Origin: an uncultured Candidatus Saccharibacteria bacterium
GTDB lineage: Bacteria; Patescibacteriota; Minisyncoccia; Phycocordibacterales; Zambryskibacteraceae
Assembly: GCA_964364225.1 (NCBI GenBank)
Contig: CAYIKP010000005.1
Coordinates: 1-46,985, forward strand
Reading direction: 5' to 3'
DNA: 46,985 nucleotides
Part shown: one piece after another, positions 1-46,985 of the stretch
Position numbering within the stretch: position 1 is the first letter of the stretch
Layout of the letters: each line of letters opens with the position of its first letter
Program-made: the position numbers and the translations under genes
The notes under the pieces: generated by a model
Told to the model about the DNA's origin: nothing
Seen by the model: the letters and a program-made list of their open reading frames with translations, nothing else
The model's database searches: none

Positions 1-993
1 CGGCCAAAAGTTTCTAAAAATTCTTCCGGATATTACTTATGGAATGTAAATCAAAATGGAATATTTGATTTAAATAAATTGATAGTTGGCTCTCAGGGCA
101 CACTCGGAATTGTTACAGAGGCGGAGATTGGTCTTGTAAGACCGGCAAAAAAATCAAAAATGTTGGTGATTTTTTTGAAACATCTAGATAATTTGGGGGA
201 GATAGTAAATGAAATATTAAAAGGGGACCCTGAAACCCTAGAGTCTTATGATGATTCCACATTAAAATTTGCAATAAAATTTTTACCAGATTTGGCCAAG
301 GCAATGAAAGCTAAGAGTTTCTTGAAAATGATATTTTCATTTATTCCAGAGGCATTGATGTCTGTAAAAGGGGGTTTCCCAAAATTAGTTTTACTAGTTG
401 AATTTACTGGAGACAGCGATGAGGAATTAGAAAAATCTGCTGAAAAAGTTCGTGAATCATTAAAAAAATTTCACACCTCAACCAGAATTACGAAATCAGA
501 ACTCGAGGAAGAAAAATATTTAACTATTCGTAGAGAAAGTTTTAATCTTCTTCGTAAACATGTAAGGAACAAGAGAACGGCCCCTTTCATTGATGACATT
601 ATTGTTCGTCCTGAATTTTTACCAGAGTTTTTACCAAGACTCCGAACCATTTTAGATAAATATAAACTTTTCTATACCATAGCCGGACATGCCGGAAATG
701 GAAATTTTCACATAATTCCTTTAATGAATTTTAAAGAAAAAAAGAATAAAGAATTGATACTGCCTGTATCTAAAGAGGTTTATTCTTTGGTACACGAATA
801 CCAAGGATCGATTACAGCTGAACATAATGATGGAATAATTCGTACACCATTTCTGGAACAAATGTATGGAACAGAAGTCGTGGGACTCTTTAAAAAGACC
901 AAAGAGATTTTTGATCCACAAAACATCTTTAACCCAGGTAAAAAAGTTGGTGGATCATTTGATTATATAGAGAGTCATATAACTTCTGAGTAG
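1..993 (+). CDS. FAD-linked oxidase (GlcD/D-lactate dehydrogenase-like), 5'-truncated by the window edge
   Basis: Frame is open from base 1 (RPKVSKNSSGYYLW...DLNKLIVGSQGTLG); C-terminal motifs GHAGNGNFH, SITAEHNDG, KEIFDPQNIFNPGK. Confidence 0.88.
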   Translation, partial: RPKVSKNSSGYYLWNVNQNGIFDLNKLIVGSQGTLGIVTEAEIGLVRPAKKSKMLVIFLKHLDNLGEIVNEILKGDPETLESYDDSTLKFAIKFLPDLAKAMKAKSFLKMIFSFIPEALMSVKGGFPKLVLLVEFTGDSDEELEKSAEKVRESLKKFHTSTRITKSELEEEKYLTIRRESFNLLRKHVRNKRTAPFIDDIIVRPEFLPEFLPRLRTILDKYKLFYTIAGHAGNGNFHIIPLMNFKEKKNKELILPVSKEVYSLVHEYQGSITAEHNDGIIRTPFLEQMYGTEVVGLFKKTKEIFDPQNIFNPGKKVGGSFDYIESHITSE

Positions 994-1068
994 AGGTCGC
1001 GAAGGTGCCTATTTAAAAAGCGAGCGACAAAAGGTCACCAATGCTTTTCAAATAGGCACCTTTGCCCT
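994..1068. repeat. Long hairpin with conserved 27-nt core AGCGAGCGACRAAAGGTCACCAATGCT (copy 1)
   Basis: Arms gcgaaggtgcctattt / aaataggcacctttgc; core 1019-1045 is 26/27 identical to 5103-5129. Confidence 0.85.
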
Positions 1069-1126
1069 AAGTACACTTGGAACATCATGTTGCGTTTTTT
1101 CGGATTTTTAATATAATCTTCCCACT

Positions 1127-1780
1127 ATGTTGAGCTTATCCGTAAAGGAAAGAAAAACAGGAGAAAATGTTGATTCCTTGAGAAAGGAGGGACTTTTACC
1201 TGCTGTTTTCTATGGTAAAAAAACAGAATCTACACCTGTAACTGTTTCGTTAATTGATTTTAAAAAGGTTTTCAAAGAGGCGGGAGAATCTACTATTGTT
1301 ACTTTAAAAACAGAAACAGAGGAAGTTCCAACCCTTATTCATGAGGTGTCTTTTGATCCAGTTTCAGGAATTCCAGTACACGTAGATTTCTATGTTTTCG
1401 ATAAGACAAAGAAAATGGAAATTGATGTCCCTGTTGAGTTTGAGGGCGTTGCTCCAGCATTAAAAGCCGGACTACTTGTCGTTAAGGTTATGCATGAAAT
1501 AAAAGTTGAGGCTCTTCCTAATGCAATCCCACAGGTAATAATTGTTGATATTTCGAAACTTGAAAAGGATGGGGATGTTGTTTCCGTGAAAGATCTTCCT
1601 GAAATTCCTGGAGTAAGGTTTATTGATAACGAAGATGAGACCATTGCATCAGTGCAGACTCCTAAGGAAGAAAAAGAAGAGGTTCCAGTTGATTTAAATG
1701 CTATTGAAGTAGAAAAGAAAGGAAAAGAAGTAGAGGGTGGTGAGGGAGAAGCTCCAGCTGAAGAAGCTAAAGCAGAATAA
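1127..1780 (+). CDS. rplY: 50S ribosomal protein L25 (Ctc/TL5 long form)
   Basis: LRKEGLLPAVFYG, HVDFY, VPVEFEG motifs; acidic tail; TATAAT 9 nt before ATG. Confidence 0.95.
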   Translation: MLSLSVKERKTGENVDSLRKEGLLPAVFYGKKTESTPVTVSLIDFKKVFKEAGESTIVTLKTETEEVPTLIHEVSFDPVSGIPVHVDFYVFDKTKKMEIDVPVEFEGVAPALKAGLLVVKVMHEIKVEALPNAIPQVIIVDISKLEKDGDVVSVKDLPEIPGVRFIDNEDETIASVQTPKEEKEEVPVDLNAIEVEKKGKEVEGGEGEAPAEEAKAE

Positions 1781-1812
1781 CAAAATGTCCCGGGAAATCG
1801 GGACATTTTGTT
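1779..1812. terminator. Inverted repeat / probable intrinsic terminator after rplY
   Basis: aacaaaatgtcccg-ggaaat-cgggacattttgtt. Confidence 0.7.
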
Positions 1813-1826
1813 ATAATGAAATACTA

Positions 1827-3248
1827 ATGGTTTTAAAAAAATCAGTTATTTTATTTTTTCTTTTTTCTTGTCTTTTAGGTGGGTTATTTACCTTTTCTAA
1901 ATTAAATGCTCAAGAGCTTACTTCCCAACAAAGAGCGCAACTGGAAGCAGAGCTTGCTCAAACACAGAAAGAAATAGAAGAGCAGGAAAAGATAATTGCT
2001 GATTTGAAGCAAAAACAAAAGACTATAGGTGGCGACATCACTATTCTTACTGCACAAATAAAACAAGCAGAAGCAGTATTGAAGCAAAAAAATAGCGCCA
2101 TTAAAAAACTTTCTACCGAAATAAGCGCAAAAACTCAACGCATTAATTCTTTGTCGGCTAGAATTGATCGCGGAAAAATATCTTTAGCTGAACTTATAAG
2201 AAGAACTAATGAAATAGACACATATAGCCTGCCTGAAGCGGTGCTTTCAAACGATAATTTTTCAGAATTTTTTGGAGATTTAGATTCTTTCAATTCCATA
2301 CAAAGGAATCTTCAAGATCTGTTTTTTGCTATTCGTGAGGCCAAGACAGAGACAGAAAAAGAGAAAAAGACTCTAAATGAAAAGAAAAACCAAGAAGAGG
2401 ATGCAAAATATATTATTGAACAAAAAAGAAAGGAGGTTGCCAGAAATGAAGCTGAAAAGAAACAACTTTTAGCTGTTGTTAATAAGACAAAGGCTGTTCA
2501 GGATACCATTCTTGCTCAAAAACAATCTCGTGCAGAACAAATCAGAGTTGCTTTATTCGGATTGCGCGATGCAGAGGCTATACCTTTCGCAACAGCCCTT
2601 GAATATGCTGAGACCGCTTCGCGTGCGACTGGCGTACGCCCCGCCTTAATACTTGCAATTCTTACCCAAGAAACTAATTTAGGTAAAAATATAGGATCTT
2701 GTTATGTAAAAAATTTACAAACTGGAGAGGGGGCTGGTAAAAATACCGGTAGAATTTTTGAGCAAGTGATGTACAGCAGGACAGACAATCCAAACAGACC
2801 AAATGACACAATACCTTTCGAAGCTATTACTAGTCGATTAGGAAAATCATGGTCAATTACTCCAGTCTCATGCCCAATAGATCCATATGGGGATGGTAAA
2901 TATTATGTAGGAAGAGGTTTTGGTGGAGGTATGGGGCCATCTCAATTTATCCCGTCAACGTGGGAATCTTTCAAAAAAAGAATTGCAAAAGTTTTTGGTG
3001 TTGATGCAGATCAAGCCAATCCATGGAACGCACAACATGCAATTACCGCTACTGCAATTTACCTTGCAGATCTGGGTGCTTCTACTGGTACATATACAAA
3101 TGAAAGAACTGCTGCTTGTAAATATTATTCCGGAAGAACTTGTTATAGCAGTAGTGGGGGAGCTAATGCGGGCCTCACCTATGGTAATGAAGTTCTAAAA
3201 AAAGCAGAAGTTATTCAAGTGAATATAGATTTCTTGAAATCCGTTTAA
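1827..3248 (+). CDS. Secreted coiled-coil protein with C-terminal lytic murein transglycosylase-like domain
   Basis: Signal peptide from ATG 1827 (TATAAT 9 nt upstream), long heptad region, ALILAILTQET catalytic-Glu motif, GGMGPSQFIPSTW, ANPWN. Confidence 0.8.
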   Translation: MVLKKSVILFFLFSCLLGGLFTFSKLNAQELTSQQRAQLEAELAQTQKEIEEQEKIIADLKQKQKTIGGDITILTAQIKQAEAVLKQKNSAIKKLSTEISAKTQRINSLSARIDRGKISLAELIRRTNEIDTYSLPEAVLSNDNFSEFFGDLDSFNSIQRNLQDLFFAIREAKTETEKEKKTLNEKKNQEEDAKYIIEQKRKEVARNEAEKKQLLAVVNKTKAVQDTILAQKQSRAEQIRVALFGLRDAEAIPFATALEYAETASRATGVRPALILAILTQETNLGKNIGSCYVKNLQTGEGAGKNTGRIFEQVMYSRTDNPNRPNDTIPFEAITSRLGKSWSITPVSCPIDPYGDGKYYVGRGFGGGMGPSQFIPSTWESFKKRIAKVFGVDADQANPWNAQHAITATAIYLADLGASTGTYTNERTAACKYYSGRTCYSSSGGANAGLTYGNEVLKKAEVIQVNIDFLKSV

Positions 3249-3251
3249 TAA

Positions 3252-3282
3252 TCGCGAGGGGATTTAATTTAAAAGCGAGCGA
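3252..3282. repeat. Truncated left half of the AGCGAGCG hairpin family
   Basis: tcgcgaggggatttaatttaaaagcgagcga resembles 997-1027 tcgcgaaggtgcctatttaaaaagcgagcga. Confidence 0.55.
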
Positions 3283-3322
3283 GGTTGCAAGCACCATTAA
3301 AAGGGAGCCTTTTTAATGGTGC

Positions 3323-3350
3323 TTGACAAAAAGACTGAAGTGTGTATAAT
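3323..3350 (+). promoter_or_regulatory. Consensus sigma70 promoter driving the GC-rich RNA
   Basis: TTGACA (3323-3328), 16-nt spacer, TATAAT (3345-3350); the -35 box overlaps the end of the preceding inverted repeat caagcaccattaaaa/ttttaatggtgcttg. Confidence 0.85.
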
Positions 3351-3355
3351 GGAGC

Positions 3356-3734
3356 TGTACACTACCAGTTCGGGACCCCCAATCTTTGAATCACACCATC
3401 TGGGGTGAGTAGGGTACACACCGGCATGACCTGGTGAACAGGCTGTGTTGCCGAGTGGGTAGCCGAACGCGCTGTGGCACCCGCTCTGGTCCGCCGTACG
3501 ACCTGCGCGTGGTCTCAGTGACGAAAGTCGCTGCTGTATCGGCGGAATATGCCGCGTCGCCCGACGACGTGCGCTCGAGGCCGAAGAGCCTCGGTTCGAG
3601 TCCTGTGGACGCGGGCTTGGTACCAGCGTTCACGAACAAGTTCCTTTTTCCTCGAGAGCAGAGGATAAATGCATCGGTATCGGTGTCCGTGCCGATACGA
3701 CAGGGTCCAGGCGAAATGTCTGGGCCCTTTTCTT
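3356..3734 (+). ncRNA. Unidentified large structured non-coding RNA (~380 nt)
   Basis: Markedly GC-rich island between a consensus promoter and a terminator; many nested helices, a GAAA tetraloop, two possible loop-loop pairings; no convincing protein ORF. Confidence 0.75.
3702..3734 (+). terminator. Intrinsic terminator ending the ncRNA
   Basis: agggtccaggc-gaaat-gtctgggccct followed by tttctt. Confidence 0.85.
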
Positions 3735-3777
3735 ATATTCTTGCGATATTTGAAACTTTTGGTATATTAAGCGAGCA

Positions 3778-4074
3778 ATGAAAAAAGGAATCCATCCAGA
3801 AAACTATAGAAAAGTCTTATTCCACGACAACTCGTCAAAGGTGGATTTTCTTATTGGTTCAACAATTACTACAAACGAAACTAAGAAACACACAGACGGA
3901 AAAGAATATCCTTTAGTATCTGTTGAAATATCTAGTGCATCACATCCATTTTATACAGGTAATGACAAAGTGATAGACACAGCGGGGCGTGTAGAAAGAT
4001 TTAAAACAAAACAAGCGGCAGCCATCGGCCGTAGACCTACAGGCGAGGCAAAAAAGACGACCAAGAAGGCTTAG
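3778..4074 (+). CDS. rpmE: 50S ribosomal protein L31 type B (Cys-free)
   Basis: [38 protein letters not shown]; no CxxC. Confidence 0.95.
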
Positions 4075-4092
4075 ATAGCTGGTTGTTTAAAA

Positions 4093-5073
4093 ATGACCCA
4101 TACAGATCTTTTGCGATATAAAGAAAATCCAAAAACTGCTTACCAGGCATCGCAGTTATCCGATTTACTTAAAAAAGAAGAGGAGGCGATAGAACTTTCA
4201 AAAGACCCTGCATTTAAAGATCTTGCAGACGAAGATTTGAAAAATATTCAAGAACAGATTGCTGAACTTCAAAAGCATCTAGATGAAATATTAAAAGAGG
4301 AGGAAGCAGAAGATGAATTTCCCAATGAAATAATTTTAGAAGTGCGTGCAGGAACAGGTGGCGAGGAAGCAGCACTTTTTGCTGAAGTGCTTTCCACTAT
4401 GTATTCAAAGTTTGCTGAAAAAAATAATTGGAGTGTTAAAGAAATTGATATTTCTAAGTCGCCACTAGGAGGATTTAAAGACGCTGCTTTTGAAATAAGA
4501 GGTAAGGATGTTTATAAAATTCTTCGTTTTGAAACTGGAGTACATAGAGTGCAGAGAGTGCCTAGCACAGAGAAATCTGGAAGGGTGCACACATCAACTG
4601 CATCTGTTGTTATTTTGCCAGTGCGTAAACATACAAAAATTGATATTAATCCTGCAGATTTAGAAATGGAGTTTTCTCGGTCTGGGGGGGCTGGAGGACA
4701 AAATGTTAACAAAGTCGAGACTGCCGTTCGTATAACCCACAAGCCAACAGGTATTACAGTGCGCTCGACGGCACAGCGTTCTCAAAGTGCAAACAGAGAA
4801 AAGGCTATGGAAATTTTAGTCGCTAAAATTGAAGAAGAAGCACGCTTGAAAGCAGAATCTAAATTGTCGGTAGATAGAAAGGGACAAATTGGAACGGGCG
4901 ACAGATCGGAAAAAATTCGTACCTATAACTACTTACAAGACAGGATCACGGACCACCGCATAAAGGAGAACTGGCACAATATAGATGAAATTCTAGCGGG
5001 AAATATAGAAGATATTGCAAATGAATTAGAAGTTAGAGAAAAAGCGGGTACTTTGGGTGAGGGTGAGGAGTAA
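4093..5073 (+). CDS. prfA: Peptide chain release factor 1
   Basis: GGQ motif ([11 protein letters not shown]), PxT specificity motif ([16 protein letters not shown]), RSEKIRTYN. Confidence 0.95.
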
Positions 5074-5081
5074 AAGATTCA

Positions 5082-5150
5082 GGCCAAAGTATTTCATTGA
5101 TGAGCGAGCGACGAAAGGTCACCAATGCTCCTCAATGAAATACTTTGGCC
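5082..5150. repeat. Long hairpin with the conserved 27-nt core (copy 2)
   Basis: Perfect 19-bp arms ggccaaagtatttcattga / tcaatgaaatactttggcc around agcgagcgacgaaaggtcaccaatgct. Confidence 0.85.
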
Positions 5151-5222
5151 ATAATATATGGATGTTGTTGCGGGCAAACCCTCCCTTTGATACTATACGG
5201 CTTACCCCATTGGGGATTTTTT

Positions 5223-5933
5223 ATGACAGGAACTAATACAAAAACAGTAGACATTGATCACCTTTCAAAAGCGGGGGTGCATTTTGGCCGTTCTCGCTCC
5301 AAGAGGCACCCTTCTTCGAAGGATTTTATTTTTGGCCATAAGGGAAGTGTAGAGATTTTTGATTTGGAAACCACTAAAACTCTTTTAGAAAGAGCTATGC
5401 AGATTGCTCACGAGATAGGGGAAAAAGGGGGACAGATTCTTGTGGTGGGAGGAAAGTCAGAAGCAAAAGGCGCAGTAAAGGACACAGCTTCTTCGGCGGG
5501 ACTTCCATATGTTGCGGGAAGATTTATTGGGGGCACCCTTACAAATTTTGTAGAAATAAAGAAGAGAATTAACCGTTTAGAGAGTTTGTCTGAACAAAAA
5601 GAAAAAGGTGAACTTGCTAAATATACAAAAAAGGAACGCCTTTTAATTGACAGAGAAATTGATTCTTTAAGAGAAATGTTTGGAGGTATTTCTTCAATGA
5701 AATCTTTACCAAACCTAGTTTTTGTAGTAGATCCTAGAAAAGAGAATATTGCTGTACGCGAGGCAAATAATTTAGGAATTCCTGTAATGGCCCTAGCTTC
5801 CTCTGATTGTAATATGAAGGAACTTGCGTATCCCATTCCGGGCAACGATGCGACTGATGCAAGTATTAGGTTTATAACAGACAAGATAACCAATGCTTAC
5901 AAAGAAGGTAGAAAGGTAACAGTAAAGGCATAA
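5223..5933 (+). CDS. rpsB: 30S ribosomal protein S2
   Basis: AGVHFGR, RFIGGTLTNF, IPGNDA; start moved to ATG 5223, downstream of a TTGCGG...TACTAT promoter. Confidence 0.95.
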   Translation: MTGTNTKTVDIDHLSKAGVHFGRSRSKRHPSSKDFIFGHKGSVEIFDLETTKTLLERAMQIAHEIGEKGGQILVVGGKSEAKGAVKDTASSAGLPYVAGRFIGGTLTNFVEIKKRINRLESLSEQKEKGELAKYTKKERLLIDREIDSLREMFGGISSMKSLPNLVFVVDPRKENIAVREANNLGIPVMALASSDCNMKELAYPIPGNDATDASIRFITDKITNAYKEGRKVTVKA

Positions 5934-5965
5934 ATTTTAAAAGAGTTCGGTATAATTAGCACATT

Positions 5966-6550
5966 ATGATTTCAACTGAACAGGTAAAAGAATTAAGAGA
6001 GAAGACTGGTGTCTCAATAATGCAATGCAGAAAAGCATTGGAAGAAGCAGGCGGCGATATAGAAAAGGCGCTTATCCTTTTAAAAAAGAAAGGCGCAGAT
6101 GTTGCTTCTAAAAAAAGTGATAGAACCCTTGGAGCAGGAGCAATACAGTCCTATATTCACGCCAACGGAACAGTGGGAGCAATAGTTGAACTCTCATCGG
6201 AAACAGACTTTGTTGCAAAAAATGAAGAATTTAAAAAAGCCGCTTATGACATTGCGATGCAAGTAGCTGCTACAAATCCCGAGTTTCTTTCAATGGATGA
6301 TATTGGGGAACAAGACAAAGAGAAGGCTAGTGAGGCATTTACACCAGAGCTAGAAGGTAAGCCCGAAGACATGAAGGCAAAGATTATGGAAGGAAAACTT
6401 AAGAGCTACTTTAGTGAAAGAGTTTTGCTTGAGCAGTCTTTCATAAAAAATCAAGAAATTACCATAAGGGATTTGGTGAACTCACTAATACAGAAATTTG
6501 GTGAGAAAGTTGAAATCAGAAGATTTGTGAGATTCTCAACTGGAGACTAA
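5966..6550 (+). CDS. tsf: Elongation factor Ts (short form)
   Basis: VKELREKTGVSIMQCRKAL, ETDFVAKN; follows rpsB. Confidence 0.96.
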   Translation: MISTEQVKELREKTGVSIMQCRKALEEAGGDIEKALILLKKKGADVASKKSDRTLGAGAIQSYIHANGTVGAIVELSSETDFVAKNEEFKKAAYDIAMQVAATNPEFLSMDDIGEQDKEKASEAFTPELEGKPEDMKAKIMEGKLKSYFSERVLLEQSFIKNQEITIRDLVNSLIQKFGEKVEIRRFVRFSTGD

Positions 6551-6551
6551 C

Positions 6552-6944
6552 ATGATCACTTACATTTTTTACGGATCACTAATAGGCATGATTGGTATGC
6601 TTGCTGTAAAAATGTATGAAGTTAAAAGAAGACGCCGTAGCCTTGTTTATCATCTTTTTGTTCAGTTTGATGAATTTACACACGGCATATTAGCTAAAGT
6701 TTTGGGCTCAATTCGTTTTAGAAAAGAGAAAGTAGAGATTTTCTTAAAGAATGATCTTCGTGCAATCACTTATCAAACAATAGTTAAAATGATTGCTCAT
6801 GGAAGGGGTGCATATGATAATATTCGGAAGTCTGCCCGCGGAGTTCAGAAATTAAAGGATAATCCCAAGGTTTCAGCATTCCTCCGTGATATTGAAGAGG
6901 CCAAAAAAGAAATTGGCGATAAACAGGGAGAAATAATAGAATAG
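6552..6944 (+). CDS. Hypothetical protein with N-terminal membrane anchor
   Basis: Coupled to tsf; hydrophobic N-terminus followed by a basic stretch. Confidence 0.7.
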   Translation: MITYIFYGSLIGMIGMLAVKMYEVKRRRRSLVYHLFVQFDEFTHGILAKVLGSIRFRKEKVEIFLKNDLRAITYQTIVKMIAHGRGAYDNIRKSARGVQKLKDNPKVSAFLRDIEEAKKEIGDKQGEIIE

Positions 6945-6950
6945 TCAAAC

Positions 6951-7023
6951 GCCACCTTAGCTCAGTTGGTAGAGCAATACTTTTGTAAAGTATAGGTCGT
7001 CGGTTCAAGCCCGACAGGTGGCT
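6951..7023 (+). tRNA. tRNA-Thr (anticodon TGT)
   Basis: Acceptor GCCACCT/AGGTGGC, D-arm GCTCAGTTGGTAGAGC, anticodon loop TTTGTAA, T-loop GGTTCAAGCCC. Confidence 0.95.
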
Positions 7024-7085
7024 CCGAGTGAGGGTCGTGAGAAATAAATTTATCATGACCGAACGAGGACCAACCTGTATGTAAT

Positions 7086-7098
7086 ACAGGTGGCTCCA
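7086..7098 (+). repeat. Direct repeat of the tRNA-Thr 3' end (att-like)
   Basis: acaggtggctcc at 7014-7025 is repeated at 7086-7097 (+A gives CCA); a shorter gtggctc is at 7361-7367. Confidence 0.7.
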
Positions 7099-7106
7099 GT
7101 AATTAA

Positions 7107-7361
7107 ATGACAAAAAAGATAAATAGAATCGATTTTAGCTCAGAAGAAATAAGAACCAAATATATAAAAGAGGTTATTGGTTTTTTTCAAAAGGAAAGAA
7201 ATGAACTAATTGGCATTATAGCGGCTGGAGAGATTTTAGATTTTTTTCTAAATACAGCTGGCAAAGAGGTTTATAAAATGGCAATAGGGGATGCGAAAAA
7301 ATTACTCAAGGAAAGAATGGAGGATTTAGAAATCAATTTAGATATCCTTTCTCCTAAATAG
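7107..7361 (+). CDS. Small protein, DUF2164-like
   Basis: Recalled pattern FFQKERNELIGIIAAGEILDFF...VYKMAIGDA; lies between tRNA 3'-end repeats. Confidence 0.7.
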   Translation: MTKKINRIDFSSEEIRTKYIKEVIGFFQKERNELIGIIAAGEILDFFLNTAGKEVYKMAIGDAKKLLKERMEDLEINLDILSPK

Positions 7362-7400
7362 TGGCTCAAATACCCATATTCTGGTAGTGTTTTATCCTCT

Positions 7401-7532
7401 ATGGATCCCGTTAGAAACCGCGGTCGCAGTTTAGTAGGTAAGCTAGCAGATAGCTTAGAATTTTATGTATAAAACACAACAAAACGACATTATAAAAAGT
7501 GAAAGACCGCGACCTGTTTCTAACGGGATGGA
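7401..7532 (+). mobile_element. Start-codon-inserted hairpin element E1 (127 nt, ATGGA direct repeats)
   Basis: ATGGA-TCCCGTTAGAAACCGCGGTC ... GACCGCG-ACCT-GTTTCTAACGGG-ATGGA; terminal inverted repeats; 23-codon uORF from the first ATG. Confidence 0.75.
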
Positions 7533-9072
7533 TTATAGAAAAACCCCGTATTTTAAAGTTGGCAGGTCATCGGAGCTAGCGGGTTCCGACAGATTTTTGT
7601 ATAAAATTTTTGAAATAGTTCCAGGGTTTTTGTCTTGGGGCACCATTGCTTTTTTATTGATTTGTTCATTTTATAAACCAATAATTGCCGCTTATTTCGT
7701 AATATTATTTGACCTTTACTGGTTACTAAAAACGGTTTATTTATCTAATCACAATTTGTATAACTGGAGAAGAATAAAAAATAGTTTAGCTTTGGATTGG
7801 TCTGAAAAGGTTTCTCATTTAAAGTATGAACACATTAGACATTTAGTCATATTTCCTTTTTACGAGGAATCCTTTGAGGTTGTTTCTGAAAGTGTTGAGA
7901 GCATTAAAAGAGCAAATTATGATCATAAAAAAATATTACTGGTTTTGGCATCCGAAGAGAGGGCTGGTGAGACAGCACAAAAAATTGGACAGGATGTAAT
8001 AAAAAAGTTTGAAAATGATTTTGGTGGTCTTTTGTTGACCACTCACCCTAAGGATTTGGAGGGGGAATTGGCTGGAAAAGGATCAAATATTTCTTTTGCT
8101 GCTGAAGTGGCTCGAAAAGATCTATTAGATAAGAATAATATTCCTTATGAAAATGTAATTGTCTCTGCGTTTGATATGGACACAGTAGTTTATAAAGATT
8201 ATTTTCTTTGCCTAGTTTGGTACTTTTTAACAACAGAAAATCCCGAGAAAGCCTCTTTTCAGCCGGTTCCTATTTACAACAATAATATTTGGCAGACAGA
8301 TCCAATTTCTCGCATTGCTGCTTTTTCGAATACTTTTTGGCAAATGATTCAGCAAGAGCGTCCAGAAAAATTAGTAACTTTTTCTTCGCACGCAGTGAGC
8401 TTCAAAGCGCTACTTAGTGTGAATTATTGGCAAACCAATATGGTGTCTGAAGACTCTAGGATCTTTTGGAATTTGTTTTTTGCAAACAACGGAAACTATC
8501 GCGTTGTTCCAATGGCCTATCCTGTTTCCATGGACGCTAATTTCGGCGGTTCTTTTTTTAAGACAATGAAAAATATTTATAAACAACACAGGAGATGGAT
8601 GTGGGGAGCAGAAAATGTGCCTTATATTCTTTTGGGTTGTGTAAAAAATAAGAACATTTCTTTAAGAAAAAAAATTAGCCTAACGCTAGTTCAATTAGAA
8701 GGATATTGGTCTGCTGCCACAAACCCCCTCATAATTTTCCTTCTAGGATGGCTTCCTATTGTCTTAGGTGGTAAGTTTTTTAAAGAAACCGTGCTTTCAT
8801 ACAACCTTCCTGCGATGACAAGAAACTTGATGATAGGGGCTATGTTGGGGCTTATATCGCTTTCAATAATGTCTTACTCACTTTTACCGAAAGATATAAA
8901 AGGAAAGAAAATTACAAAAAAACAAAAATTTATTGCGGTCTTTCAATGGTTGATATTTCCGTTTACAATAATTATCTTCAGCTCATTACCTGCTCTCGAT
9001 GCCCAAACAAGGCTCATGTTTGGAAAGTATATGGGTTTTTGGGTAACACCAAAATATAGAAAAAATGATTAG
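7528..9072 (+). CDS. Membrane-embedded family 2 glycosyltransferase
   Basis: GKGSN, FDMD (DxD), SEDSRI and KQHRRWMWG (QxxRW-like) motifs, flanking TM helices; start placed at ATG 7528 after E1. Confidence 0.88.
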   Translation: MDYRKTPYFKVGRSSELAGSDRFLYKIFEIVPGFLSWGTIAFLLICSFYKPIIAAYFVILFDLYWLLKTVYLSNHNLYNWRRIKNSLALDWSEKVSHLKYEHIRHLVIFPFYEESFEVVSESVESIKRANYDHKKILLVLASEERAGETAQKIGQDVIKKFENDFGGLLLTTHPKDLEGELAGKGSNISFAAEVARKDLLDKNNIPYENVIVSAFDMDTVVYKDYFLCLVWYFLTTENPEKASFQPVPIYNNNIWQTDPISRIAAFSNTFWQMIQQERPEKLVTFSSHAVSFKALLSVNYWQTNMVSEDSRIFWNLFFANNGNYRVVPMAYPVSMDANFGGSFFKTMKNIYKQHRRWMWGAENVPYILLGCVKNKNISLRKKISLTLVQLEGYWSAATNPLIIFLLGWLPIVLGGKFFKETVLSYNLPAMTRNLMIGAMLGLISLSIMSYSLLPKDIKGKKITKKQKFIAVFQWLIFPFTIIIFSSLPALDAQTRLMFGKYMGFWVTPKYRKND

Positions 9073-9925
9073 GCCAATGTCAAAAAAAAGAAGGATGATA
9101 ATGCTAAGCACGCTTATTTTGATATTTTTTGTTGTAGGGCCAGTACTTTTGTTGATGGCATCTGGCTATTCTTTCAAAGAAATAATTTCTCTTACAAAAG
9201 TTAATTTACAAGGAACAGGCGGTATTTACGTTTCTGATATTGGAACTGATACCACTGTTTTTTTGGATAACAAAGAAGTTGGGCGCTCTTCATTTTTAGA
9301 TAGATCTGTATTAGTTCAACAATTAAGTCCCAAAATTCATACCTTGAAAGTACAAAAACCCGGATTCAGGGAATGGACAAAAAAAGTATCTGTTCTACCC
9401 AAGAAGGTGACAGAAATTAATCCAGTTCTTATTGCAGAAAAAGTTTCTTTTGAAAAGATTAATGATAAAAATTCTATTAAATCTATTACAGAAGCATTTT
9501 CAAAAAAGACCGAAGAGGCAATCTCTACTTCTTCTGGAAAAATAGTTTTTGATAATGGAGGGATAGAAGTAAAGATTTTCAGTGAATTAGTGAAATTGAA
9601 ATGGAGTGATATGGATGAAGTGCCTCAATTTATGTGTTTTTATGAAAGATGCGATGATTTTTTGAATATTTCTATTACAGAATCCGTAAAAGATGTTGAG
9701 TGGTTCAAAAATTCTTTTTATGCACTGGTAATTGTTTCTAATGACAGGGTTTATTTGGTTGAACTTGATTCTAGAGAGGGGAGAATAACCACTCTAGTTT
9801 TTACGGCCGCGGATTTTAAAGTAATAACCTTTAATAAACCGCAAGTTGTTTCTTGGAAAGGAAAGATTTACTTAAAGAGTGGTAATAATTTCTACTTATT
9901 AAATTTTGATCCGATATCAGTATAA
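9065..9925 (+). CDS. Membrane-anchored PEGA-like domain protein
   Basis: N-terminal TM, GGIYV...VFLDN...HTLKVQKPGFREWTKKVSV. Confidence 0.7.
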   Translation: MIRPMSKKRRMIMLSTLILIFFVVGPVLLLMASGYSFKEIISLTKVNLQGTGGIYVSDIGTDTTVFLDNKEVGRSSFLDRSVLVQQLSPKIHTLKVQKPGFREWTKKVSVLPKKVTEINPVLIAEKVSFEKINDKNSIKSITEAFSKKTEEAISTSSGKIVFDNGGIEVKIFSELVKLKWSDMDEVPQFMCFYERCDDFLNISITESVKDVEWFKNSFYALVIVSNDRVYLVELDSREGRITTLVFTAADFKVITFNKPQVVSWKGKIYLKSGNNFYLLNFDPISV

Positions 9926-9935
9926 TTAACAACTA

Positions 9936-11084
9936 ATGAAAAATTCATACAAAATACCACTAGACGAACAAAATAGGCTTTTATCAGAGCTTTCAAAAAG
10001 ACAAGATACAGAAAGTGTAAGAATAAAACGTTATCTTGCCATGCCCGATTTATCGAGGACCGAAGGAAGCCCTATAAACACAATGGTAGAGAGCGTGCTT
10101 GCTCGTCCAGAGTTTGATAATTTCGATGTAATAGAAACGCCTGAAGTGGTTCCAGCCAATATAAGTTTTGATTTATTTGATTTTCCATTAGATCACCCCG
10201 CTAGATCAAAATCAGATACTTATTATGTAGACCATAAAAATATACTACGCACTCACACCACAGTTATGTGGTATTACTATTTACAACAAAAAGATGTGAA
10301 GGAACGTATGGCAAAGGGTGAGGGCGTGGGCTGTTTCTCTTTCGGTAAAGTTTATCGTAAAGACGAAATTGATCGCCACCACATGAATGTATTTCATCAA
10401 TTAGATGGATGGTATATTGCCCCCAAAGATAAAGAAGTAATTGGTAAAGAAGAACTTCAAAAAGTTTTAATGTCTATTGCAAAAGCAGTGTTTGGAGAAT
10501 CAGTTGAGGGCAGATTTAATCCTGACACTTTTCCTTATACGGATCCGTCTCTTGAGATGGAAATAAATAAAAATGATAAGTGGACTGAAGTTTTGGGGTC
10601 TGGGGTTGTGAAGGGAAGTGTCTTAGAGAAATTTGGAATTGATTCTACAAAATGGAACGGTTGGGCATTCGGCTTTGGACTTGAAAGACTCGCAATAGTT
10701 TCTATGGAACTTCCCGACATAAGACTTTTATGGTCGGAAGACGAGCGTGTAAAGAAACAATTAATTTTAGGAAATAAATATAAGGAAGTAAGTAAATTTC
10801 CTCCAGTTGTAAGAGACATATCTTTTATTGTTGGAACAGATTTTATTTTGAATGATTATTTTGATGCAATTAGAGATATTGGAGGTGAAGAAGTAGAAGA
10901 AGTTCATCTCCTAGATAAATATGAAAATGCAGAAAAATTTGGCGCGGACAAAACAAGCTATACATTTAGAATTACATATAGAGATATGAACAGAACACTT
11001 ACTAATGAAGAAGTAAACGCAATGCATTCAAAAATTGAGACAATGACTGAAAAAGATTACGAAGGTAAATTAAGACTCGTATAA
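9936..11084 (+). CDS. pheS: Phenylalanine-tRNA ligase, alpha catalytic domain fused to FDX-ACB anticodon-binding domain (organellar-like monomeric type)
   Basis: HPARSKSDTYY, LRTHTT, YRKDEIDRHH..FHQ, GWAFGFGLERLA, then SKFPPVVRDISF...RTLTNEEVN. Confidence 0.9.
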   Translation: MKNSYKIPLDEQNRLLSELSKRQDTESVRIKRYLAMPDLSRTEGSPINTMVESVLARPEFDNFDVIETPEVVPANISFDLFDFPLDHPARSKSDTYYVDHKNILRTHTTVMWYYYLQQKDVKERMAKGEGVGCFSFGKVYRKDEIDRHHMNVFHQLDGWYIAPKDKEVIGKEELQKVLMSIAKAVFGESVEGRFNPDTFPYTDPSLEMEINKNDKWTEVLGSGVVKGSVLEKFGIDSTKWNGWAFGFGLERLAIVSMELPDIRLLWSEDERVKKQLILGNKYKEVSKFPPVVRDISFIVGTDFILNDYFDAIRDIGGEEVEEVHLLDKYENAEKFGADKTSYTFRITYRDMNRTLTNEEVNAMHSKIETMTEKDYEGKLRLV

Positions 11085-11085
11085 T

Positions 11086-11682
11086 ATGGCCCCCATATAC
11101 AGAATAGGGCTTTCGAAAAGCGAAATAAGCCAGAATGCTTTGGAAAAAAGCGGGTTAAAATTTTCTGTGGTAAGGCCTAGAGAAAAGATAGTATCTCTAG
11201 CCGAAAAGTTTCTTGGTGTTCCTTATAAGTTTGGTTCCAGTGTTTTAAATGATAGCCCTAATTCATTTGATTGTTCTTCGTTCACTGCTTATTTATATGT
11301 AGAGGCAGGTATAGCAATACCTAGAATTTGTAATGATCAATACAAATTTGGTGTTGACGCTTATGAAGCGGATGCAAAACCTGGAGATATAGCTTTTTTC
11401 AAAAGTAGCCGAACTGACATAGGGCCAGATGTTGTGGGGCATGAAGGACTATATATTGGAAATGGAGAAATTATTCATGCTGGTGGATTCAGTATGGGTT
11501 ATGGCAAGGTTGTTAAAGAAAAAATTATTGAGTCTAAATATTATCAAACTGGTTTTATGGGATATAAGAGATTAATACTAGATGAATCAGAAAGATTTGT
11601 TATAGAAATCCCTGAGGATAGAATTGATTTAAGAAATAAAGATAGTCTTATAAAAGCAATTAACGATATACTGGATAAATAA
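11086..11682 (+). CDS. NlpC/P60 family cysteine peptidase
   Basis: FLGVPYKFG, FDCSSF, PGDIAFF, GHEGLYIGNGEIIHA. Confidence 0.88.
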   Translation: MAPIYRIGLSKSEISQNALEKSGLKFSVVRPREKIVSLAEKFLGVPYKFGSSVLNDSPNSFDCSSFTAYLYVEAGIAIPRICNDQYKFGVDAYEADAKPGDIAFFKSSRTDIGPDVVGHEGLYIGNGEIIHAGGFSMGYGKVVKEKIIESKYYQTGFMGYKRLILDESERFVIEIPEDRIDLRNKDSLIKAINDILDK

Positions 11683-11683
11683 A

Positions 11684-12241
11684 ATGAAACTCGAAATTCC
11701 ATACCACTCACAGTTTGATGAAATCACTATGCCGGAGTGGAAAAATAGGGGATGTGCAATAGCATGCTTAAAAATGTGTTTAGATTTTACAAAGCCAAAC
11801 GAAATCCCAAGTATTGATAATTTAATAAAAGAAGGGGAATTAATTGGTGGTTATGTAGATAAAATCGGATGGAAACACGAAGCGGTTGTTCGTCTTGCCC
11901 ATAACTATGGTGTAACGGCTTATCCGGAAGAGTTTAGGTCAATAAAGGTGGACATAAACTCAAAAACTTTTTCAGAAAATATTTTAGAGAAAGATTTAAT
12001 CGATAGAGGGATACAAAGAATAAGAGACTCTATAGACAGGAAAGTAGCAGTAATCGTTTCAACATCTACAAAATTAGGGCCGCACCAAGTTGTTGTTGTG
12101 GGCTATGAAGATAATTTGGGAGCAACAACAGGTTTTTTTGTGAACGATCCAGACAATAGAAATAGTGAAAAAAAGGGCGTTTTTGTACCCATTTCTGAGT
12201 TTTTAAATAATTGGCGTAAATTTGCCATTTTTGTCGGCTAG
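11684..12241 (+). CDS. C39-like papain-fold peptidase
   Basis: IPYHSQ, GCAIACLKM, HQVVVVGY, VNDP. Confidence 0.8.
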   Translation: MKLEIPYHSQFDEITMPEWKNRGCAIACLKMCLDFTKPNEIPSIDNLIKEGELIGGYVDKIGWKHEAVVRLAHNYGVTAYPEEFRSIKVDINSKTFSENILEKDLIDRGIQRIRDSIDRKVAVIVSTSTKLGPHQVVVVGYEDNLGATTGFFVNDPDNRNSEKKGVFVPISEFLNNWRKFAIFVG

Positions 12242-12308
12242 TTAAGCCATATTTTTCCACTTTTTATACTTTATTTTTAGGTGTCAATTTGCTATAATTT
12301 GAGTATAA

Positions 12309-14381
12309 ATGGTATCCAAAAGTAAGAAAGATAAGGATGAAAACAAGGCCTCTTCCAAGGGGTCTTATAGCGCGGCCGATATTACCGTTCTAGAGGGCTT
12401 AGAGCCCGTTAGAAAGCGTCCAGGTATGTACATTGGTACAACAGGCCCCGACGGTCTGCACCACCTTATTTGGGAGATTTTTGACAATGGAAGGGATGAG
12501 GCCATGGGAGGATTCGCCAATGATATTGAAGTCGTTCTTCTTCCGGGGAACAGGATTCGTATAGTTGATAATGGTCGCGGCATTCCTGTTGATACCCATA
12601 AACAAACAAAAGTTTCAGCCCTAGAAACTATCATGACCACGCTTCATGCTGGAGGAAAATTTGGCGGGGAAGGTTATAAAGTATCTGGAGGTTTGCACGG
12701 AGTAGGGGCTTCGGTTGTGAATGCACTTTCTGATTTTATGACCGTGATTGTTCACCGTGATGGAGGAAAGTATTTTCAAGAATATTCCAAGGGCAAGAAA
12801 AAAGCAGCAGTTAAAAAACTTGGAGCCTCAAAAGAGCATGGAACTATAGTTACTTTTTCTCCAGACCCAGAAATATTTCAAGAGATTATTTTTGAGTTTA
12901 ATAGAATAGTGCAGCATTTACGCCAACAAGCGTATTTAGTAAAGGGCCTAAGGATTTCAATTATTGATGCTAGAGAGTGGGATGGAAAAATTCCTACTGA
13001 TGAAGTTTTTTATTTAAGGGAGCTTGACTTAGATGTGTCATCACAAACTTTTTATTTTGAAGGTGGTCTTTATTCACTTGTTCGTTTCCAAAACTCTTTC
13101 CAAAAACCGGTTCACAAAAATATTTTTTATGTTGAAAAGAAAACAAACGAATATGAGTCTGTAGAAGTTGCTTTGCAATATGTTGATGATATAAGTTCTC
13201 GCATCTTACCGTTTGCAAACAATATTTATAACGGTGAAGGAGGTACTCATGTAACAGGCTTTAAGACGGCCCTTACCAGAACTTTAAACACGTATGCTAA
13301 AAAGGGAAATGGATCTAAAGATGAAGATAATTTTACGGGGGATGATGTTTTAGAAGGATTGACTGCAGTTATATCGGTGAAACTTCGCGAAGTGCAATTT
13401 GAAGGTCAAACAAAAGCAAAGCTTGGCACCGTTGAGGCACGGGCCGCGGTAGAGAGTGTTTTTGGAGACGCTTTTTCTGCATTCTTAGAAGAACATCCTG
13501 AAGACGGGAGAGCGATAATGGGCAAGGTTCTTTTGGCAATGCGCGCTCGTAAAGCAGCGAAAGCAGCAAAAGATTCCGTGCTACGTAAGGGTGCATTTGA
13601 AGGGATGACTCTTCCCGGGAAATTGGCCGATTGCCAATCATCTTCTGCAGAAGAATCGGAGCTTTTTGTTGTAGAGGGAGATTCAGCTGGTGGTACTGCA
13701 AAGATGGGAAGAGACAGAAGAATTCAAGCCATCCTACCTTTGCGTGGAAAAATTTTGAATATTGAAAGGGCGCGCTTGGACAGAATGCTCGGGTCTGAGC
13801 AAATAAAGAATTTGGTGGTAGCACTAGGAACCGCGATAGGAGACACATTTGATATTTCTAAGCTTCGTTATCACAAAATAATTTTGGCAACAGATGCTGA
13901 TGTTGACGGTGCCCACATTCGCACACTTCTCTTGACACTGCTTTATAGATTTTTCCGTCCACTAATTGATGCGGGTTATGTTTATATTGCTCAACCACCT
14001 TTATATAAAATTAAGATAGGAAAAGAAATAACATACGTTCATTCTCCAGAAGAAAAAGATAAAATCATTGGAAAAAATAACACAGCAGAAATAGAGGAAA
14101 CCTCTGAATCGTTAAGTGATGAAGAGGTTGAAGAAGAAACAGTTGGCAAGGAAGCAAAGAAACCAAAAATTTCGATTCAGCGTTATAAAGGTTTGGGAGA
14201 AATGAACTCTGATGAACTTTGGGAAACCACAATGGATCCTGCACGGAGAATTTTGAAACAAGTGAATATTCAAGATGCACAAGAAGCGGACAAGGTGTTT
14301 GATATTTTAATGGGAACGGATGTACCAGCTAGAAAATCATTCATACAGTCAAACGCAAAATTGGCAAATCTAGATATTTAG
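12309..14381 (+). CDS. gyrB: DNA gyrase subunit B (type IIA topoisomerase B)
   Basis: VRKRPGMYIG, LHAGGKF, GLHGVGASVVNALS, VEGDSAGG, PLRGKILN, DADVDGAHI, QRYKGLGEMN. Confidence 0.93.
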   Translation: MVSKSKKDKDENKASSKGSYSAADITVLEGLEPVRKRPGMYIGTTGPDGLHHLIWEIFDNGRDEAMGGFANDIEVVLLPGNRIRIVDNGRGIPVDTHKQTKVSALETIMTTLHAGGKFGGEGYKVSGGLHGVGASVVNALSDFMTVIVHRDGGKYFQEYSKGKKKAAVKKLGASKEHGTIVTFSPDPEIFQEIIFEFNRIVQHLRQQAYLVKGLRISIIDAREWDGKIPTDEVFYLRELDLDVSSQTFYFEGGLYSLVRFQNSFQKPVHKNIFYVEKKTNEYESVEVALQYVDDISSRILPFANNIYNGEGGTHVTGFKTALTRTLNTYAKKGNGSKDEDNFTGDDVLEGLTAVISVKLREVQFEGQTKAKLGTVEARAAVESVFGDAFSAFLEEHPEDGRAIMGKVLLAMRARKAAKAAKDSVLRKGAFEGMTLPGKLADCQSSSAEESELFVVEGDSAGGTAKMGRDRRIQAILPLRGKILNIERARLDRMLGSEQIKNLVVALGTAIGDTFDISKLRYHKIILATDADVDGAHIRTLLLTLLYRFFRPLIDAGYVYIAQPPLYKIKIGKEITYVHSPEEKDKIIGKNNTAEIEETSESLSDEEVEEETVGKEAKKPKISIQRYKGLGEMNSDELWETTMDPARRILKQVNIQDAQEADKVFDILMGTDVPARKSFIQSNAKLANLDI

Positions 14382-14420
14382 TGCAATATTCTCTCTTGGA
14401 AACTTTAACGAGGAGTGTGA

Positions 14421-14561
14421 ATGTCAGATAAGGGGTTAGCAAAGCAAGAAAAAAATAAGGAAATCCTGTTTTGTACTTGTGATGTAGATCCTGATGAACC
14501 CCATCAAAGCACTTGTCCGTTCAATGAACCTCAGTTAAAGAAAAAAGATGTTACCGAGTAG
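14421..14561 (+). CDS. 46-aa microprotein with CxC...H..C putative metal-binding motif (not in ORF track)
   Basis: AGGAG SD 5 nt before ATG; MSDKGLAKQEKNKEILFCTCDVDPDEPHQSTCPFNEPQLKKKDVTE; terminator-like hairpin overlaps the stop. Confidence 0.6.
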   Translation: MSDKGLAKQEKNKEILFCTCDVDPDEPHQSTCPFNEPQLKKKDVTE

Positions 14562-14640
14562 GCGACATCTTTTTTTGTGCACATTTTTATCAATAAATTG
14601 GTTGTATTATGTATGTAGAAACACTTACCGGAGACAACCA

Positions 14641-14808
14641 ATGACAGTCTATTGTGGTAGGTGTAAGAAACATATCGGAGAGATTTTTCCTTATGACAGA
14701 GAAGGATTGATCCCAGACATCTGTCATGAATGTAAGAAAATCATGGTACAGGAGGTATTGGTAGAGGAAAGAGAAAGAGAAAAAACCCCACAAGAATTCC
14801 GTTGGTAG
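14641..14808 (+). CDS. 55-aa CxxC...CxxC zinc-ribbon microprotein
   Basis: GGAG SD before ATG 14641; CGRC and CHEC; TATTAT -10 upstream. Confidence 0.65.
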   Translation: MTVYCGRCKKHIGEIFPYDREGLIPDICHECKKIMVQEVLVEEREREKTPQEFRW

Positions 14809-14822
14809 TTTTACACAAAAAA

Positions 14823-14855
14823 TATAGGGACCCCCAAAATGGGGTCCCTATTTTT
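14823..14855. terminator. Bidirectional intrinsic terminator
   Basis: atagggacccc-caaaat-ggggtccctat with A/T tracts on both sides, between convergent small ORFs. Confidence 0.8.
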
Positions 14856-14867
14856 CCAACCTCAATC

Positions 14868-15107
14868 CTACTGGACCTCAACCTTGACGAAGATGTCCGC
14901 TGGGTACCACTTTCCATCTTCAAGCTTGATTGCCCAGAAGGCGTCGTCGGTTCCGGCGATGTGTGCAATCTTCGTGCTTTGGACGGTGTGCGCAGAAGCG
15001 GTGGGAATTCTTGCCAACCTTACCAGGGTTCCTGCCGTGAAATGAGGACCATATTCAACGCAGAATCTACGTTCTCCTATCGTTGGAACAACTGCCATCG
15101 TTACCAT
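14868..15107 (-). CDS. Small hypothetical protein (79 aa)
   Basis: GAGG SD before ATG 15107; TTGTAA...TATCTT promoter at the thrS end; ends at the bidirectional terminator. Confidence 0.55.
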   Translation of the reverse strand: MVTMAVVPTIGERRFCVEYGPHFTAGTLVRLARIPTASAHTVQSTKIAHIAGTDDAFWAIKLEDGKWYPADIFVKVEVQ

Positions 15108-15174
15108 CGGTGATGTCCTCATCAGTAAAGGTTGGGACTAAGAAAGATAGCGTATTAATAGAAAATTTACAAGT

Positions 15175-16401
15175 TTACTTTTTATCTGCAATTTCTTTTT
15201 TGAGGTGTTCTATAAAACTATCAATTGTTTTTTCACCAAGTTTTCCACTATCACGAGATTCTATTGAAAGATTATTTGACTCAACTTCTTTATCACCAAT
15301 TACAAGCATATAATTTACTTTTTCAGTTTTTGCATTTCTGACTTTTTTTCCAAGAGTTTCGTTTGAGTCATCTAGTTCTGCACGAATTCCTGCATTCATT
15401 AAATTATCAAAAACATTTTTTGCATATTCTTTATGCGTGTCGGCAACAGTTAAAATTTTGGCTTGTACAGGAGAGAGCCAAAGAGGGAAGGCGCCAGCGT
15501 ATTTTTCTATAAGGAGAGCCATGGTGCGTCCAATGGAACCAATTGAAGAGCGGTGTACCACAAATGCGCGATGCTCTTTTCCATCCTCGCCAATGTAATT
15601 CATATTAAATCTTTCTGGCATACAAAAATCATATTGCACAGTGAATGCAGTGTCCTCTTTTCCGTTTGCGTTTTTCATTTGAACATCAATCTTTGGTCCG
15701 TAAAAAGCTGCATCACCCGCCACCTCTTCAAATTTATAGTCTTTATTTTTTAGAAACTTTCTCATCAAATCCTCACTCTTATCCCACGCATCATTATTTG
15801 TCCCGTATTTTTCCGGATTGTTTCTGTCGCCAAGCGAGAGTTTATACCAATAATCTTTTCCATATTCCAAACCAAAAATACCATTTGCGTATTCAACCAG
15901 CTCTAATGCTTTTCCAATTTCCTCCACTGCTTGTTCTTCCGATGCGCAAACTATATGAGCATCTGAAAGACAGAATTCGCGAGTGCGGATTAAGCCCATT
16001 AATTCACCCGATTGCTCGTATCTATAAAGTTTTGCAAGTTCTGCAATTCTCATTGGTAGTTCACGATATGAGCGTGGTTTTGAAAGATAAAGTTGGAAGT
16101 GGTGTGGGCATGTCATTGGGCGAAGCATGTATTCGTCGTCTTCAATAACAATTGGCGCATACATAGAATCCTTGTAGTAAGGGTAGTGCCCAGATTTTTT
16201 GTAAAGCTCTAAGCGAGCGATGTCTGGAGTTATCACATGTAAATACCCACGTTTTATTTCTTCATCTACAATAAATCTCTCAAGTTCGCGCCTTATGGCT
16301 GCACCTTTCGGCAAATACATAGGTAAACCCTTACCGACAGTTTCGTCAATTATATAAAGCCCCAATTCCTTGCCTAGTTTTTTGTGATCTCTTTCGTCCA
16401 T
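15175..16401 (-). CDS. thrS: Threonine-tRNA ligase lacking N-terminal TGS/editing domains
   Basis: Begins directly at RDHKKLGKEL; RPMTCPHH, YRYEQSG, AAFYGPKID, VHRS, GAFPLWLSPVQ. Confidence 0.95.
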   Translation of the reverse strand: MDERDHKKLGKELGLYIIDETVGKGLPMYLPKGAAIRRELERFIVDEEIKRGYLHVITPDIARLELYKKSGHYPYYKDSMYAPIVIEDDEYMLRPMTCPHHFQLYLSKPRSYRELPMRIAELAKLYRYEQSGELMGLIRTREFCLSDAHIVCASEEQAVEEIGKALELVEYANGIFGLEYGKDYWYKLSLGDRNNPEKYGTNNDAWDKSEDLMRKFLKNKDYKFEEVAGDAAFYGPKIDVQMKNANGKEDTAFTVQYDFCMPERFNMNYIGEDGKEHRAFVVHRSSIGSIGRTMALLIEKYAGAFPLWLSPVQAKILTVADTHKEYAKNVFDNLMNAGIRAELDDSNETLGKKVRNAKTEKVNYMLVIGDKEVESNNLSIESRDSGKLGEKTIDSFIEHLKKEIADKK

Positions 16402-16412
16402 AGAATCCTATA

Positions 16413-19400
16413 TTACAACGCTTTTATTTTTTCTGCGATGAGAGATTTTTCGCCATTTCGTTCTGTGATTTTACCGAGCACAATGATACAAGTATCTGGC
16501 GTTAAAAATTGTTTGTATTCAATGAATGTTCTAGGGAAAACAACCATTTCAATTTCTCCACTCAAATCTGCAATTTTTGTAAACGCCATCATTTCACCTT
16601 TTTTCGTACTTATTTCTCTTACTCTTTCTATAATGCAGCCGATTGTTATTTGAGTATTTGCTCTTACATCAAAAGCTTTTTTAATATTCATATCACGTTT
16701 TTCTAATTTCTCTTTGTATTTATCAAGCGGATGTCCAGAAATATAAAGTCCCAATAATTCTTTTTCCCAAGCAAGTTTTTCGTCCATTGTAGCTTCAATG
16801 CTTTCAGCCATTTTTACTGTATTTTGTCCTTCCATTCCACCAAAAAGCGAATCGTGAGTATCTCCAACACTTACTTTTTCCTTATGAAAATTTAATAATG
16901 TTTCGAGGTTTGCAAACAGTTGACCTCTTTCACCAAAATCATCTAACGCCCCCGCTTTTATAAGAGACTCAAGAGATTTCTTATTCAAATTTTTATCGGT
17001 GATACGAGACAAGAAATCTGAAAGAGAAGTAAATTTTCCAGCACGTTTTCTTTCGTGCACTATGGCTTTTGCAATACCTTCGCCGAAGTTTTTTATTGTT
17101 GTTAAGCCAAACCTAATCTCATCAGCATTTTTACCTTCGGGGTCTCTTACCACAGTAAATCCAGCAAACGATTCGTTTACTGATGGGGGTAAAACTGGAA
17201 TTTTCATTTTTTTACACTCCTCAATATATTTAGCAATTGTTTCTGTATCGCCAGATTCTGCAGTGAGAATGGCTGACATATAAATAGCAGGGAAGTTAGC
17301 TTTGAAATAGGCAGTTTGATAGGCGAGGCGTCCGTAGGAAGCAGAGTGTGCCTTGTTAAAGCCGTATGCAGCAAAAGGTTCTATCCACGTCCAAAGTTCC
17401 TGTGCTTTTTTGAGTGACCACTTGCTGTGCGTTACACACCCCTCAATAAATTTTTCTTTTTGTGCTGCCATTTCTGCAGGAATTTTTTTACCAACAGCCT
17501 TGCGGAATTTATCTAGTTCACCCCATGTATATCCAGCAATGTCTTTTGCAATCATCAAAAGGTCGTCTTGATAAACCAAAATTCCATAAGTTCTTTCCAA
17601 AATATGTTCAAGGGAAGGATCAAGATAAGAAATTAATTTTTTATTGTGTTTTCTTTTTATGAAATCAGGAATGAATTGCATAGGCCCTGGGCGGTAGAGC
17701 GCCACCATAGCGTTTATGTCGTGAATGGTTGTGGGCTTTAAATCAATAAGAAATCTTGTCATTCCGGAGCCGTTTAATTGGAATGTTCCTTCTGTTTCTC
17801 CCACAGCAAGCATTCTGAAAGTTTTTTTATCATCTAATGGAACTAATTCTGGGTCTATAATTTTTCCTTCAATTGCACGAATTCTATCTACTGTATCAGC
17901 AAGAATTGAGAGGTTACGAAGTCCAAGAAAATCAAACTTTAGAAGTCCAGCTTCTTCAATCGAGTACATGTCATATTGAGTAATAAGTTTCTCATCTCCC
18001 TTAGTATCAAATTGAAGGGGTGTGTAATCAGTGATTGGAGTGGGGGACATCACAACCCCCGCAGCGTGCACAGAAATGTGGCGAGCATTTCCTTCTATCT
18101 TTTTAGACATATCTATAATGCGTTTTACATCACGGTCATTTTCATATTTTTCTTTGAGTTCCGGCACCATTCCAAACGCATGCTCGAGCGTCATTGGAAA
18201 GCCCTGTGAGCCCATTGGAATTAATTTTGAAATTTCATCACCCTTTCCGTATTCATAGCCGAGTGCACGCGAAACATCTCGCACTACACCGCGCGCCATC
18301 ATTGTTCCGAAAGTACCAATTTGCGCCACCTTATCAGCGCCATATTTTTTTCGAGCATATTCAATAACTTCATCCCTTCTGTTATCAGCGAAGTCCATAT
18401 CAATGTCGGGAGGAAGGGGACGGTCTGGGTTTAGAAATCTTTCGAATGGAAGCGCATATTCAATCGGGTTTATATTTGTAATTTGCGCAAGGTAAGTACA
18501 CATAGAACCTGCAACAGAACCTCTAATGTTAGTCAAAATTCCATTTTCATGAGCAAAACGGAGTAAATCTCCCACAACCAAGAAATAAGGAGAAAATCCT
18601 TTTGTTTTTATAATTCCCAACTCATATTCAATTCTGGTTTTTATTTCTTCGGTTAATTCTATATTCCTAATGGGAAGTCCGTCGTAAACCATTTTTCTAA
18701 ACTCTGCATCAAAAGTAGAATTTTTTGGTATTTCAATATGCGGAAATACCCACTTTCCAAGCTCCAATTCAAGAGAGCATCTTTCAGTGATCTTTGAGTT
18801 ATTGATGAGTGCCTCGGGGAAATCACTAAATTTTTTTTCAAAATCTTCTGAAGATAAAAAGGAGAAGTTTTCTTCCTCATCAGTCACACTCTCATCGAAT
18901 CTGTCGTTTGATTGTTGCACCATAAGTACAGTGTCCCTTGCAGGTTTGTCTTCGGGATCTAAATAATAGATATCATGTGAAGCCACAATTGGCACATCAA
19001 ATTTCTTTGCAAAATCTCTGACTATGGCCATATGGGCATTGTGCCCAGACAATTCTTCATGAATTGTAATTTCTATAAACACATTCTTTGGACCAAAAGT
19101 ATCTAAATAAAATTTAATTATATTTTCTGCTTTTTCTAAATCGCTTCTTCTTAATGCTTTTCCTATTTCTCCACCAAGAGCAGGAATAATTGCAATAAGA
19201 CCATCGTGATAGTTTTCCAGTAGCTCGTTATCAATTCTAGGTTTGTAGTAGAAACCTTCCAGATGGCTTTTGGTTACAAGTTGAATTAAATTTTTATACC
19301 CAATTGAGTTTTCTACAAGAAGAACAAGGCGATCACGAGTATGATCAACACCCGCTTGCTTGTCGTTTCTCGTGCGCACTGCTTTATAAAAATCAACTCC

Positions 19401-19592
19401 GATAATTGGTTTAATTCCTTTTTCTTTACATTCTTTATAAAACTCAATTGCGCCATATAAATTTCCTGAATCAGTTAAAGCAAGGGCGGGCATATCATTT
19501 TTTTTAGCCCTTGCAACCAAGTCGGGGATTTTTGGTAGCGCTTGTAGTAGCGAATAGTGACTATGTGTATGTAGATGTGAAAACTTAGACAT
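16413..19592 (-). CDS. dnaE: DNA polymerase III alpha subunit
   Basis: PHP HLHTHSHYSLL, FERFLNPDR..PPDIDMDF, YGFNKAHSASY, OB fold; start ATG 19592 is 6 nt after TATAAT. Confidence 0.96.
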   Translation of the reverse strand: MSKFSHLHTHSHYSLLQALPKIPDLVARAKKNDMPALALTDSGNLYGAIEFYKECKEKGIKPIIGVDFYKAVRTRNDKQAGVDHTRDRLVLLVENSIGYKNLIQLVTKSHLEGFYYKPRIDNELLENYHDGLIAIIPALGGEIGKALRRSDLEKAENIIKFYLDTFGPKNVFIEITIHEELSGHNAHMAIVRDFAKKFDVPIVASHDIYYLDPEDKPARDTVLMVQQSNDRFDESVTDEEENFSFLSSEDFEKKFSDFPEALINNSKITERCSLELELGKWVFPHIEIPKNSTFDAEFRKMVYDGLPIRNIELTEEIKTRIEYELGIIKTKGFSPYFLVVGDLLRFAHENGILTNIRGSVAGSMCTYLAQITNINPIEYALPFERFLNPDRPLPPDIDMDFADNRRDEVIEYARKKYGADKVAQIGTFGTMMARGVVRDVSRALGYEYGKGDEISKLIPMGSQGFPMTLEHAFGMVPELKEKYENDRDVKRIIDMSKKIEGNARHISVHAAGVVMSPTPITDYTPLQFDTKGDEKLITQYDMYSIEEAGLLKFDFLGLRNLSILADTVDRIRAIEGKIIDPELVPLDDKKTFRMLAVGETEGTFQLNGSGMTRFLIDLKPTTIHDINAMVALYRPGPMQFIPDFIKRKHNKKLISYLDPSLEHILERTYGILVYQDDLLMIAKDIAGYTWGELDKFRKAVGKKIPAEMAAQKEKFIEGCVTHSKWSLKKAQELWTWIEPFAAYGFNKAHSASYGRLAYQTAYFKANFPAIYMSAILTAESGDTETIAKYIEECKKMKIPVLPPSVNESFAGFTVVRDPEGKNADEIRFGLTTIKNFGEGIAKAIVHERKRAGKFTSLSDFLSRITDKNLNKKSLESLIKAGALDDFGERGQLFANLETLLNFHKEKVSVGDTHDSLFGGMEGQNTVKMAESIEATMDEKLAWEKELLGLYISGHPLDKYKEKLEKRDMNIKKAFDVRANTQITIGCIIERVREISTKKGEMMAFTKIADLSGEIEMVVFPRTFIEYKQFLTPDTCIIVLGKITERNGEKSLIAEKIKAL

Positions 19593-19686
19593 AGCTGAAT
19601 TATACTCAAACATCTGCAATCCACAGGTTTGACACTGGTAAATTTAAATGCTTAAGTTGCGGTAGAAACCTTTACTGGGGGAGCAA

Positions 19687-19890
19687 ATGGCCGTCAAACC
19701 CGAAAGAATTTCTGTGTCCTACTTCAGAGCGAACTTGCCTATGATTCTGACTCGGGTAAGTTTTCTGAATGAGTCGTTTATCATCATGAAGCACGGAAAG
19801 CCGTATGCGGTTGTTAGGCCATCAAATGGTGGGGGTGGTTCTAAGACATCAGATGTTCCAACCGAGGCCCCAGTTAAAAGCGCCGTCTAA
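19687..19890 (+). CDS. Phd/YefM-like antitoxin / DNA-binding protein (solo)
   Basis: ISVSYFRANLPMILTRV...FIIMKHGKPYAVV fits the Phd pattern; TTGACA promoter, GGGGGAG SD. Confidence 0.75.
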   Translation: MAVKPERISVSYFRANLPMILTRVSFLNESFIIMKHGKPYAVVRPSNGGGGSKTSDVPTEAPVKSAV

Positions 19891-19902
19891 CGACGGCGCT
19901 TT
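19877..19902 (+). terminator. Terminator overlapping the Phd-like stop codon
   Basis: aaagcgccgtc-taac-gacggcgcttt. Confidence 0.75.
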
Positions 19903-19923
19903 AGTTTTATGTAAAATACAAAG

Positions 19924-20520
19924 GTGAAAAAATCTGCTAAATATGTTGTTGGAATTGATGAGGCTGGCAGGGGACCACTTGCGGGGCCGGTTGCGGTTGG
20001 TACTGTAAAAATTGAAAAGGGTTTTAATAAAAAGTTTTTTGGAGGAATTAAAGACTCTAAAAAACTAACTGAAAATGAACGAAACAAGTGGTTTGAATTG
20101 GCTAAAAGTGCCCAAAAAAGAGGGAGGCTCCATTTTTCTGTTTCTTTAGTTTCAAACATTGTCATTGATAAACATGGAATAAGTAAGGCCATAAAAATTG
20201 GTATAAAGAAAAATTTATTGAAACTTTATGTTTCCCCAAAAGACTCTTACATTTTATTAGATGGTTTGTTGAAGGCGCCAATTGAATACAAAAATCAATT
20301 AACAATAATTAAAGGAGACGAGAAGGTGCCAGTTATTTCATTAGCTTCAATTGTTGCGAAAGTTACTCGCGATAGGTATATGGCAAATTTAGCTAAAAAA
20401 TATCCTCAATATGGCTTTGAACAACACAAGGGTTACGGAACAGAAATGCATAGAAAGGCTATAAAAAAACACGGAGCGACCCCGACGCATCGAAGAACTT
20501 TTCTAAAAAATATAATTTGA
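19924..20520 (+). CDS. rnhB: Ribonuclease HII
   Basis: GIDEAGRGPLAGPV, DSKKL, LDG, KGDEK..ISLASIVAKVTRD, HKGYGT. Confidence 0.96.
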   Translation: MKKSAKYVVGIDEAGRGPLAGPVAVGTVKIEKGFNKKFFGGIKDSKKLTENERNKWFELAKSAQKRGRLHFSVSLVSNIVIDKHGISKAIKIGIKKNLLKLYVSPKDSYILLDGLLKAPIEYKNQLTIIKGDEKVPVISLASIVAKVTRDRYMANLAKKYPQYGFEQHKGYGTEMHRKAIKKHGATPTHRRTFLKNII

Positions 20521-20619
20521 ATTATTGGGCGATATTGACAAAAACAGTAAATAGTGTATTATTATTAGCAGAAAGTTTGGAAACTCCAGACTCAAGTCTT
20601 CAGAGGATAGGGGCTAAAG

Positions 20620-21087
20620 ATGGCCAAAAGTCATTATGCTGGGCTCTTCATTTATCAAGAAGGTGAAGAGGGGTTCGAGTATCTTGTCGTTGAGTATGAC
20701 TCGGGGGATGGAAAACAAATAAAGGTCCCCGGCGGAACAAACAACGATCATCCTGGAGAACCTCTTTTCGGGAAAGATGGGACACTTTGTCGTGAGGGTA
20801 AGGTAGAGACGGGACTTATTGTTCCGTCCGATCTTACCGACTCTGACATTGTTTTTGTCGACCCCAAAAGGGATCACGATAAAATTTTTGTCGCAGTACC
20901 ATTTGAGCGGTGTTTGGGAAAACTTCGCACCACCGAATTGAATGACGAAGGAGATCTTCTGTCGCCACCATTCTGGCGTACGGCAAGGGAGCTTCTGGTG
21001 CGTGTCGAAGACGGCGGTCTGTTTTGGACACATCGCGAAGCTTTGAAGGCCACAGAAGAGCGTCTTACCAAAAAGGCACATGCGTAA
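20620..21087 (+). CDS. Divergent NUDIX-fold hydrolase
   Basis: KVPGG...TLCREGKVETGL resembles a Nudix box with an insertion; own TTGACA-16-TATTAT promoter and terminator. Confidence 0.6.
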   Translation: MAKSHYAGLFIYQEGEEGFEYLVVEYDSGDGKQIKVPGGTNNDHPGEPLFGKDGTLCREGKVETGLIVPSDLTDSDIVFVDPKRDHDKIFVAVPFERCLGKLRTTELNDEGDLLSPPFWRTARELLVRVEDGGLFWTHREALKATEERLTKKAHA

Positions 21088-21092
21088 GCCCC

Positions 21093-21128
21093 AAGGGCGT
21101 TCGTGACGATATGTCACGAACGCCCTTT
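21093..21128 (+). terminator. Intrinsic terminator
   Basis: aagggcgttcgtgac-gatat-gtcacgaacgcccttt. Confidence 0.8.
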
Positions 21129-21162
21129 ACTTTTATCTCAATTTTTGTACTATTACTCCACT

Positions 21163-21387
21163 ATGGTTGTAAGAATGAGGCATAACAGGGGTCAAACCGG
21201 CTCCCGTCGTAGCCACCACAAACTAGAAAAGCCAAGACTGGGTAAAGACCAAGATGGTGTTATTCATATGCGACACAGAATGAATCCAACTACTGGAAAG
21301 TATAAAGGGCGTGTTATTATTGATATAGCAGGAAAAAAGGCAGCCAAAATGGCTCGCCAAAAAGCAAAAGCAACAGAAAATAAATAA
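21163..21387 (+). CDS. rpmF: 50S ribosomal protein L32 (Cys-free)
   Basis: MVVRMRHNRGQTGSRRSHH...HMRHRMNPTTGKYKGRVI; TACTAT 9 nt before ATG 21163. Confidence 0.88.
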   Translation: MVVRMRHNRGQTGSRRSHHKLEKPRLGKDQDGVIHMRHRMNPTTGKYKGRVIIDIAGKKAAKMARQKAKATENK

Positions 21388-21539
21388 TGGTTCGACAAGC
21401 TCACCACATAGCATGTAAGCATAAATAAAATGGACGACACAAAAAAATAAAATAGATAGTGCGTGTGCGCCCCCCACTAGCAAGTTAGTGGGGGGAGGGC
21501 AACCCTAAAAACTTTTAAAAAAGTTTAAGGGCAAGGTTA

Positions 21540-21551
21540 GTTCTTTAAACA
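21540..21551 (+). promoter_or_regulatory. boxA-like sequence abutting the nusB start codon
   Basis: GTTCTTTAAACA versus boxA consensus GYTCTTTAANA. Confidence 0.55.
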
Positions 21552-22469
21552 ATGGCAAACAGACACCTCTCGAGATCAATAGTCCTACAATCACTCTTTG
21601 AATGGGATTTTTTTGATACTAAAACAGCAAAAATTAAAGAAGTGGTTGAAAGAAATGCTGTGGAATTTGCTCCCGGTATGAAGGATCTTTCCTTTGCAGA
21701 ATTTTTAGCGACAGAGGTTGTAAAAAAGAAGACCGATTTAGATACAATAATAGAAAAGGCGGCCCCCGATTGGCCAATAGATAAAATAAACGGAGTAGAC
21801 AGGAATGTTTTGCGTATTGGGTTGTGTGAGCTCTTGTTTTCAGACAGAGAAGAAGTGCCACCAAAAGTTGCAATAAATGAAGCAATAGAATTGGCAAAAA
21901 CATTTGGAGGAGAGACCTCTGGCAAGTTTGTAAATGGTGTACTGGGCGCAGTTTATAAAGAGCTAGGAGAACCGGGAAAAGATCAGCAATCTACAAAAGG
22001 TATAAAAGGAAAGAAAAATAGTTTGGATGATGAGCACATACCACTTGAAGAGTTGGGTGGAGCTGTTGTGTACGCCATAGATGGAGAAAAAATATATGTT
22101 GCTCTTGTTCATGATGTTTTTGGACACTGGACCCTTTCAAAAGGAAAATTAAATGTTGGAGAGGATGTTAAAGAAGGGACAAAAAGAGAGATAAAAGAGG
22201 AGATAAATTTAGATATTGAGATAGAGGACGATTTAGGAAAAAATGAATATATTGCTTATCATCCAGAAAAAGGAAAGCTTAGAAAAAGAGTTCATTATTT
22301 TCTAGCAAAGGCTAATTTTGAACCCCTAAAACTTGAATCAAGTGGAGGATTGGACGATGCAAGATGGTTTACGGTAGTCGACATTGTCGATCTTAATTTT
22401 TATGATGATGTATTACCACTTATGACTAAGGCAGTGACCATTCTTGCAGAAAGACATAATAAAAAGTAG
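21552..22469 (+). CDS. nusB: NusB fused to a C-terminal NUDIX hydrolase domain
   Basis: RHLSRSIVLQSLFEWDF, DRNVLRIG, VAINEAIELAKTFG..KFVNGVLG; then WTLSKGKL...GTKREIKEEINL. Confidence 0.9.
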   Translation: MANRHLSRSIVLQSLFEWDFFDTKTAKIKEVVERNAVEFAPGMKDLSFAEFLATEVVKKKTDLDTIIEKAAPDWPIDKINGVDRNVLRIGLCELLFSDREEVPPKVAINEAIELAKTFGGETSGKFVNGVLGAVYKELGEPGKDQQSTKGIKGKKNSLDDEHIPLEELGGAVVYAIDGEKIYVALVHDVFGHWTLSKGKLNVGEDVKEGTKREIKEEINLDIEIEDDLGKNEYIAYHPEKGKLRKRVHYFLAKANFEPLKLESSGGLDDARWFTVVDIVDLNFYDDVLPLMTKAVTILAERHNKK

Positions 22470-22482
22470 TATTTTGCCCAAC

Positions 22483-23178
22483 ATGGCGGACATAAATTAC
22501 AGTCAGTTAGAAAATAGCATTGGGATAACGTTTAAAGATATTAATCTTTTAAAACAGGCCCTAACCCATCGCTCGTATCTAAATGAAAACAAAGACATTT
22601 CTTGGGGCCACAACGAGAGGTTAGAATTTTTAGGAGACGCTGTTTTGGAACTCATTATCACCGACTACCTTTTTAAAACTTATCCTGATTATGATGAGGG
22701 TAAAATGACGACGCTTCGCGCAGCACTAGTTAGGGCAGATACTCTGTCAGATATTGCGATTGACATGCAATTAGGAGATTACCTTTTGCTTTCTAGAGGC
22801 GAAGCGAAAGATTTGGGTAGAGCTAGGCAGTATATTTTGGCAAATACAACAGAATCTGTTTTGGGAGCGATTTATTTAGACCAAGGATATGAATCTGCAG
22901 AAAAGACAGTTCACAAATATTTAGTGCCCAAAATTGAAATAATAATGCGTGAAGGTTTGGCGGTAGATCCTAAAAGTAAATTTCAGACTCTCGCACAAGA
23001 GCATTTTGGTATTACTCCATCATATAGAACCATGAAAGAATCAGGACCAGACCACGATAAACATTTTACTGTGGGTGTTTATTTGAAAGACGAACTTATT
23101 GCTAGCGGAGAGGGGGATTCAAAACAAATCGCAGAACAGAATGCAGCGAAGTCGGCTCTTATAGAAAAGGGTTTTTAA
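22483..23178 (+). CDS. rnc: Ribonuclease III
   Basis: ALTHRSY, NERLEFLGDAVL, dsRBD (GPDHDKHF...GEGDSKQIAEQNAA). Confidence 0.96.
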   Translation: MADINYSQLENSIGITFKDINLLKQALTHRSYLNENKDISWGHNERLEFLGDAVLELIITDYLFKTYPDYDEGKMTTLRAALVRADTLSDIAIDMQLGDYLLLSRGEAKDLGRARQYILANTTESVLGAIYLDQGYESAEKTVHKYLVPKIEIIMREGLAVDPKSKFQTLAQEHFGITPSYRTMKESGPDHDKHFTVGVYLKDELIASGEGDSKQIAEQNAAKSALIEKGF

Positions 23179-23182
23179 AAAG

Positions 23183-23334
23183 CGCTCGCTAATAGTTTCG
23201 GCGAACGTGCATAAAACCCCCAGCGGGGGTTTTTGCTATGCTCATCTCGCCAGAGTCAAAAGCTTCGCAGATTGACTCACCATGCTGGCTCGATTCCGCA
23301 ATGTTCGGCGAAACCATTAGCTCGCTTTTAAGTT
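23183..23334. repeat. Post-stop rod hairpin of the CGCTC...CTCGCT family (after rnc)
   Basis: cgctc + gctaatagtttcggcgaacgtgc / gcaatgttcggcgaaaccattagc + tcgcttttaagtt. Confidence 0.7.
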
Positions 23335-23399
23335 TAATTTTGGGAGACTGGTAGTCCGCCCTAAAGCCACAAAGGCGACATGTTATAATTTTTGAAATT

Positions 23400-23539
23400 A
23401 TGTATCCTGTAGTAGAAAATGGCATCCGAGCAATTGTGGGATAATAAACAATATGATTGGTCGAAAGTTAATAAAACTAACAATAAATATTGGTAATTTG
23501 CTCGAGTAGAGCAATGCCATTTTTCACTATCGGGATGTA
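23400..23539 (+). mobile_element. Start-codon-inserted hairpin element E2 (135 nt, ATGTA direct repeats)
   Basis: ATGTA-TCCTGTAGTAGAAAATGGCATCCGAGC ... GCTCGAGTAGAGCAATGCCATTTTTCACTATCGGG-ATGTA; homologous to 43130-43271 on the minus strand. Confidence 0.8.
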
Positions 23540-25763
23540 TTTAAAGTCTATAGAAATAGCCGGTTTTAAATCTTTTGCAAAAAAGTCAGAATTTGAATTT
23601 AATTCTCCAATTTCAGCAATTGTTGGGCCAAATGGTTCTGGAAAATCTAATGTTGCGGAGGCATTTAGGTTTGTTTTGGGAGAACAGTCTATGAAATCTA
23701 TGAGGGGGAAACGGGGAGAGGATCTTATTTTCAACGGATCAGGCGATACGCCAAAAGCCAATCGTGCTTCCGTGAAGCTAGCTTTTGATAATTCTAGAAA
23801 GGTTTTTCCTACGATTGATTTTGGTGAGGTTATTTTGGAAAGAGTGGTTTTTCGAGACGGCACAAATGAATATAGTGTAAACGGTAGCAAGGTTCGTTTG
23901 AGAGACATTTTTGAACTTCTATCCACTGCGCATATTGGGGCATCGGGGCACCACATTATTTCTCAAGGTGAAGCGGATAGAATACTTTCTTCCAATTCAA
24001 AAGAAAGAAAAGACATGATTGAGGATGCGCTAGGTCTTAAGGCTTATCAATATAAAAAAGAGGAGTCTGAAAGAAAATTGGAAAAAACGCGTGAAAATAT
24101 GAGAGAGGTAGAGAGTTTAAGGCGAGAAATTGCTCCTCATCTAAAATTCTTGATAAAGCAAATGGAAAAAGTGGCCCGTGTTGAAGAAATACGAAGCTCT
24201 CTTTCCCAAGTAGCTTCAACTTTTTTTGCATCGGAAGAAGCATTTATAAAAAAAGAAAAAATACGTTTGGAAGGTGAACTAAAGCCATTGAAAATTGAAT
24301 TTGATCAAATTGAAAAAGGGCTTAAAGAAGCTCGTCAAAAACTTTCTGAAAAATCGAAAGCTCATGAACTCACAGATAAATTACACGAGATAGAAAAAGA
24401 GCGAGAAAAAATAAGAGAAGAGGTAAATGACATGGTGCGAGAAATAGGGAGATTGGAGGGCGAACTTTCGGCCATGAAAAGAATTTCTCAGGTAAAAACG
24501 GGGGAGGCGATTCCTGTTTCAAAAGCCGGACAATTTTTAGAAAAACTCCACCAACTTATTTTTGAGCTTAAGAATTTTGCTCAAACAGGCAATATAGAGG
24601 GCATTTCTTCTAAAGCACAAGAAATTGAAGATGAAATAAATAGGTTTAAAGAAGAATATAAAACAGAAGAAAAAAAAGATGAGATTGACCTTAAAGATCT
24701 TTTATCAAAAAAAGAAAATTTAGGAGACAAGTTTTTAAAACTCAAACATTCCGAAGAAAATGTTTCTAAATCCTACAATGATGTTTTGAAAGCTATAGAT
24801 ATAGAAAAAGACAGCGATAGGGTTGCTGAAAGAGAAACTTATGAGCTTCTATCTAAAAAGAAAGATATACAGGCGAAAATTTTCCAAATTTCTAGTTCAG
24901 AAAGAATGCTCTCAGTAAGAGAAGATGAAATGAGGACAAACATGAGAGAAGTGGGAGCACTTGTTGGAGTAGCTTTACTGGAGGAGCTTTCTAAGAAAAA
25001 CGAGACCCAGTTAACAGCTGAGGGAATAGAAGGTGGTAAAAAAGAAATAGAGAGGATGAAGATTCGTCTAGAAGAATCTGGTGCGGGCGGTGTGGAGGAT
25101 ATACAAAAAGAATTCCGAGATGTTTCAGAGAGAGATACTTTTCTTGAAAAAGAATTGCTGGATTTAAATACTTCCGCTCTATCATTAGAAAATTTGATTA
25201 AAGATCTTTCAGAAAAACTAGAAACTGATTTTGAAATTGGTTTGAAAAAAATAAATACAGCTTTTGAAGAATTTTTTGGAATTTTGTTTGGGGGCGGAAG
25301 GGCATCTTTGCAATTAAAAACAATTAAAAAAAGAGTAACTAAGCTCGTAGACACCGAAGGTGTCGAAGATCCCGACGAGCAGGACGAAGAGGAAGACGAA
25401 CAGGAAGAGTCAGGCATTGATGTTGTAGTTTCATTACCACGCAAGAAAATTTCTGGATTAATGATGCTTAGTGGAGGAGAAAGAGCACTAACTTCAATTG
25501 CTTTAATTTTTGCAATGTCTCAAGTAAATCCTCCGCCATTTATTATTCTAGATGAAACAGATGCAGCCCTAGACGAAGCAAACTCTAAGAGATATGGAGA
25601 TATTGTGGAAAATTTAGCTCAAAAATCTCAACTCATTGTGATTACTCACAACAGAGAGACGATGTCTCGTGCAGGAGTTATTTATGGAGTAACAATGGGG
25701 GGATCAGGGGTTTCAAAAGTGCTTTCAATAGCATTTGCAGACGCAGAAGTAATAGCTAAATAA
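23535..25763 (+). CDS. smc: SMC-family ATPase, shortened (742 aa)
   Basis: MYLKSIEIAGFKSF, GPNGSGKSN, IISQG, LSGGERALT, ILDETDAALD, ITHN; rnc-smc synteny. Confidence 0.88.
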   Translation: MYLKSIEIAGFKSFAKKSEFEFNSPISAIVGPNGSGKSNVAEAFRFVLGEQSMKSMRGKRGEDLIFNGSGDTPKANRASVKLAFDNSRKVFPTIDFGEVILERVVFRDGTNEYSVNGSKVRLRDIFELLSTAHIGASGHHIISQGEADRILSSNSKERKDMIEDALGLKAYQYKKEESERKLEKTRENMREVESLRREIAPHLKFLIKQMEKVARVEEIRSSLSQVASTFFASEEAFIKKEKIRLEGELKPLKIEFDQIEKGLKEARQKLSEKSKAHELTDKLHEIEKEREKIREEVNDMVREIGRLEGELSAMKRISQVKTGEAIPVSKAGQFLEKLHQLIFELKNFAQTGNIEGISSKAQEIEDEINRFKEEYKTEEKKDEIDLKDLLSKKENLGDKFLKLKHSEENVSKSYNDVLKAIDIEKDSDRVAERETYELLSKKKDIQAKIFQISSSERMLSVREDEMRTNMREVGALVGVALLEELSKKNETQLTAEGIEGGKKEIERMKIRLEESGAGGVEDIQKEFRDVSERDTFLEKELLDLNTSALSLENLIKDLSEKLETDFEIGLKKINTAFEEFFGILFGGGRASLQLKTIKKRVTKLVDTEGVEDPDEQDEEEDEQEESGIDVVVSLPRKKISGLMMLSGGERALTSIALIFAMSQVNPPPFIILDETDAALDEANSKRYGDIVENLAQKSQLIVITHNRETMSRAGVIYGVTMGGSGVSKVLSIAFADAEVIAK

Positions 25764-25788
25764 AAGTCGCTCAAGTTAAAAAAACAAA

Positions 25789-25815
25789 ACCGCCGAGAGT
25801 ATTAGTCTCGGCGGT
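25789..25815. terminator. Terminator between convergent smc and DUF5715-like genes
   Basis: accgccgaga-gtattag-tctcggcggt with A/T tracts. Confidence 0.75.
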
Positions 25816-25824
25816 CGCGTTTTT

Positions 25825-26430
25825 CTACTTCTTTTTTTGCGGTGGGTACATGTATGTTTTGAAAACCATTACATGCCACACCCTTTGTCGGTTCTCTTCA
25901 GTCGCCTCTATGAGGCCTTTCTTCTCATTTATAAGAAGACGAGAACGAATAAAGTTTTGTTCCTTCTTTGTTAGTCCAATGCGCGTGATATCTACCGCGG
26001 AACCAGTTAGGTGAACTGATGCCTTTGGTCCTTTCGTTGCGGCAGCGTTTGAGTTTGTTTGCTGAAGCTCACGCTGTGTTTTGATATCTCGCACACAAGA
26101 ATTGACCCGCAGCGGCTTCTTAAATTCCTTTTGGAATCTCGCACCGAGATCCTTAAGAAATTTAACAGCCCACGGGCGACAAAGACGACGATGTTCTTCA
26201 AGTCGTGAATCGACAACAACGCTGTTTGGGTCGTTTGGGATTGGTACCAATAGTCCGCCACTCCTAAACTTTTCAATCTCAGCTCTATCTTTGATACGGC
26301 TCAAATTCTCGTGATCTGCTATGGCGTTTTGTCTCTCCATAGAGTACGGTGAGCCACGTAGACTCGGTTGTCCTACAGCCTTAGAGGCAAGCAGGACGAC
26401 TGCCAACAAAACAAAAAAGACTTGTCGCAT
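25825..26430 (-). CDS. Secreted DUF5715-like (M15/LAS-type metallopeptidase fold) protein
   Basis: Signal peptide; NSCVR..TQREL...NSNAA...SVHLTGSAVDI, WHVMV; GGAGG SD; TTGACT-17-GATAAT promoter inside the rnr 3' end. Confidence 0.7.
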   Translation of the reverse strand: MRQVFFVLLAVVLLASKAVGQPSLRGSPYSMERQNAIADHENLSRIKDRAEIEKFRSGGLLVPIPNDPNSVVVDSRLEEHRRLCRPWAVKFLKDLGARFQKEFKKPLRVNSCVRDIKTQRELQQTNSNAAATKGPKASVHLTGSAVDITRIGLTKKEQNFIRSRLLINEKKGLIEATEENRQRVWHVMVFKTYMYPPQKKK

Positions 26431-26477
26431 ACATGCCTCCAAGTAGAAGTAAAAGAACCGATCCGAATAATATTATC

Positions 26478-28430
26478 CTATTCTGCTAGGATAAAGTCAA
26501 GTTGTTTGCGTTCTGGATCCGCAGCAATTAACTTTACTTTTATTTTGTCGCTCAATGAATATTTTTTCTTTGAGTTTTGGCCAACAACAGCATAATTTTT
26601 CTGATCCAATTGGTAAAAATCATCTTTCAAATCTTTTAATTTCACCATTCCTTCTGCTTTCGTCTCTACTTCTTCAACATAAATACCCCATTCAGAAACC
26701 CCTGAAATTGTAGCCGTAAATATTTCCCCAACACGCTTTTCCAAAAATTCCACCTGCTTTAACTTTATTGAATTTCTTTCTGCTTCAGATGCATTTACCT
26801 CACGCTCCGATGTGTATTCACAAATCTTCTGAAACTTTGCATATTCATCTTGGCCAATTGCACCATTTGTTAACTCTCTCTGGAGAAGACGGTGTACCAC
26901 GGTGTCTGGGTATCTACGGATAGGAGATGTGAAGTGAGTATAAAAATCGAATGCCAAACCAAAGTGTCCTATGTTGTTTGTTGAATAAATAGCTTTTGCC
27001 ATTGAGCGTACCGCTGCCACCTTTATCATTGTTTCAGAAGGGGAGCCAGTAACCTCTTTTAGAACCCTTTGGATATCTTGAACAGTTGCAACTCCCTTCT
27101 TGTGACGAAGTTCAAAGCCGAGCGCTTTCAAAAACGTGGCAAGGTTTTCTATTTTTTCTGGGTCTGGAGTGTCGTGAATGCGGTATATCATTGGAGCGCC
27201 GTTTTTCTTCTCCATTTTTTCATACATATGTTTAGCAACTTCTCTATTTGCTAAAAGCATAAAATCCTCAACAAGTTTGTGGGTATCTTTGCGAACTTTT
27301 TTGAAAACTTTTATAGGGCGACCCAAATCATCAAGTTCAAACTTGATTTCTTCTGTTTCAAAATCAATTGCGCCATTTTTTTGTTTTTCTTTTCGAAGCC
27401 CTTCAGCCAATGCTTTTAGTGTGTTTAATTCTTTCAAAAATGGTCCGTTTTGAGTGTCTAATACCCCTTGCGCCTCTTCGTATGTAAATCTTTTATCTGA
27501 ATTAATTATTGTTTTGCCAAACCATCTATTTTGGACTACACCTCTAGAATTCATTGTAAAAATTGCAGAAAAAGACAGCTTTGGCTCATTGGGATTAAGT
27601 GAGCAAAGTTCATTTGAAAGAATTTCTGGAAGCATGGGAATAGTTCGATCCACCAAATAAATAGAAGTGGCTCTTTTGTATGCTTCGGCATCTAGTTTTG
27701 TACCTTCAACTACGAAATGAGAAACATCTGCGATGTGAATTCCGATCTCGAAAGTGCCATCTTCATTTTCTTTGATTGAAAGCGCATCATCAAAATCTTT
27801 TGCATCAGCTGGATCTATTGTGAAAGCTGTTATGTCTCTATAATCTCTGCGTCCAAATTTTTCAGGGTTTTCTAAAGTTTCAGCTAGTTCTTTCTTTTCA
27901 TAATTATCTTTTATATTTTTTGCTTCCACTTCTACGTCTTTTGGAAAGTCTGTCTCAAAACCAGACTCTAAAACAATTGAAAGCATCTCTGTGTTGTGTT
28001 CACCTTTTTTTCCAATCACCCTTATTACTTCTCCAATTGGGGCTTTTGAGCCATCGCCCCAAGAAGTTATTTGTACCTGCACTTTATCTTTATCTTTTGC
28101 GCCAAGAGATTTTTCTGAATCAACAAAAATATCTTTGTACATCCGCTTGTCATCGGGAATCACAAAGATAAGATTCTTACCCTTTACTTCTTCTACAGTG
28201 CCTACAAACTTTTCTTTCCTTCTTTCAATAATAGAAATCACTTCTGCTTGGGATTTGTTGTAGCTAGATTTTGTGCCCAACGCCCTTATTTCTACCGTAT
28301 CGCCATGAAGGGCTCCTTTCATTTTTTCGGGAGCAATTTCAAGGTCGCCATCTTCATTGTTTAGTCTACGGAAATAGCCCACCCCTCGGGAGGTGGCAAT
28401 AATAGGGCCGGTTAGCAATTCTTCTGACAT
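26478..28430 (-). CDS. rnr: Ribonuclease R
   Basis: FTIDPADAKDFDDALS, HIADVSHFV, HFTSPIRRYPD, C-terminal S1 domain. Confidence 0.94.
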   Translation of the reverse strand: MSEELLTGPIIATSRGVGYFRRLNNEDGDLEIAPEKMKGALHGDTVEIRALGTKSSYNKSQAEVISIIERRKEKFVGTVEEVKGKNLIFVIPDDKRMYKDIFVDSEKSLGAKDKDKVQVQITSWGDGSKAPIGEVIRVIGKKGEHNTEMLSIVLESGFETDFPKDVEVEAKNIKDNYEKKELAETLENPEKFGRRDYRDITAFTIDPADAKDFDDALSIKENEDGTFEIGIHIADVSHFVVEGTKLDAEAYKRATSIYLVDRTIPMLPEILSNELCSLNPNEPKLSFSAIFTMNSRGVVQNRWFGKTIINSDKRFTYEEAQGVLDTQNGPFLKELNTLKALAEGLRKEKQKNGAIDFETEEIKFELDDLGRPIKVFKKVRKDTHKLVEDFMLLANREVAKHMYEKMEKKNGAPMIYRIHDTPDPEKIENLATFLKALGFELRHKKGVATVQDIQRVLKEVTGSPSETMIKVAAVRSMAKAIYSTNNIGHFGLAFDFYTHFTSPIRRYPDTVVHRLLQRELTNGAIGQDEYAKFQKICEYTSEREVNASEAERNSIKLKQVEFLEKRVGEIFTATISGVSEWGIYVEEVETKAEGMVKLKDLKDDFYQLDQKNYAVVGQNSKKKYSLSDKIKVKLIAADPERKQLDFILAE

Positions 28431-28446
28431 TTAGAAAACTATACCA

Positions 28447-28495
28447 TCCCATACGAAACAGCGGTAATGATAAACATTACCTGTTTCTAACGGGA
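28447..28495. repeat. Short degenerate relative of element E1
   Basis: acctgtttctaacggga (28479-28495) is identical to the 3' end of E1; pairs imperfectly with tcccatacgaaacagcggtaatg. Confidence 0.6.
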
Positions 28496-28540
28496 CGAGG
28501 ATATTGCACGAACTCTTAAATCTGGTACTATTGCCTGACA

Positions 28541-28834
28541 ATGTTAATGATAAGACTTCAGCGAGTAGGAAGAAAACACGAGACGGCATTTCGTCTTGTT
28601 TTGACCGACAAGCAAAATTCCACTAAATCCGGAAGGTATTTGAAGGTATTAGGTAGCTATGACCCTAGTAAGAAAACAGAGCATTTTGATGCTGAAAACA
28701 TAAAAAAGGCCATATCTCATGGTGCAAAGCTATCAATTACAGCAAATAATCTCCTTATTACTCACGGAATTATAGAGGGGACTAAGTTAAACGCTCAGCC
28801 AAGAAGAACTCCTAAAGAAAAGAAAGCTAAGTAA
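28541..28834 (+). CDS. rpsP: 30S ribosomal protein S16
   Basis: MLMIRLQRVGRKH..FRLV, LGSYDP, GAKLS. Confidence 0.95.
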   Translation: MLMIRLQRVGRKHETAFRLVLTDKQNSTKSGRYLKVLGSYDPSKKTEHFDAENIKKAISHGAKLSITANNLLITHGIIEGTKLNAQPRRTPKEKKAK

Positions 28835-28838
28835 AGAT

Positions 28839-28986
28839 CGCTCAGGATATTCCCTGAAAAGAGCACGAAAATTTTCTGCTGAAAATTTTCTCTGTCCGTC
28901 GCCGCCGCTCCTACCAAGGCTTTTTCAGGGAACATCCCTCGCTCTAAGTGTTGATTCAGCGAAGCTATTTAGCTCGCTTTAAAGTT
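28839..28986. repeat. Two tandem hairpins of the CGCTC...CTCGCT family (after rpsP)
   Basis: cgctc-a-ggatattccctgaaaagagc / gctttttcagggaacatcc-ctcgct, then ctaagtg/tatttag-ctcgctttaaagtt. Confidence 0.7.
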
Positions 28987-29014
28987 ATAAAGATGTTGTG
29001 TTAAAATTATTGAT

Positions 29015-29338
29015 ATGGAAAAAGACCAGGAATTTCTTGATTATGTAGTAAAGGGATTAGTTGATCACCCAGAGGATGTTAAAACTGAAAGAACCGTGGA
29101 TGAAATGGGCGTGCTCTTAAGACTTTCTGTTCATCCTGACGATATGCGAAAGATAATTGGTAGGGAAGGAAAGACGGCGAACGCCATGAGAATACTTTTG
29201 CGTGTAGTTGGCATGAAGAACAACGCTCGTGTGAATTTGAAAATAAATGAACCAGAAGGCTCAACCAGAATGATGAATAATGATAGAAACGGAGGAATGA
29301 AAGATTTTGATCAAGCAATAGATGACTTAAGATTATAA
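29015..29338 (+). CDS. khpA: KH-domain RNA-binding protein KhpA
   Basis: LVDHPEDV, VHPDDMRKIIGREGKTANAMR; rpsP-KH-trmD synteny. Confidence 0.88.
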   Translation: MEKDQEFLDYVVKGLVDHPEDVKTERTVDEMGVLLRLSVHPDDMRKIIGREGKTANAMRILLRVVGMKNNARVNLKINEPEGSTRMMNNDRNGGMKDFDQAIDDLRL

Positions 29339-29342
29339 AGAA

Positions 29343-29367
29343 CGAACCCCTACAAAGTAGGGGTTCG
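29343..29367. terminator. Hairpin terminator between convergent genes
   Basis: cgaacccctac-aaa-gtaggggttcg. Confidence 0.7.
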
Positions 29368-29532
29368 GGAGTTGTTCCGATACGGAGGGGTGAACAGGTT
29401 GATGGCCACGGCAACCATGATCCTCATGAAGATTGGGAAGCCGATGGATTCCTTCGGGTGCATGAGCCGGTCGATTCCGGCTCCAACAGCGAAGGAGCAT
29501 ACGGTTAACGCCAAGCGATGGGTCAGACGCAT
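29350..29532 (-). CDS. Small membrane protein (60 aa)
   Basis: GAGGTG SD, TTGACT-17-TAGGAT promoter, two hydrophobic segments, higher GC than neighbours. Confidence 0.55.
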   Translation of the reverse strand: MRLTHRLALTVCSFAVGAGIDRLMHPKESIGFPIFMRIMVAVAINLFTPPYRNNSRTPTL

Positions 29533-29557
29533 GAGAGTCACCTCAGGTTGTAGTCTT

Positions 29558-29591
29558 TTGACATCCTAGCATAAATAATGTATAAAGTCAA
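29558..29591. promoter_or_regulatory. Overlapping divergent sigma70 promoters
   Basis: + strand TTGACA-17-TATAAA (trmD); - strand TTGACT-17-TAGGAT (small gene). Confidence 0.65.
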
Positions 29592-29593
29592 GT

Positions 29594-30235
29594 ATGAATT
29601 TTCATTTTGTAACACTTTTTCCAAATGCATTTAAAAGCTACCTCGGGGAGTCTATTATTTCGCGCGCAATTAAAGATAAAAAAATATCTGCAAAGTTTTA
29701 CAATCCTCGCAACTACACAAAAGATAAATATGGAAGAGTGGATAGAAAACCATATGGCGGAGGCCCAGGGATGGTGTTGGAAGCAGAGTCTGTGGGGAAG
29801 GCAATTGCCAATGCAGTAAAGAAGTCAAATAGCAAAAAAACAAAGATTATTTTCTTTTCTCCATCAGGAACTCAATTTACAAATACTTATGCAGAAAATT
29901 TAGCAAAAAAGTATAGAAATATAATTTTTGTGTGTGGCAGATACGAGGGAATTGATGCCCGCGTAAAGAAAATGTTCAAAATGGAAGAGGTTTCTGTTGG
30001 TCCATATGTGCTTACTGGGGGAGAGCTTCCAGCAATGATCGTAATGGATTCTGTCGCAAGGCGCGTTAAAAGTGTATTGGGAAAAATTGAATCTTTAGAG
30101 GAAAACAGAGTAGCAGGGAAGGACGTATACACTCGTCCTGAAGTTTTGGTGTGGAAGGGTAAAAAGTTAAAAGTGCCAAAAGTGCTTCTTTCAGGACACC
30201 ACAAAAATATTGATGAGTATCGAAAAGGAGGATAA
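29594..30235 (+). CDS. trmD: tRNA (guanine-N1)-methyltransferase
   Basis: VDRKPYGGGPGMV, CGRYEGIDAR, SVGPYVLTGGELPAM, VPKVLLSGHH. Confidence 0.96.
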   Translation: MNFHFVTLFPNAFKSYLGESIISRAIKDKKISAKFYNPRNYTKDKYGRVDRKPYGGGPGMVLEAESVGKAIANAVKKSNSKKTKIIFFSPSGTQFTNTYAENLAKKYRNIIFVCGRYEGIDARVKKMFKMEEVSVGPYVLTGGELPAMIVMDSVARRVKSVLGKIESLEENRVAGKDVYTRPEVLVWKGKKLKVPKVLLSGHHKNIDEYRKGG

Positions 30236-30240
30236 GGGGC

Positions 30241-30269
30241 TAGACAGATAAAGGATACTAGTTTATACT
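30241..30269 (+). promoter_or_regulatory. Probable rpoB promoter with ~135-nt leader
   Basis: TAGACA-17-TATACT. Confidence 0.6.
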
Positions 30270-30411
30270 CTCCCTTACCTCGACAGATTGAGTAATGGTA
30301 TCCGGGGGTGCGAACGGGCCGAGAGACTCTTCTCTCCAAAAAGTTTAAAAAAGTAAAAATTTAGAAGCGATAAAACTGAGTCCCAAAAGGGCCAGCGGGT
30401 TTATTTTTTTT

Positions 30412-33400
30412 ATGACAAAAACTATGGAAAAAAGACTTCCTGTGGGCGCATTCCCAAAGAAAGTCTTCGGAAAGTACAAAAAGCCCCTAGTTGAGGTTCC
30501 TAATCTTGTGGAGCTTCAATTAAAAAGCTTTAATTGGCTTCTCAAAGAAGGTTTGAAAGAAGTGTTTGATGAATTCAAAACCATCAAGGATTTCACTGGC
30601 AAGAAATTTGAACTTCAGTTCCTATCTTTCGAACTTGCGGAACCAAAGACAGATGAATATTTTGCTAAAAACCAGAAAGCCTCATTTGAGGCTCCTCTTA
30701 AGGCACGAGTGAGATTAAAGAACCTTCATTTGGGAACCGTAAAAGAGCAAGAGATTTTTATGGCAGATTTTCCTTTGATGACCCCTCATGGAACTTTTGT
30801 TATCTCTGGTATTGAAAGAGTTATAGTTCCACAGTTGGCACGCTCATATGGCGTGTTTTTTACTGTTAACGATCTTAAAACCAAAAAACAATTTGGTGCA
30901 AAAATAATTCCTTCTCGTGGCGCTTGGCTTGAATTTGAGACTGATCAAGACGGTGTTATCTATGTTCGTATAGATAAAAAGAGAAAATTCCCCGTAACAA
31001 CTCTAATAAGAGCATTTGGTGCAGGAACTGATGCAGAAATTAAGAAACTCTTTAGCAAGGTGGAGGGTGCAGAACACTTCATTACAAAAACTCTCGCAAA
31101 AGATCACTCTAAAAATACAGATGAAGCATGTGTTGAAATTCACAGAAGACTTCGTGATGGTGATTTAGCTACTGTTGAAAATGCCCGTGAATTCGTGAAG
31201 TCAATTTTTGATCCAGAAAGATATGACCTTTCAAGAGTAGGTCGTTACAGATTTAATAATCGTTTTCACAAGAAAACAGGAGACATTGAGGTCGAAAGAA
31301 AAACTTTAAACCTTGAAGATGTTCAAACAATTCTTTCTCACATTGTTTACCTAAACATTACTCCCGGATCAGAAGGAGACGACATTGATCACTTAGGCTC
31401 ACGCAGAGTGCGCGCCGTTGGAGAGCTTTTCCAGCAAAAGATTCGCGTTGGAATGGCACAAATAAAGAGAAATATTCAGAACAGAATGTCGGTTGTTGAT
31501 ACTGATGTAACATTGCCGGTGCAATTTATTTCACCAAAACCTCTTCAGGCTCGTATAAAAGAATTCTTTACCACAAACCAGCTTTCTCAATTCATGCAGC
31601 AAACCAATGCTCTTGAAGAACAGGAACATCTAAGAACTCTTTCTGCCCTTGGTCCTGGAGGCTTGAATCGATCTCGTGCAGGTTTTGAAGTACGTGACGT
31701 TCATCCATCTCACTACGGTAGACTTTGTCCAATTCACACCCCAGAAGGCCCAAACATTGGTCTTATTTTACGCCTCTCTGTTTTTGCTCGAGTAAATGAT
31801 TTTGGAATGATCGAAACACCTTACGCAAAAGTAAAGGATGGAAAATTAACAGGAGAAATTATTTATCTAAATGCTCAAGAAGAGGAAGACAACCATATTG
31901 CACACGCCGCAACGGATGTTGATGAAGATGGACACATTGTTTCTGAAGAAGTTGAGGTGCGTCATAAGGGTAATCCTGCAGCAGTTTCTAAAAAACTTGT
32001 TGATTATATTGACGTTGCCACAAACCAAGCATTTTCTATCGCAACCTCAATGATTCCATTCTTAAACCATGATGACTCAACAAGAGCACTGATGGGATCA
32101 AACATGCAGAAACAGGGAACTCCATGCATTCTTCCCGAAGCCCCACTTGTTGCAACAGGAATGGAAGGAGAGGCAGTTAAATACACAGGACGCCTTGTTA
32201 TTGCAGAGGAAGCAGGAACGGTTTCTTATGTAGATGGAAAAGTAATTAAAGTAAAAGGAGAAAAGAAAGAAAAAGAATACAAGCTAGTTAATTTTTCAAG
32301 AACCAATGGATTTACTATTTTCCACCAACGTCCAATTGTGTCTAATGGAGACAAAGTTAAGAAAGGTCAGGTTATAGGAGACACATCAACATCAGATAAT
32401 GGTCAAATGGCATTAGGACAAAATGTTCTTGTTGCCTTTATGTCTTGGACTGGTTGGAACTATGAAGACGCTATTGTTATTTCAGAGAGACTAGTAAGAA
32501 AAAATAAATTTGCATCAATTGATATAAAAGAATTTACCGTTAATGTTCGTGATACAAAATTAGGTCCCGAAGTTACAACTTGCGACATTCCAAATGTTGG
32601 CGAAAATAAACTAAAGAATTTGGCAGAAGATGGAATCGTGCGTGTTGGAGCGGAAGTTCGCCCAGGAGATATTTTGGTTGGTAAAATTACACCAAAAGGC
32701 GAGTCCCAACTTACACCGGAAGAAAGACTTTTGAGATCTCTATTTGGAGAAAAAGCTCGTGACGTGAAAGACACTTCAAAGAGAGTAGAAGGTGGAATGA
32801 GAGGAAGGGTTGTCTCTGTTCAAGTTTTTTCTCGTGAGAAGGGAGATAAGCTTGATTCAGGAATTATAAAAAGAATCCACATTGAAATTGCCGAACTTCG
32901 TTCAGTTACTGTTGGAGATAAGCTAGCAGGACGTCACGGAAACAAGGGCGTTATTTCAAGAATTCTTCCACAAGAAGATATGCCATATATGGCGGACGGT
33001 ACTCCTATTGATATTGTTTTGACTCCACTTGGTGTGCCAAGTCGTATGAACCTAGGACAGATTCTTGAAATGCACTTGGGTCTTGCAGCACATACCCTTA
33101 ATTATCAAGCAATTGTCCCACCATTCGCAGGTGCAACAGATATTGAAATAAAAGAAGAACTTAAAAAAGCTGGTTTTCCAGAGTCAGGAAAAGTAAGGCT
33201 TTTCGATGGAAGAACTGGTGAAAAATTTGAACAAGACACAGCGATTGGTTACATGTATATCTTGAAACTTCACCACATGGTGGAAGATAAAATACACATG
33301 CGTTCAATAGGACCATATTCCTTGATTACTCAGCAGCCATTGGGAGGAAAAGCTCAAAATGGAGGTCAGCGTTTTGGAGAAATGGAAGTGTGGGCACTAC

Positions 33401-33645
33401 TTGGATACGGAGCTTCTTATACACTTCGTGAAATGCTTACTATCAAATCAGACGACATCGTTGGTCGTTCCGCTGCATTCGATTCAATCGTTAAGGGAGA
33501 AAGAATGAAAACTCCCGGAATTCCTGCGTCATTTAATGTGATGCTTCACAATTTGCGCGGGCTCGGTTTGGATATTGTTTTGAAAAAGAAAGGTCTAGCA
33601 GGCAAGTCGGCTGGTCGTAAACCAAAGGAAAAAATAAGCGAATAA
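30412..33645 (+). CDS. rpoB: RNA polymerase beta subunit
   Basis: RDVHPSHYGRLCPIHTPEGPNIG, GDKLAGRHGNKG, GGQRFGEMEVWAL. Confidence 0.98.
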   Translation: MTKTMEKRLPVGAFPKKVFGKYKKPLVEVPNLVELQLKSFNWLLKEGLKEVFDEFKTIKDFTGKKFELQFLSFELAEPKTDEYFAKNQKASFEAPLKARVRLKNLHLGTVKEQEIFMADFPLMTPHGTFVISGIERVIVPQLARSYGVFFTVNDLKTKKQFGAKIIPSRGAWLEFETDQDGVIYVRIDKKRKFPVTTLIRAFGAGTDAEIKKLFSKVEGAEHFITKTLAKDHSKNTDEACVEIHRRLRDGDLATVENAREFVKSIFDPERYDLSRVGRYRFNNRFHKKTGDIEVERKTLNLEDVQTILSHIVYLNITPGSEGDDIDHLGSRRVRAVGELFQQKIRVGMAQIKRNIQNRMSVVDTDVTLPVQFISPKPLQARIKEFFTTNQLSQFMQQTNALEEQEHLRTLSALGPGGLNRSRAGFEVRDVHPSHYGRLCPIHTPEGPNIGLILRLSVFARVNDFGMIETPYAKVKDGKLTGEIIYLNAQEEEDNHIAHAATDVDEDGHIVSEEVEVRHKGNPAAVSKKLVDYIDVATNQAFSIATSMIPFLNHDDSTRALMGSNMQKQGTPCILPEAPLVATGMEGEAVKYTGRLVIAEEAGTVSYVDGKVIKVKGEKKEKEYKLVNFSRTNGFTIFHQRPIVSNGDKVKKGQVIGDTSTSDNGQMALGQNVLVAFMSWTGWNYEDAIVISERLVRKNKFASIDIKEFTVNVRDTKLGPEVTTCDIPNVGENKLKNLAEDGIVRVGAEVRPGDILVGKITPKGESQLTPEERLLRSLFGEKARDVKDTSKRVEGGMRGRVVSVQVFSREKGDKLDSGIIKRIHIEIAELRSVTVGDKLAGRHGNKGVISRILPQEDMPYMADGTPIDIVLTPLGVPSRMNLGQILEMHLGLAAHTLNYQAIVPPFAGATDIEIKEELKKAGFPESGKVRLFDGRTGEKFEQDTAIGYMYILKLHHMVEDKIHMRSIGPYSLITQQPLGGKAQNGGQRFGEMEVWALLGYGASYTLREMLTIKSDDIVGRSAAFDSIVKGERMKTPGIPASFNVMLHNLRGLGLDIVLKKKGLAGKSAGRKPKEKISE

Positions 33646-33654
33646 AACAAAACC

Positions 33655-36600
33655 ATGATAAATACTAAAACACAAAAAGATTACCAAATTACAGATTTCG
33701 ACACAGTTGAACTTCGTTTGGCCTCCCCTGACCGTATTAAAGATTGGTCTTATGGAGAAGTTACAAAACCAGAAACAATCAACTATAGAACTCAAAGATC
33801 AGAAAGAAATGGTTTGTTCGATGAAAAAATCTTTGGTCCAGATAAGGACTTTGAATGTTATTGCGGTAAATACAGAGGAATTAGATACAAGGGAATAGTT
33901 TGTGAGAAATGTGGAGTTGAGATTACTCGCTCGATTGTTCGCCGTGAAAGAATGGGACACATTGAGTTAGCTGCCCCTGTTTGTCATATTTGGTTTTTGA
34001 AATCAATGCCATCTAGACTTGCACTCATCACTGGAGTTCCATCTGGAGACTTGGAAAAAGTTATTTACTTTGCTGGATACATTGTTACTAAGGTTAATAT
34101 CTCTGAAAAAGATAGAATTCTTAAAGACCTAGATTCAGAGTTCAAAGCAAAAGTAAAATCACTTCAAGACGATAAATCAAAAGAACATCTAAAAGGACTC
34201 TTTCAGGAAACAAAAAAAGACATCGAATCTATTGCTGTTGGAAAAGTGTTAGATGAAGTTGCATACCATAATTTCTCAATGAAATATGCGACTCTCTTTG
34301 AGGCCTCTATTGGCTCTGAGCCGTTGTTTGAAATGTTAAAGAATCTTGACCTCAAAAAACTTTTAGCAGAATTGGAAGTAAATATTGAAAAGGCCTCCGC
34401 AGCAGAAACAGCAAAGCTTACAAAAAGAATTTCACTCATAAGGCATATGGTTTTGAATGGTATTCGTCCAGAGTGGATGTTCTTAATTCGTATTCCTGTT
34501 ATTCCACCAGCACTTCGCCCAATGGTGCCACTTGATGGTGGGCGCTATGCAACATCTGATGTAAACGATCTTTACAGAAGAGTGATCAACAGAAATAATC
34601 GTTTGAAGAAATTGAAGGATATTAATGCCCCTGACGTAATTCTTAGAAATGAAAAAAGAATTCTTCAAGAGGCAGTAGATGCACTTATTGATAACACCAT
34701 TAGACACTCTGGTGGAGCAGGTGCTGTTAATCAAAGCCAAAGAAGACCATTAAAGAGCTTGTCAGACAACTTAAAAGGAAAGCGCGGTTTATTTAGACAA
34801 AACCTACTTGGAAAAAGAGTGGACTATTCTGGCCGTTCTGTGATTGTTGTTGGTCCAGAATTGGAACTAAATGAATGCGGTCTTCCAAAACACATGGCGC
34901 TTGAATTATTCAAACCTTTTGTTATTGCAGAACTTTTGAAAAGAGAGCTTGCATATAACATTCGTGGAGCAGGACGTTTAATTGAAGATGGAATACCAGA
35001 AGTTTGGGCAATTCTAGAAGATATTATTAAAGATAGGTACGTACTTCTAAACCGCGCACCTACTCTTCACCGCTTGTCTATTCAGGCGTTTAAACCAGTG
35101 CTTATTGAAGGAAACGCTATCCAAGTTCACCCACTTGTATGTACTGCTTTCAACGCAGACTTCGATGGAGATCAAATGGCTGTTCATGTTCCACTTTCTC
35201 CAGAAGCTCAACTTGAGGCTAAAGAGGTAATGGCGTCAGATAAAAATATCTTAAAGCCCGGTTCAGGAGAGCCAACAGTAATTTCTAAACTTCTTGATGT
35301 TGTATTGGGTGCTTTCTGGATGACAAAAGATGTGAGTGGTGAAAAGGGTGAAGGAAAAATATTCGATAGACCAAACAGTGCAATTCTTGCTTATGACTTC
35401 GGCGAACTTTCTTTGCGAGCAAAAATAAAAGTTCGTGGAAAGACAGACACTGCAAAGTATGCAGAGTTTAAAGAAGGACTTTTTGAAACAACTGTTGGCA
35501 GACTTTTGTTCAACTCTGTTTTACCTCCTGACTATCCGTTTGTGAATATGGCGATAGATAGAAAGAAAATGTCAGCAATGTTTGAAAATCTTATTGCTGT
35601 TTATGGAATAGGTGCAATTCCAGGTATCTTGGACAAGATTAAGGCATTCTCATTCAAATATGCGCTTCATTCAGGTATTACTTGGGGAATTGATGATGTG
35701 AAAATTCCAGATGGAAAAGGAGTTGTTGTTGAAGCTGCACTCAAAAGGGCCAATGCAATTAAGGAAGAATTTAACCAAGGTCTTATTTCAGAAGAAGAGC
35801 GTTTAGAAAAGAATGTAGAAATATGGCAGTCCGCAAAGGCAGAGGTGGAAAAGCTTCTTCCTCAAACTCTAGGCAACACTGATTCTGTAAATGACATGAT
35901 TCAATCTGGTGCCCGCGGATCTATTTCAAACATCACACAAATGGTTGGTATGAAGGGGCTTATTACTAACACCCAAGGAGAGACAATTGAATTTCCAATC
36001 ATTTCTTGTATGAAGGAAGGGTTGACTCCGATTGAATACTTCATTACTACTCACGGATCAAGAAAGGGTCTCACTGACACAGCACTTAACACAGCTCGAG
36101 CAGGATATCTCACAAGAAAACTCTTTGATGTTTCTCAAGACATTATTGTTACTGAAGAAGATTGTGGTACTAAAAAGGGAATAGTAATTTCTACTGAATC
36201 TGCATCAGGTATTGAACTTTCTCTAGTAAAAATCCTAAAAGGGAGATTCTTAGCAGAAGATATTGTTGATCAAAAAGGTGAAGTAGTCTTTAAAAGAGAT
36301 CACTTTATAACAAAGCAAGACGCGGAAAAAGTGGCGCTGTTGGGAGTAAAAAATGTAATAGTTCGCTCTCCTATGTCCTGTGCATCTATAAAGGGTGTAT
36401 GTAAACACTGCTATGGTGTTGACTTAGGTAAAAACGAAATTATTGATTTAGGTGAAGCAGTGGGTACTGTTGCAGCCCAAGCAATTGGTGAACCAGGTAC
36501 ACAACTTACAATGAGAACATTTCACGCTGGAGGTATTGCGTCAGCTGGAGGAGACATCACTCAAGGTCTTCCTCGTGTTGAGGAATTATTTGAAAACAGA

Positions 36601-37347
36601 ATGCCAAAAAATCCAGCTACTGTTTCTCGTGTAGATGGAATGGTAAGTGAAATCAAAAAAGGCGAAGAAAAAATTATTTGTGTTTTGCCTGATATTAAGT
36701 CTGGAAAAGAGGACAAAATTGAGTATGTTGTTCCGGCCATTCGCGTTATAACGGTAAAAGAGGGTCAGAAAATATCTAAAGGAGATCTACTTACAGACGG
36801 TTCTGCTGATCTAGATGAGTTGTTCAAATATGCTGGTAAGGAGCGCACACAAGAATATCTTATTCGTGAAATTTCAAAGATCTATGAGCTACAAGGTGAA
36901 GCGGTATCAAGAAAGCACATGGAGGTTATCTTGAAACAAATGTTCTCAAGAAGAAAAATTATTTCAACGGGAGATACAGATTTCTCAAGAGGAGACATTG
37001 TGGAATTTGAAGAAGTATTGGATGCAAATGCGAACATGAGAGATGCTGGTAAAGAAGAGGCCAAAGCAGAAGAACTTTTGATGGGTATTACAGAAGTGGC
37101 CCTTTCCAGAAAAAGTGTTCTTTCAGCTGCTTCATTCCAGCACACAACTCGTGTTCTTATCTCAAATGCACTTCGTGCCAAAGATGATGAACTAACAGGA
37201 CTAAAGGAAAACGTTATTATTGGACGCTTAATTCCAGCTGGTACAGGGTTTGAAGGTTCGAAGAAATACAACTTAATCAAAGCTCTACAAAAAGAACTAG
37301 ACGAGAAAGAACAAAGATTTGTTTCACTAAACGAGTCGGGGGAGTAG
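33655..37347 (+). CDS. rpoC: RNA polymerase beta' subunit
   Basis: N-terminal Zn ribbon, NADFDGDQM, AIGEPGTQLTMRTFH, LKENVIIGRLIPAGTG. Confidence 0.98.
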   Translation: MINTKTQKDYQITDFDTVELRLASPDRIKDWSYGEVTKPETINYRTQRSERNGLFDEKIFGPDKDFECYCGKYRGIRYKGIVCEKCGVEITRSIVRRERMGHIELAAPVCHIWFLKSMPSRLALITGVPSGDLEKVIYFAGYIVTKVNISEKDRILKDLDSEFKAKVKSLQDDKSKEHLKGLFQETKKDIESIAVGKVLDEVAYHNFSMKYATLFEASIGSEPLFEMLKNLDLKKLLAELEVNIEKASAAETAKLTKRISLIRHMVLNGIRPEWMFLIRIPVIPPALRPMVPLDGGRYATSDVNDLYRRVINRNNRLKKLKDINAPDVILRNEKRILQEAVDALIDNTIRHSGGAGAVNQSQRRPLKSLSDNLKGKRGLFRQNLLGKRVDYSGRSVIVVGPELELNECGLPKHMALELFKPFVIAELLKRELAYNIRGAGRLIEDGIPEVWAILEDIIKDRYVLLNRAPTLHRLSIQAFKPVLIEGNAIQVHPLVCTAFNADFDGDQMAVHVPLSPEAQLEAKEVMASDKNILKPGSGEPTVISKLLDVVLGAFWMTKDVSGEKGEGKIFDRPNSAILAYDFGELSLRAKIKVRGKTDTAKYAEFKEGLFETTVGRLLFNSVLPPDYPFVNMAIDRKKMSAMFENLIAVYGIGAIPGILDKIKAFSFKYALHSGITWGIDDVKIPDGKGVVVEAALKRANAIKEEFNQGLISEEERLEKNVEIWQSAKAEVEKLLPQTLGNTDSVNDMIQSGARGSISNITQMVGMKGLITNTQGETIEFPIISCMKEGLTPIEYFITTHGSRKGLTDTALNTARAGYLTRKLFDVSQDIIVTEEDCGTKKGIVISTESASGIELSLVKILKGRFLAEDIVDQKGEVVFKRDHFITKQDAEKVALLGVKNVIVRSPMSCASIKGVCKHCYGVDLGKNEIIDLGEAVGTVAAQAIGEPGTQLTMRTFHAGGIASAGGDITQGLPRVEELFENRMPKNPATVSRVDGMVSEIKKGEEKIICVLPDIKSGKEDKIEYVVPAIRVITVKEGQKISKGDLLTDGSADLDELFKYAGKERTQEYLIREISKIYELQGEAVSRKHMEVILKQMFSRRKIISTGDTDFSRGDIVEFEEVLDANANMRDAGKEEAKAEELLMGITEVALSRKSVLSAASFQHTTRVLISNALRAKDDELTGLKENVIIGRLIPAGTGFEGSKKYNLIKALQKELDEKEQRFVSLNESGE

Positions 37348-37358
37348 AATAACCTTGA

Positions 37359-39062
37359 ATGACAAGGGAAATAGAGCAAATAAAAGACCGCCTAGATATA
37401 GTGAGCGTTGTTGGCGAATATCTACCACTTCAAAAAGCGGGGAGTAACTTAAAGGCCAATTGTCCGTTCCACAACGAAAAAACTCCGTCTTTTTTCGTTT
37501 CCCCATCTCGTGGCAGTTTCTATTGTTTTGGTTGTGGTGCAAAAGGAGATATTTTTTCTTTTGTAGAAGAGATGGAAGGATTGGATTTTAGGGGTGCTTT
37601 TGAGTTTCTTGCTAAAAAAGCCGGAGTAGAAATAACAAAAGTATCTCCTCAAATCCGTGCAGAAAATGATAGAGCTATCCTAGCAATAGAAGAAGCAAAT
37701 ATTTATTTCTCTGGCGAGCTAGAAAAAAATAAAGATGCCCACAAGTATCTTTTAAAAAGAGGATTAACAGAAGAGACTATAAAAAAATTCTCGTTAGGAT
37801 TTGCTCCTGCCGGTTGGAGAAACTTGAAAGAATACCTCACAAAGAAAGGTTTTACAGAAGAAGAGATATTGAGGGCAGGGCTTATAAAGAAAGTGGACGA
37901 TGCCGGTGAAAACAAAGAGCCCTACGATGTTTTTAGAGAAAGAATTATCTTCCCTCTGTCTGAATCATCTGGAAGGGTAGTGGGCTTTTCTGGGCGTTCA
38001 ATGGATGAAGACACCAATCCGCCAAAATATTTGAACAGTCCAGATTCAAAAATATTTAACAAAAGTGAAATTCTTTACGGATTAGATAAAGGAAAAAATG
38101 CAATTAGAGAAAAGGACTTCTCAATCATTGTAGAAGGTCAAATGGATCTTTTAATGTCTCATCAATCAGGGATTAAGAATACTGTTGCTGCGTCAGGTAC
38201 AGCGGTTACAAGGGCGCATATTGAAAGGTTAAAGAAAATATCTCCAAGAATTCTTATTTCGCTCGACGCAGATGGGGCAGGGGTGAGAGCTGCGCTTCGT
38301 ACAGCAACAATTGCGCTTGAGCTTGGAATGGAAGTCAAAATAGCAAAATTAACTGGAAAAGATCCGGCGGAAATTATAGAAAAAAATTTAGAAGAGTATA
38401 AGAATTGTTTAAAGAGCGCACTACCATTTATTGAATTCGTCTTAGACATAATAATGAGAGAGACCCTTGATGAAAGGGCGCGTGCTAAAAGAATTGAAAA
38501 AGAGATTGTGCCACTTCTAACATTAATTCAAAGTGCAGTGGAGAGATCTCATACTATAAAGAAGGTAAGTCAAAAAAGTGGAATTCCAGAGAGAGCCCTG
38601 GAAGAAGACACAGAGAGATTTAAAAGGTCAAAAGGCAGGGCAACAATGACAACTAGTGAGAACCCAAAGAAAGAGGTTAAGGGGGATGTAGTAAACCAAA
38701 TTGAAAGACATGCTGTTGGGTTAATGTACGCAATGGAAGAGGGTGAAAAATTTGCACTGGACATAAAGGACTCTTTCTCATTCTTGACAGACGTGGAAAG
38801 ATCCTCTATGCTTCTACGTTACGAACCCAAGCGAGAAGAACTCGTCTTCGAGGTTGAGAACTACTACGGCAATGATGACCCTATTAGGGCAAGCCGGAAC
38901 CTCGAGGAGGTCATCCTCAATTTCAAATCAGATTGTCTTAAAAAACGCCTAGAGGCGTTTGTTGCTGGTTTATCGAGAGCAGAAACGGCGCACGATAAAG
39001 AAAAAGCAAAAGAAATTTTAATGTTAATACAAGAGACTCAAAAGGAGTTAAATAATAAATAG
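37359..39062 (+). CDS. dnaG: DNA primase
   Basis: [11 protein letters not shown]...CFGC zinc finger, PKYLNSP, VEGQMD, DADGAG TOPRIM. Confidence 0.96.
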
Positions 39063-39076
39063 ATAAACATAAACTC

Positions 39077-40309
39077 ATGGCCAAAAAAACCAAAAAGAAA
39101 GTTTCCAAACCAAAATCAAAAAAACCTGCAAAGAAAGTAGTTAAAAAAGTTAAAAAGCTAGTAAAAAAAGCAGTTAAAAAGCCAGCTAAAAAAGTTGCAA
39201 AAGTTTCTCAAAAACAGAATGCTAAAAAAGTAGATATTGACTCTAAAATTGATAAACTTTTAAATAGAGGAAAGTCTCGAGGCTTTGTTACTTATGATGA
39301 AATTCTAAAAGAATTCCCAACAATTGAGCAAAACATTATTTTTCTTGATGATCTTTATGAAAAACTTCAAGCCAATGGCATTGATGTTTTGGAGGGAGGT
39401 GGACTTTTAGATGTTTCTTCTCCAGAGGAAATTACCGTAAGCAAGAAATATGAGTACGGTAGCAGATCAGAAGGCTCTTTCGACTCAATTCAAATGTATT
39501 TAAGGGAGATTGGCCAGTATCCCTTGATTACTGGAAATATGGAAAAGGAGCTAGCTAAAAGAATTGAGGCTGGTGATGAAGAAGCAAAAAATTTACTCGC
39601 AAAAGCAAACCTTCGTTTGGTGGTTTCGATTGCAAAGAAATATGCAAACAGATCCCCTGATTTAACATTGCTAGATTTGATCCAAGAGGGGAATTTGGGT
39701 TTGTTTAAGGCGGTAGACAAGTTTGATTGGACAAAAGGCTATAAGTTTTCGACATATGCTACTTGGTGGATTCGTCAGGCCATAACTCGCGCCTTAGCTG
39801 ACCAAAGCAGAACTATTCGTGTGCCAGTTCATATGGTTGAAACAATTGCTAAATATAAGCAGGTTGTTCGCCGTCTTACACAAGATTTAGGAAGAGATCC
39901 ATTACCAGAAGAAATAGCAACAGAAATGAATATTGAGGTAGAAAAAATTTATCAAATTGAAAAAATTGACCAGGCGACTGTTTCTCTAGAGAGTCCAGTT
40001 GGAGATGAAGGGGATGATGGCAAGTCAAAACTAGGGGATTTTGTGGCGGACGATAAAATACTTTCTCCAGACGCAGAAGCATCTCGTAGAATTGTTCAAG
40101 ATCAAGTGCGTGAAATTTTAAATGAATTACCACCAAAAGAGAGAAAGATTCTTGAAATGCGCTACGGACTTGCAGATGGGTTTACTCATACTCTTGAAGA
40201 AGTTGGAAAGGTCTTTGGTGTTACTCGCGAAAGAATTCGCCAAATTGAGGCAAAGGCATTAGAGAAAATAAGACAGCATGAGAAGATAAATCGTTTGAAG
40301 GGGCATTAA
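39077..40309 (+). CDS. rpoD: Primary sigma factor with Lys-rich N-terminal tail
   Basis: [53 protein letters not shown]. Confidence 0.95.
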
Positions 40310-40315
40310 AAGACT

Positions 40316-40514
40316 GCTCGTAGTGTGCGGTTTCAGAATCAACTGCCGCTCGAGTGAAAATTTTGAAATCAGGAAGCTTCATATAACGAAAAACATCAGA
40401 ACTCGTCCTTCGACAGGCTCAGGACTCAAACAGCTGATGTTTTTCTATTACGCTAATCCTGATTTCAAAATACTCTCGTGAGCTTCCAAAACCGCACACT
40501 ACTCGCTTTAAGTT
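40316..40514. repeat. ~190-nt rod hairpin of the CGCTC...CTCGCT family (after rpoD)
   Basis: gtagtgtgcggttt/aaaccgcacactac, attttgaaatcagga/tcctgatttcaaaat, gaaaaacatcag/ctgatgtttttc; ends ctcgctttaagtt. Confidence 0.75.
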
Positions 40515-40530
40515 CTAAATAAAAACAAAT

Positions 40531-40562
40531 CAGCCCCCCACTTTTACAAAAGTGGGGGGCTG
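40531..40562. terminator. Hairpin terminator
   Basis: cagccccccactttt-ac-aaaagtggggggctg. Confidence 0.75.
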
Positions 40563-40596
40563 TGGGGTCATGTGAACCTAAGGCCCTACTGCAATC

Positions 40597-40785
40597 TCAG
40601 GTTGGTGTTGGTCGTTGACACGCTCGTAAGCCCACAATAAAGCCGGCGAGCATGGCGGTGAAGAGAATTACCGCTGCACCGAGCGGGTCAGCAAGCTCAC
40701 CAGATTCAATCCGGTGAGCCATTGACATTGCACCTCCGAAGGCCAGTACATAGAGTGTCACAAACAACAACGCGAACGCTCGCAT
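40597..40785 (-). CDS. Small two-TM membrane protein (62 aa)
   Basis: TTGACA-17-TATAAT promoter (40848-40820), GAGGT SD, two hydrophobic helices. Confidence 0.65.
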   Translation of the reverse strand: MRAFALLFVTLYVLAFGGAMSMAHRIESGELADPLGAAVILFTAMLAGFIVGLRACQRPTPT

Positions 40786-40905
40786 ATATACCTCGGGTAG
40801 AGGGAACTTACTAACTCTTATTATATACTCATTGTATATGAATGTCAATAGGTTAAAATAACCCTATAAATAAGGGTATTTTGATAGTGTGATAAAATAA
40901 TAGAA

Positions 40906-42369
40906 ATGAAACCACTTTTAATTTCAAAAACTACATTTCTTGAGTTTTTGTTTTGTGCAAAAAACATTTGGCTAAAGCTTCATAAGCCAGATTTGGCGCA
41001 CATGTTTAAACTTTCAGACTTTGAAAAACAATTAATAGAGCAAGGAAATGAAGTAGATAAATATGTTCAAAAAATATTTCCAGACGGAATAGTCGGGAAT
41101 ATTAAAGGAGAAGGAACATATTTCCAGCCCACATTTGAAGCTGATGGTTTTTTAGTGAGGTGCGATGTATTGGAATACGACAACAAATCTAAATATTGGA
41201 ACTTATTTGAGGTGAAGGCTACAAATTCAATAAAAGAAAATGGAGGACTTCGTGACCATATAGATGATGTGACATTTCAGGCTTCTGTTTTAAAACGAGC
41301 GGGTTTAAATGTGGGTAAATATTTTCTTATAACTTTGAATAAAGAATATGTAAGGTGGGGCGACTTAGAACCAGAAAAACTTTTTATAAAAGAAGATGTG
41401 ACAGAAAAAGTTTTACTTAAACTTCCTGAAGTTGAAGCCCAAATGGAGGCGGCTAAAGAATATATAGCCAAAACTGAAGAACCAAAAGGTAATTGTGAGT
41501 GTTTATTTAAGGGGCGATCTCAACACTGCTCAACATTTGAATACTCGAACCCACAGGTGCCAAAATATTCTGTGCACGACCTTTCTCGTATTGGCTCTAG
41601 TAAAAACAAATTACAAATGCTCATTGAACAGGAAGTTTTTGACATAGCGAATATTCCAAGTCACTTTGAGTTTTCAGACATTCAACACAATCAAATTCAT
41701 GTCCATAAAAATGATAAGCCGATTATTAAACATGATGAAATATTTGATGCACTAAATAGTCTAGAGTTTCCTCTTTATTTTTTTGACTACGAAACATTTG
41801 CTCCAGCCATACCTGCTTTTTCTGGTTTTAGGCCGTATCAACGTATTCCTTTTCAGTTTTCACTTCATATTTTACATAAGCCTGATGGGGAACTAGAACA
41901 CTTTGAATATTTACATGAAGATTTTAGTGACCCGTCAGAAAATGTGGCAAAATTTTTAGATAAATACATAGGTGCCAAAGGGACTATTATCACTTGGAAT
42001 AAATCATTTGAAGCTGGAGTAAATAAAGAGATTGGCGAGCGCTTGTCTGAATATAAAAAACTGATGGATAGGCTAAATGGAATGCTTTATGATTTGATGG
42101 ATATATTTCGCGCCCAGCATTATGTGCATAAAGACTTTAAAGGAAGTACTTCAATTAAAAAAGTCTTGCCAGTAGTAGCGCCACATTTGGATTATAAAAA
42201 GCTAAATATTTCTGAAGGGGGAGCTGCCTCCGAATCCTGGTGGAAAATGGTTGGCCCTACCACACCCGATTCGGAGAAGAAACAAATTGCAAAAGACCTG
42301 AAAGAATATTGCGGATTAGACACCTTTGCTATGTACGAGGTTTGGAAGCACCTTACTAACCTTTCTTAA
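40906..42369 (+). CDS. DUF2779-domain protein (PD-(D/E)xK-like N-terminus plus RNase H-like C-terminus)
   Basis: RCDVL...FEVKAT; FPLYFFDYET...PYQRIPFQFSLH, SIKKVLP, EYCGLDT. Confidence 0.75.
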   Translation: MKPLLISKTTFLEFLFCAKNIWLKLHKPDLAHMFKLSDFEKQLIEQGNEVDKYVQKIFPDGIVGNIKGEGTYFQPTFEADGFLVRCDVLEYDNKSKYWNLFEVKATNSIKENGGLRDHIDDVTFQASVLKRAGLNVGKYFLITLNKEYVRWGDLEPEKLFIKEDVTEKVLLKLPEVEAQMEAAKEYIAKTEEPKGNCECLFKGRSQHCSTFEYSNPQVPKYSVHDLSRIGSSKNKLQMLIEQEVFDIANIPSHFEFSDIQHNQIHVHKNDKPIIKHDEIFDALNSLEFPLYFFDYETFAPAIPAFSGFRPYQRIPFQFSLHILHKPDGELEHFEYLHEDFSDPSENVAKFLDKYIGAKGTIITWNKSFEAGVNKEIGERLSEYKKLMDRLNGMLYDLMDIFRAQHYVHKDFKGSTSIKKVLPVVAPHLDYKKLNISEGGAASESWWKMVGPTTPDSEKKQIAKDLKEYCGLDTFAMYEVWKHLTNLS

Positions 42370-43134
42370 TTATTTGAGCACTGCATCTAGTGCCTTTCTC
42401 AGAATTTCTATTGGTTGTGCACCGTTCACTATGATTTTGTTTGTTCCATATATAACAACTGCATTTTGACTGGAAAGAGAGACGGCTTTCATTGCATTTA
42501 TTTGTGTTTTTGTAAAAGGTTTGTTTGAAACAATAATGCTATATGGGGTGCCAAGGCCACCAGCCGAAATTGCTTCCTGATAATCTCTTTCTACTTTTGC
42601 TTTTGCGTCACCCTTTGTAAGACATGATGTGAATGTATCTTTTGGGAGACCTTCACCTTCTGCTAGTGCTGGAAGTATTGATGTGTCTAAAGTGTCATTT
42701 GATGTGGCGATATTATAAATTTTATTAGTAAACCTCCAAAAACCTTCGTTACCACCAACAATGCCAGCACACTCCATTGCCTCTGATTCGTATCTGGCTT
42801 TTTTATGAAGAGTATCAACAGGGAAATGTCTGTATACCCACGCAAGTTTACCGACAAAATCTTTATCAGTAGTGAGCTCTATCATTGTGTTGTGGAATCT
42901 TTTGCACCAAGGACATTCTGGATCTGAATATTCAATAAGAGTTAAATCTGCATTTTTGGGGCCGATTATATAATCATCAGCTTGCACCTCTTTTATAGTG
43001 AGTTCTTTTTGGGGAGCCGATGGTGTTGTTTCAATAATGGTTTTGCTCGTTGGTACTTTAGATAAATAGATACCACCACCAATAAATACCCCGGCAATAA
43101 TAATTGAGCCCGCCAAAACAAGTGTGTTTTTCAT
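42370..43134 (-). CDS. DsbA-family thiol-disulfide oxidoreductase
   Basis: N-terminal TM, EYSDPECPWCKRFH, YRHFP, GTP, NGAQP; start placed at ATG 43134 after E3. Confidence 0.9.
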   Translation of the reverse strand: MKNTLVLAGSIIIAGVFIGGGIYLSKVPTSKTIIETTPSAPQKELTIKEVQADDYIIGPKNADLTLIEYSDPECPWCKRFHNTMIELTTDKDFVGKLAWVYRHFPVDTLHKKARYESEAMECAGIVGGNEGFWRFTNKIYNIATSNDTLDTSILPALAEGEGLPKDTFTSCLTKGDAKAKVERDYQEAISAGGLGTPYSIIVSNKPFTKTQINAMKAVSLSSQNAVVIYGTNKIIVNGAQPIEILRKALDAVLK

Positions 43135-43271
43135 CCCGATAGTGAAAAATGGTATTGCTCTATTCGAGCAGGTTACCACTATTTATAATTAGTTTTATTA
43201 AATTTCGATCTGTCATCCTATTTTATTAACCCTTAGCTGGCTCGGATACCATTTTCTACTACAGGATTCAT
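43130..43271 (-). mobile_element. Start-codon-inserted hairpin element E3 (137 nt, ATGAA direct repeats)
   Basis: Minus strand ATGAA-TCCTGTAGTAGAAAATGGTATCCGAGC ... GCTCGAATAGAGCAATACCATTTTTCACTATCGGG-ATGAA; homolog of E2 with a compensatory C-G to T-A change. Confidence 0.8.
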
Positions 43272-43280
43272 AGAAAAAGA

Positions 43281-43715
43281 TTATAACAAATTTCTAAAAT
43301 GAAAGCCCCGCGCAATATGCGCGGGGCTGTTGATGGCAGGCTTGGGCTTTGCCTCCTCTATGTCTCCAATCTTTGCCTTTATGGTGATACCAATACAATC
43401 AGCTTCTATCTCGTAGGTAGCGCCGATCTCGAGAGGCATCTTAAGGCTTAGAAAGGATAGTTCACCACGTCCGTTCTCCACTATGTTTTTGTAGAACAAC
43501 TCTCCATCTTTATGGAGTACGTAGTGAACAAAGATACTGTCAGTAATTGGTTTTTCTCCAACGACAGCACATGTTGCTTCCTCAGCCTCTTTGACGTTTA
43601 CAAACGAGAAAGCAAACACTAGCAGGAAAAACAAATTAATACTGAGAGAAATCAAGAGAGCATAGTCCATTTTTCTTGAAGGTTGTACTTCCTTTTCTTG
43701 GATTTCTCCAGACAA
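43281..43715 (-). CDS. Hypothetical membrane-anchored protein
   Basis: AAGGAG SD before TTG, single TM, own promoter; hairpin 43304-43328 near the 3' end. Confidence 0.65.
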   Translation of the reverse strand: MSGEIQEKEVQPSRKMDYALLISLSINLFFLLVFAFSFVNVKEAEEATCAVVGEKPITDSIFVHYVLHKDGELFYKNIVENGRGELSFLSLKMPLEIGATYEIEADCIGITIKAKIGDIEEAKPKPAINSPAHIARGFHFRNLL

Positions 43716-43774
43716 AACGAACTCCTTGTGGGGGTTTCTAGCACTATTATGCCATAGAAAAAATTATTATCAAA

Positions 43775-44350
43775 CTACCAAGGCATTGCGTGAGTTAGCT
43801 TAGAATCCTCGTTATTTTCCCAATTAGAAATATCTAAATCAATTTGATAGACATTTAAACCATCAGGAATAGAAACTTTTTTGTGTGTTTTCATGTGCTC
43901 ATATAGATCTCTAGTAATAGCTACATCCATTAGGCAATATTCGATAATTTTATCTATAGCACCCTCTTTCCACCAAGTTATCGCATCTAGCCCTTGACCA
44001 GATTTTGAGACTCCTAGTGTGGCCGAAGCAACATCTTGAAGTTTGATACGCCTACCCAGAGATTCTTGTATTGTTTTCATTAAATCAATTGATTTAATTT
44101 TAGTTAAGTCTCCAGTGTAATATTTATTTAAGAGGGGAATATCAAAGTGATTAGAGTTATAGCCAATGAGTGCATCGGCTTTTTCAAAGTAGGGCCACAT
44201 ATCTTTGAACTCATGTTCCTGAAAAGCTTTCAAGGTGTTAGTTTCAAAATCGTATATTCCAACAATAGAGATATCAAGCTTAGCTGGATCATTTTCGCCC
44301 ACTTCAAAAAAAGTGTTTTTTGTTTCTATATCAAATACTAGGGGGGCCAT
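43775..44350 (-). CDS. RNase H-like / DEDD-type exonuclease domain protein
   Basis: VFDIET, IGYNSNHFDIP, KLQDVA..TLG..KSG, EYCLMDV. Confidence 0.8.
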   Translation of the reverse strand: MAPLVFDIETKNTFFEVGENDPAKLDISIVGIYDFETNTLKAFQEHEFKDMWPYFEKADALIGYNSNHFDIPLLNKYYTGDLTKIKSIDLMKTIQESLGRRIKLQDVASATLGVSKSGQGLDAITWWKEGAIDKIIEYCLMDVAITRDLYEHMKTHKKVSIPDGLNVYQIDLDISNWENNEDSKLTHAMPW

Positions 44351-44405
44351 ATTTAGTAATTCCCAAACAATATAACACAGAGATTTTATGTATTATAATT
44401 ATGCA

Positions 44406-44615
44406 ATGGAAAGTTTTTCTGCCGAGACACTAACTTCTGGAATAAGGAGTATTTTCTGGCTTTTTCTTATCGTGTATTTAATTACTGGAGGGGTTTTAGT
44501 TTATCACTGGCAAAGGTACGGAGGTAAATCTAAGGTCTTGTTTATAGTTGAGACCGTGTTTATTGTGGGTTCTGTTATTTTCGCTTTAGCCGCCTTTTTT
44601 GCAATACCAAAATAA
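44406..44615 (+). CDS. Small two-TM membrane protein
   Basis: ATG 6 nt after TATAAT; YHWQRYG between two hydrophobic helices. Confidence 0.7.
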   Translation: MESFSAETLTSGIRSIFWLFLIVYLITGGVLVYHWQRYGGKSKVLFIVETVFIVGSVIFALAAFFAIPK

Positions 44616-44620
44616 ACAAA

Positions 44621-45202
44621 ATGTTAAACCTTGATCCAAATGAAAGTGTGATTCTAGAAGTGCGTAAACACTGGTATGTTCTTTCGGCTAGGGTTTTTGT
44701 GATGTTTATTCTTGTTATTGCGCCACTAGTCCTTTTTTCTTTTTTAAGTAATTTGATTCCTACATCAATTCCTTTGCCCGTCGGGTATTCAGCAACGGGG
44801 TTTTTTTATTGTTTATGGCTTTTAGTAATATGGATTAGTTTTTTTATAAACTGGACCAATTATTATTTAGATGTTTGGTATGTTACAGAAAAAAGAATTG
44901 TTTCTGTAGACCAAGTCAGTATTTTCCATAGAAAAATTTCCAACCTTCGTTTTGATAAAATCCAAGATGTATCAATAGAAATTAGAGGAGCCATACAGAC
45001 CATGCTTAAATTTGGTGATATTGAAATAAAAACCGCAGCTGAAGGGGATAGTAATTTTTTAATGAAAAATGCGGCCAATCCTGATGAAGTCCGAAGAATT
45101 ATCTTTTCTCATCATCAATTTGAGCACGAAAAAGCAAGACCGGTGCATGTTGTGGAGGAAGAAATAGAGCGACCGTCCAAAGATCAATTTATTCAATCTT
45201 AA
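44621..45202 (+). CDS. Membrane protein with bacterial PH domain
   Basis: VRKHW, two TMs, WYVTEKRIV...KIQDVSI...FGDIEIKTA. Confidence 0.8.
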   Translation: MLNLDPNESVILEVRKHWYVLSARVFVMFILVIAPLVLFSFLSNLIPTSIPLPVGYSATGFFYCLWLLVIWISFFINWTNYYLDVWYVTEKRIVSVDQVSIFHRKISNLRFDKIQDVSIEIRGAIQTMLKFGDIEIKTAAEGDSNFLMKNAANPDEVRRIIFSHHQFEHEKARPVHVVEEEIERPSKDQFIQS

Positions 45203-45208
45203 AAACGA

Positions 45209-45235
45209 AAGCCTCTGCATGTTATGCAGAGGCTT
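45209..45235. terminator. Hairpin terminator between convergent genes
   Basis: aagcctctgcat-gtt-atgcagaggctt. Confidence 0.75.
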
Positions 45236-45244
45236 GTAAGCACA

Positions 45245-45529
45245 TTACCCCTTAGAAAGCTTTTCTTTGAGGGCTTGTGCAATCACGGACACGTCCATTT
45301 CGAGCGTGGTTATGATTGTTTCGATAACACTCTCATCTTCTTCAGTTTCGGGTTGCTGTTCGCGTGCTGGAATTGTAGGAATGGCGGGCACTGTTGCAAT
45401 GAGCCGAGCAAAGCATGAGGGACACTCGATGTTCATTCTTCGCCCTGCGTACTTCGCATCGATTTTCAGAGTGAATTCGCGTCCGCAGGTTCTACTTGGA
45501 CATTTGGCCATTAGCAACAGATTCTTCAC
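45245..45529 (-). CDS. Small zinc-ribbon protein
   Basis: CPSRTC...CPSC; GGAG SD; TTGCTT-16-TATGAT promoter. Confidence 0.6.
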   Translation of the reverse strand: MKNLLLMAKCPSRTCGREFTLKIDAKYAGRRMNIECPSCFARLIATVPAIPTIPAREQQPETEEDESVIETIITTLEMDVSVIAQALKEKLSKG

Positions 45530-45632
45530 CTTTTAACTCCAGTGGGGGAAAGGGGGTACTTCTGAAAAATATCATACGACTTTTATTGAAAAAAGCAATA
45601 CCAGGAAAAAAGCCATTTTCTTGATATTGACT

Positions 45633-46484
45633 TTAGAGGCCATCAAAAAAATTAATTAAATATTTATTTATTTCTCTTTGATCCAGATCGTAAAAATATT
45701 TCTGATTTTCATGAAGATAATTTGCTAGTACTACTCCAACAAATCTCCAATGCCAAGGTTCAAATTGGTAGTAAGTATTATTTTTAGGGTAGGAGAGTAT
45801 AAAGCCATATTTATAAGAATTTTCTGTGAGCCATTTAAATGTTTCTGTTTTACTAAAACCAGAAAAAGTGTTGGCGATTTTTGGTGTTGTAAAGTCAACC
45901 GCAGTGCCTAATTGATGTTCTGAATAGCCTTGATCTGCAGAAAACTTATTTGCCCCAGATCCGTAAGTAGTGGTGTAAATATCTTTTAAATATGACTGAG
46001 TTTCGAAAGATCTGTATGCCGAAATAATTTCGAGAGGAATTTTGTTTTGTCTAGCACTATCAATCAATTTCAATAAAAATGGCAGTGCTTTTGTTTCAAA
46101 TAACTCCTCTTTATTTTGGTATGTGTATTTAGTGTCTATTGAAGAAAGTTCTTTTGGGACATAGTGTTCATTTAGGAAAAATACTTTTGAATATTTTTGT
46201 AAAAACTCTTGATCGGTTTCTTTTAATTTTGCAAAACCAGTAACTTTGTCGGTAATACTTGCAATTTGTCCGGCAAAAGAGTCATTTATGTTTTTAATAT
46301 TATTTAACTCTAATAAAAGCGTTTCGTTTTCTGATTTAGCTTCCATTAAAACCCCCGTTGTTAAATGTAATTGATTTTCGGTTTTGTCTAGGTTTTGTGT
46401 CAGGGAATAATATTTAAAGGTTACAAATCCGAAGGCCAAAATACAAATTATAGTTAGATAGGGAAGTAGGGGGATATTTTTCAC
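45633..46484 (-). CDS. M15B/VanY-type D,D-carboxypeptidase
   Basis: SAYRSFETQ, SEHQLGTAVD, YGFILSYP, FEPWHWRFVG; N-terminal TM plus coiled coil. Confidence 0.9.
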   Translation of the reverse strand: MKNIPLLPYLTIICILAFGFVTFKYYSLTQNLDKTENQLHLTTGVLMEAKSENETLLLELNNIKNINDSFAGQIASITDKVTGFAKLKETDQEFLQKYSKVFFLNEHYVPKELSSIDTKYTYQNKEELFETKALPFLLKLIDSARQNKIPLEIISAYRSFETQSYLKDIYTTTYGSGANKFSADQGYSEHQLGTAVDFTTPKIANTFSGFSKTETFKWLTENSYKYGFILSYPKNNTYYQFEPWHWRFVGVVLANYLHENQKYFYDLDQREINKYLINFFDGL

Positions 46485-46558
46485 CTGTCGATTTTAACAC
46501 GATTGAAAGAAGGGCTTAATTTAAGTATCATTTGACCTGTTCTCCAAAAGAGAACATA

Positions 46559-46628
46559 TTCCCCGGCCCGCTTAGACTCGATGTCTAGTCGAGGCTGGTG
46601 GCGCTCCGCCAGCTGGCGGAGGTAGTGC
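46559..46628 (+). pseudogene. Interrupted duplicate of the tRNA-Asn 5' part carrying two palindromic inserts
   Basis: ttccccgg[32 nt]tggcgc[tccgccagctggcgga]ggtagtgc versus tRNA ttccccggtggcgcagcggtagcgc. Confidence 0.5.
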
Positions 46629-46641
46629 GAAGTAAAAACAT

Positions 46642-46716
46642 TCCCCGGTGGCGCAGCGGTAGCGCAGTCGCCTGTTAAGCGATTGGTCGTAGGTTCGAAT
46701 CCTACCCGGGGAGCCA
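46642..46716 (+). tRNA. tRNA-Asn (anticodon GTT), CCA encoded
   Basis: TCCCCGG/CCGGGGA acceptor, loop CTGTTAA, GGTTCGAATCC. Confidence 0.96.
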
Positions 46717-46985
46717 GTTAGTATGAAGCCCAAAATTCGGCTCGCGCGAAGCGCGAGTGAGTGTGGCGGGAGTGGCGGAATCGGAAGTATGCAAAAGGAT
46801 TTCCCAAGATTTTTTCGGAGAGAATTGCAGAGCCCTTTGCGCGAGGAGGGGGTTCGAGCCAATCTTTTTGAGAAAATTTTTCTTGTCCTCAAAATTTTCT
46901 CCGGAAGCGATAATTCCGGCTTGTTTGCTGTCTAAAATGAAAAGTCGCATCGGTTCGAGCCGATGATTGCCCTTTTGCTCAAAAT
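46702..46985 (-). CDS. C-terminal end of a probable site-specific (large serine) recombinase, 5'-truncated by the window edge
   Basis: Frame is open to the window edge (FEQKGNHRLEPMRLFILDSKQA...KKNFLKKIGSNPLL...WLPG); stop lies inside the tRNA 3' end; family call rests on recalled similarity only, catalytic domain not visible. Confidence 0.55.
   Translation of the reverse strand, partial: FEQKGNHRLEPMRLFILDSKQAGIIASGENFEDKKNFLKKIGSNPLLAQRALQFSPKKSWEILLHTSDSATPATLTRASREPNFGLHTNWLPG

Follow-up and report, generated by a model that had tools for sequence, protein, structure and literature searches.

The locus raises the question of what, if anything, is encoded in the GC-rich gap directly upstream of the ribosomal protein gene rpmE. 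The window, that is, the whole stretch of 46,985 nucleotides that was analysed, is contig C5 of a genome (G000) of 553,522 bases in 16 contigs, with a GC content of 38.3% and an estimated completeness of 100%. DNA runs from three studies contain the stretch, and two of these are labelled groundwater. The gene order around the gap is ribosomal protein L25, a 503-aa coiled-coil protein, the RNA unit described below, rpmE (L31), prfA, rpsB, and tsf. The coiled-coil protein had a weak Pfam match to the transglycosylase family SLT_2 (E 1.2e-4, below the cut-off). The RNA unit and rpmE are on the same strand.

A preliminary description of this DNA had pointed out a GC-rich stretch, and this was confirmed: in 200-nt segments, GC content peaked at 0.65 at 3401-3600, compared to 0.28-0.45 in those segments of positions 1-8000 that do not reach into it. 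A scan of gaps identified the unit as the most GC-rich non-coding gap of the genome. The whole RNA has 59.5% GC and its core (3447-3633) 66.3%, while the other stable RNAs of the same genome have 43.9% (tmRNA), 44.9% (RNase P RNA), 50.9% (5S), and an average of 55.4% (38 tRNAs). Searching AT-rich genomes for GC-rich intergenic regions is an established way to find noncoding RNAs (PMC8632094), and it would have picked out this unit.

The feature is real and, very probably, represents a new family of functional RNA. In full, the reading preferred here is that positions 3357-3737 of the plus strand are probably the gene for a stable, structured noncoding RNA of a new and narrow family, which has its own promoter and terminator and would act in trans. 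The unit had been claimed to carry its own promoter and terminator, and both were found. The signals and limits of the unit are as follows.

3288..3325, plus strand: hairpin after the transglycosylase-like gene, an inverted repeat with 18-nt arms that are 94% complementary; the 3' arm overlaps the -35 box
3323-3350, plus strand: promoter of the sigma-70 type, TTGACA-16-TATAAT, with 12 of 12 consensus matches
3357..3737, plus strand: predicted RNA of roughly 375 bases, the start placed about 7 nt past the -10 box and the end at the T tract of the terminator
3702-3728, plus strand: intrinsic terminator with a 12-pair stem (7 G-C) and a T-rich tail, the T tract reaching 3737
3741-3768, plus strand: separate promoter of rpmE, outside the RNA, TTGCGA-16-TATATT with TG (extended -10)

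Only ten perfect TTGACA-16-TATAAT sites were found on both strands of the whole 553,522-base genome, compared to fewer than one expected by our own arithmetic, and one of the ten precedes the tmRNA gene. Another, in the window at 40848-40820 on the minus strand, drives a GC-rich small gene (40597-40848) that has a Shine-Dalgarno sequence and an ATG and is followed by a terminator; its product of about 63 aa is hydrophobic and is probably a two-helix membrane protein. For comparison with relatives, the genomes are labelled G000 (this genome), G001 to G005 (congeners), and G021 (a different genus). The terminator was present, with changes, in G002, G001, and G004, and a hairpin of other sequence was found at the position matching 3288..3325 in G002, G001, G004, and G021.

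The consensus promoter and the terminator indicate that the RNA is not part of the rpmE message. Structured leaders are frequent on ribosomal protein genes, and the position of the RNA immediately before rpmE, in the same orientation, would suit a long leader or attenuator that controls the rpmE-prfA operon in cis and senses, for example, L31. This reading is very unlikely, because the strong terminator is followed, before the start codon, by the separate rpmE promoter at 3741-3768, which is 97.7% identical in G002 and which serves rpmE alone in G005, a genome with no RNA unit. In addition, no Rfam leader family matched, and rpmE starts 21-27 nt after the upstream gene in 20 of the 23 loci from other genera described below. 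The rpmE promoter is conserved across the genus; with 9 nt between the end of its -10 box and the ATG, it would give an rpmE message with little or no leader.

Transcription had been named as a check on the noncoding RNA, and contigs from RNA libraries of two studies do fall on the unit (3407-3654), as assemblies. Three of the four RNA-library runs that were compared gave one contig each, inside the unit. One run from the first study gave a 217-nt contig on 3485-3652 with one differing letter, and the second study contributed two runs, with a 270-nt contig on 3407-3651 and a 328-nt contig on 3407-3654, at 14 differing letters. By our own reading, the overhanging ends of the contigs resemble the adjacent parts of the RNA in G000 and G002. 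These assemblies indicate presence rather than ends, strand, or level, and DNA carry-over into the libraries is possible. None of the four runs had a contig on 3000-3375 or 3658-4400, and the fourth had none at all; such absences carry no weight for or against transcription, and neither do small shares of matching words in three further RNA runs.

The region might instead encode a small protein. It contains ORFs of 115 aa on the plus strand and 82 aa on the minus strand, and another perfect promoter in the window drives the gene for the 63-aa membrane protein mentioned above. Such ORF lengths would be expected by chance in a stop-poor, GC-rich sequence. The cores of G000 and G002 differ by indels of 1, 2, 1, and 1 bases, which break the frames, and nothing in G001 was similar to any G000 ORF within the RNA. 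Pfam gave no match for the two longest ORFs, and no Shine-Dalgarno sequence with a start codon follows the promoter. A small ORF directly after the start was considered separately and rejected, as its frame is shifted by one additional base in an environmental variant and nothing like it is seen in the 5' region of G001. With no ORF conserved between relatives, the claim that the unit is non-coding stands, and a protein-coding gene is extremely improbable.

If the product is an RNA, it could be one of the well-known large RNAs of bacteria, and the absence of any Rfam match had been foreseen. Rfam 15 (4227 families) was searched with each family's own threshold on the whole stretch, which returned two tRNAs only, and with E values of up to 10 in 3250-3800, which returned only terminator-like noise. 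Rfam searches of the homologues and of the units at the same position in G004, G003, and G021 also gave noise only, the best hit being 17.9 bits on terminator hairpins. ARAGORN, including its search for permuted tmRNA, found no tRNA-like or tmRNA gene at the RNA unit. RNase P RNA (RF00010) was rejected as a candidate, since no class A model matched in 3250-3800 even at E values of up to 10, and tmRNA (RF00023) was rejected since neither ARAGORN nor Rfam found one in the stretch. Both genes, rnpB and ssrA, were accounted for on other contigs of the genome, as the preliminary description had recommended checking: the RNase P RNA is at C7:7183-7498 (86.5 bits, E 1.8e-27, full length of the model RF00010) and the tmRNA at C11:4127-4513 (RF00023). 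The RNA in the window resembles these two in its size range (320-390 nt), its own promoter, and its structure, and differs in a GC content 15-20 points higher, as well as in their existence elsewhere in the genome. No match to 6S RNA (RF00013) was found in the stretch or the genome, and the models of ROOL, GOLLD, OLE, and raiA in Rfam 15 had no match in the stretch or the homologues. Word searches of the literature found no paper on such an RNA in the candidate phyla radiation or Patescibacteria; words cannot find a sequence.

The same check for the SRP RNA gene ffs had a different outcome. No SRP RNA (RF00169, RF01854) was found in the stretch or in the genome, or in any of 61 related genomes, so that this gene could not be accounted for elsewhere. 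The unit was therefore suspected to be the SRP RNA, and this candidate was dropped since the proteins Ffh and FtsY are also missing. Ffh (PF02978, TIGR00959) had no match in the genome, which is rated 100% complete, and the models for FtsY (PF00448, TIGR00064) gave only weak P-loop matches. The M domain of Ffh (PF02978) was found in none of 41 related genomes. SecY is present in this apparently SRP-less genome (346 bits). Word searches of the literature found no paper on such a loss of SRP.

The folding of the unit is consistent with a structured product of the plus strand, which folds at -166.4 kcal/mol (z -2.96), with none of 100 shuffles as good. For the minus strand the z-score is -1.35 and 13 of 100 shuffles were as good. 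In the MFE folds, the predicted anatomy of the RNA is a chain of about ten hairpins. The MFE folds of the three species that have the RNA (G000, G002, and G001) have in common modules A and B and hairpins C, D, and E, which vary in length, and the 5' and 3' hairpins are specific to each species. The predicted elements are listed here in 5' to 3' order.

3356..3418, plus strand: 5' hairpin domain, outer helix 3356-3365/3409-3418
3419..3436, plus strand: hairpin CACCGG/CUGGUG, arms 3419-3424/3431-3436, from the MFE fold; a G-U pair becomes A-U in G002
3453..3486, plus strand: module A, an 8-bp stem (3453-3460/3479-3486) with an 18-nt loop (3461-3478)
3490..3546, plus strand: module B, a three-way junction with closing helix 3490-3496/3540-3546 and hairpins 3500-3514 and 3516-3533
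3551..3572, plus strand: hairpin C, in the MFE folds of all three species, ending in the conserved GUGCGC; 18 pairs in G001
3575..3594, plus strand: hairpin D, CGAGGC/GCCUCG, invariant in G000 and G002 and replaced in G001 by a 7-bp hairpin of other sequence
3604..3634, plus strand: hairpin E, MFE pair probability 0.89, containing an 8-nt palindrome (3618-3625)
3635..3701, plus strand: variable 3' region with two hairpins, 58.8% identical to G002

The preliminary description had seen almost the whole unit as helices and had listed them. Comparison with the relatives supported part of that list. Compensatory or wobble changes were found in 3356-3365/3409-3418, 3453-3460/3479-3486, 3576-3581/3588-3593, 3678-3684/3691-3697, and the terminator, and also in the junction closed by 3490-3496/3540-3546 with its two hairpins, which had been proposed as well. 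In the 5' hairpin domain, the A-G mismatch 3361/3413 becomes a G-C pair in G002, where a one-base deletion shifts the register. In the stem of module A, two pairs are changed on both sides in G001, and one variant among the environmental RNA-library contigs has the compensatory changes G3455A and C3484T. The pair probabilities of module B are 0.95-0.99 and both of its hairpins have compensatory changes in G001; its GAAA loop is not conserved, being AAA in G002 and 8 nt long in G001. In the helix 3678-3684/3691-3697, two pairs are changed on both sides between G000 and G002. The proposed helix cggca/tgccg with cctg/cagg did not hold up: in G002 one pair is lost through G3423A and positions 3442-3443 are missing, and the alternative helix 3419-3424/3431-3436 fits. 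The proposed long-range helix gccgcgtc/gacgcgggc is invariant in G000 and G002 and is without a counterpart in G001, where local hairpins fit better. Two further long-range inverted repeats (3531-3543/3691-3703 and 3570-3580/3650-3660) were rejected because they are not kept in G002. A repeat or guide array was also rejected, the sole direct repeat being a 12-nt, two-copy repeat outside the RNA.

In the three-species alignment of the core, 95.2% of 84 cells pair and four of 28 pairs are changed on both sides; 19 of 500 shuffles did as well, and sliding the partners gave 0-2. In the full-length pair of G000 and G002, 95.8% of cells pair and two pairs are changed on both sides, a level that 105 of 500 shuffles also reached. 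Covariation is weak because there are only three genomic sequences, two of them 87% alike, and the alignment results are consistent with the predicted structure, though weakly.

Several loops are conserved along with the stems. The 18-nt loop of module A differs by only 2-3 bases among G000, G002, and G001. Positions 3467-3472 of this loop are perfectly complementary, over 6 nt, to the loop of the first junction hairpin (3505-3510), a complementarity that was reached in 318 of 20,000 shuffles that preserved composition. The palindrome at 3618-3625 is the sole 8-nt palindrome of the RNA, and G001 has a different 6-nt palindrome at the matching place. Both the loop-loop pairing and the palindrome are beyond the covariation test because neither ever varies. 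Pairing between the two loops would lock modules A and B, within or between molecules, and the palindrome could lock the fold or join molecules.

The distribution of the RNA is narrow. BLAST searches of 60 related genomes identified the unit in two congeners: G002, where it is 87% identical over its full length, and G001, where only a 57-nt core matched. At about 515 nt, the G001 unit repeats the arrangement of hairpin, consensus promoter, GC-rich body, terminator, and rpmE promoter. R1, a covariance model built on modules A and B, identified the RNA in three of 86 family genomes, which were again G000, G001, and G002, and gave no hit in 150 other genomes from the order. Within the genus, G003, G004, and G005 lack the RNA, as do all 80 genomes searched from the other genera of the taxonomic family. 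Run without filters on the units of G004 and G003 and on a further unit on contig C7 of G000, R1 scored 6.6 bits at best. The RNA is thus no general feature of reduced genomes or of the candidate phyla radiation; it is confined to three species of one genus, and in relatives its slot is empty or differently filled. The absence from relatives indicates that an important function of the RNA would not be a general one, and the RNA is best described as a new, genus-restricted family.

The slot itself was compared in 29 of 30 rpmE loci (one was too short), 23 of which are from other genera. In 20 of these 23 the upstream gene ends 21-27 nt before rpmE. The remaining loci have a gap of 92 nt (1 of 23), an inserted ORF of 138 aa (1 of 23), and, in G021, a spacer of 538 nt, which contains a long hairpin, a perfect TTGACA-17-TATAAT, a body of roughly 400 nt, and a terminator. 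The G021 unit matched nothing in Rfam and was not significantly similar to the RNA in the window. Within the genus, the slot of G004 contains a unit of roughly 270 nt of the same design, which has only an 11-nt word (the one around hairpin C) and a few words of the 3' end in common with the RNA in the window, in the same order. The slot of G003 is a hairpin-rich spacer and that of G005 is empty, with the rpmE promoter directly behind the upstream gene. Unit lengths at the slot range from about 270 to 515 nt. Because its filling differs among relatives, the slot is a site of gain, remodelling, and loss of RNA units with strong promoters.

A second orphan unit of comparable layout was observed outside the slot, at C7:37694-38244 on the minus strand of G000. 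It has a hairpin overlapping the -35 box, a perfect TTGACA-16-TATAAT, a length of about 550 nt, 56% GC, and a long terminator. Behind it stands another unit with promoter and terminator, about 130 nt in length. The 550-nt unit had no Rfam match and no similarity to the RNA in the window, and was found in two of 61 genomes, including G000; the copy in G002 is 72% identical.

Patchy presence in the genus also allows the unit to be seen as GC-rich foreign or decaying DNA behind a strong promoter, transcribed without a function of its own. Composition is in keeping with this, since the GC content of the core is 66%, compared to 38% in the genome and 44-55% in the tmRNA, RNase P RNA, 5S, and tRNAs, and the genome has other GC-rich islands that look acquired. 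Five of these, 760-800 nt each and 65-70% GC at their richest, are on contigs C1, C2, and C3 (C1:39413-40214, C1:51409-52190, C2:5021-5813, C3:6965-7725, and C3:48140-48905, for example); each has one ORF of 210-295 aa, one of which is ParB-like by eye, and the islands are mutually unrelated except for short similarities in their flanks. In addition, the second unit on C7, at only 72% identity in G002, is close to neutral. Between G000 and G002 the core of the RNA in the window is 96.8% identical (180 of 186 positions), the 5' part is 90% identical, the 3' part (3634-3701) 59%, and the spacer with the hairpin and promoter 66%. In the flanking genes, identity is 92-96% at codon positions 1 and 2 and 60-74% at position 3. 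The core is therefore under stronger constraint than the neighbouring proteins, being more conserved than the positions that determine their amino acids, and its stems stay paired through changes; the comparison showed modules A and B to be the selected part of the RNA.

No donor for such foreign DNA was found in the genome, metagenome, viral, phage, and plasmid collections, where beyond G001 and G002 there were only chance hits. An exact-motif scan of genome contigs gave 65 loci, of which two were true (G001 and G002) and the rest were chance matches in GC-rich coding sequence. The same scan of metagenome contigs gave 69 loci, none of them true, and the listed contexts were GC-rich and coding-like, with none continuing like the RNA. 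Scans of viral contigs gave 16 and 4 loci, none matched by R1, and the phage and plasmid collections had no match to the RNA. Foreign or decaying DNA is accordingly an unlikely explanation.

A further alternative is that the RNA is the 6S- or Ms1-like RNA of this lineage, that is, an abundant, fast-evolving RNA that binds RNA polymerase and can be traced by position only. PMC9130861 describes Ms1 homologues that share no detectable sequence similarity and were located through synteny. The unit is like these RNAs in its very strong promoter, its probable abundance, and its rapid sequence turnover at a slot that is kept in G000, G002, G001, G004, and G021, and the genome lacks any 6S match. It is unlike them in that the predicted folds are chains of hairpins rather than one rod with a central bubble (closure probabilities between the 5' and 3' ends are only 0.3-0.56 in the MFE folds of the three species, as energy predictions), in its different neighbouring genes, the HAD hydrolase gene that neighbours Ms1 (PMC9130861) being absent here, and in its absence from some relatives, the slot being empty in G005 and in 20 of the 23 loci of other genera. 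Its length, which varies from about 270 to 515 nt, also argues against this reading, which is rather improbable.

The consensus promoter, the extreme stability, and the selected core with its invariant loops suggest an abundant RNA that acts in trans, with the loops as its working surface. The uneven distribution of the RNA, and the fact that relatives carry other units in this slot, point to an accessory RNA that evolves fast and not to a missing housekeeping RNA. Being abundant and stable, it would most likely act as a platform that binds a protein or another nucleic acid, or as a decoy for one, with the invariant loops as the contacts. A search of the genome found no complement of the loop of module A with one or fewer mismatches, and no partner protein or gene was found. 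Of the two roles that had been suggested in the preliminary description, nothing was found in favour of a ribozyme, and a role as an RNP scaffold can only be inferred.

The ornate RNAs offer the nearest comparison in general appearance. Like ROOL, GOLLD, OLE, and raiA, the RNA in the window is long, GC-enriched, and multi-hairpin, stands alone, and has no coding capacity and no known partner, and it has conserved complementary or palindromic loops that could join molecules, although here these are features of the sequence only. It is unlike them in having no match to their Rfam models and in being confined to three species. ROOL and GOLLD are also much longer than this RNA. According to PMC12286853, ROOL, GOLLD, and OLE form RNA-only homo-oligomers. 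One might go further and propose that the slot holds a fast-evolving set of RNA genes with top promoters in ultra-small, apparently SRP-less bacteria, and that the RNA, through its complementary loops and palindrome, would form an RNA-only multimer or act as a ribozyme, as a protein-free new ornate class; such a proposal is doubtful. The RNA shows none of the tested defining features of ornate, 6S, or Ms1 RNAs.

For now the RNA is a well-documented candidate and not a discovery, and the support for its structure and expression is suggestive but thin. Its weight is limited by the three species, the lack of a functional clue, and the thin covariation. It may nevertheless be of interest that, of only ten perfect promoters, this 553-kb genome devotes one to a 375-base RNA outside all 4227 curated families. 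If a function were found, this would be a new RNA class from little-studied, uncultivated bacteria, and it would show how fast such RNAs can arise, change, and disappear at a single chromosomal position.

Two unusual tRNA predictions were also made by ARAGORN in this genome. One, at C3:45489-45562 on the minus strand, has the anticodon UUA and would read the stop codon UAA. The other, at C12:1105-1188 beside the 5S gene, has the four-base anticodon CAUU and matched the Rfam tRNA model with 50.3 bits.

Follow-up and report, generated by a model that had tools for sequence, protein, structure and literature searches.

The window analyzed here, the whole stretch of 46,985 nucleotides, is part of the 553-kb genome G000 and contains three genes whose start codons are each preceded by a short insert lying between two copies of the same few bases (Table 1). 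An earlier, sequence-only reading of this DNA had described the three inserts, E1 to E3, and all three are present, with a repeat-to-repeat spacing of 127, 135, and 137 nt, respectively. That the three genes are unrelated, as it had stated, is borne out by their products, which match Glyco_trans_2_3 (GT2), SMC_N (smc), and DsbA/Thioredoxin_4 (dsbA). The motif ATGNATCCYGT occurs three times in the window against 0.20 expected, a count reached in 0 of 100 shuffles, and CGGGATGNA occurs three times against 0.64 expected, a count reached in 2 of 100 shuffles. E1 is made up of a 13-bp basal helix, a 3′ bulge ACCT, a 7-bp second helix, and an AT-rich variable loop, and its terminal A is the first base of the working ATG of the GT2 gene. 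The 3′ arm of E2 contains an in-frame ATG at 23514.

Table 1. Features of the three occupied loci, in window coordinates.
Feature	Position	Strand	Basis
-10-like box TAGTGT, TGG before box, 10 nt 5′ of first ATG of E1	7385..7390	+	same box and single ATGGAT at G005 empty site
E1 old start, A plus 5′ target copy TGGA (ATGGA at 7401)	7401..7405	+	sequence; empty sites
E1, family A, 123 nt, termini TCCCG...CGGGA (ATGGA again at 7528)	7406..7528	+	
E1 3′ target copy TGGA, start-codon bases 2-3 and following two bases	7529..7532	+	
Glycosyltransferase family 2 gene, 514 aa, start codon rebuilt by E1	7528..9072	+	Glyco_trans_2_3 protein
Extended -10 box TGT-TATAAT, 10 nt 5′ of first ATG of E2	23381..23389	+	
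E2 old start, A plus 5′ target copy TGTA (ATGTA at 23400)	23400..23404	+	
E2, family B, 131 nt; terminal A (23535) is first base of working ATG (ATGTA again at 23535)	23405..23535	+	
E2 3′ target copy TGTA	23536..23539	+	
SMC_N-family gene (smc), 742 aa	23535..25763	+	
-10 box TATAAT, TGT before box, 8 nt 5′ of first ATG of E3	43280..43285	-	
E3 old start, A plus 5′ target copy TGAA (ATGAA at 43271)	43267..43271	-	
E3, family B, 133 nt (read 43266 to 43134; ATGAA again at 43134)	43134..43266	-	
E3 3′ target copy TGAA	43130..43133	-	
DsbA-like thioredoxin-fold gene, 254 aa	42370..43134	-	DsbA/Thioredoxin_4

G000 carries 21 full copies belonging to two families that both end in TCCCG...CGGGA: 13 copies of family A, ~120 nt long, and 8 full copies and 1 partial copy of family B, ~133 nt long. 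An ATG or GTG of a long open reading frame (ORF) adjoins 17 of the 21 full copies. A survey of family A yielded 124 unique full copies from many Paceibacteria-type genomes; 80 loci were gathered by an exact 21-nt 3′-arm pattern, which limits 3′-arm variation and over-represents well-preserved copies. The distribution is patchy, with 17 family-A matches in the sister genome G002 and none in G001, G003, or G004. Across the whole set, members are ~110 to 145 bp long, and only the termini and the basal stem are common to them (TCCCGT...ACGGGA; TCCCGTTAGAAR / YTTCTAACGGGA in family A).

The position of the copies relative to start codons is fixed to the base. TG directly follows the terminal base in 113 of the 124 unique full family-A copies, 108 of which precede an ORF that has at least 60 codons or is open to the locus end, and matching xTGN(A) flanks were found in family B at 7 of 8 copies in G000 and at 16 of 18 sites in G001. 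Both the repeat and its place at the start codon, first noted at E1 to E3, are in this way kept among the further copies of this and related genomes, and roughly nine insertions in ten fall precisely between bases 1 and 2 of a start codon. On the 3′ side, TGN together with the terminal A of the element (G in some copies) forms a rebuilt ATG or GTG with the reading frame unchanged, while the 5′ copy preserves the old start or, where an upstream gene overlapped it, the TGA stop of that gene; the upstream ORF ends in the TGA of a 5′ ATGA copy in 12 of 89 exact-repeat family-A copies. The sequence-only reading took the first ATG to be near-leaderless, which holds for E1 to E3, each with a -10 box 8 to 10 nt upstream, but is not general, because operon-internal ATGA-overlap starts are targeted too. 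The same -10-to-ATG layout was seen at four or five of the six other gene starts read in the window, and a Shine-Dalgarno sequence at none of the six. Near-identical, presumably young copies in genome G016 also show TG after the terminal A.

Eleven of the 124 family-A copies lie outside the start-codon register, and the non-start targets form unrelated repeats of 4 bp whose last base is a purine (GCAA, TCTA, TTAA, CAGA, TTCA, CTCA, TCGA, and CAGG). Since these insertions lack TG targets, sequence preference alone cannot explain the register. Orientation within the TG register is strongly biased, with 113 forward copies versus four inverted copies at three distinct sites, L058a being the G002 orthologue of the copy at C4 29053. 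Inverted copies L131 and L179 are at apparent GTG and TTG ORF starts, and the C4 29053/L058a site, with the strand read by hand, reads ATG TAA and has no gene beginning there.

A duplicated target is real, although it is not the ATGNA originally claimed: the target is TGN(R), 3 to 5 bp and mostly 4 bp long, and the A of the downstream ATG is the last base of the element. The 5′ copy is GTG and the 3′ copy ATG at loci L041, L045, L058b, and L116, the corresponding pair at L069 is TTG and ATG, and copies in G000 with termini CCCCG..CGGGG yield a GTG start. The conversion of old GTG and TTG starts to ATG, together with the GTG starts at copies with C..G termini, shows that the terminal A belongs to the element. 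Non-start copies have 4-bp repeats, and the base before their 5′ repeat is not A (GTCTA versus A+TCTA, TGCAA versus A+GCAA, GGTTCA, and TCCTCA). Of the 113 start-abutting family-A copies, 89 have an exact flanking repeat, with a length of 4 in 62, 3 in 20, and 5 in 7; the base before the 5′ repeat is A in 86 of these, G in 2, and T in 1. The last base of the duplication is a purine, and the repeat length is 3 whenever gene base +5 is C or T (8/8, family A). Agreement of the variable fourth base between the two ends, reported for E1 to E3, extends to most further copies, which keep matching flanks.

The remaining 24 of the 113 start-abutting family-A copies have no exact 5′ repeat; AUG/AUG flanks, present in most family-A copies, are absent in 24 of 113. 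Two sites within operons, rplC-rplD and the gene preceding a ksgA-like gene, have the upstream stop codon directly against the element and lack both the expected 5′ copy and the short spacer of relatives, which is not predicted by a simple cut-and-duplicate model. A repeat length of 3 to 5 bp tied to base +5 is unusual for a DDE transposase. The family-A junctions, fixed at the 3′ end (CGGGA/TG) and varying from +4 to +6 at the 5′ end, are compatible with target-primed reverse transcription.

Orthologous sites in other genomes were found both occupied and empty. At smc, an element is present in G000, G001, and G002, and the site is empty in G003, G004, and G005; at dsbA, G000 and G001 carry an element, whereas G002, G003, G004, and G005 have an empty site; at GT2, the carriers are G000 and G002, and the empty sites are those of G004 and G005. 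Empty sites in these same-genus genomes carry one ATGNA behind the same -10 box, so that the occupied sites are true insertions: the box is retained 7 to 8 nt before the single ATG at smc in G003 and G004, and G002 has at dsbA the same box as the E3 locus and one ATGAAAAAC only. This is the form that removal of the insert plus one repeat had been predicted to restore, and the empty sites, together with genome- and class-wide copies in register, support the proposal of a non-autonomous mobile element at translation starts. Identity to E3 is 93% for another copy of G000 (contig C1, 60757-60889) but 78% for the dsbA copy of G001, which ranks sixth among the matches to E3 listed for G001 and G002 and fifth among those of G001; the dsbA start was thus hit independently in two species. 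At three genes, the same base is occupied by family B in one species and by family A in a sister species, and at L128 one copy is nested within another, with a CAGG repeat. The repeated independent hits, the nesting, and presence or absence between close species point to elements that are mobile.

The predicted RNA folds of E1, E2, and E3 have energies of -42.3, -43.7, and -36.4 kcal/mol (z of -6.0, -5.9, and -4.3), equaled by none of 200 shuffles, and include the A and U of the downstream AUG, in agreement with the earlier description of a basal helix covering these two bases of the true start. In the hairpin alignment, pairing extends to 97.2% of cells, and 10 of 21 pairs vary on both sides, values that 0 of 500 shuffles matched. 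The last flank base opposite the U of the AUG forms A-U in 75 copies, G-U in 23, and another combination in 9 (n = 107). Family-A loops are AT-rich and not conserved.

In the manner of MITEs, the elements are short, non-coding, and multicopy (110 to 145 nt; 21 full copies in 553 kb; 124 family-A copies), have terminal inverted repeats (TCCCG...CGGGA, running into the 13-bp and 7-bp helices), and show a target-site duplication with empty sites in relatives, though the length of the duplication varies from 3 to 5 bp. A MITE would also have an autonomous relative with the same termini and a transposase. A transposase, recombinase, or reverse transcriptase within such termini had been suggested as something to look for, but in G000 and the collected loci no long-range pair of matching termini encloses a transposase-sized ORF. 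The absence of a transposase from the window extends to the whole of G000 for Y1_Tnp, DDE_Tnp_1, and rve, the families profiled, and the same three families gave one match, to Y1_Tnp in G001, in the copy-rich genomes G001 and G002. The Y1 profile PF01797 had no match in G000 or G002 yet two in the copy-free genome G003, and RVT_1 was absent from G001 and G002 and present in G003; across 41 genomes neither Y1_Tnp nor RVT_1 tracked the elements. Viral contigs and the records of phages and plasmids did not contain the element arm. Rfam 15 at gathering thresholds detected two tRNAs only in the window, and with E up to 10 there were no matches to E1 and four chance-level matches to E2, none of them an intron or ribozyme, which argues against a self-splicing intron or known ribozyme. 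Neither the literature nor Rfam yielded a described class that behaves in this way, as the sequence-only reading had supposed, and no description of such targeting precision for bacterial mobile elements was found in the literature. We consider it likely that E1 to E3 are members of a superfamily of small, non-coding, hairpin-forming mobile DNA elements whose Paceibacteria-type hosts (CPR/Patescibacteria) are a group of tiny groundwater bacteria.

The elements integrate into DNA and leave a short target duplication of 3 to 5 bp. A putative integration machinery provided in trans would choose the start-codon target, and the register would then reflect target choice and not merely the survival of random insertions. 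The gene would be transcribed with the element as leader, and the long hairpin would loop the insert out, so that the end of the helix brings the old 5′ end or the upstream stop next to the rebuilt AUG. A ribosome starting or stopping at the 5′ foot of the stem may melt it and expose the AUG, through re-initiation or coupling; alternatively, the stem may be processed. The forward bias, with the bulge on the 3′ side, would reflect selection at the RNA level. We put forward tentatively, as a possibility, that the machinery recognizes start codons as such (ATG, GTG, and TTG, promoter-proximal and operon-internal), cutting between their first two bases, and that the hairpin hands the ribosome over from the old start or the upstream stop to the rebuilt AUG and so keeps the insertion silent in translation.

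The register could instead be due to selection without targeting, if near-random NNNR insertion occurred in a ~90% coding genome and only insertions that rebuild a start survived. Other targets are indeed usable, as the non-start copies with unrelated purine-ending 4-bp repeats show, these genomes are very compact, start codons carry copies in either orientation, as symmetric termini predict, and the strong forward bias must be selection anyway. However, an insertion into any spacer, or at any point from the -10 box to the ATG, would likewise keep the ORF whole, and yet 113 of 124 copies share one single-base register and just 11 lie elsewhere; moreover, the presumably young G016 copies are TG-registered as well, and the same start codons have been hit repeatedly. 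We regard this alternative as unlikely. An outward promoter in the loop or 3′ half would provide a short, unstructured 3′-arm leader and keep the hairpin out of the mRNA altogether. Family B keeps a TGGTAnnnT-like motif ~35 nt before the ATG (aatattggtaattt, aatagtggtaacct) that resembles extended -10 boxes of G000 (TGGTAGTGT, TGGTATAGT), the AT-rich family-A loops would suit a promoter, and Correia elements have outward promoters according to passages of PMC3184786. Because the hexamer begins with C in 2 of 7 family-B copies, the family-A loops are unconserved, and the single-base register, compensatory arm changes, and orientation bias are no better explained, an element-borne promoter seems to us quite improbable.

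It is also rather doubtful that the insert is neutralized in RNA or translation, either by precise removal from the transcript (intron-like, or by a nuclease and a ligase) or by an initiator-tRNA ribosome bypassing it from AUG to AUG. Identical AUGN(A) flanks would provide a matching take-off and landing codon joined by a stable helix, and mobile hairpin inserts bypassed by ribosomes are known from yeast mitochondria. Another such insert is that of phage T4 gene 60, as partly set out in 10.1101/2022.08.31.505936. The lack of Rfam ribozyme or intron matches with E up to 10 and a size far under that of group I or II introns speak against removal, and some copies have lost the 5′ ATG (ATC, ACG, or ATA) or never had one (the operon sites, with a stop at the 5′ foot), so a take-off AUG is not required. 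We know of no translational bypass longer than the one in gene 60. A bypass of 127 to 137 nt would exceed its 50 nt, the length given in the relevant part of 10.1101/2022.08.31.505936. A vertically inherited cis-regulatory leader RNA, riboswitch- or attenuator-like and never inserted, would account for the position just before start codons, the stable fold, the compensatory changes, and the short upstream reading frame that is opened. It is contradicted by empty same-genus sites at all three genes examined for them, and the functionally unrelated downstream genes, the different families at the same site, the nested copy, the patchy occurrence among genomes, the absence of an Rfam match, and an upstream frame that differs among copies with 3-, 4-, and 5-bp repeats make it very improbable indeed.

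As mobile elements landing at start codons, E1 to E3 can be compared with several known systems. Elements of the Correia, ERIC, and RUP/BOX type insert at simple targets such as TA and are scattered intergenically, and to our knowledge none has been reported in a fixed start-codon register or supplying the first base of the codon. Many such MITEs have a known parent IS, whereas none was found for the E1-E3 superfamily. The likeness to these MITEs (Correia of Neisseria, ERIC, RUP/BOX), described in part in PMC3184786, comprises small size, lack of coding capacity, multiple copies, terminal inverted repeats, a short target duplication, presence or absence among strains, hairpins in mRNAs, and the lack of a transposase of their own. 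Neisseria REP2 and Borrelia IR repeats also lie directly upstream of many genes and carry the ATG used downstream, but they combine promoter, ribosome-binding site, and ATG in one cassette without terminal inverted repeats, and the passages that treat them describe no duplication of the first bases of the gene itself (PMC3184786). Rickettsia palindromic elements are likewise palindromic, mobile, and tolerated in genes of reduced genomes because the product stays functional, as related in a section of PMC3184786 citing Ogata 2000. They lie in frame inside coding sequence and are translated, whereas E1-type elements are at the start codon and meet early stops from the first ATG. RAYT-mobilized REP/REPIN sequences are similar in being hairpins or hairpin doublets of comparable size in a genome without an ordinary IS partner; a REP/REPIN-RAYT system was rejected because Y1_Tnp is missing from copy-carrying G000 and G002 and present in copy-free G003. 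REPINs are intergenic, usually at 3′ ends, and we know of no target duplication described for them. The 'byps' of Magnusiomyces mitochondria are mobile hairpin-forming inserts flanked by identical codons. The coding gap of T4 gene 60, which is now attributed to a mobile element (10.1101/2022.08.31.505936), is similarly a hairpin insert between identical codons, and in both cases these codons could serve for take-off and landing. Both kinds lie within reading frames and, on the lengths given for them, span 27 to 55 nt, while the putative bypass here would begin at the initiation codon. Ty3 integrates within one or two bases of where RNA polymerase III starts transcription, a landmark and not a motif, and resembles the present elements in that its landing is set by a landmark of gene expression. 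It is, however, a eukaryotic LTR retrotransposon tethered by transcription factors, whereas the landmark here is the translation start, including promoterless operon-internal starts.

More than 100 copies in many species, in one single-base register and with the codon rebuilt by the element's own last base, would be unexpected to mobile-element specialists. In practical terms, the elements cause assembly breaks at contig ends and can lead gene callers to wrong start codons in Paceibacteria genomes. If the register is targeting, some protein or complex in these minimal bacteria recognizes translation starts on DNA, and we know of no mechanism that does so at the DNA level. If the genes, including smc, rplD, the ksgA-like gene, and dsbA, are active, ribosomes have to start from an AUG that is held within the foot of a helix of -36 to -44 kcal/mol, which bears directly on how translation starts in CPR bacteria with leaderless, Shine-Dalgarno-poor genes. 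Start-codon recognition and ribosome hand-over, if true, would constitute a new target-choice rule for prokaryotic mobile DNA and a new route of initiation behind a large structure in bacteria largely without Shine-Dalgarno sequences.

All three inserts in the window (E1 to E3) were found laid out exactly as the sequence-only reading had described them. By inspection of the sequence, each has a −10-like box 8–10 nt upstream followed by ATGNA and TCCYG, a long imperfect inverted repeat with a bulge on its 3′ side, and then CGGG and the same ATGNA leading into a long open reading frame (ORF), which encodes a family-2 glycosyltransferase (GT2; E1), an SMC_N protein (smc; E2), or a DsbA-like protein (dsbA; E3). 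The 5′ junction motif occurs three times in the window against 0.2 expected from shuffling, and predicted RNA folding of the inserts gave −42.3, −43.7, and −36.4 kcal/mol (z-scores −6.0, −5.9, and −4.3). Calling the genome near-leaderless, as had been done, is reasonable, because an extended −10-like box lies 7–10 nt before the ATG at four to five of the six other window gene starts examined and a Shine-Dalgarno sequence at none of the six inspected; a generic promoter scan (27 sites, 53.5 expected) was uninformative. The SMC_N protein is only 742 aa, a typical bacterial SMC being roughly 1100–1200 aa, and its orthologs in the genus are of like size, with open frames of 736–790 aa (526 aa in G002).

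The genome that contains the window (G000; 16 contigs, 553,522 bp, about 38% G+C, rated 100% complete; the window is contig C5) was scanned by regular expression, BLAST, and nhmmer, and 21 full copies from two element families were located in its 553 kb. Family A, which includes E1, has 13 copies of 113–124 nt, with arms CCCGTTAGAAAC-CGCGGTC and GACCGCG-ACCT-GTTTCTAACGGG and AT-rich loops that are unrelated among copies, and family B, which includes E2 and E3, has eight full copies and one partial copy of 131–137 nt that are about 80% identical over their whole length; the stem sequence of the elements is TCCCGTTAGAAR. Of the 21 full copies, 17 directly adjoin the start (ATG or GTG) of an ORF with 147 codons or more, and 14 of those 17 carry the same xTGN(A) on both flanks. 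The match in the fourth base between the two ends, first seen in the window, holds in all 14 copies with a repeat, and all four values (G, A, C, T) occur. One family-A copy on contig C4 lies at no gene start, and a partial family-B copy is found about 470 bp from it; these surroundings may be a small noncoding region that collects elements. A scan for termini alone listed additional short hairpins with related feet (CCCGTACAAAACAG..., CCCGTTAGATAGG..., CCCGTGAGATAGC..., CCTGTTAGAAGTT...), which may represent extra families of the same superfamily. Coordinates of individual features are collected in the table.

Coordinates of elements, genes, and related features (C, contigs of G000; L, loci examined)
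Feature	Location	Remarks
SMC_N gene	window 23535-25763	
In-frame ATG in 3′ arm of E2	window 23514-23537	family B
Family-A copy away from gene starts	C4 29053-29172	repeat TTACA; other strand reads ATGTAA
Partial family-B copy	C4 29642-29723	
Copy with candidate element-borne start	C8 27468-27602 (L229 about 1469-1603)	minus strand
Inverted copy	L131	GTGAA...TGAACC; apparent ORF start
Inverted copy	L179	TTGAG...TGAGGA; apparent ORF start
Inverted copy	C4 29053/L058a	ATG TAA on opposite strand, starts no gene; strand assigned by hand
Site with B in G000, A in G002	C1 at 14903 and L064	
Site with B in G000, A in G002	C14 at 4440 and L065	
Site with A in G000 and G002, B in G001		ksgA-like gene
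Short GC-rich family, same basal stem	L128 6650-6735	minus strand
Short GC-rich family, same basal stem	L128 6993-7140	minus strand
RVT_1 match	C15 9560-10168	RVT_1 ORFs about 260-330 aa
RVT_1 match	C2 6740-7351	
RVT_1 match	C1 53291-53818	
Hairpin with related feet	C1 55485-55544	termini scan
Hairpin with related feet	C2 26140-26200	termini scan
Hairpin with related feet	C2 50842-50937	termini scan
Hairpin with related feet	C7 7479-7754	termini scan
Hairpin with related feet	C9 2717-2825	termini scan
Hairpin with related feet	C4 48880-49024	termini scan
Hairpin with related feet	C6 37062-37205	termini scan

Orthologs of the three window genes were located in five same-genus genomes (G001 to G005). 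The smc site is occupied in G000, G002, and G001 and empty in G003, G004, and G005, where a single ATGTAT or ATGCTC stands 7–8 nt behind the same TGCTAYAAT box; the dsbA site is occupied in G000 and G001 and empty in the other four, and GT2 carries an insert in G000 and G002 and has an empty site in G004 and G005. These empty sites, a comparison proposed in the sequence-only reading, favor insertion. G002 is clearly the sister of G000, since its proteins are 80–94% identical to those of G000, against 61–75% for the other genomes; its smc DNA is 94% identical. The window's DNA is contained in 12 listed groundwater runs from several studies, and apparent joints in public-run contigs (7425 to 7505 and 23425 to 2351x), considered as excision products, proved to be other family copies with different loops. 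The single RNA run (X10) gives hardly any coverage of the organism.

Four lines of evidence support the view that the element proper is TCCCG...CGGGA, that the duplication is TGN(R), and that the element itself supplies, as its last base, the A of the second ATG. A GTG in the 5′ copy of the target faces an ATG in the 3′ copy at loci L041, L045, L058b, and L116, as does a TTG at L069. Copies with a C..G terminal pair read ATGAA-CCCCG...CGGGG-TGAA and so have a GTG start, in the G002 ortholog also. Copies away from start codons have a 4-bp repeat preceded by a base other than A (G|TCTA, T|GCAA, G|TTCA, and C|CTCA). The fifth base is G on both sides in ATGAG and ATGGG copies and therefore belongs to the target and not to the element. 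The original proposal that the gene's first bases are duplicated thus stands as regards a short target repeat and has to be amended in that the leading A comes from the element. The 3′ junction is invariably CGGGA|TG, and the 5′ junction falls after gene base +4, +5, or +6. A C or T at base +5 goes with a 3-bp repeat (eight of eight copies), and of the 72 copies with A there, 55 have a 4-bp, 11 a 3-bp, and six a 5-bp repeat; from this rule for repeats of 3–5 bp, the base before the element is a purine able to pair with the U of AUG. Among the 107 family-A copies of alignment A1, that pair is A-U in 75, G-U in 23, and another combination in nine. DDE transposases make a fixed stagger, and the asymmetry of a fixed 3′ and a variable 5′ junction is unusual for such an enzyme; it is reminiscent of mechanisms in which one cut is precise and the other loose.

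For a survey beyond this genome, family-A copies from G000, 60 loci of relatives, and 80 collection loci were pooled, and 16 partial nhmmer hits and four duplicate loci were dropped, leaving 124 unique full copies; the locus search pattern ended at CGGGA, with TG outside it. TG directly follows the terminal A or G in 113 of the 124, so that the scan of this genome and its relatives called for at the outset upheld the start-codon register, and the overall finding, made on three window copies, is confirmed and extended. Of the 113 copies in the TG register, 108 are followed by an ORF that has 60 codons or more or that runs off the locus end. An exact flank repeat is present in 89 of the 113 (4 bp in 62, 3 bp in 20, 5 bp in seven), preceded by A in 86, G in two, and T in one. 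Family B, with counts read by eye, has the same layout at 16 of 18 G001 sites, one of them included on the premise that two contig-end halves form a single site, and in one more copy from G002.

Family-A arms were detected in 11 and family B in eight of the 41 genomes in the order-level neighborhood of the window. The distribution is patchy: G001 has 19 family-B hits and no family-A hits, G002 has 17 family-A arm hits and two family-B hits, and neither family was detected in G003 or G004. A species-representative genome collection has at least 116 stretches with the exact 21-nt 3′ arm; among the matches listed, record titles are mostly of Paceibacteria/Parcubacteria lineages, including Nomura-, Zambryski-, Kaiser-, Taylor-, Harrison-, Lipton-, Sung-, Buchanan-, and Moranbacteria. 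Many family-A arm records are titled "uncultured Candidatus Saccharibacteria." These titles, which may be generic labels, are probably not evidence of spread beyond Paceibacteria, because in an even phylum sample the exact arm was found in three of 301 genomes, all of the window's class.

The family-A fold consists of a 14-bp basal helix (including the flank pair), a 4-nt 3′ bulge (ACCT), and a 7-bp second helix. Alignment A1, which the collection method biases toward conserved 3′ arms and from which five of 111 references with irregular length or ends (L162, L089, L137, L114, and L179) were left out, has 97.2% paired cells in the two helices and both-sided changes in 10 of 21 pairs (61 cells); these values were not approached in any of 500 shuffles or of six slid registers. 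In one sub-lineage the second helix and the bulge change together (CGCGATC/GATCGCG-ATCT), which hints at an alternative pairing. The bulge is on the gene-proximal 3′ side in 113 copies, and the termini are symmetric. Inverted copies in the TG register were found at three distinct sites (four copies, L058a being the G002 ortholog of the C4 copy). Two of them, L131 and L179, stand at apparent ORF starts, and therefore integration keeps one register with respect to the gene in either orientation; selection acting on the transcript is the best reading of the orientation bias.

Insertion is not confined to leaderless starts. A TANNNT hexamer lies 3–12 nt before the old A in 52 of the 89 exact-repeat copies, a raw count without a shuffled baseline. 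Twelve of the 89 lie where an upstream ORF (at least 50 codons) takes its TGA stop from the 5′ ATGA copy, ATGA being the classical stop/start overlap inside operons; duplication there keeps the upstream gene's stop as well as the downstream gene's start, and these 12 copies rule out pure targeting of transcription starts. An upstream stop codon is 0–1 nt from the element in seven of the 24 start-abutting copies without an exact repeat. Two of these sites can be compared with relatives: between rplC and rplD, G001 reads ATGTAA-TT-ATGGAA, and G000 and G002 read ATGTAG-element-TGGAA; at the gene upstream of the ksgA-like gene, G003 has TTCTAA-T-ATGAAA, G005 has TTCTAA-TATGAT-ATGAGA, and G000 has TTCTAA-element-TGAAGCC. 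From sequence comparison, the relatives likely retain the ancestral state. Both occupied sites lack the spacer and the expected 5′ copy, which a simple cut-and-duplicate model fails to explain; a later deletion or another mode of joining on the 5′ side could account for them.

Elements may also supply a start codon. Many family-B 3′ arms, E2 included, have an in-frame ATG 21 nt before the junction (ATG CCA TTT TTC ACT ATC GGG ATG...), use of which would extend the protein by MPFFTIG. The C8 copy has ATAAAA as its flank repeat on either side and so lacks a junction ATG; the 302-codon frame there has start-like codons only inside the element, and the gene may use one of these. A leader peptide was considered, as 5′-arm changes seemed to be synonymous when read from the first ATG, and rejected, as the frame in which the arm is read shifts with the length of the repeat (3, 4, or 5 bp).

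Certain sites were hit repeatedly. E3 shares 93% identity with a second G000 copy and only 78% with the dsbA copy of G001, which ranks sixth among the matches listed for G001 and G002 together and fifth for G001. Since E3 is closer to the copy in its own genome and the G002 site is empty, the dsbA start codon was most likely hit twice independently, the alternative being precise loss in G002. Three more genes carry family B in one species and family A in another at the same base. At L128, one element, with a CAGG repeat, is nested in another's loop: of two copies of a short GC-rich family, one is flanked by TCGA and the second carries the nested element. Other families have only the basal stem YCCCGTTAGAAG/CTTCTAACGGGR in common. 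In a further relative, G016, near-identical copies and a tandem pair separated only by TTCA (..CTAACGGGA-TTCA-TCTCGTTAG..; 5′ flank of L084) point to recent activity; several near-identical copies end contigs, and the assembly is therefore broken by these repeats.

We detected no recognizable transposase for the element: G000 encodes no Y1_Tnp, DDE_Tnp_1, or rve genes, DDE_Tnp_1 and rve were likewise absent from G001, G002, G016, and G003, and one rve match was found in G033. Across 41 relatives, profile matches to Y1_Tnp and RVT_1 did not correlate with element content. RVT_1 matches number three in G000, none in G001 or G002, and two in the copy-free G003, so that co-occurrence with the hairpin elements was not found; the G000 ORFs, one of which is interrupted by TAG, may belong to diversity-generating retroelements. 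A search for a transposase, recombinase, or reverse transcriptase bounded by the same termini had been suggested, and no longer element with such termini was found in G000 or the loci; a 2.4-kb stretch between two inverted family-A copies on C2 is tuf-rpsJ-rplC and no transposon. The family-A arm had no hits in viral contigs, and the nine hits there of a family-B 17-mer are chance matches, only two of which gave an 18-nt nhmmer hit (E 0.13). Neither arm matched phage or plasmid collections. Rfam 15 has no family for the element at gathering thresholds or at E up to 10, and full-text literature searches turned up no description of such an element. The arm order and cut positions of attC, dif, and topoisomerase sites do not fit the elements.

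These elements are DNA insertions with a short duplication and a single-base register at start codons, and they leave the reading frame intact, as well as the upstream stop where there is one. The register reflects, with moderate confidence, target choice, because insertions a few bases upstream, equally harmless to the genes, are almost never seen and because presumably young copies follow it too. How expression survives behind the hairpin can be proposed only tentatively: the helix would put the old 5′ end, or the upstream stop codon, beside the rebuilt AUG, and a ribosome on the 5′-terminal AUG, or terminating at the adjoining stop, would occupy the foot of the stem and melt it, making the AUG available for initiation. 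Alternatives to this ribosome-assisted opening are cutting of the bulged stem by a double-strand-specific RNase, a promoter borne by the element, and true bypassing. In kind, the elements are MITE-like. They stand apart from every bacterial repeat family known to us or found in the searches by a single-base start-codon register in more than 90% of copies, by a start codon rebuilt with the element's own terminal base, and by occurrence at leaderless and operon-internal starts across the whole class.

Follow-up and report, generated by a model that had tools for sequence, protein, structure and literature searches.

Probable fold-back mobile elements that duplicate start codons in Patescibacteria and their candidate GIY-YIG nuclease partners

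Abstract

The hairpins E2 and E3, which stand before smc and dsbA in a stretch of 46,985 nucleotides (hereafter the window, meaning the whole stretch of DNA that was analysed), are probably non-autonomous copies of a family of fold-back (hairpin) mobile DNA, known here from ultra-small groundwater Patescibacteria, that duplicates the start codon of the gene it enters, and whose mobilisation in trans by a nuclease we infer. An earlier note had read them as homologous structured leaders on unrelated genes; homology and structure were both borne out, whereas the leader frame gave way to mobile insertions with target-site duplications, since within one genus some smc and dsbA orthologues carry a copy and others do not, and since the termini of the copies recur on nuclease-coding elements. 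A search of the openly accessible literature returned no published description of start-codon-targeting hairpin elements, or of GIY-YIG elements of this kind in Patescibacteria. The elements bear on the annotation of Patescibacteria genomes, in which they pass for 'conserved leaders', simulate upstream ORFs and mislead start-codon calling, E2 setting a trap of this kind with an ATG that lies 21 nt before the smc start and in its frame. Moreover, in genomes with few Shine-Dalgarno (SD) sites, dozens of essential genes tolerate a 130-nt hairpin between promoter and AUG, which makes them a natural experiment on leaderless or SD-independent initiation in the face of structure. If a nuclease of ~90 aa does suffice to move such a hairpin, the unit would rank as a very small, autonomous mobile one, and its transposition route as a new one related to the Ssn nucleases.

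Genomes and sequence surveys

The window belongs to a genome of 553 kb in 16 contigs (G000; C-numbers denote its contigs). The same-genus comparison set consisted of five other genomes (G001, G002, G003, G004 and G005), in which the orthologues of smc and dsbA were traced and the DNA upstream of them was read, and a wider set comprised 61 related genomes. A species-level survey was conducted with an exact 17-mer word on one genome per species. Covariation was assessed in an alignment of 63 copies in gene orientation, the four copies with flipped outer arms, out of 67, being left out.

Homologous elements before smc and dsbA

The interval 23400-23539, singled out in the earlier note, coincides exactly with E2 and its two 5-bp direct repeats. 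The features of E2, of E3 and of a third element, E1, are the following (nucleotide positions in the window).

23381..23389, + strand: TGTTATAAT extended -10-like box, presumed smc promoter, 10 nt 5' of the first ATG (sequence reading)
23400..23404, + strand: E2 5' direct repeat ATGTA, once the smc start codon and now orphaned (empty-site comparison)
23400-23444, + strand: mini-ORF 1, opened by the orphan ATG, MYPVVENGIRAIVG* (asterisk, stop)
23405..23534, + strand: E2 body, 130 nt, subfamily-A fold-back element
23405-23427 and 23512-23534, + strand: E2 outer arms
23453-23509, + strand: E2 mini-ORF 2
23498-23514, + strand: E2 local hairpin
23514-23516, + strand: E2 3'-arm ATG in frame with smc
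23535..23539, + strand: E2 3' direct repeat ATGTA, the working smc start codon (SMC_N, E 8e-59)
43328-43304, - strand: strong terminator-like hairpin just before the dsbA TGTTATAAT box
43280..43288, - strand: TGTTATAAT box, presumed dsbA promoter, 8 nt 5' of the first ATG
43267..43271, - strand: E3 5' direct repeat ATGAA, the orphaned dsbA start, which opens MNPVVENGIRAS*
43135..43266, - strand: E3 body, 132 nt, subfamily-A element
43130..43134, - strand: E3 3' direct repeat ATGAA, in use as start codon by a DsbA-like thioredoxin gene
7401..7405, + strand: E1 5' direct repeat ATGGA
7406..7527, + strand: E1 body, 122 nt, subfamily B, with an ACCT bulge in the 3' arm
7528..7532, + strand: E1 3' direct repeat ATGGA, where the downstream ORF begins (MDYRKTPYFKVG..., open for at least 135 aa)

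E2 and E3 can be aligned from the TGTTATAAT box to the start codon with a mean column identity of 86% over 206 columns (83% for the bodies alone), and E3 is 93% identical to a copy at C1:60757-60888, 5' of an aldolase gene. The similarities that had been noticed from the letters were found in place: both arms and the blocks TAATAAA, TCGAAA..TTAATAAAACTAA and ATAAATA.TGGTAA are shared, and AAAATGGCAT/ATGCCATTTT in E2 becomes AAAATGGTAT/ATACCATTTT in E3 (i.e. GGCAT/ATGCC becomes GGTAT/ATACC), a compensatory change. So was the second subfamily, represented at 7406-7527 by E1 with its ACCT bulge and with arms (CCCGTTAGAAACCGCGGTC / GACCGCGACCTGTTTCTAACGGG) different from those of subfamily A; motif searches in G000 recovered six copies of subfamily B besides E1, seven in all, together with several shorter hairpins with similar ends.

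Folded as RNA, E2 reaches -44.1 kcal/mol (z -5.9, none of 200 shuffles as good) and E3 -36.7 kcal/mol (z -3.6, one of 200 shuffles as good). As single-stranded DNA, the sense strand folds better than shuffles in both elements, with -22.5 against -16.7 for the antisense strand of E2 and -15.0 against -10.6 for that of E3. The TGTTATAAT boxes of smc and dsbA are absent from the list of a sigma-70 scan because that scan demands a -35 box; from the -10 spacing a putative transcription start can be proposed for smc. The one RNA run listed, stored like all the runs in the form of contigs, has a contig over smc coding sequence only (23698-23750).

The surroundings of E2 hold some peculiarities of their own. 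In the gap between rnc and smc (23180-23330), where the sequence of G002 differs from that of G000, a terminator-like hairpin, AAAACCCCCAGCGGGGGTTTTT, lies within an outer inverted repeat (GCGCTCGCTAATAGTTTCGGCGAAC / GTTCGGCGAAACCATTAGCTCGC). The RNase III gene next door (22444-23178) was considered as a part of the system and rejected, its adjacency to E2 being treated as a coincidence because the other copies do not lie beside rnc. Bacterial SMC proteins usually have ~1100-1200 aa, much more than the 742 aa of the SMC-family ORF at 23535-25763, whose SMC_N match covers residues 2-727; smc-type open frames in the relatives have 736-790 aa.

Filled and empty sites within the genus

The smc site is filled in G000, G001 and G002 and empty in G003, G004 and G005; the dsbA site is filled in G000 (E3) and G001, reading ATGAA/TCCYG...CRGG/ATGAA/AAAC (slashes mark the element boundaries), and empty in G002, G003, G004 and G005, reading TGnTATAAT, 6-9 nt and ATGAAAAAC. 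Among the five other genomes of the genus the element is thus absent from dsbA in four and from smc in three. The empty sites of both genes consist of an extended -10 box, 6-9 nt and the ATG, and the filled sites exceed the empty ones by the element and a single 5-bp ATGAA or ATGTA, therefore a target-site duplication. The closest relative, G002, whose SMC N-terminus is 98% identical, has no E3, and the family search listed no element at its aldolase-gene site; given the near identity of E3 and the copy at C1:60757, the two unfilled sites point to a recent gain, or to a precise loss.

A DNA search of G000 found seven full copies of subfamily A, with bodies of 130-136 nt, and one variant with the same arms and another centre. 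The direct repeats of these full copies (ATGTAT, ATGAA three times, ATGAAT, ATGAAAT, ATGGAAT and, once, ATAAAAT) vary from site to site, yet are identical on both sides of each copy. In 30 of 34 copies from eight genomes, a long ORF takes its start codon from the second repeat. In the wider set, 52 of 67 copies are flanked by a repeat of at least 4 nt beginning with ATG, and 59 of 67 precede an ORF of 60 codons or more, within the limits set by the flanks. Insertion takes place right after the fifth base of the gene (sometimes the sixth), ATGNA being duplicated. The host genes (smc, dsbA, lepA, ssb, rplI, pgk and others) are functionally unrelated, and they share the E2/E3 sequence because of transposition and not of membership in a common regulon.

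The same repeats could be taken to indicate that the elements are not transposon-like at all and spread between gene starts by recombination or gene conversion through ATG-proximal microhomology, the more so as the repeats are short and, in our count, always include ATG, and as the pgk start codon carries different element lineages in G000 and G001. Five bases of one-sided homology are, however, very little for recombination, the repeats differ by site and match the second codon of the host itself, and some elements of G000 lie at non-ATG sites, with the repeats ATAAAAT, ATTACAT and TATAC, so that we consider this explanation extremely improbable.

Matches to the family were found in nine of the 61 related genomes, with counts of 14, 2, 0, 0 and 2 for the genomes within the genus. 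The 17-mer survey detected at least 118 loci; among the matches listed, 37 have both arms within 220 nt, and the other 81 are mostly chance 17-mer matches in unrelated bacteria, or shorter hairpin variants. The metagenome-assembled genomes (MAGs) with listed two-arm loci are labelled Paceibacterota, Nomurabacteria, Zambryskibacteria, Wolfebacteria, Patescibacteria group and 'Saccharibacteria'. The ATGNA/.../ATGNA layout recurs in listed two-arm loci of these other MAGs, and at four listed loci (L108, L139, L145 and L162) two elements stand in tandem, separated by one repeat.

Start codons as the target

The motif ATGNA occurs at 5317 sites in G000, of which 234 are gene starts, 601 are otherwise non-coding and 4482 lie within ORFs. 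Elements stand at start codons in 15 of 20 cases, against an expected share of 0.28 (p 1.7e-5), an enrichment that is approximate because the gene set was crudely called and whose expected 28% assumes all non-coding ATGNA sites to be equally tolerated. Seven of the 15 belong to subfamily A, six to subfamily B and two are nuclease-coding; the other five lie elsewhere.

Among 437 ORFs of G000, 76 have a -10 box 6-9 nt 5' of the ATG, the distance at which such boxes peak, and 40 have an SD-like motif. At the 67 element sites a strict -10 box at leaderless distance was found 20 times, an approximately twofold excess over the 76 of 437 ORFs (p 0.02), and an SD-like motif once. Because only 20 of 67 sites have the strict leaderless -10 box, the target is the start codon and not leaderless promoters as such. 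Judged from spacing only, transcription would proceed from the orphan ATG in host genes that are often, not always, leaderless: the transcript would begin at the orphan AUG and carry the ~130-nt hairpin, and ribosomes would start the host gene on the duplicated AUG, where the stem has its foot.

Two of the five exceptions are CCCC...GGGG hairpins of 66-89 nt from the same superfamily, situated inside the TATAAT box of leaderless-looking genes (C3:30596-30684 and C2:22686-22751); in these, TATA(A) is duplicated.

Conserved structure and the leader hypothesis

The alignment of 63 copies yielded, with RNAalifold, an outer helix of 17 pairs in which 98.7% of cells are paired and five pairs and 34 cells are changed on both sides, a score reached by none of 500 shuffles, controls which nevertheless overstate the number of independent events because the copies are related and their cells not independent; slid controls were 33-49% paired. 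The pair that changes between E2 and E3 is CG in 57 copies, UA in four and UG in two, and is broken in none, and the pair next to it is GC in 44, AU in 18 and GU in one. Nine pairs are invariant, in part because the search word prescribed the 5' arm. The outermost four bases also covary (CCCG/CGGG, CCGG/CCGG, AGGG/CCCT and GGAG/CTCC among the matches listed in the species survey), and whole subfamilies have different arm sequences, each of them complementary. The TAGAGCA bulge described in the earlier note is indeed retained, and is not so much a bulge as the loop and 3' half of a covarying local hairpin, GCTC-N5-GAGC, 84.9% paired with 24 double-changed cells. An alternative pairing of GCTC with the 5' arm, an extension of the arm, is 69.1% paired with 43 double-changed cells; the two are mutually exclusive, and the alignment is weaker in this region.

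The selection at the RNA or ssDNA level that had been proposed from E2 and E3 is thus supported across the additional copies, in which pairs are kept, by compensated changes in the outer helix in excess of shuffles and slid controls, by covariation of both the local hairpin and the arm extension, and by subfamily arms that differ yet remain complementary. Repair can, without selection, homogenise the arms of a palindrome, an alternative source of covariation.

In 44 of 63 copies, folding favours the sense strand (Wilcoxon p 1.4e-4), and in the outer helix G.U oppositions outnumber A.C by 13 to 6. Relative to the host gene, the interior is oriented identically in all 67 copies; the outer arms take the common orientation in 62 and the flipped one in four, the remaining copy, with common-type arms, being left unassigned by the rule. 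Strand bias, G.U excess and fixed orientation fit equally well a role in the mRNA or a strand-specific mechanism acting on the non-template DNA.

The first of these options corresponds to a dedicated cis-regulatory RNA leader, whose hairpin would control translation or stability (by AUG sequestering, RNase III processing or a relay of mini-ORFs) and for which mobility would be the mode of spread. Besides the uniform orientation, the better sense fold, the G.U excess and the covariation of two pairings that share a strand, such a leader could account for the reading frames inside the element. From its orphan ATG, E2 has a 14-codon ORF that runs through the 5' arm; 8 nt after it, an 18-codon mini-ORF 2 begins, which ends at a TAG in the 3' arm, and 4 nt further on comes the arm ATG, in frame and 21 nt upstream of the smc start. 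The arm ATG of other copies lies 20 nt upstream, the TGA of its frame overlapping the host start (ATGA), and is missing from E3. Mini-ORF 2 is open in 14 of 15 indel-free copies, with ~4.2 breaks expected (p ~0.04, kinship ignored). Such a mini-ORF relay could pass ribosomes along and open the stem. Structured cis-regulatory RNAs are, however, conserved before orthologues, and in four of five same-genus genomes dsbA is empty, as is smc in three of five; the hosts are functionally unrelated; no relay of the E2 type exists in subfamily B; and a conserved peptide from mini-ORF 2 was rejected, substitutions being free of codon-position bias (46, 57 and 50 at positions 1, 2 and 3). Rfam searches of the window at gathering score returned tRNAs only and no family match for the elements, and those of E2, E3 and the nuclease loci at E up to 1 gave chance-level matches only. 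As a strand-specific DNA mechanism explains orientation and strand asymmetry equally well, we regard a dedicated leader as unlikely. For mobile fold-back DNA, on the other hand, the hairpin would be kept by a requirement for folding, possibly together with its tolerance in the mRNA.

Further structural details were recorded. About 10 bp from the foot of the stem, AG faces TC (e.g. 23413-23414 versus 23524-23525), a tandem non-Watson-Crick opposition invariant in the 63 copies, found also in the nuclease-coding units and with its sides swapped in the four flipped copies. The local hairpin of E2 (23498-23514), one strand of which is common to the alternative pairing with the 5' arm, appears terminator-like in a consensus scan when taken with the TGCCATTTTT T-run, the consensus match being weak. 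Finally, the 'joints' of 81-85 nt between arms come from other arm-sharing members of the family.

Nuclease-coding elements with related termini

Units of ~285-330 bp with related termini also stand at start codons, and their sole gene encodes a GIY-YIG nuclease of 86-98 aa. Two of the five small GIY-YIG ORFs of G000 lie inside such hairpin-ended units at start codons:

C15:4160-4489, before a ruvX-like gene: ATGAT/TCCCGATAGTGAAATTTTGGCTT...AAGCCAAAATTCTACTACGGG/ATGAT (start also given as TCCCGATAGTGAAA)
C2:14661-14945, before pgk: ATGAA/TCCCGTATGAAAT...ATTTCATTCGGG/ATGAA

Both proteins match PF01541 (98 aa, gene at C15:4164-4457, E 1.2e-15, in the C15 unit; 86 aa, E 1.4e-16, in the second) and contain no other strong domain; their match to the UPF0213 structures 1ywl and 1zg2 is weak, and NCBIfam gave a sub-threshold match only, to a group I intron endonuclease family. 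At its start, the C15 unit reproduces over 14 nt the reverse complement of the 3' end of E2. No nuclease unit with exact subfamily-A arms was found in our searches, only 12-14 nt being shared per terminus. The nearest homologues of the C15 nuclease, with 78%, 68% and 59% identity, occur in G001, G049 and G019, the genomes with most copies of subfamily A, and the units which contain them start with CCYGTAGT(A/G)(A/G)AA and end with TT(C/T)(A/T)CTAC(R)GG, between ATG-containing repeats. Since small GIY-YIG genes are widespread (38 of 61 relatives, many without A copies), this association holds only for the closest homologues, at a threshold chosen after looking. At pgk, the start codon is occupied by the C2-type unit in G000 (C2:14661-14945) and by a C15-type unit in G001:C21 (L192), which indicates that two lineages hit the same start codon.

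In the nuclease units, a short ORF runs from the orphan ATG to a stop 2-8 nt short of the nuclease ATG, and the TGA of the nuclease frame overlaps the host ATG (ATGA) in the C2 unit of G000 and in five of the nine loci displayed. This overlap, combined with the stop-start layout, suggests a translational coupling of nuclease gene and host gene.

Terminal inverted repeats and a 5-bp duplication are the textbook sign of the staggered cut of a DDE transposase, and the IS1380 family combines ends beginning with CC with duplications of 4-5 bp. The short elements could thus be ordinary MITEs (miniature inverted-repeat transposable elements) moved by a DDE transposase encoded elsewhere (by a phage, a plasmid or a repeat missing from the assembly), the GIY-YIG genes being unrelated passengers with a liking for the same kind of hairpin. 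We consider this quite unlikely: five transposase families (DDE_Tnp_1, rve, Y1_Tnp (PF01797), DDE_3 and Transposase_mut) had no match in the 16-contig assembly of G000; the outermost bases covary rather than being conserved, a pattern more in line with pairing than with the reading of a fixed end sequence; nuclease units have matching ends, the same kind of site and the same repeats; and inverted termini (exact seed of at least 9 nt) bracket 19 of 30 small GIY-YIG loci in the relatives, by a method that misses at least one known case.

Returning to start-codon-duplicating fold-back DNA, we propose that the short copies are probably mobilised in trans by the small GIY-YIG nuclease, which would act on the element folded back as single-stranded DNA. 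We know of no GIY-YIG nuclease that rejoins DNA and, to our knowledge, a nuclease-only route to a 5-bp duplication is without precedent. A more complete scheme, which we advance tentatively and hold to be possible rather than probable, is that of a class of selfish elements resident at translation start sites, in which a hairpin-ended and transposase-free unit, with a GIY-YIG nuclease of ~90 aa as its sole gene, would move as folded ssDNA and settle on the first codons of host genes. The host start (often leaderless) and the stop-start relay would serve to translate the nuclease, the ATGA overlap would return the ribosome to the host gene, and E2 and E3 would represent derivatives devoid of the gene, which owe their harmlessness to this same combination of hairpin and mini-ORF relay.

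A derivation of the E2/E3 interior from the nuclease gene was rejected as not significant, as many as 36 of 500 shuffles scoring as high for E2; the TCGAAA..TTTAATAA stretch common to the element interior and the nuclease gene is a curiosity.

Several GIY-YIG loci lie next to RNA genes or RNA-like motifs. In G000 (C7:7494-7733, L189), one gene is contained in CCCCGTGAGATA...TATCTCACGGGG directly 5' of AGGAAAGTCCGAAC, and the same arrangement occurs in another genus (G051, L206); AGGAAAGTCCGAAC resembles a motif of RNase P RNA, a reading not retained as Rfam gave no RNase P match at gathering score. At C9:26883-27116 and C1:25407-25631 of G000, GIY-YIG genes stand beside tRNA genes, part of the tRNA being duplicated on the other side (13 nt, CTAATGGTAGGAC, at C9). 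The loci L217 (G056:C4) and L216 (G025:C3) are hairpin-ended GIY-YIG units whose flanks read like 16S rRNA (GCAAGTCGAACG...AGTGGCAAACTGGG) and a tRNA 3' end, which fits the GIY-YIG insertions published for rRNA genes of the Candidate Phyla Radiation (CPR) (PMC11270868).

Comparison with known systems

Like MITEs in general, the elements are short, non-coding and multi-copy, with terminal inverted repeats and a target duplication relative to the empty site; unlike them, their partners with related ends encode a GIY-YIG nuclease and, as far as the five transposase families go, no transposase. The Correia/NEMIS elements of Neisseria, of ~100-150 bp, are likewise non-coding, have hairpin-forming terminal inverted repeats and a TA duplication, and exist in many gene-adjacent, strain-variable copies co-transcribed into 5' regions. 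The Patescibacteria element resembles them in size, lack of coding capacity, hairpin-folding inverted repeats and gene-adjacent copies, but it duplicates 5-6 bp (ATGNA) that hold the start codon instead of TA, has unrelated end sequences and belongs to another phylum; among the five transposase families sought no partner was found for it, the candidate partners encoding a GIY-YIG nuclease.

Mobility through ssDNA hairpins, strand- and orientation-specific insertion at a short target and gene-less palindromic derivatives characterise IS200/IS605 and REP/RAYT, which rely on a Y1 HUH transposase and produce no target duplication. Hairpin, orientation-fixed insertion and gene-less copies are seen here from sequence, whereas PF01797 has no match in G000 and a target duplication is present. 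The palindromic elements of Rickettsia are similarly palindromic invaders of a reduced genome's genes, which survive their insertion; they are, however, inserted in frame inside coding sequence and translated, while those described here lie before the coding sequence, the start codon being regenerated.

The candidate nuclease partners find their closest counterpart in Ssn, single-domain GIY-YIG nucleases of ~100 aa whose cleavage is specific for single-stranded DNA; ssnA is bracketed by hairpin-forming 28-nt NTS repeats, of which many gene-less copies exist, and its authors call the NTS-ssnA-NTS layout IS-like (PMC11893778). The 98- and 86-aa GIY-YIG proteins found here also have no other strong domain, and their hairpin-ended units and the gene-less copies may be comparable to this layout; as against the 28-nt NTS hairpin, whole fold-back units of ~130 nt are flanked here by target duplications, and the nuclease gene lies inside one large fold-back (PMC11893778). 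The main text of that paper reports no start-codon targeting, the terms 'Patescibacteria' and 'start codon' having no occurrence in it (PMC11893778). In CPR bacteria, non-intron insertions in rRNA genes, mostly at the tops or bases of stem-loops, contain small GIY-YIG genes (PMC11270868). Phylum and small GIY-YIG genes are the same as here; those insertions concern rRNA genes, and hairpin termini, start-codon sites and gene-less derivatives go unmentioned in the covered part of that text (PMC11270868). In sum, the element is MITE-like (of the Correia type) in behaviour and Ssn/NTS-like in its partner, and it lacks the defining features of Correia elements, of REP/IS200 derivatives and of a curated RNA family.

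A second, unrelated hairpin family shares the genome. It has a conserved 25-nt centre, GCGAGCGACRAAAGGTCACCAATGC, and arms that differ between copies yet are complementary, and numbers 14 copies in G000, among them those at 1020-1044 and 5104-5128 of the window, C7:35607-35631 and C9:3666-3690; one copy stands after rnc in G002, where G000 has other sequence.
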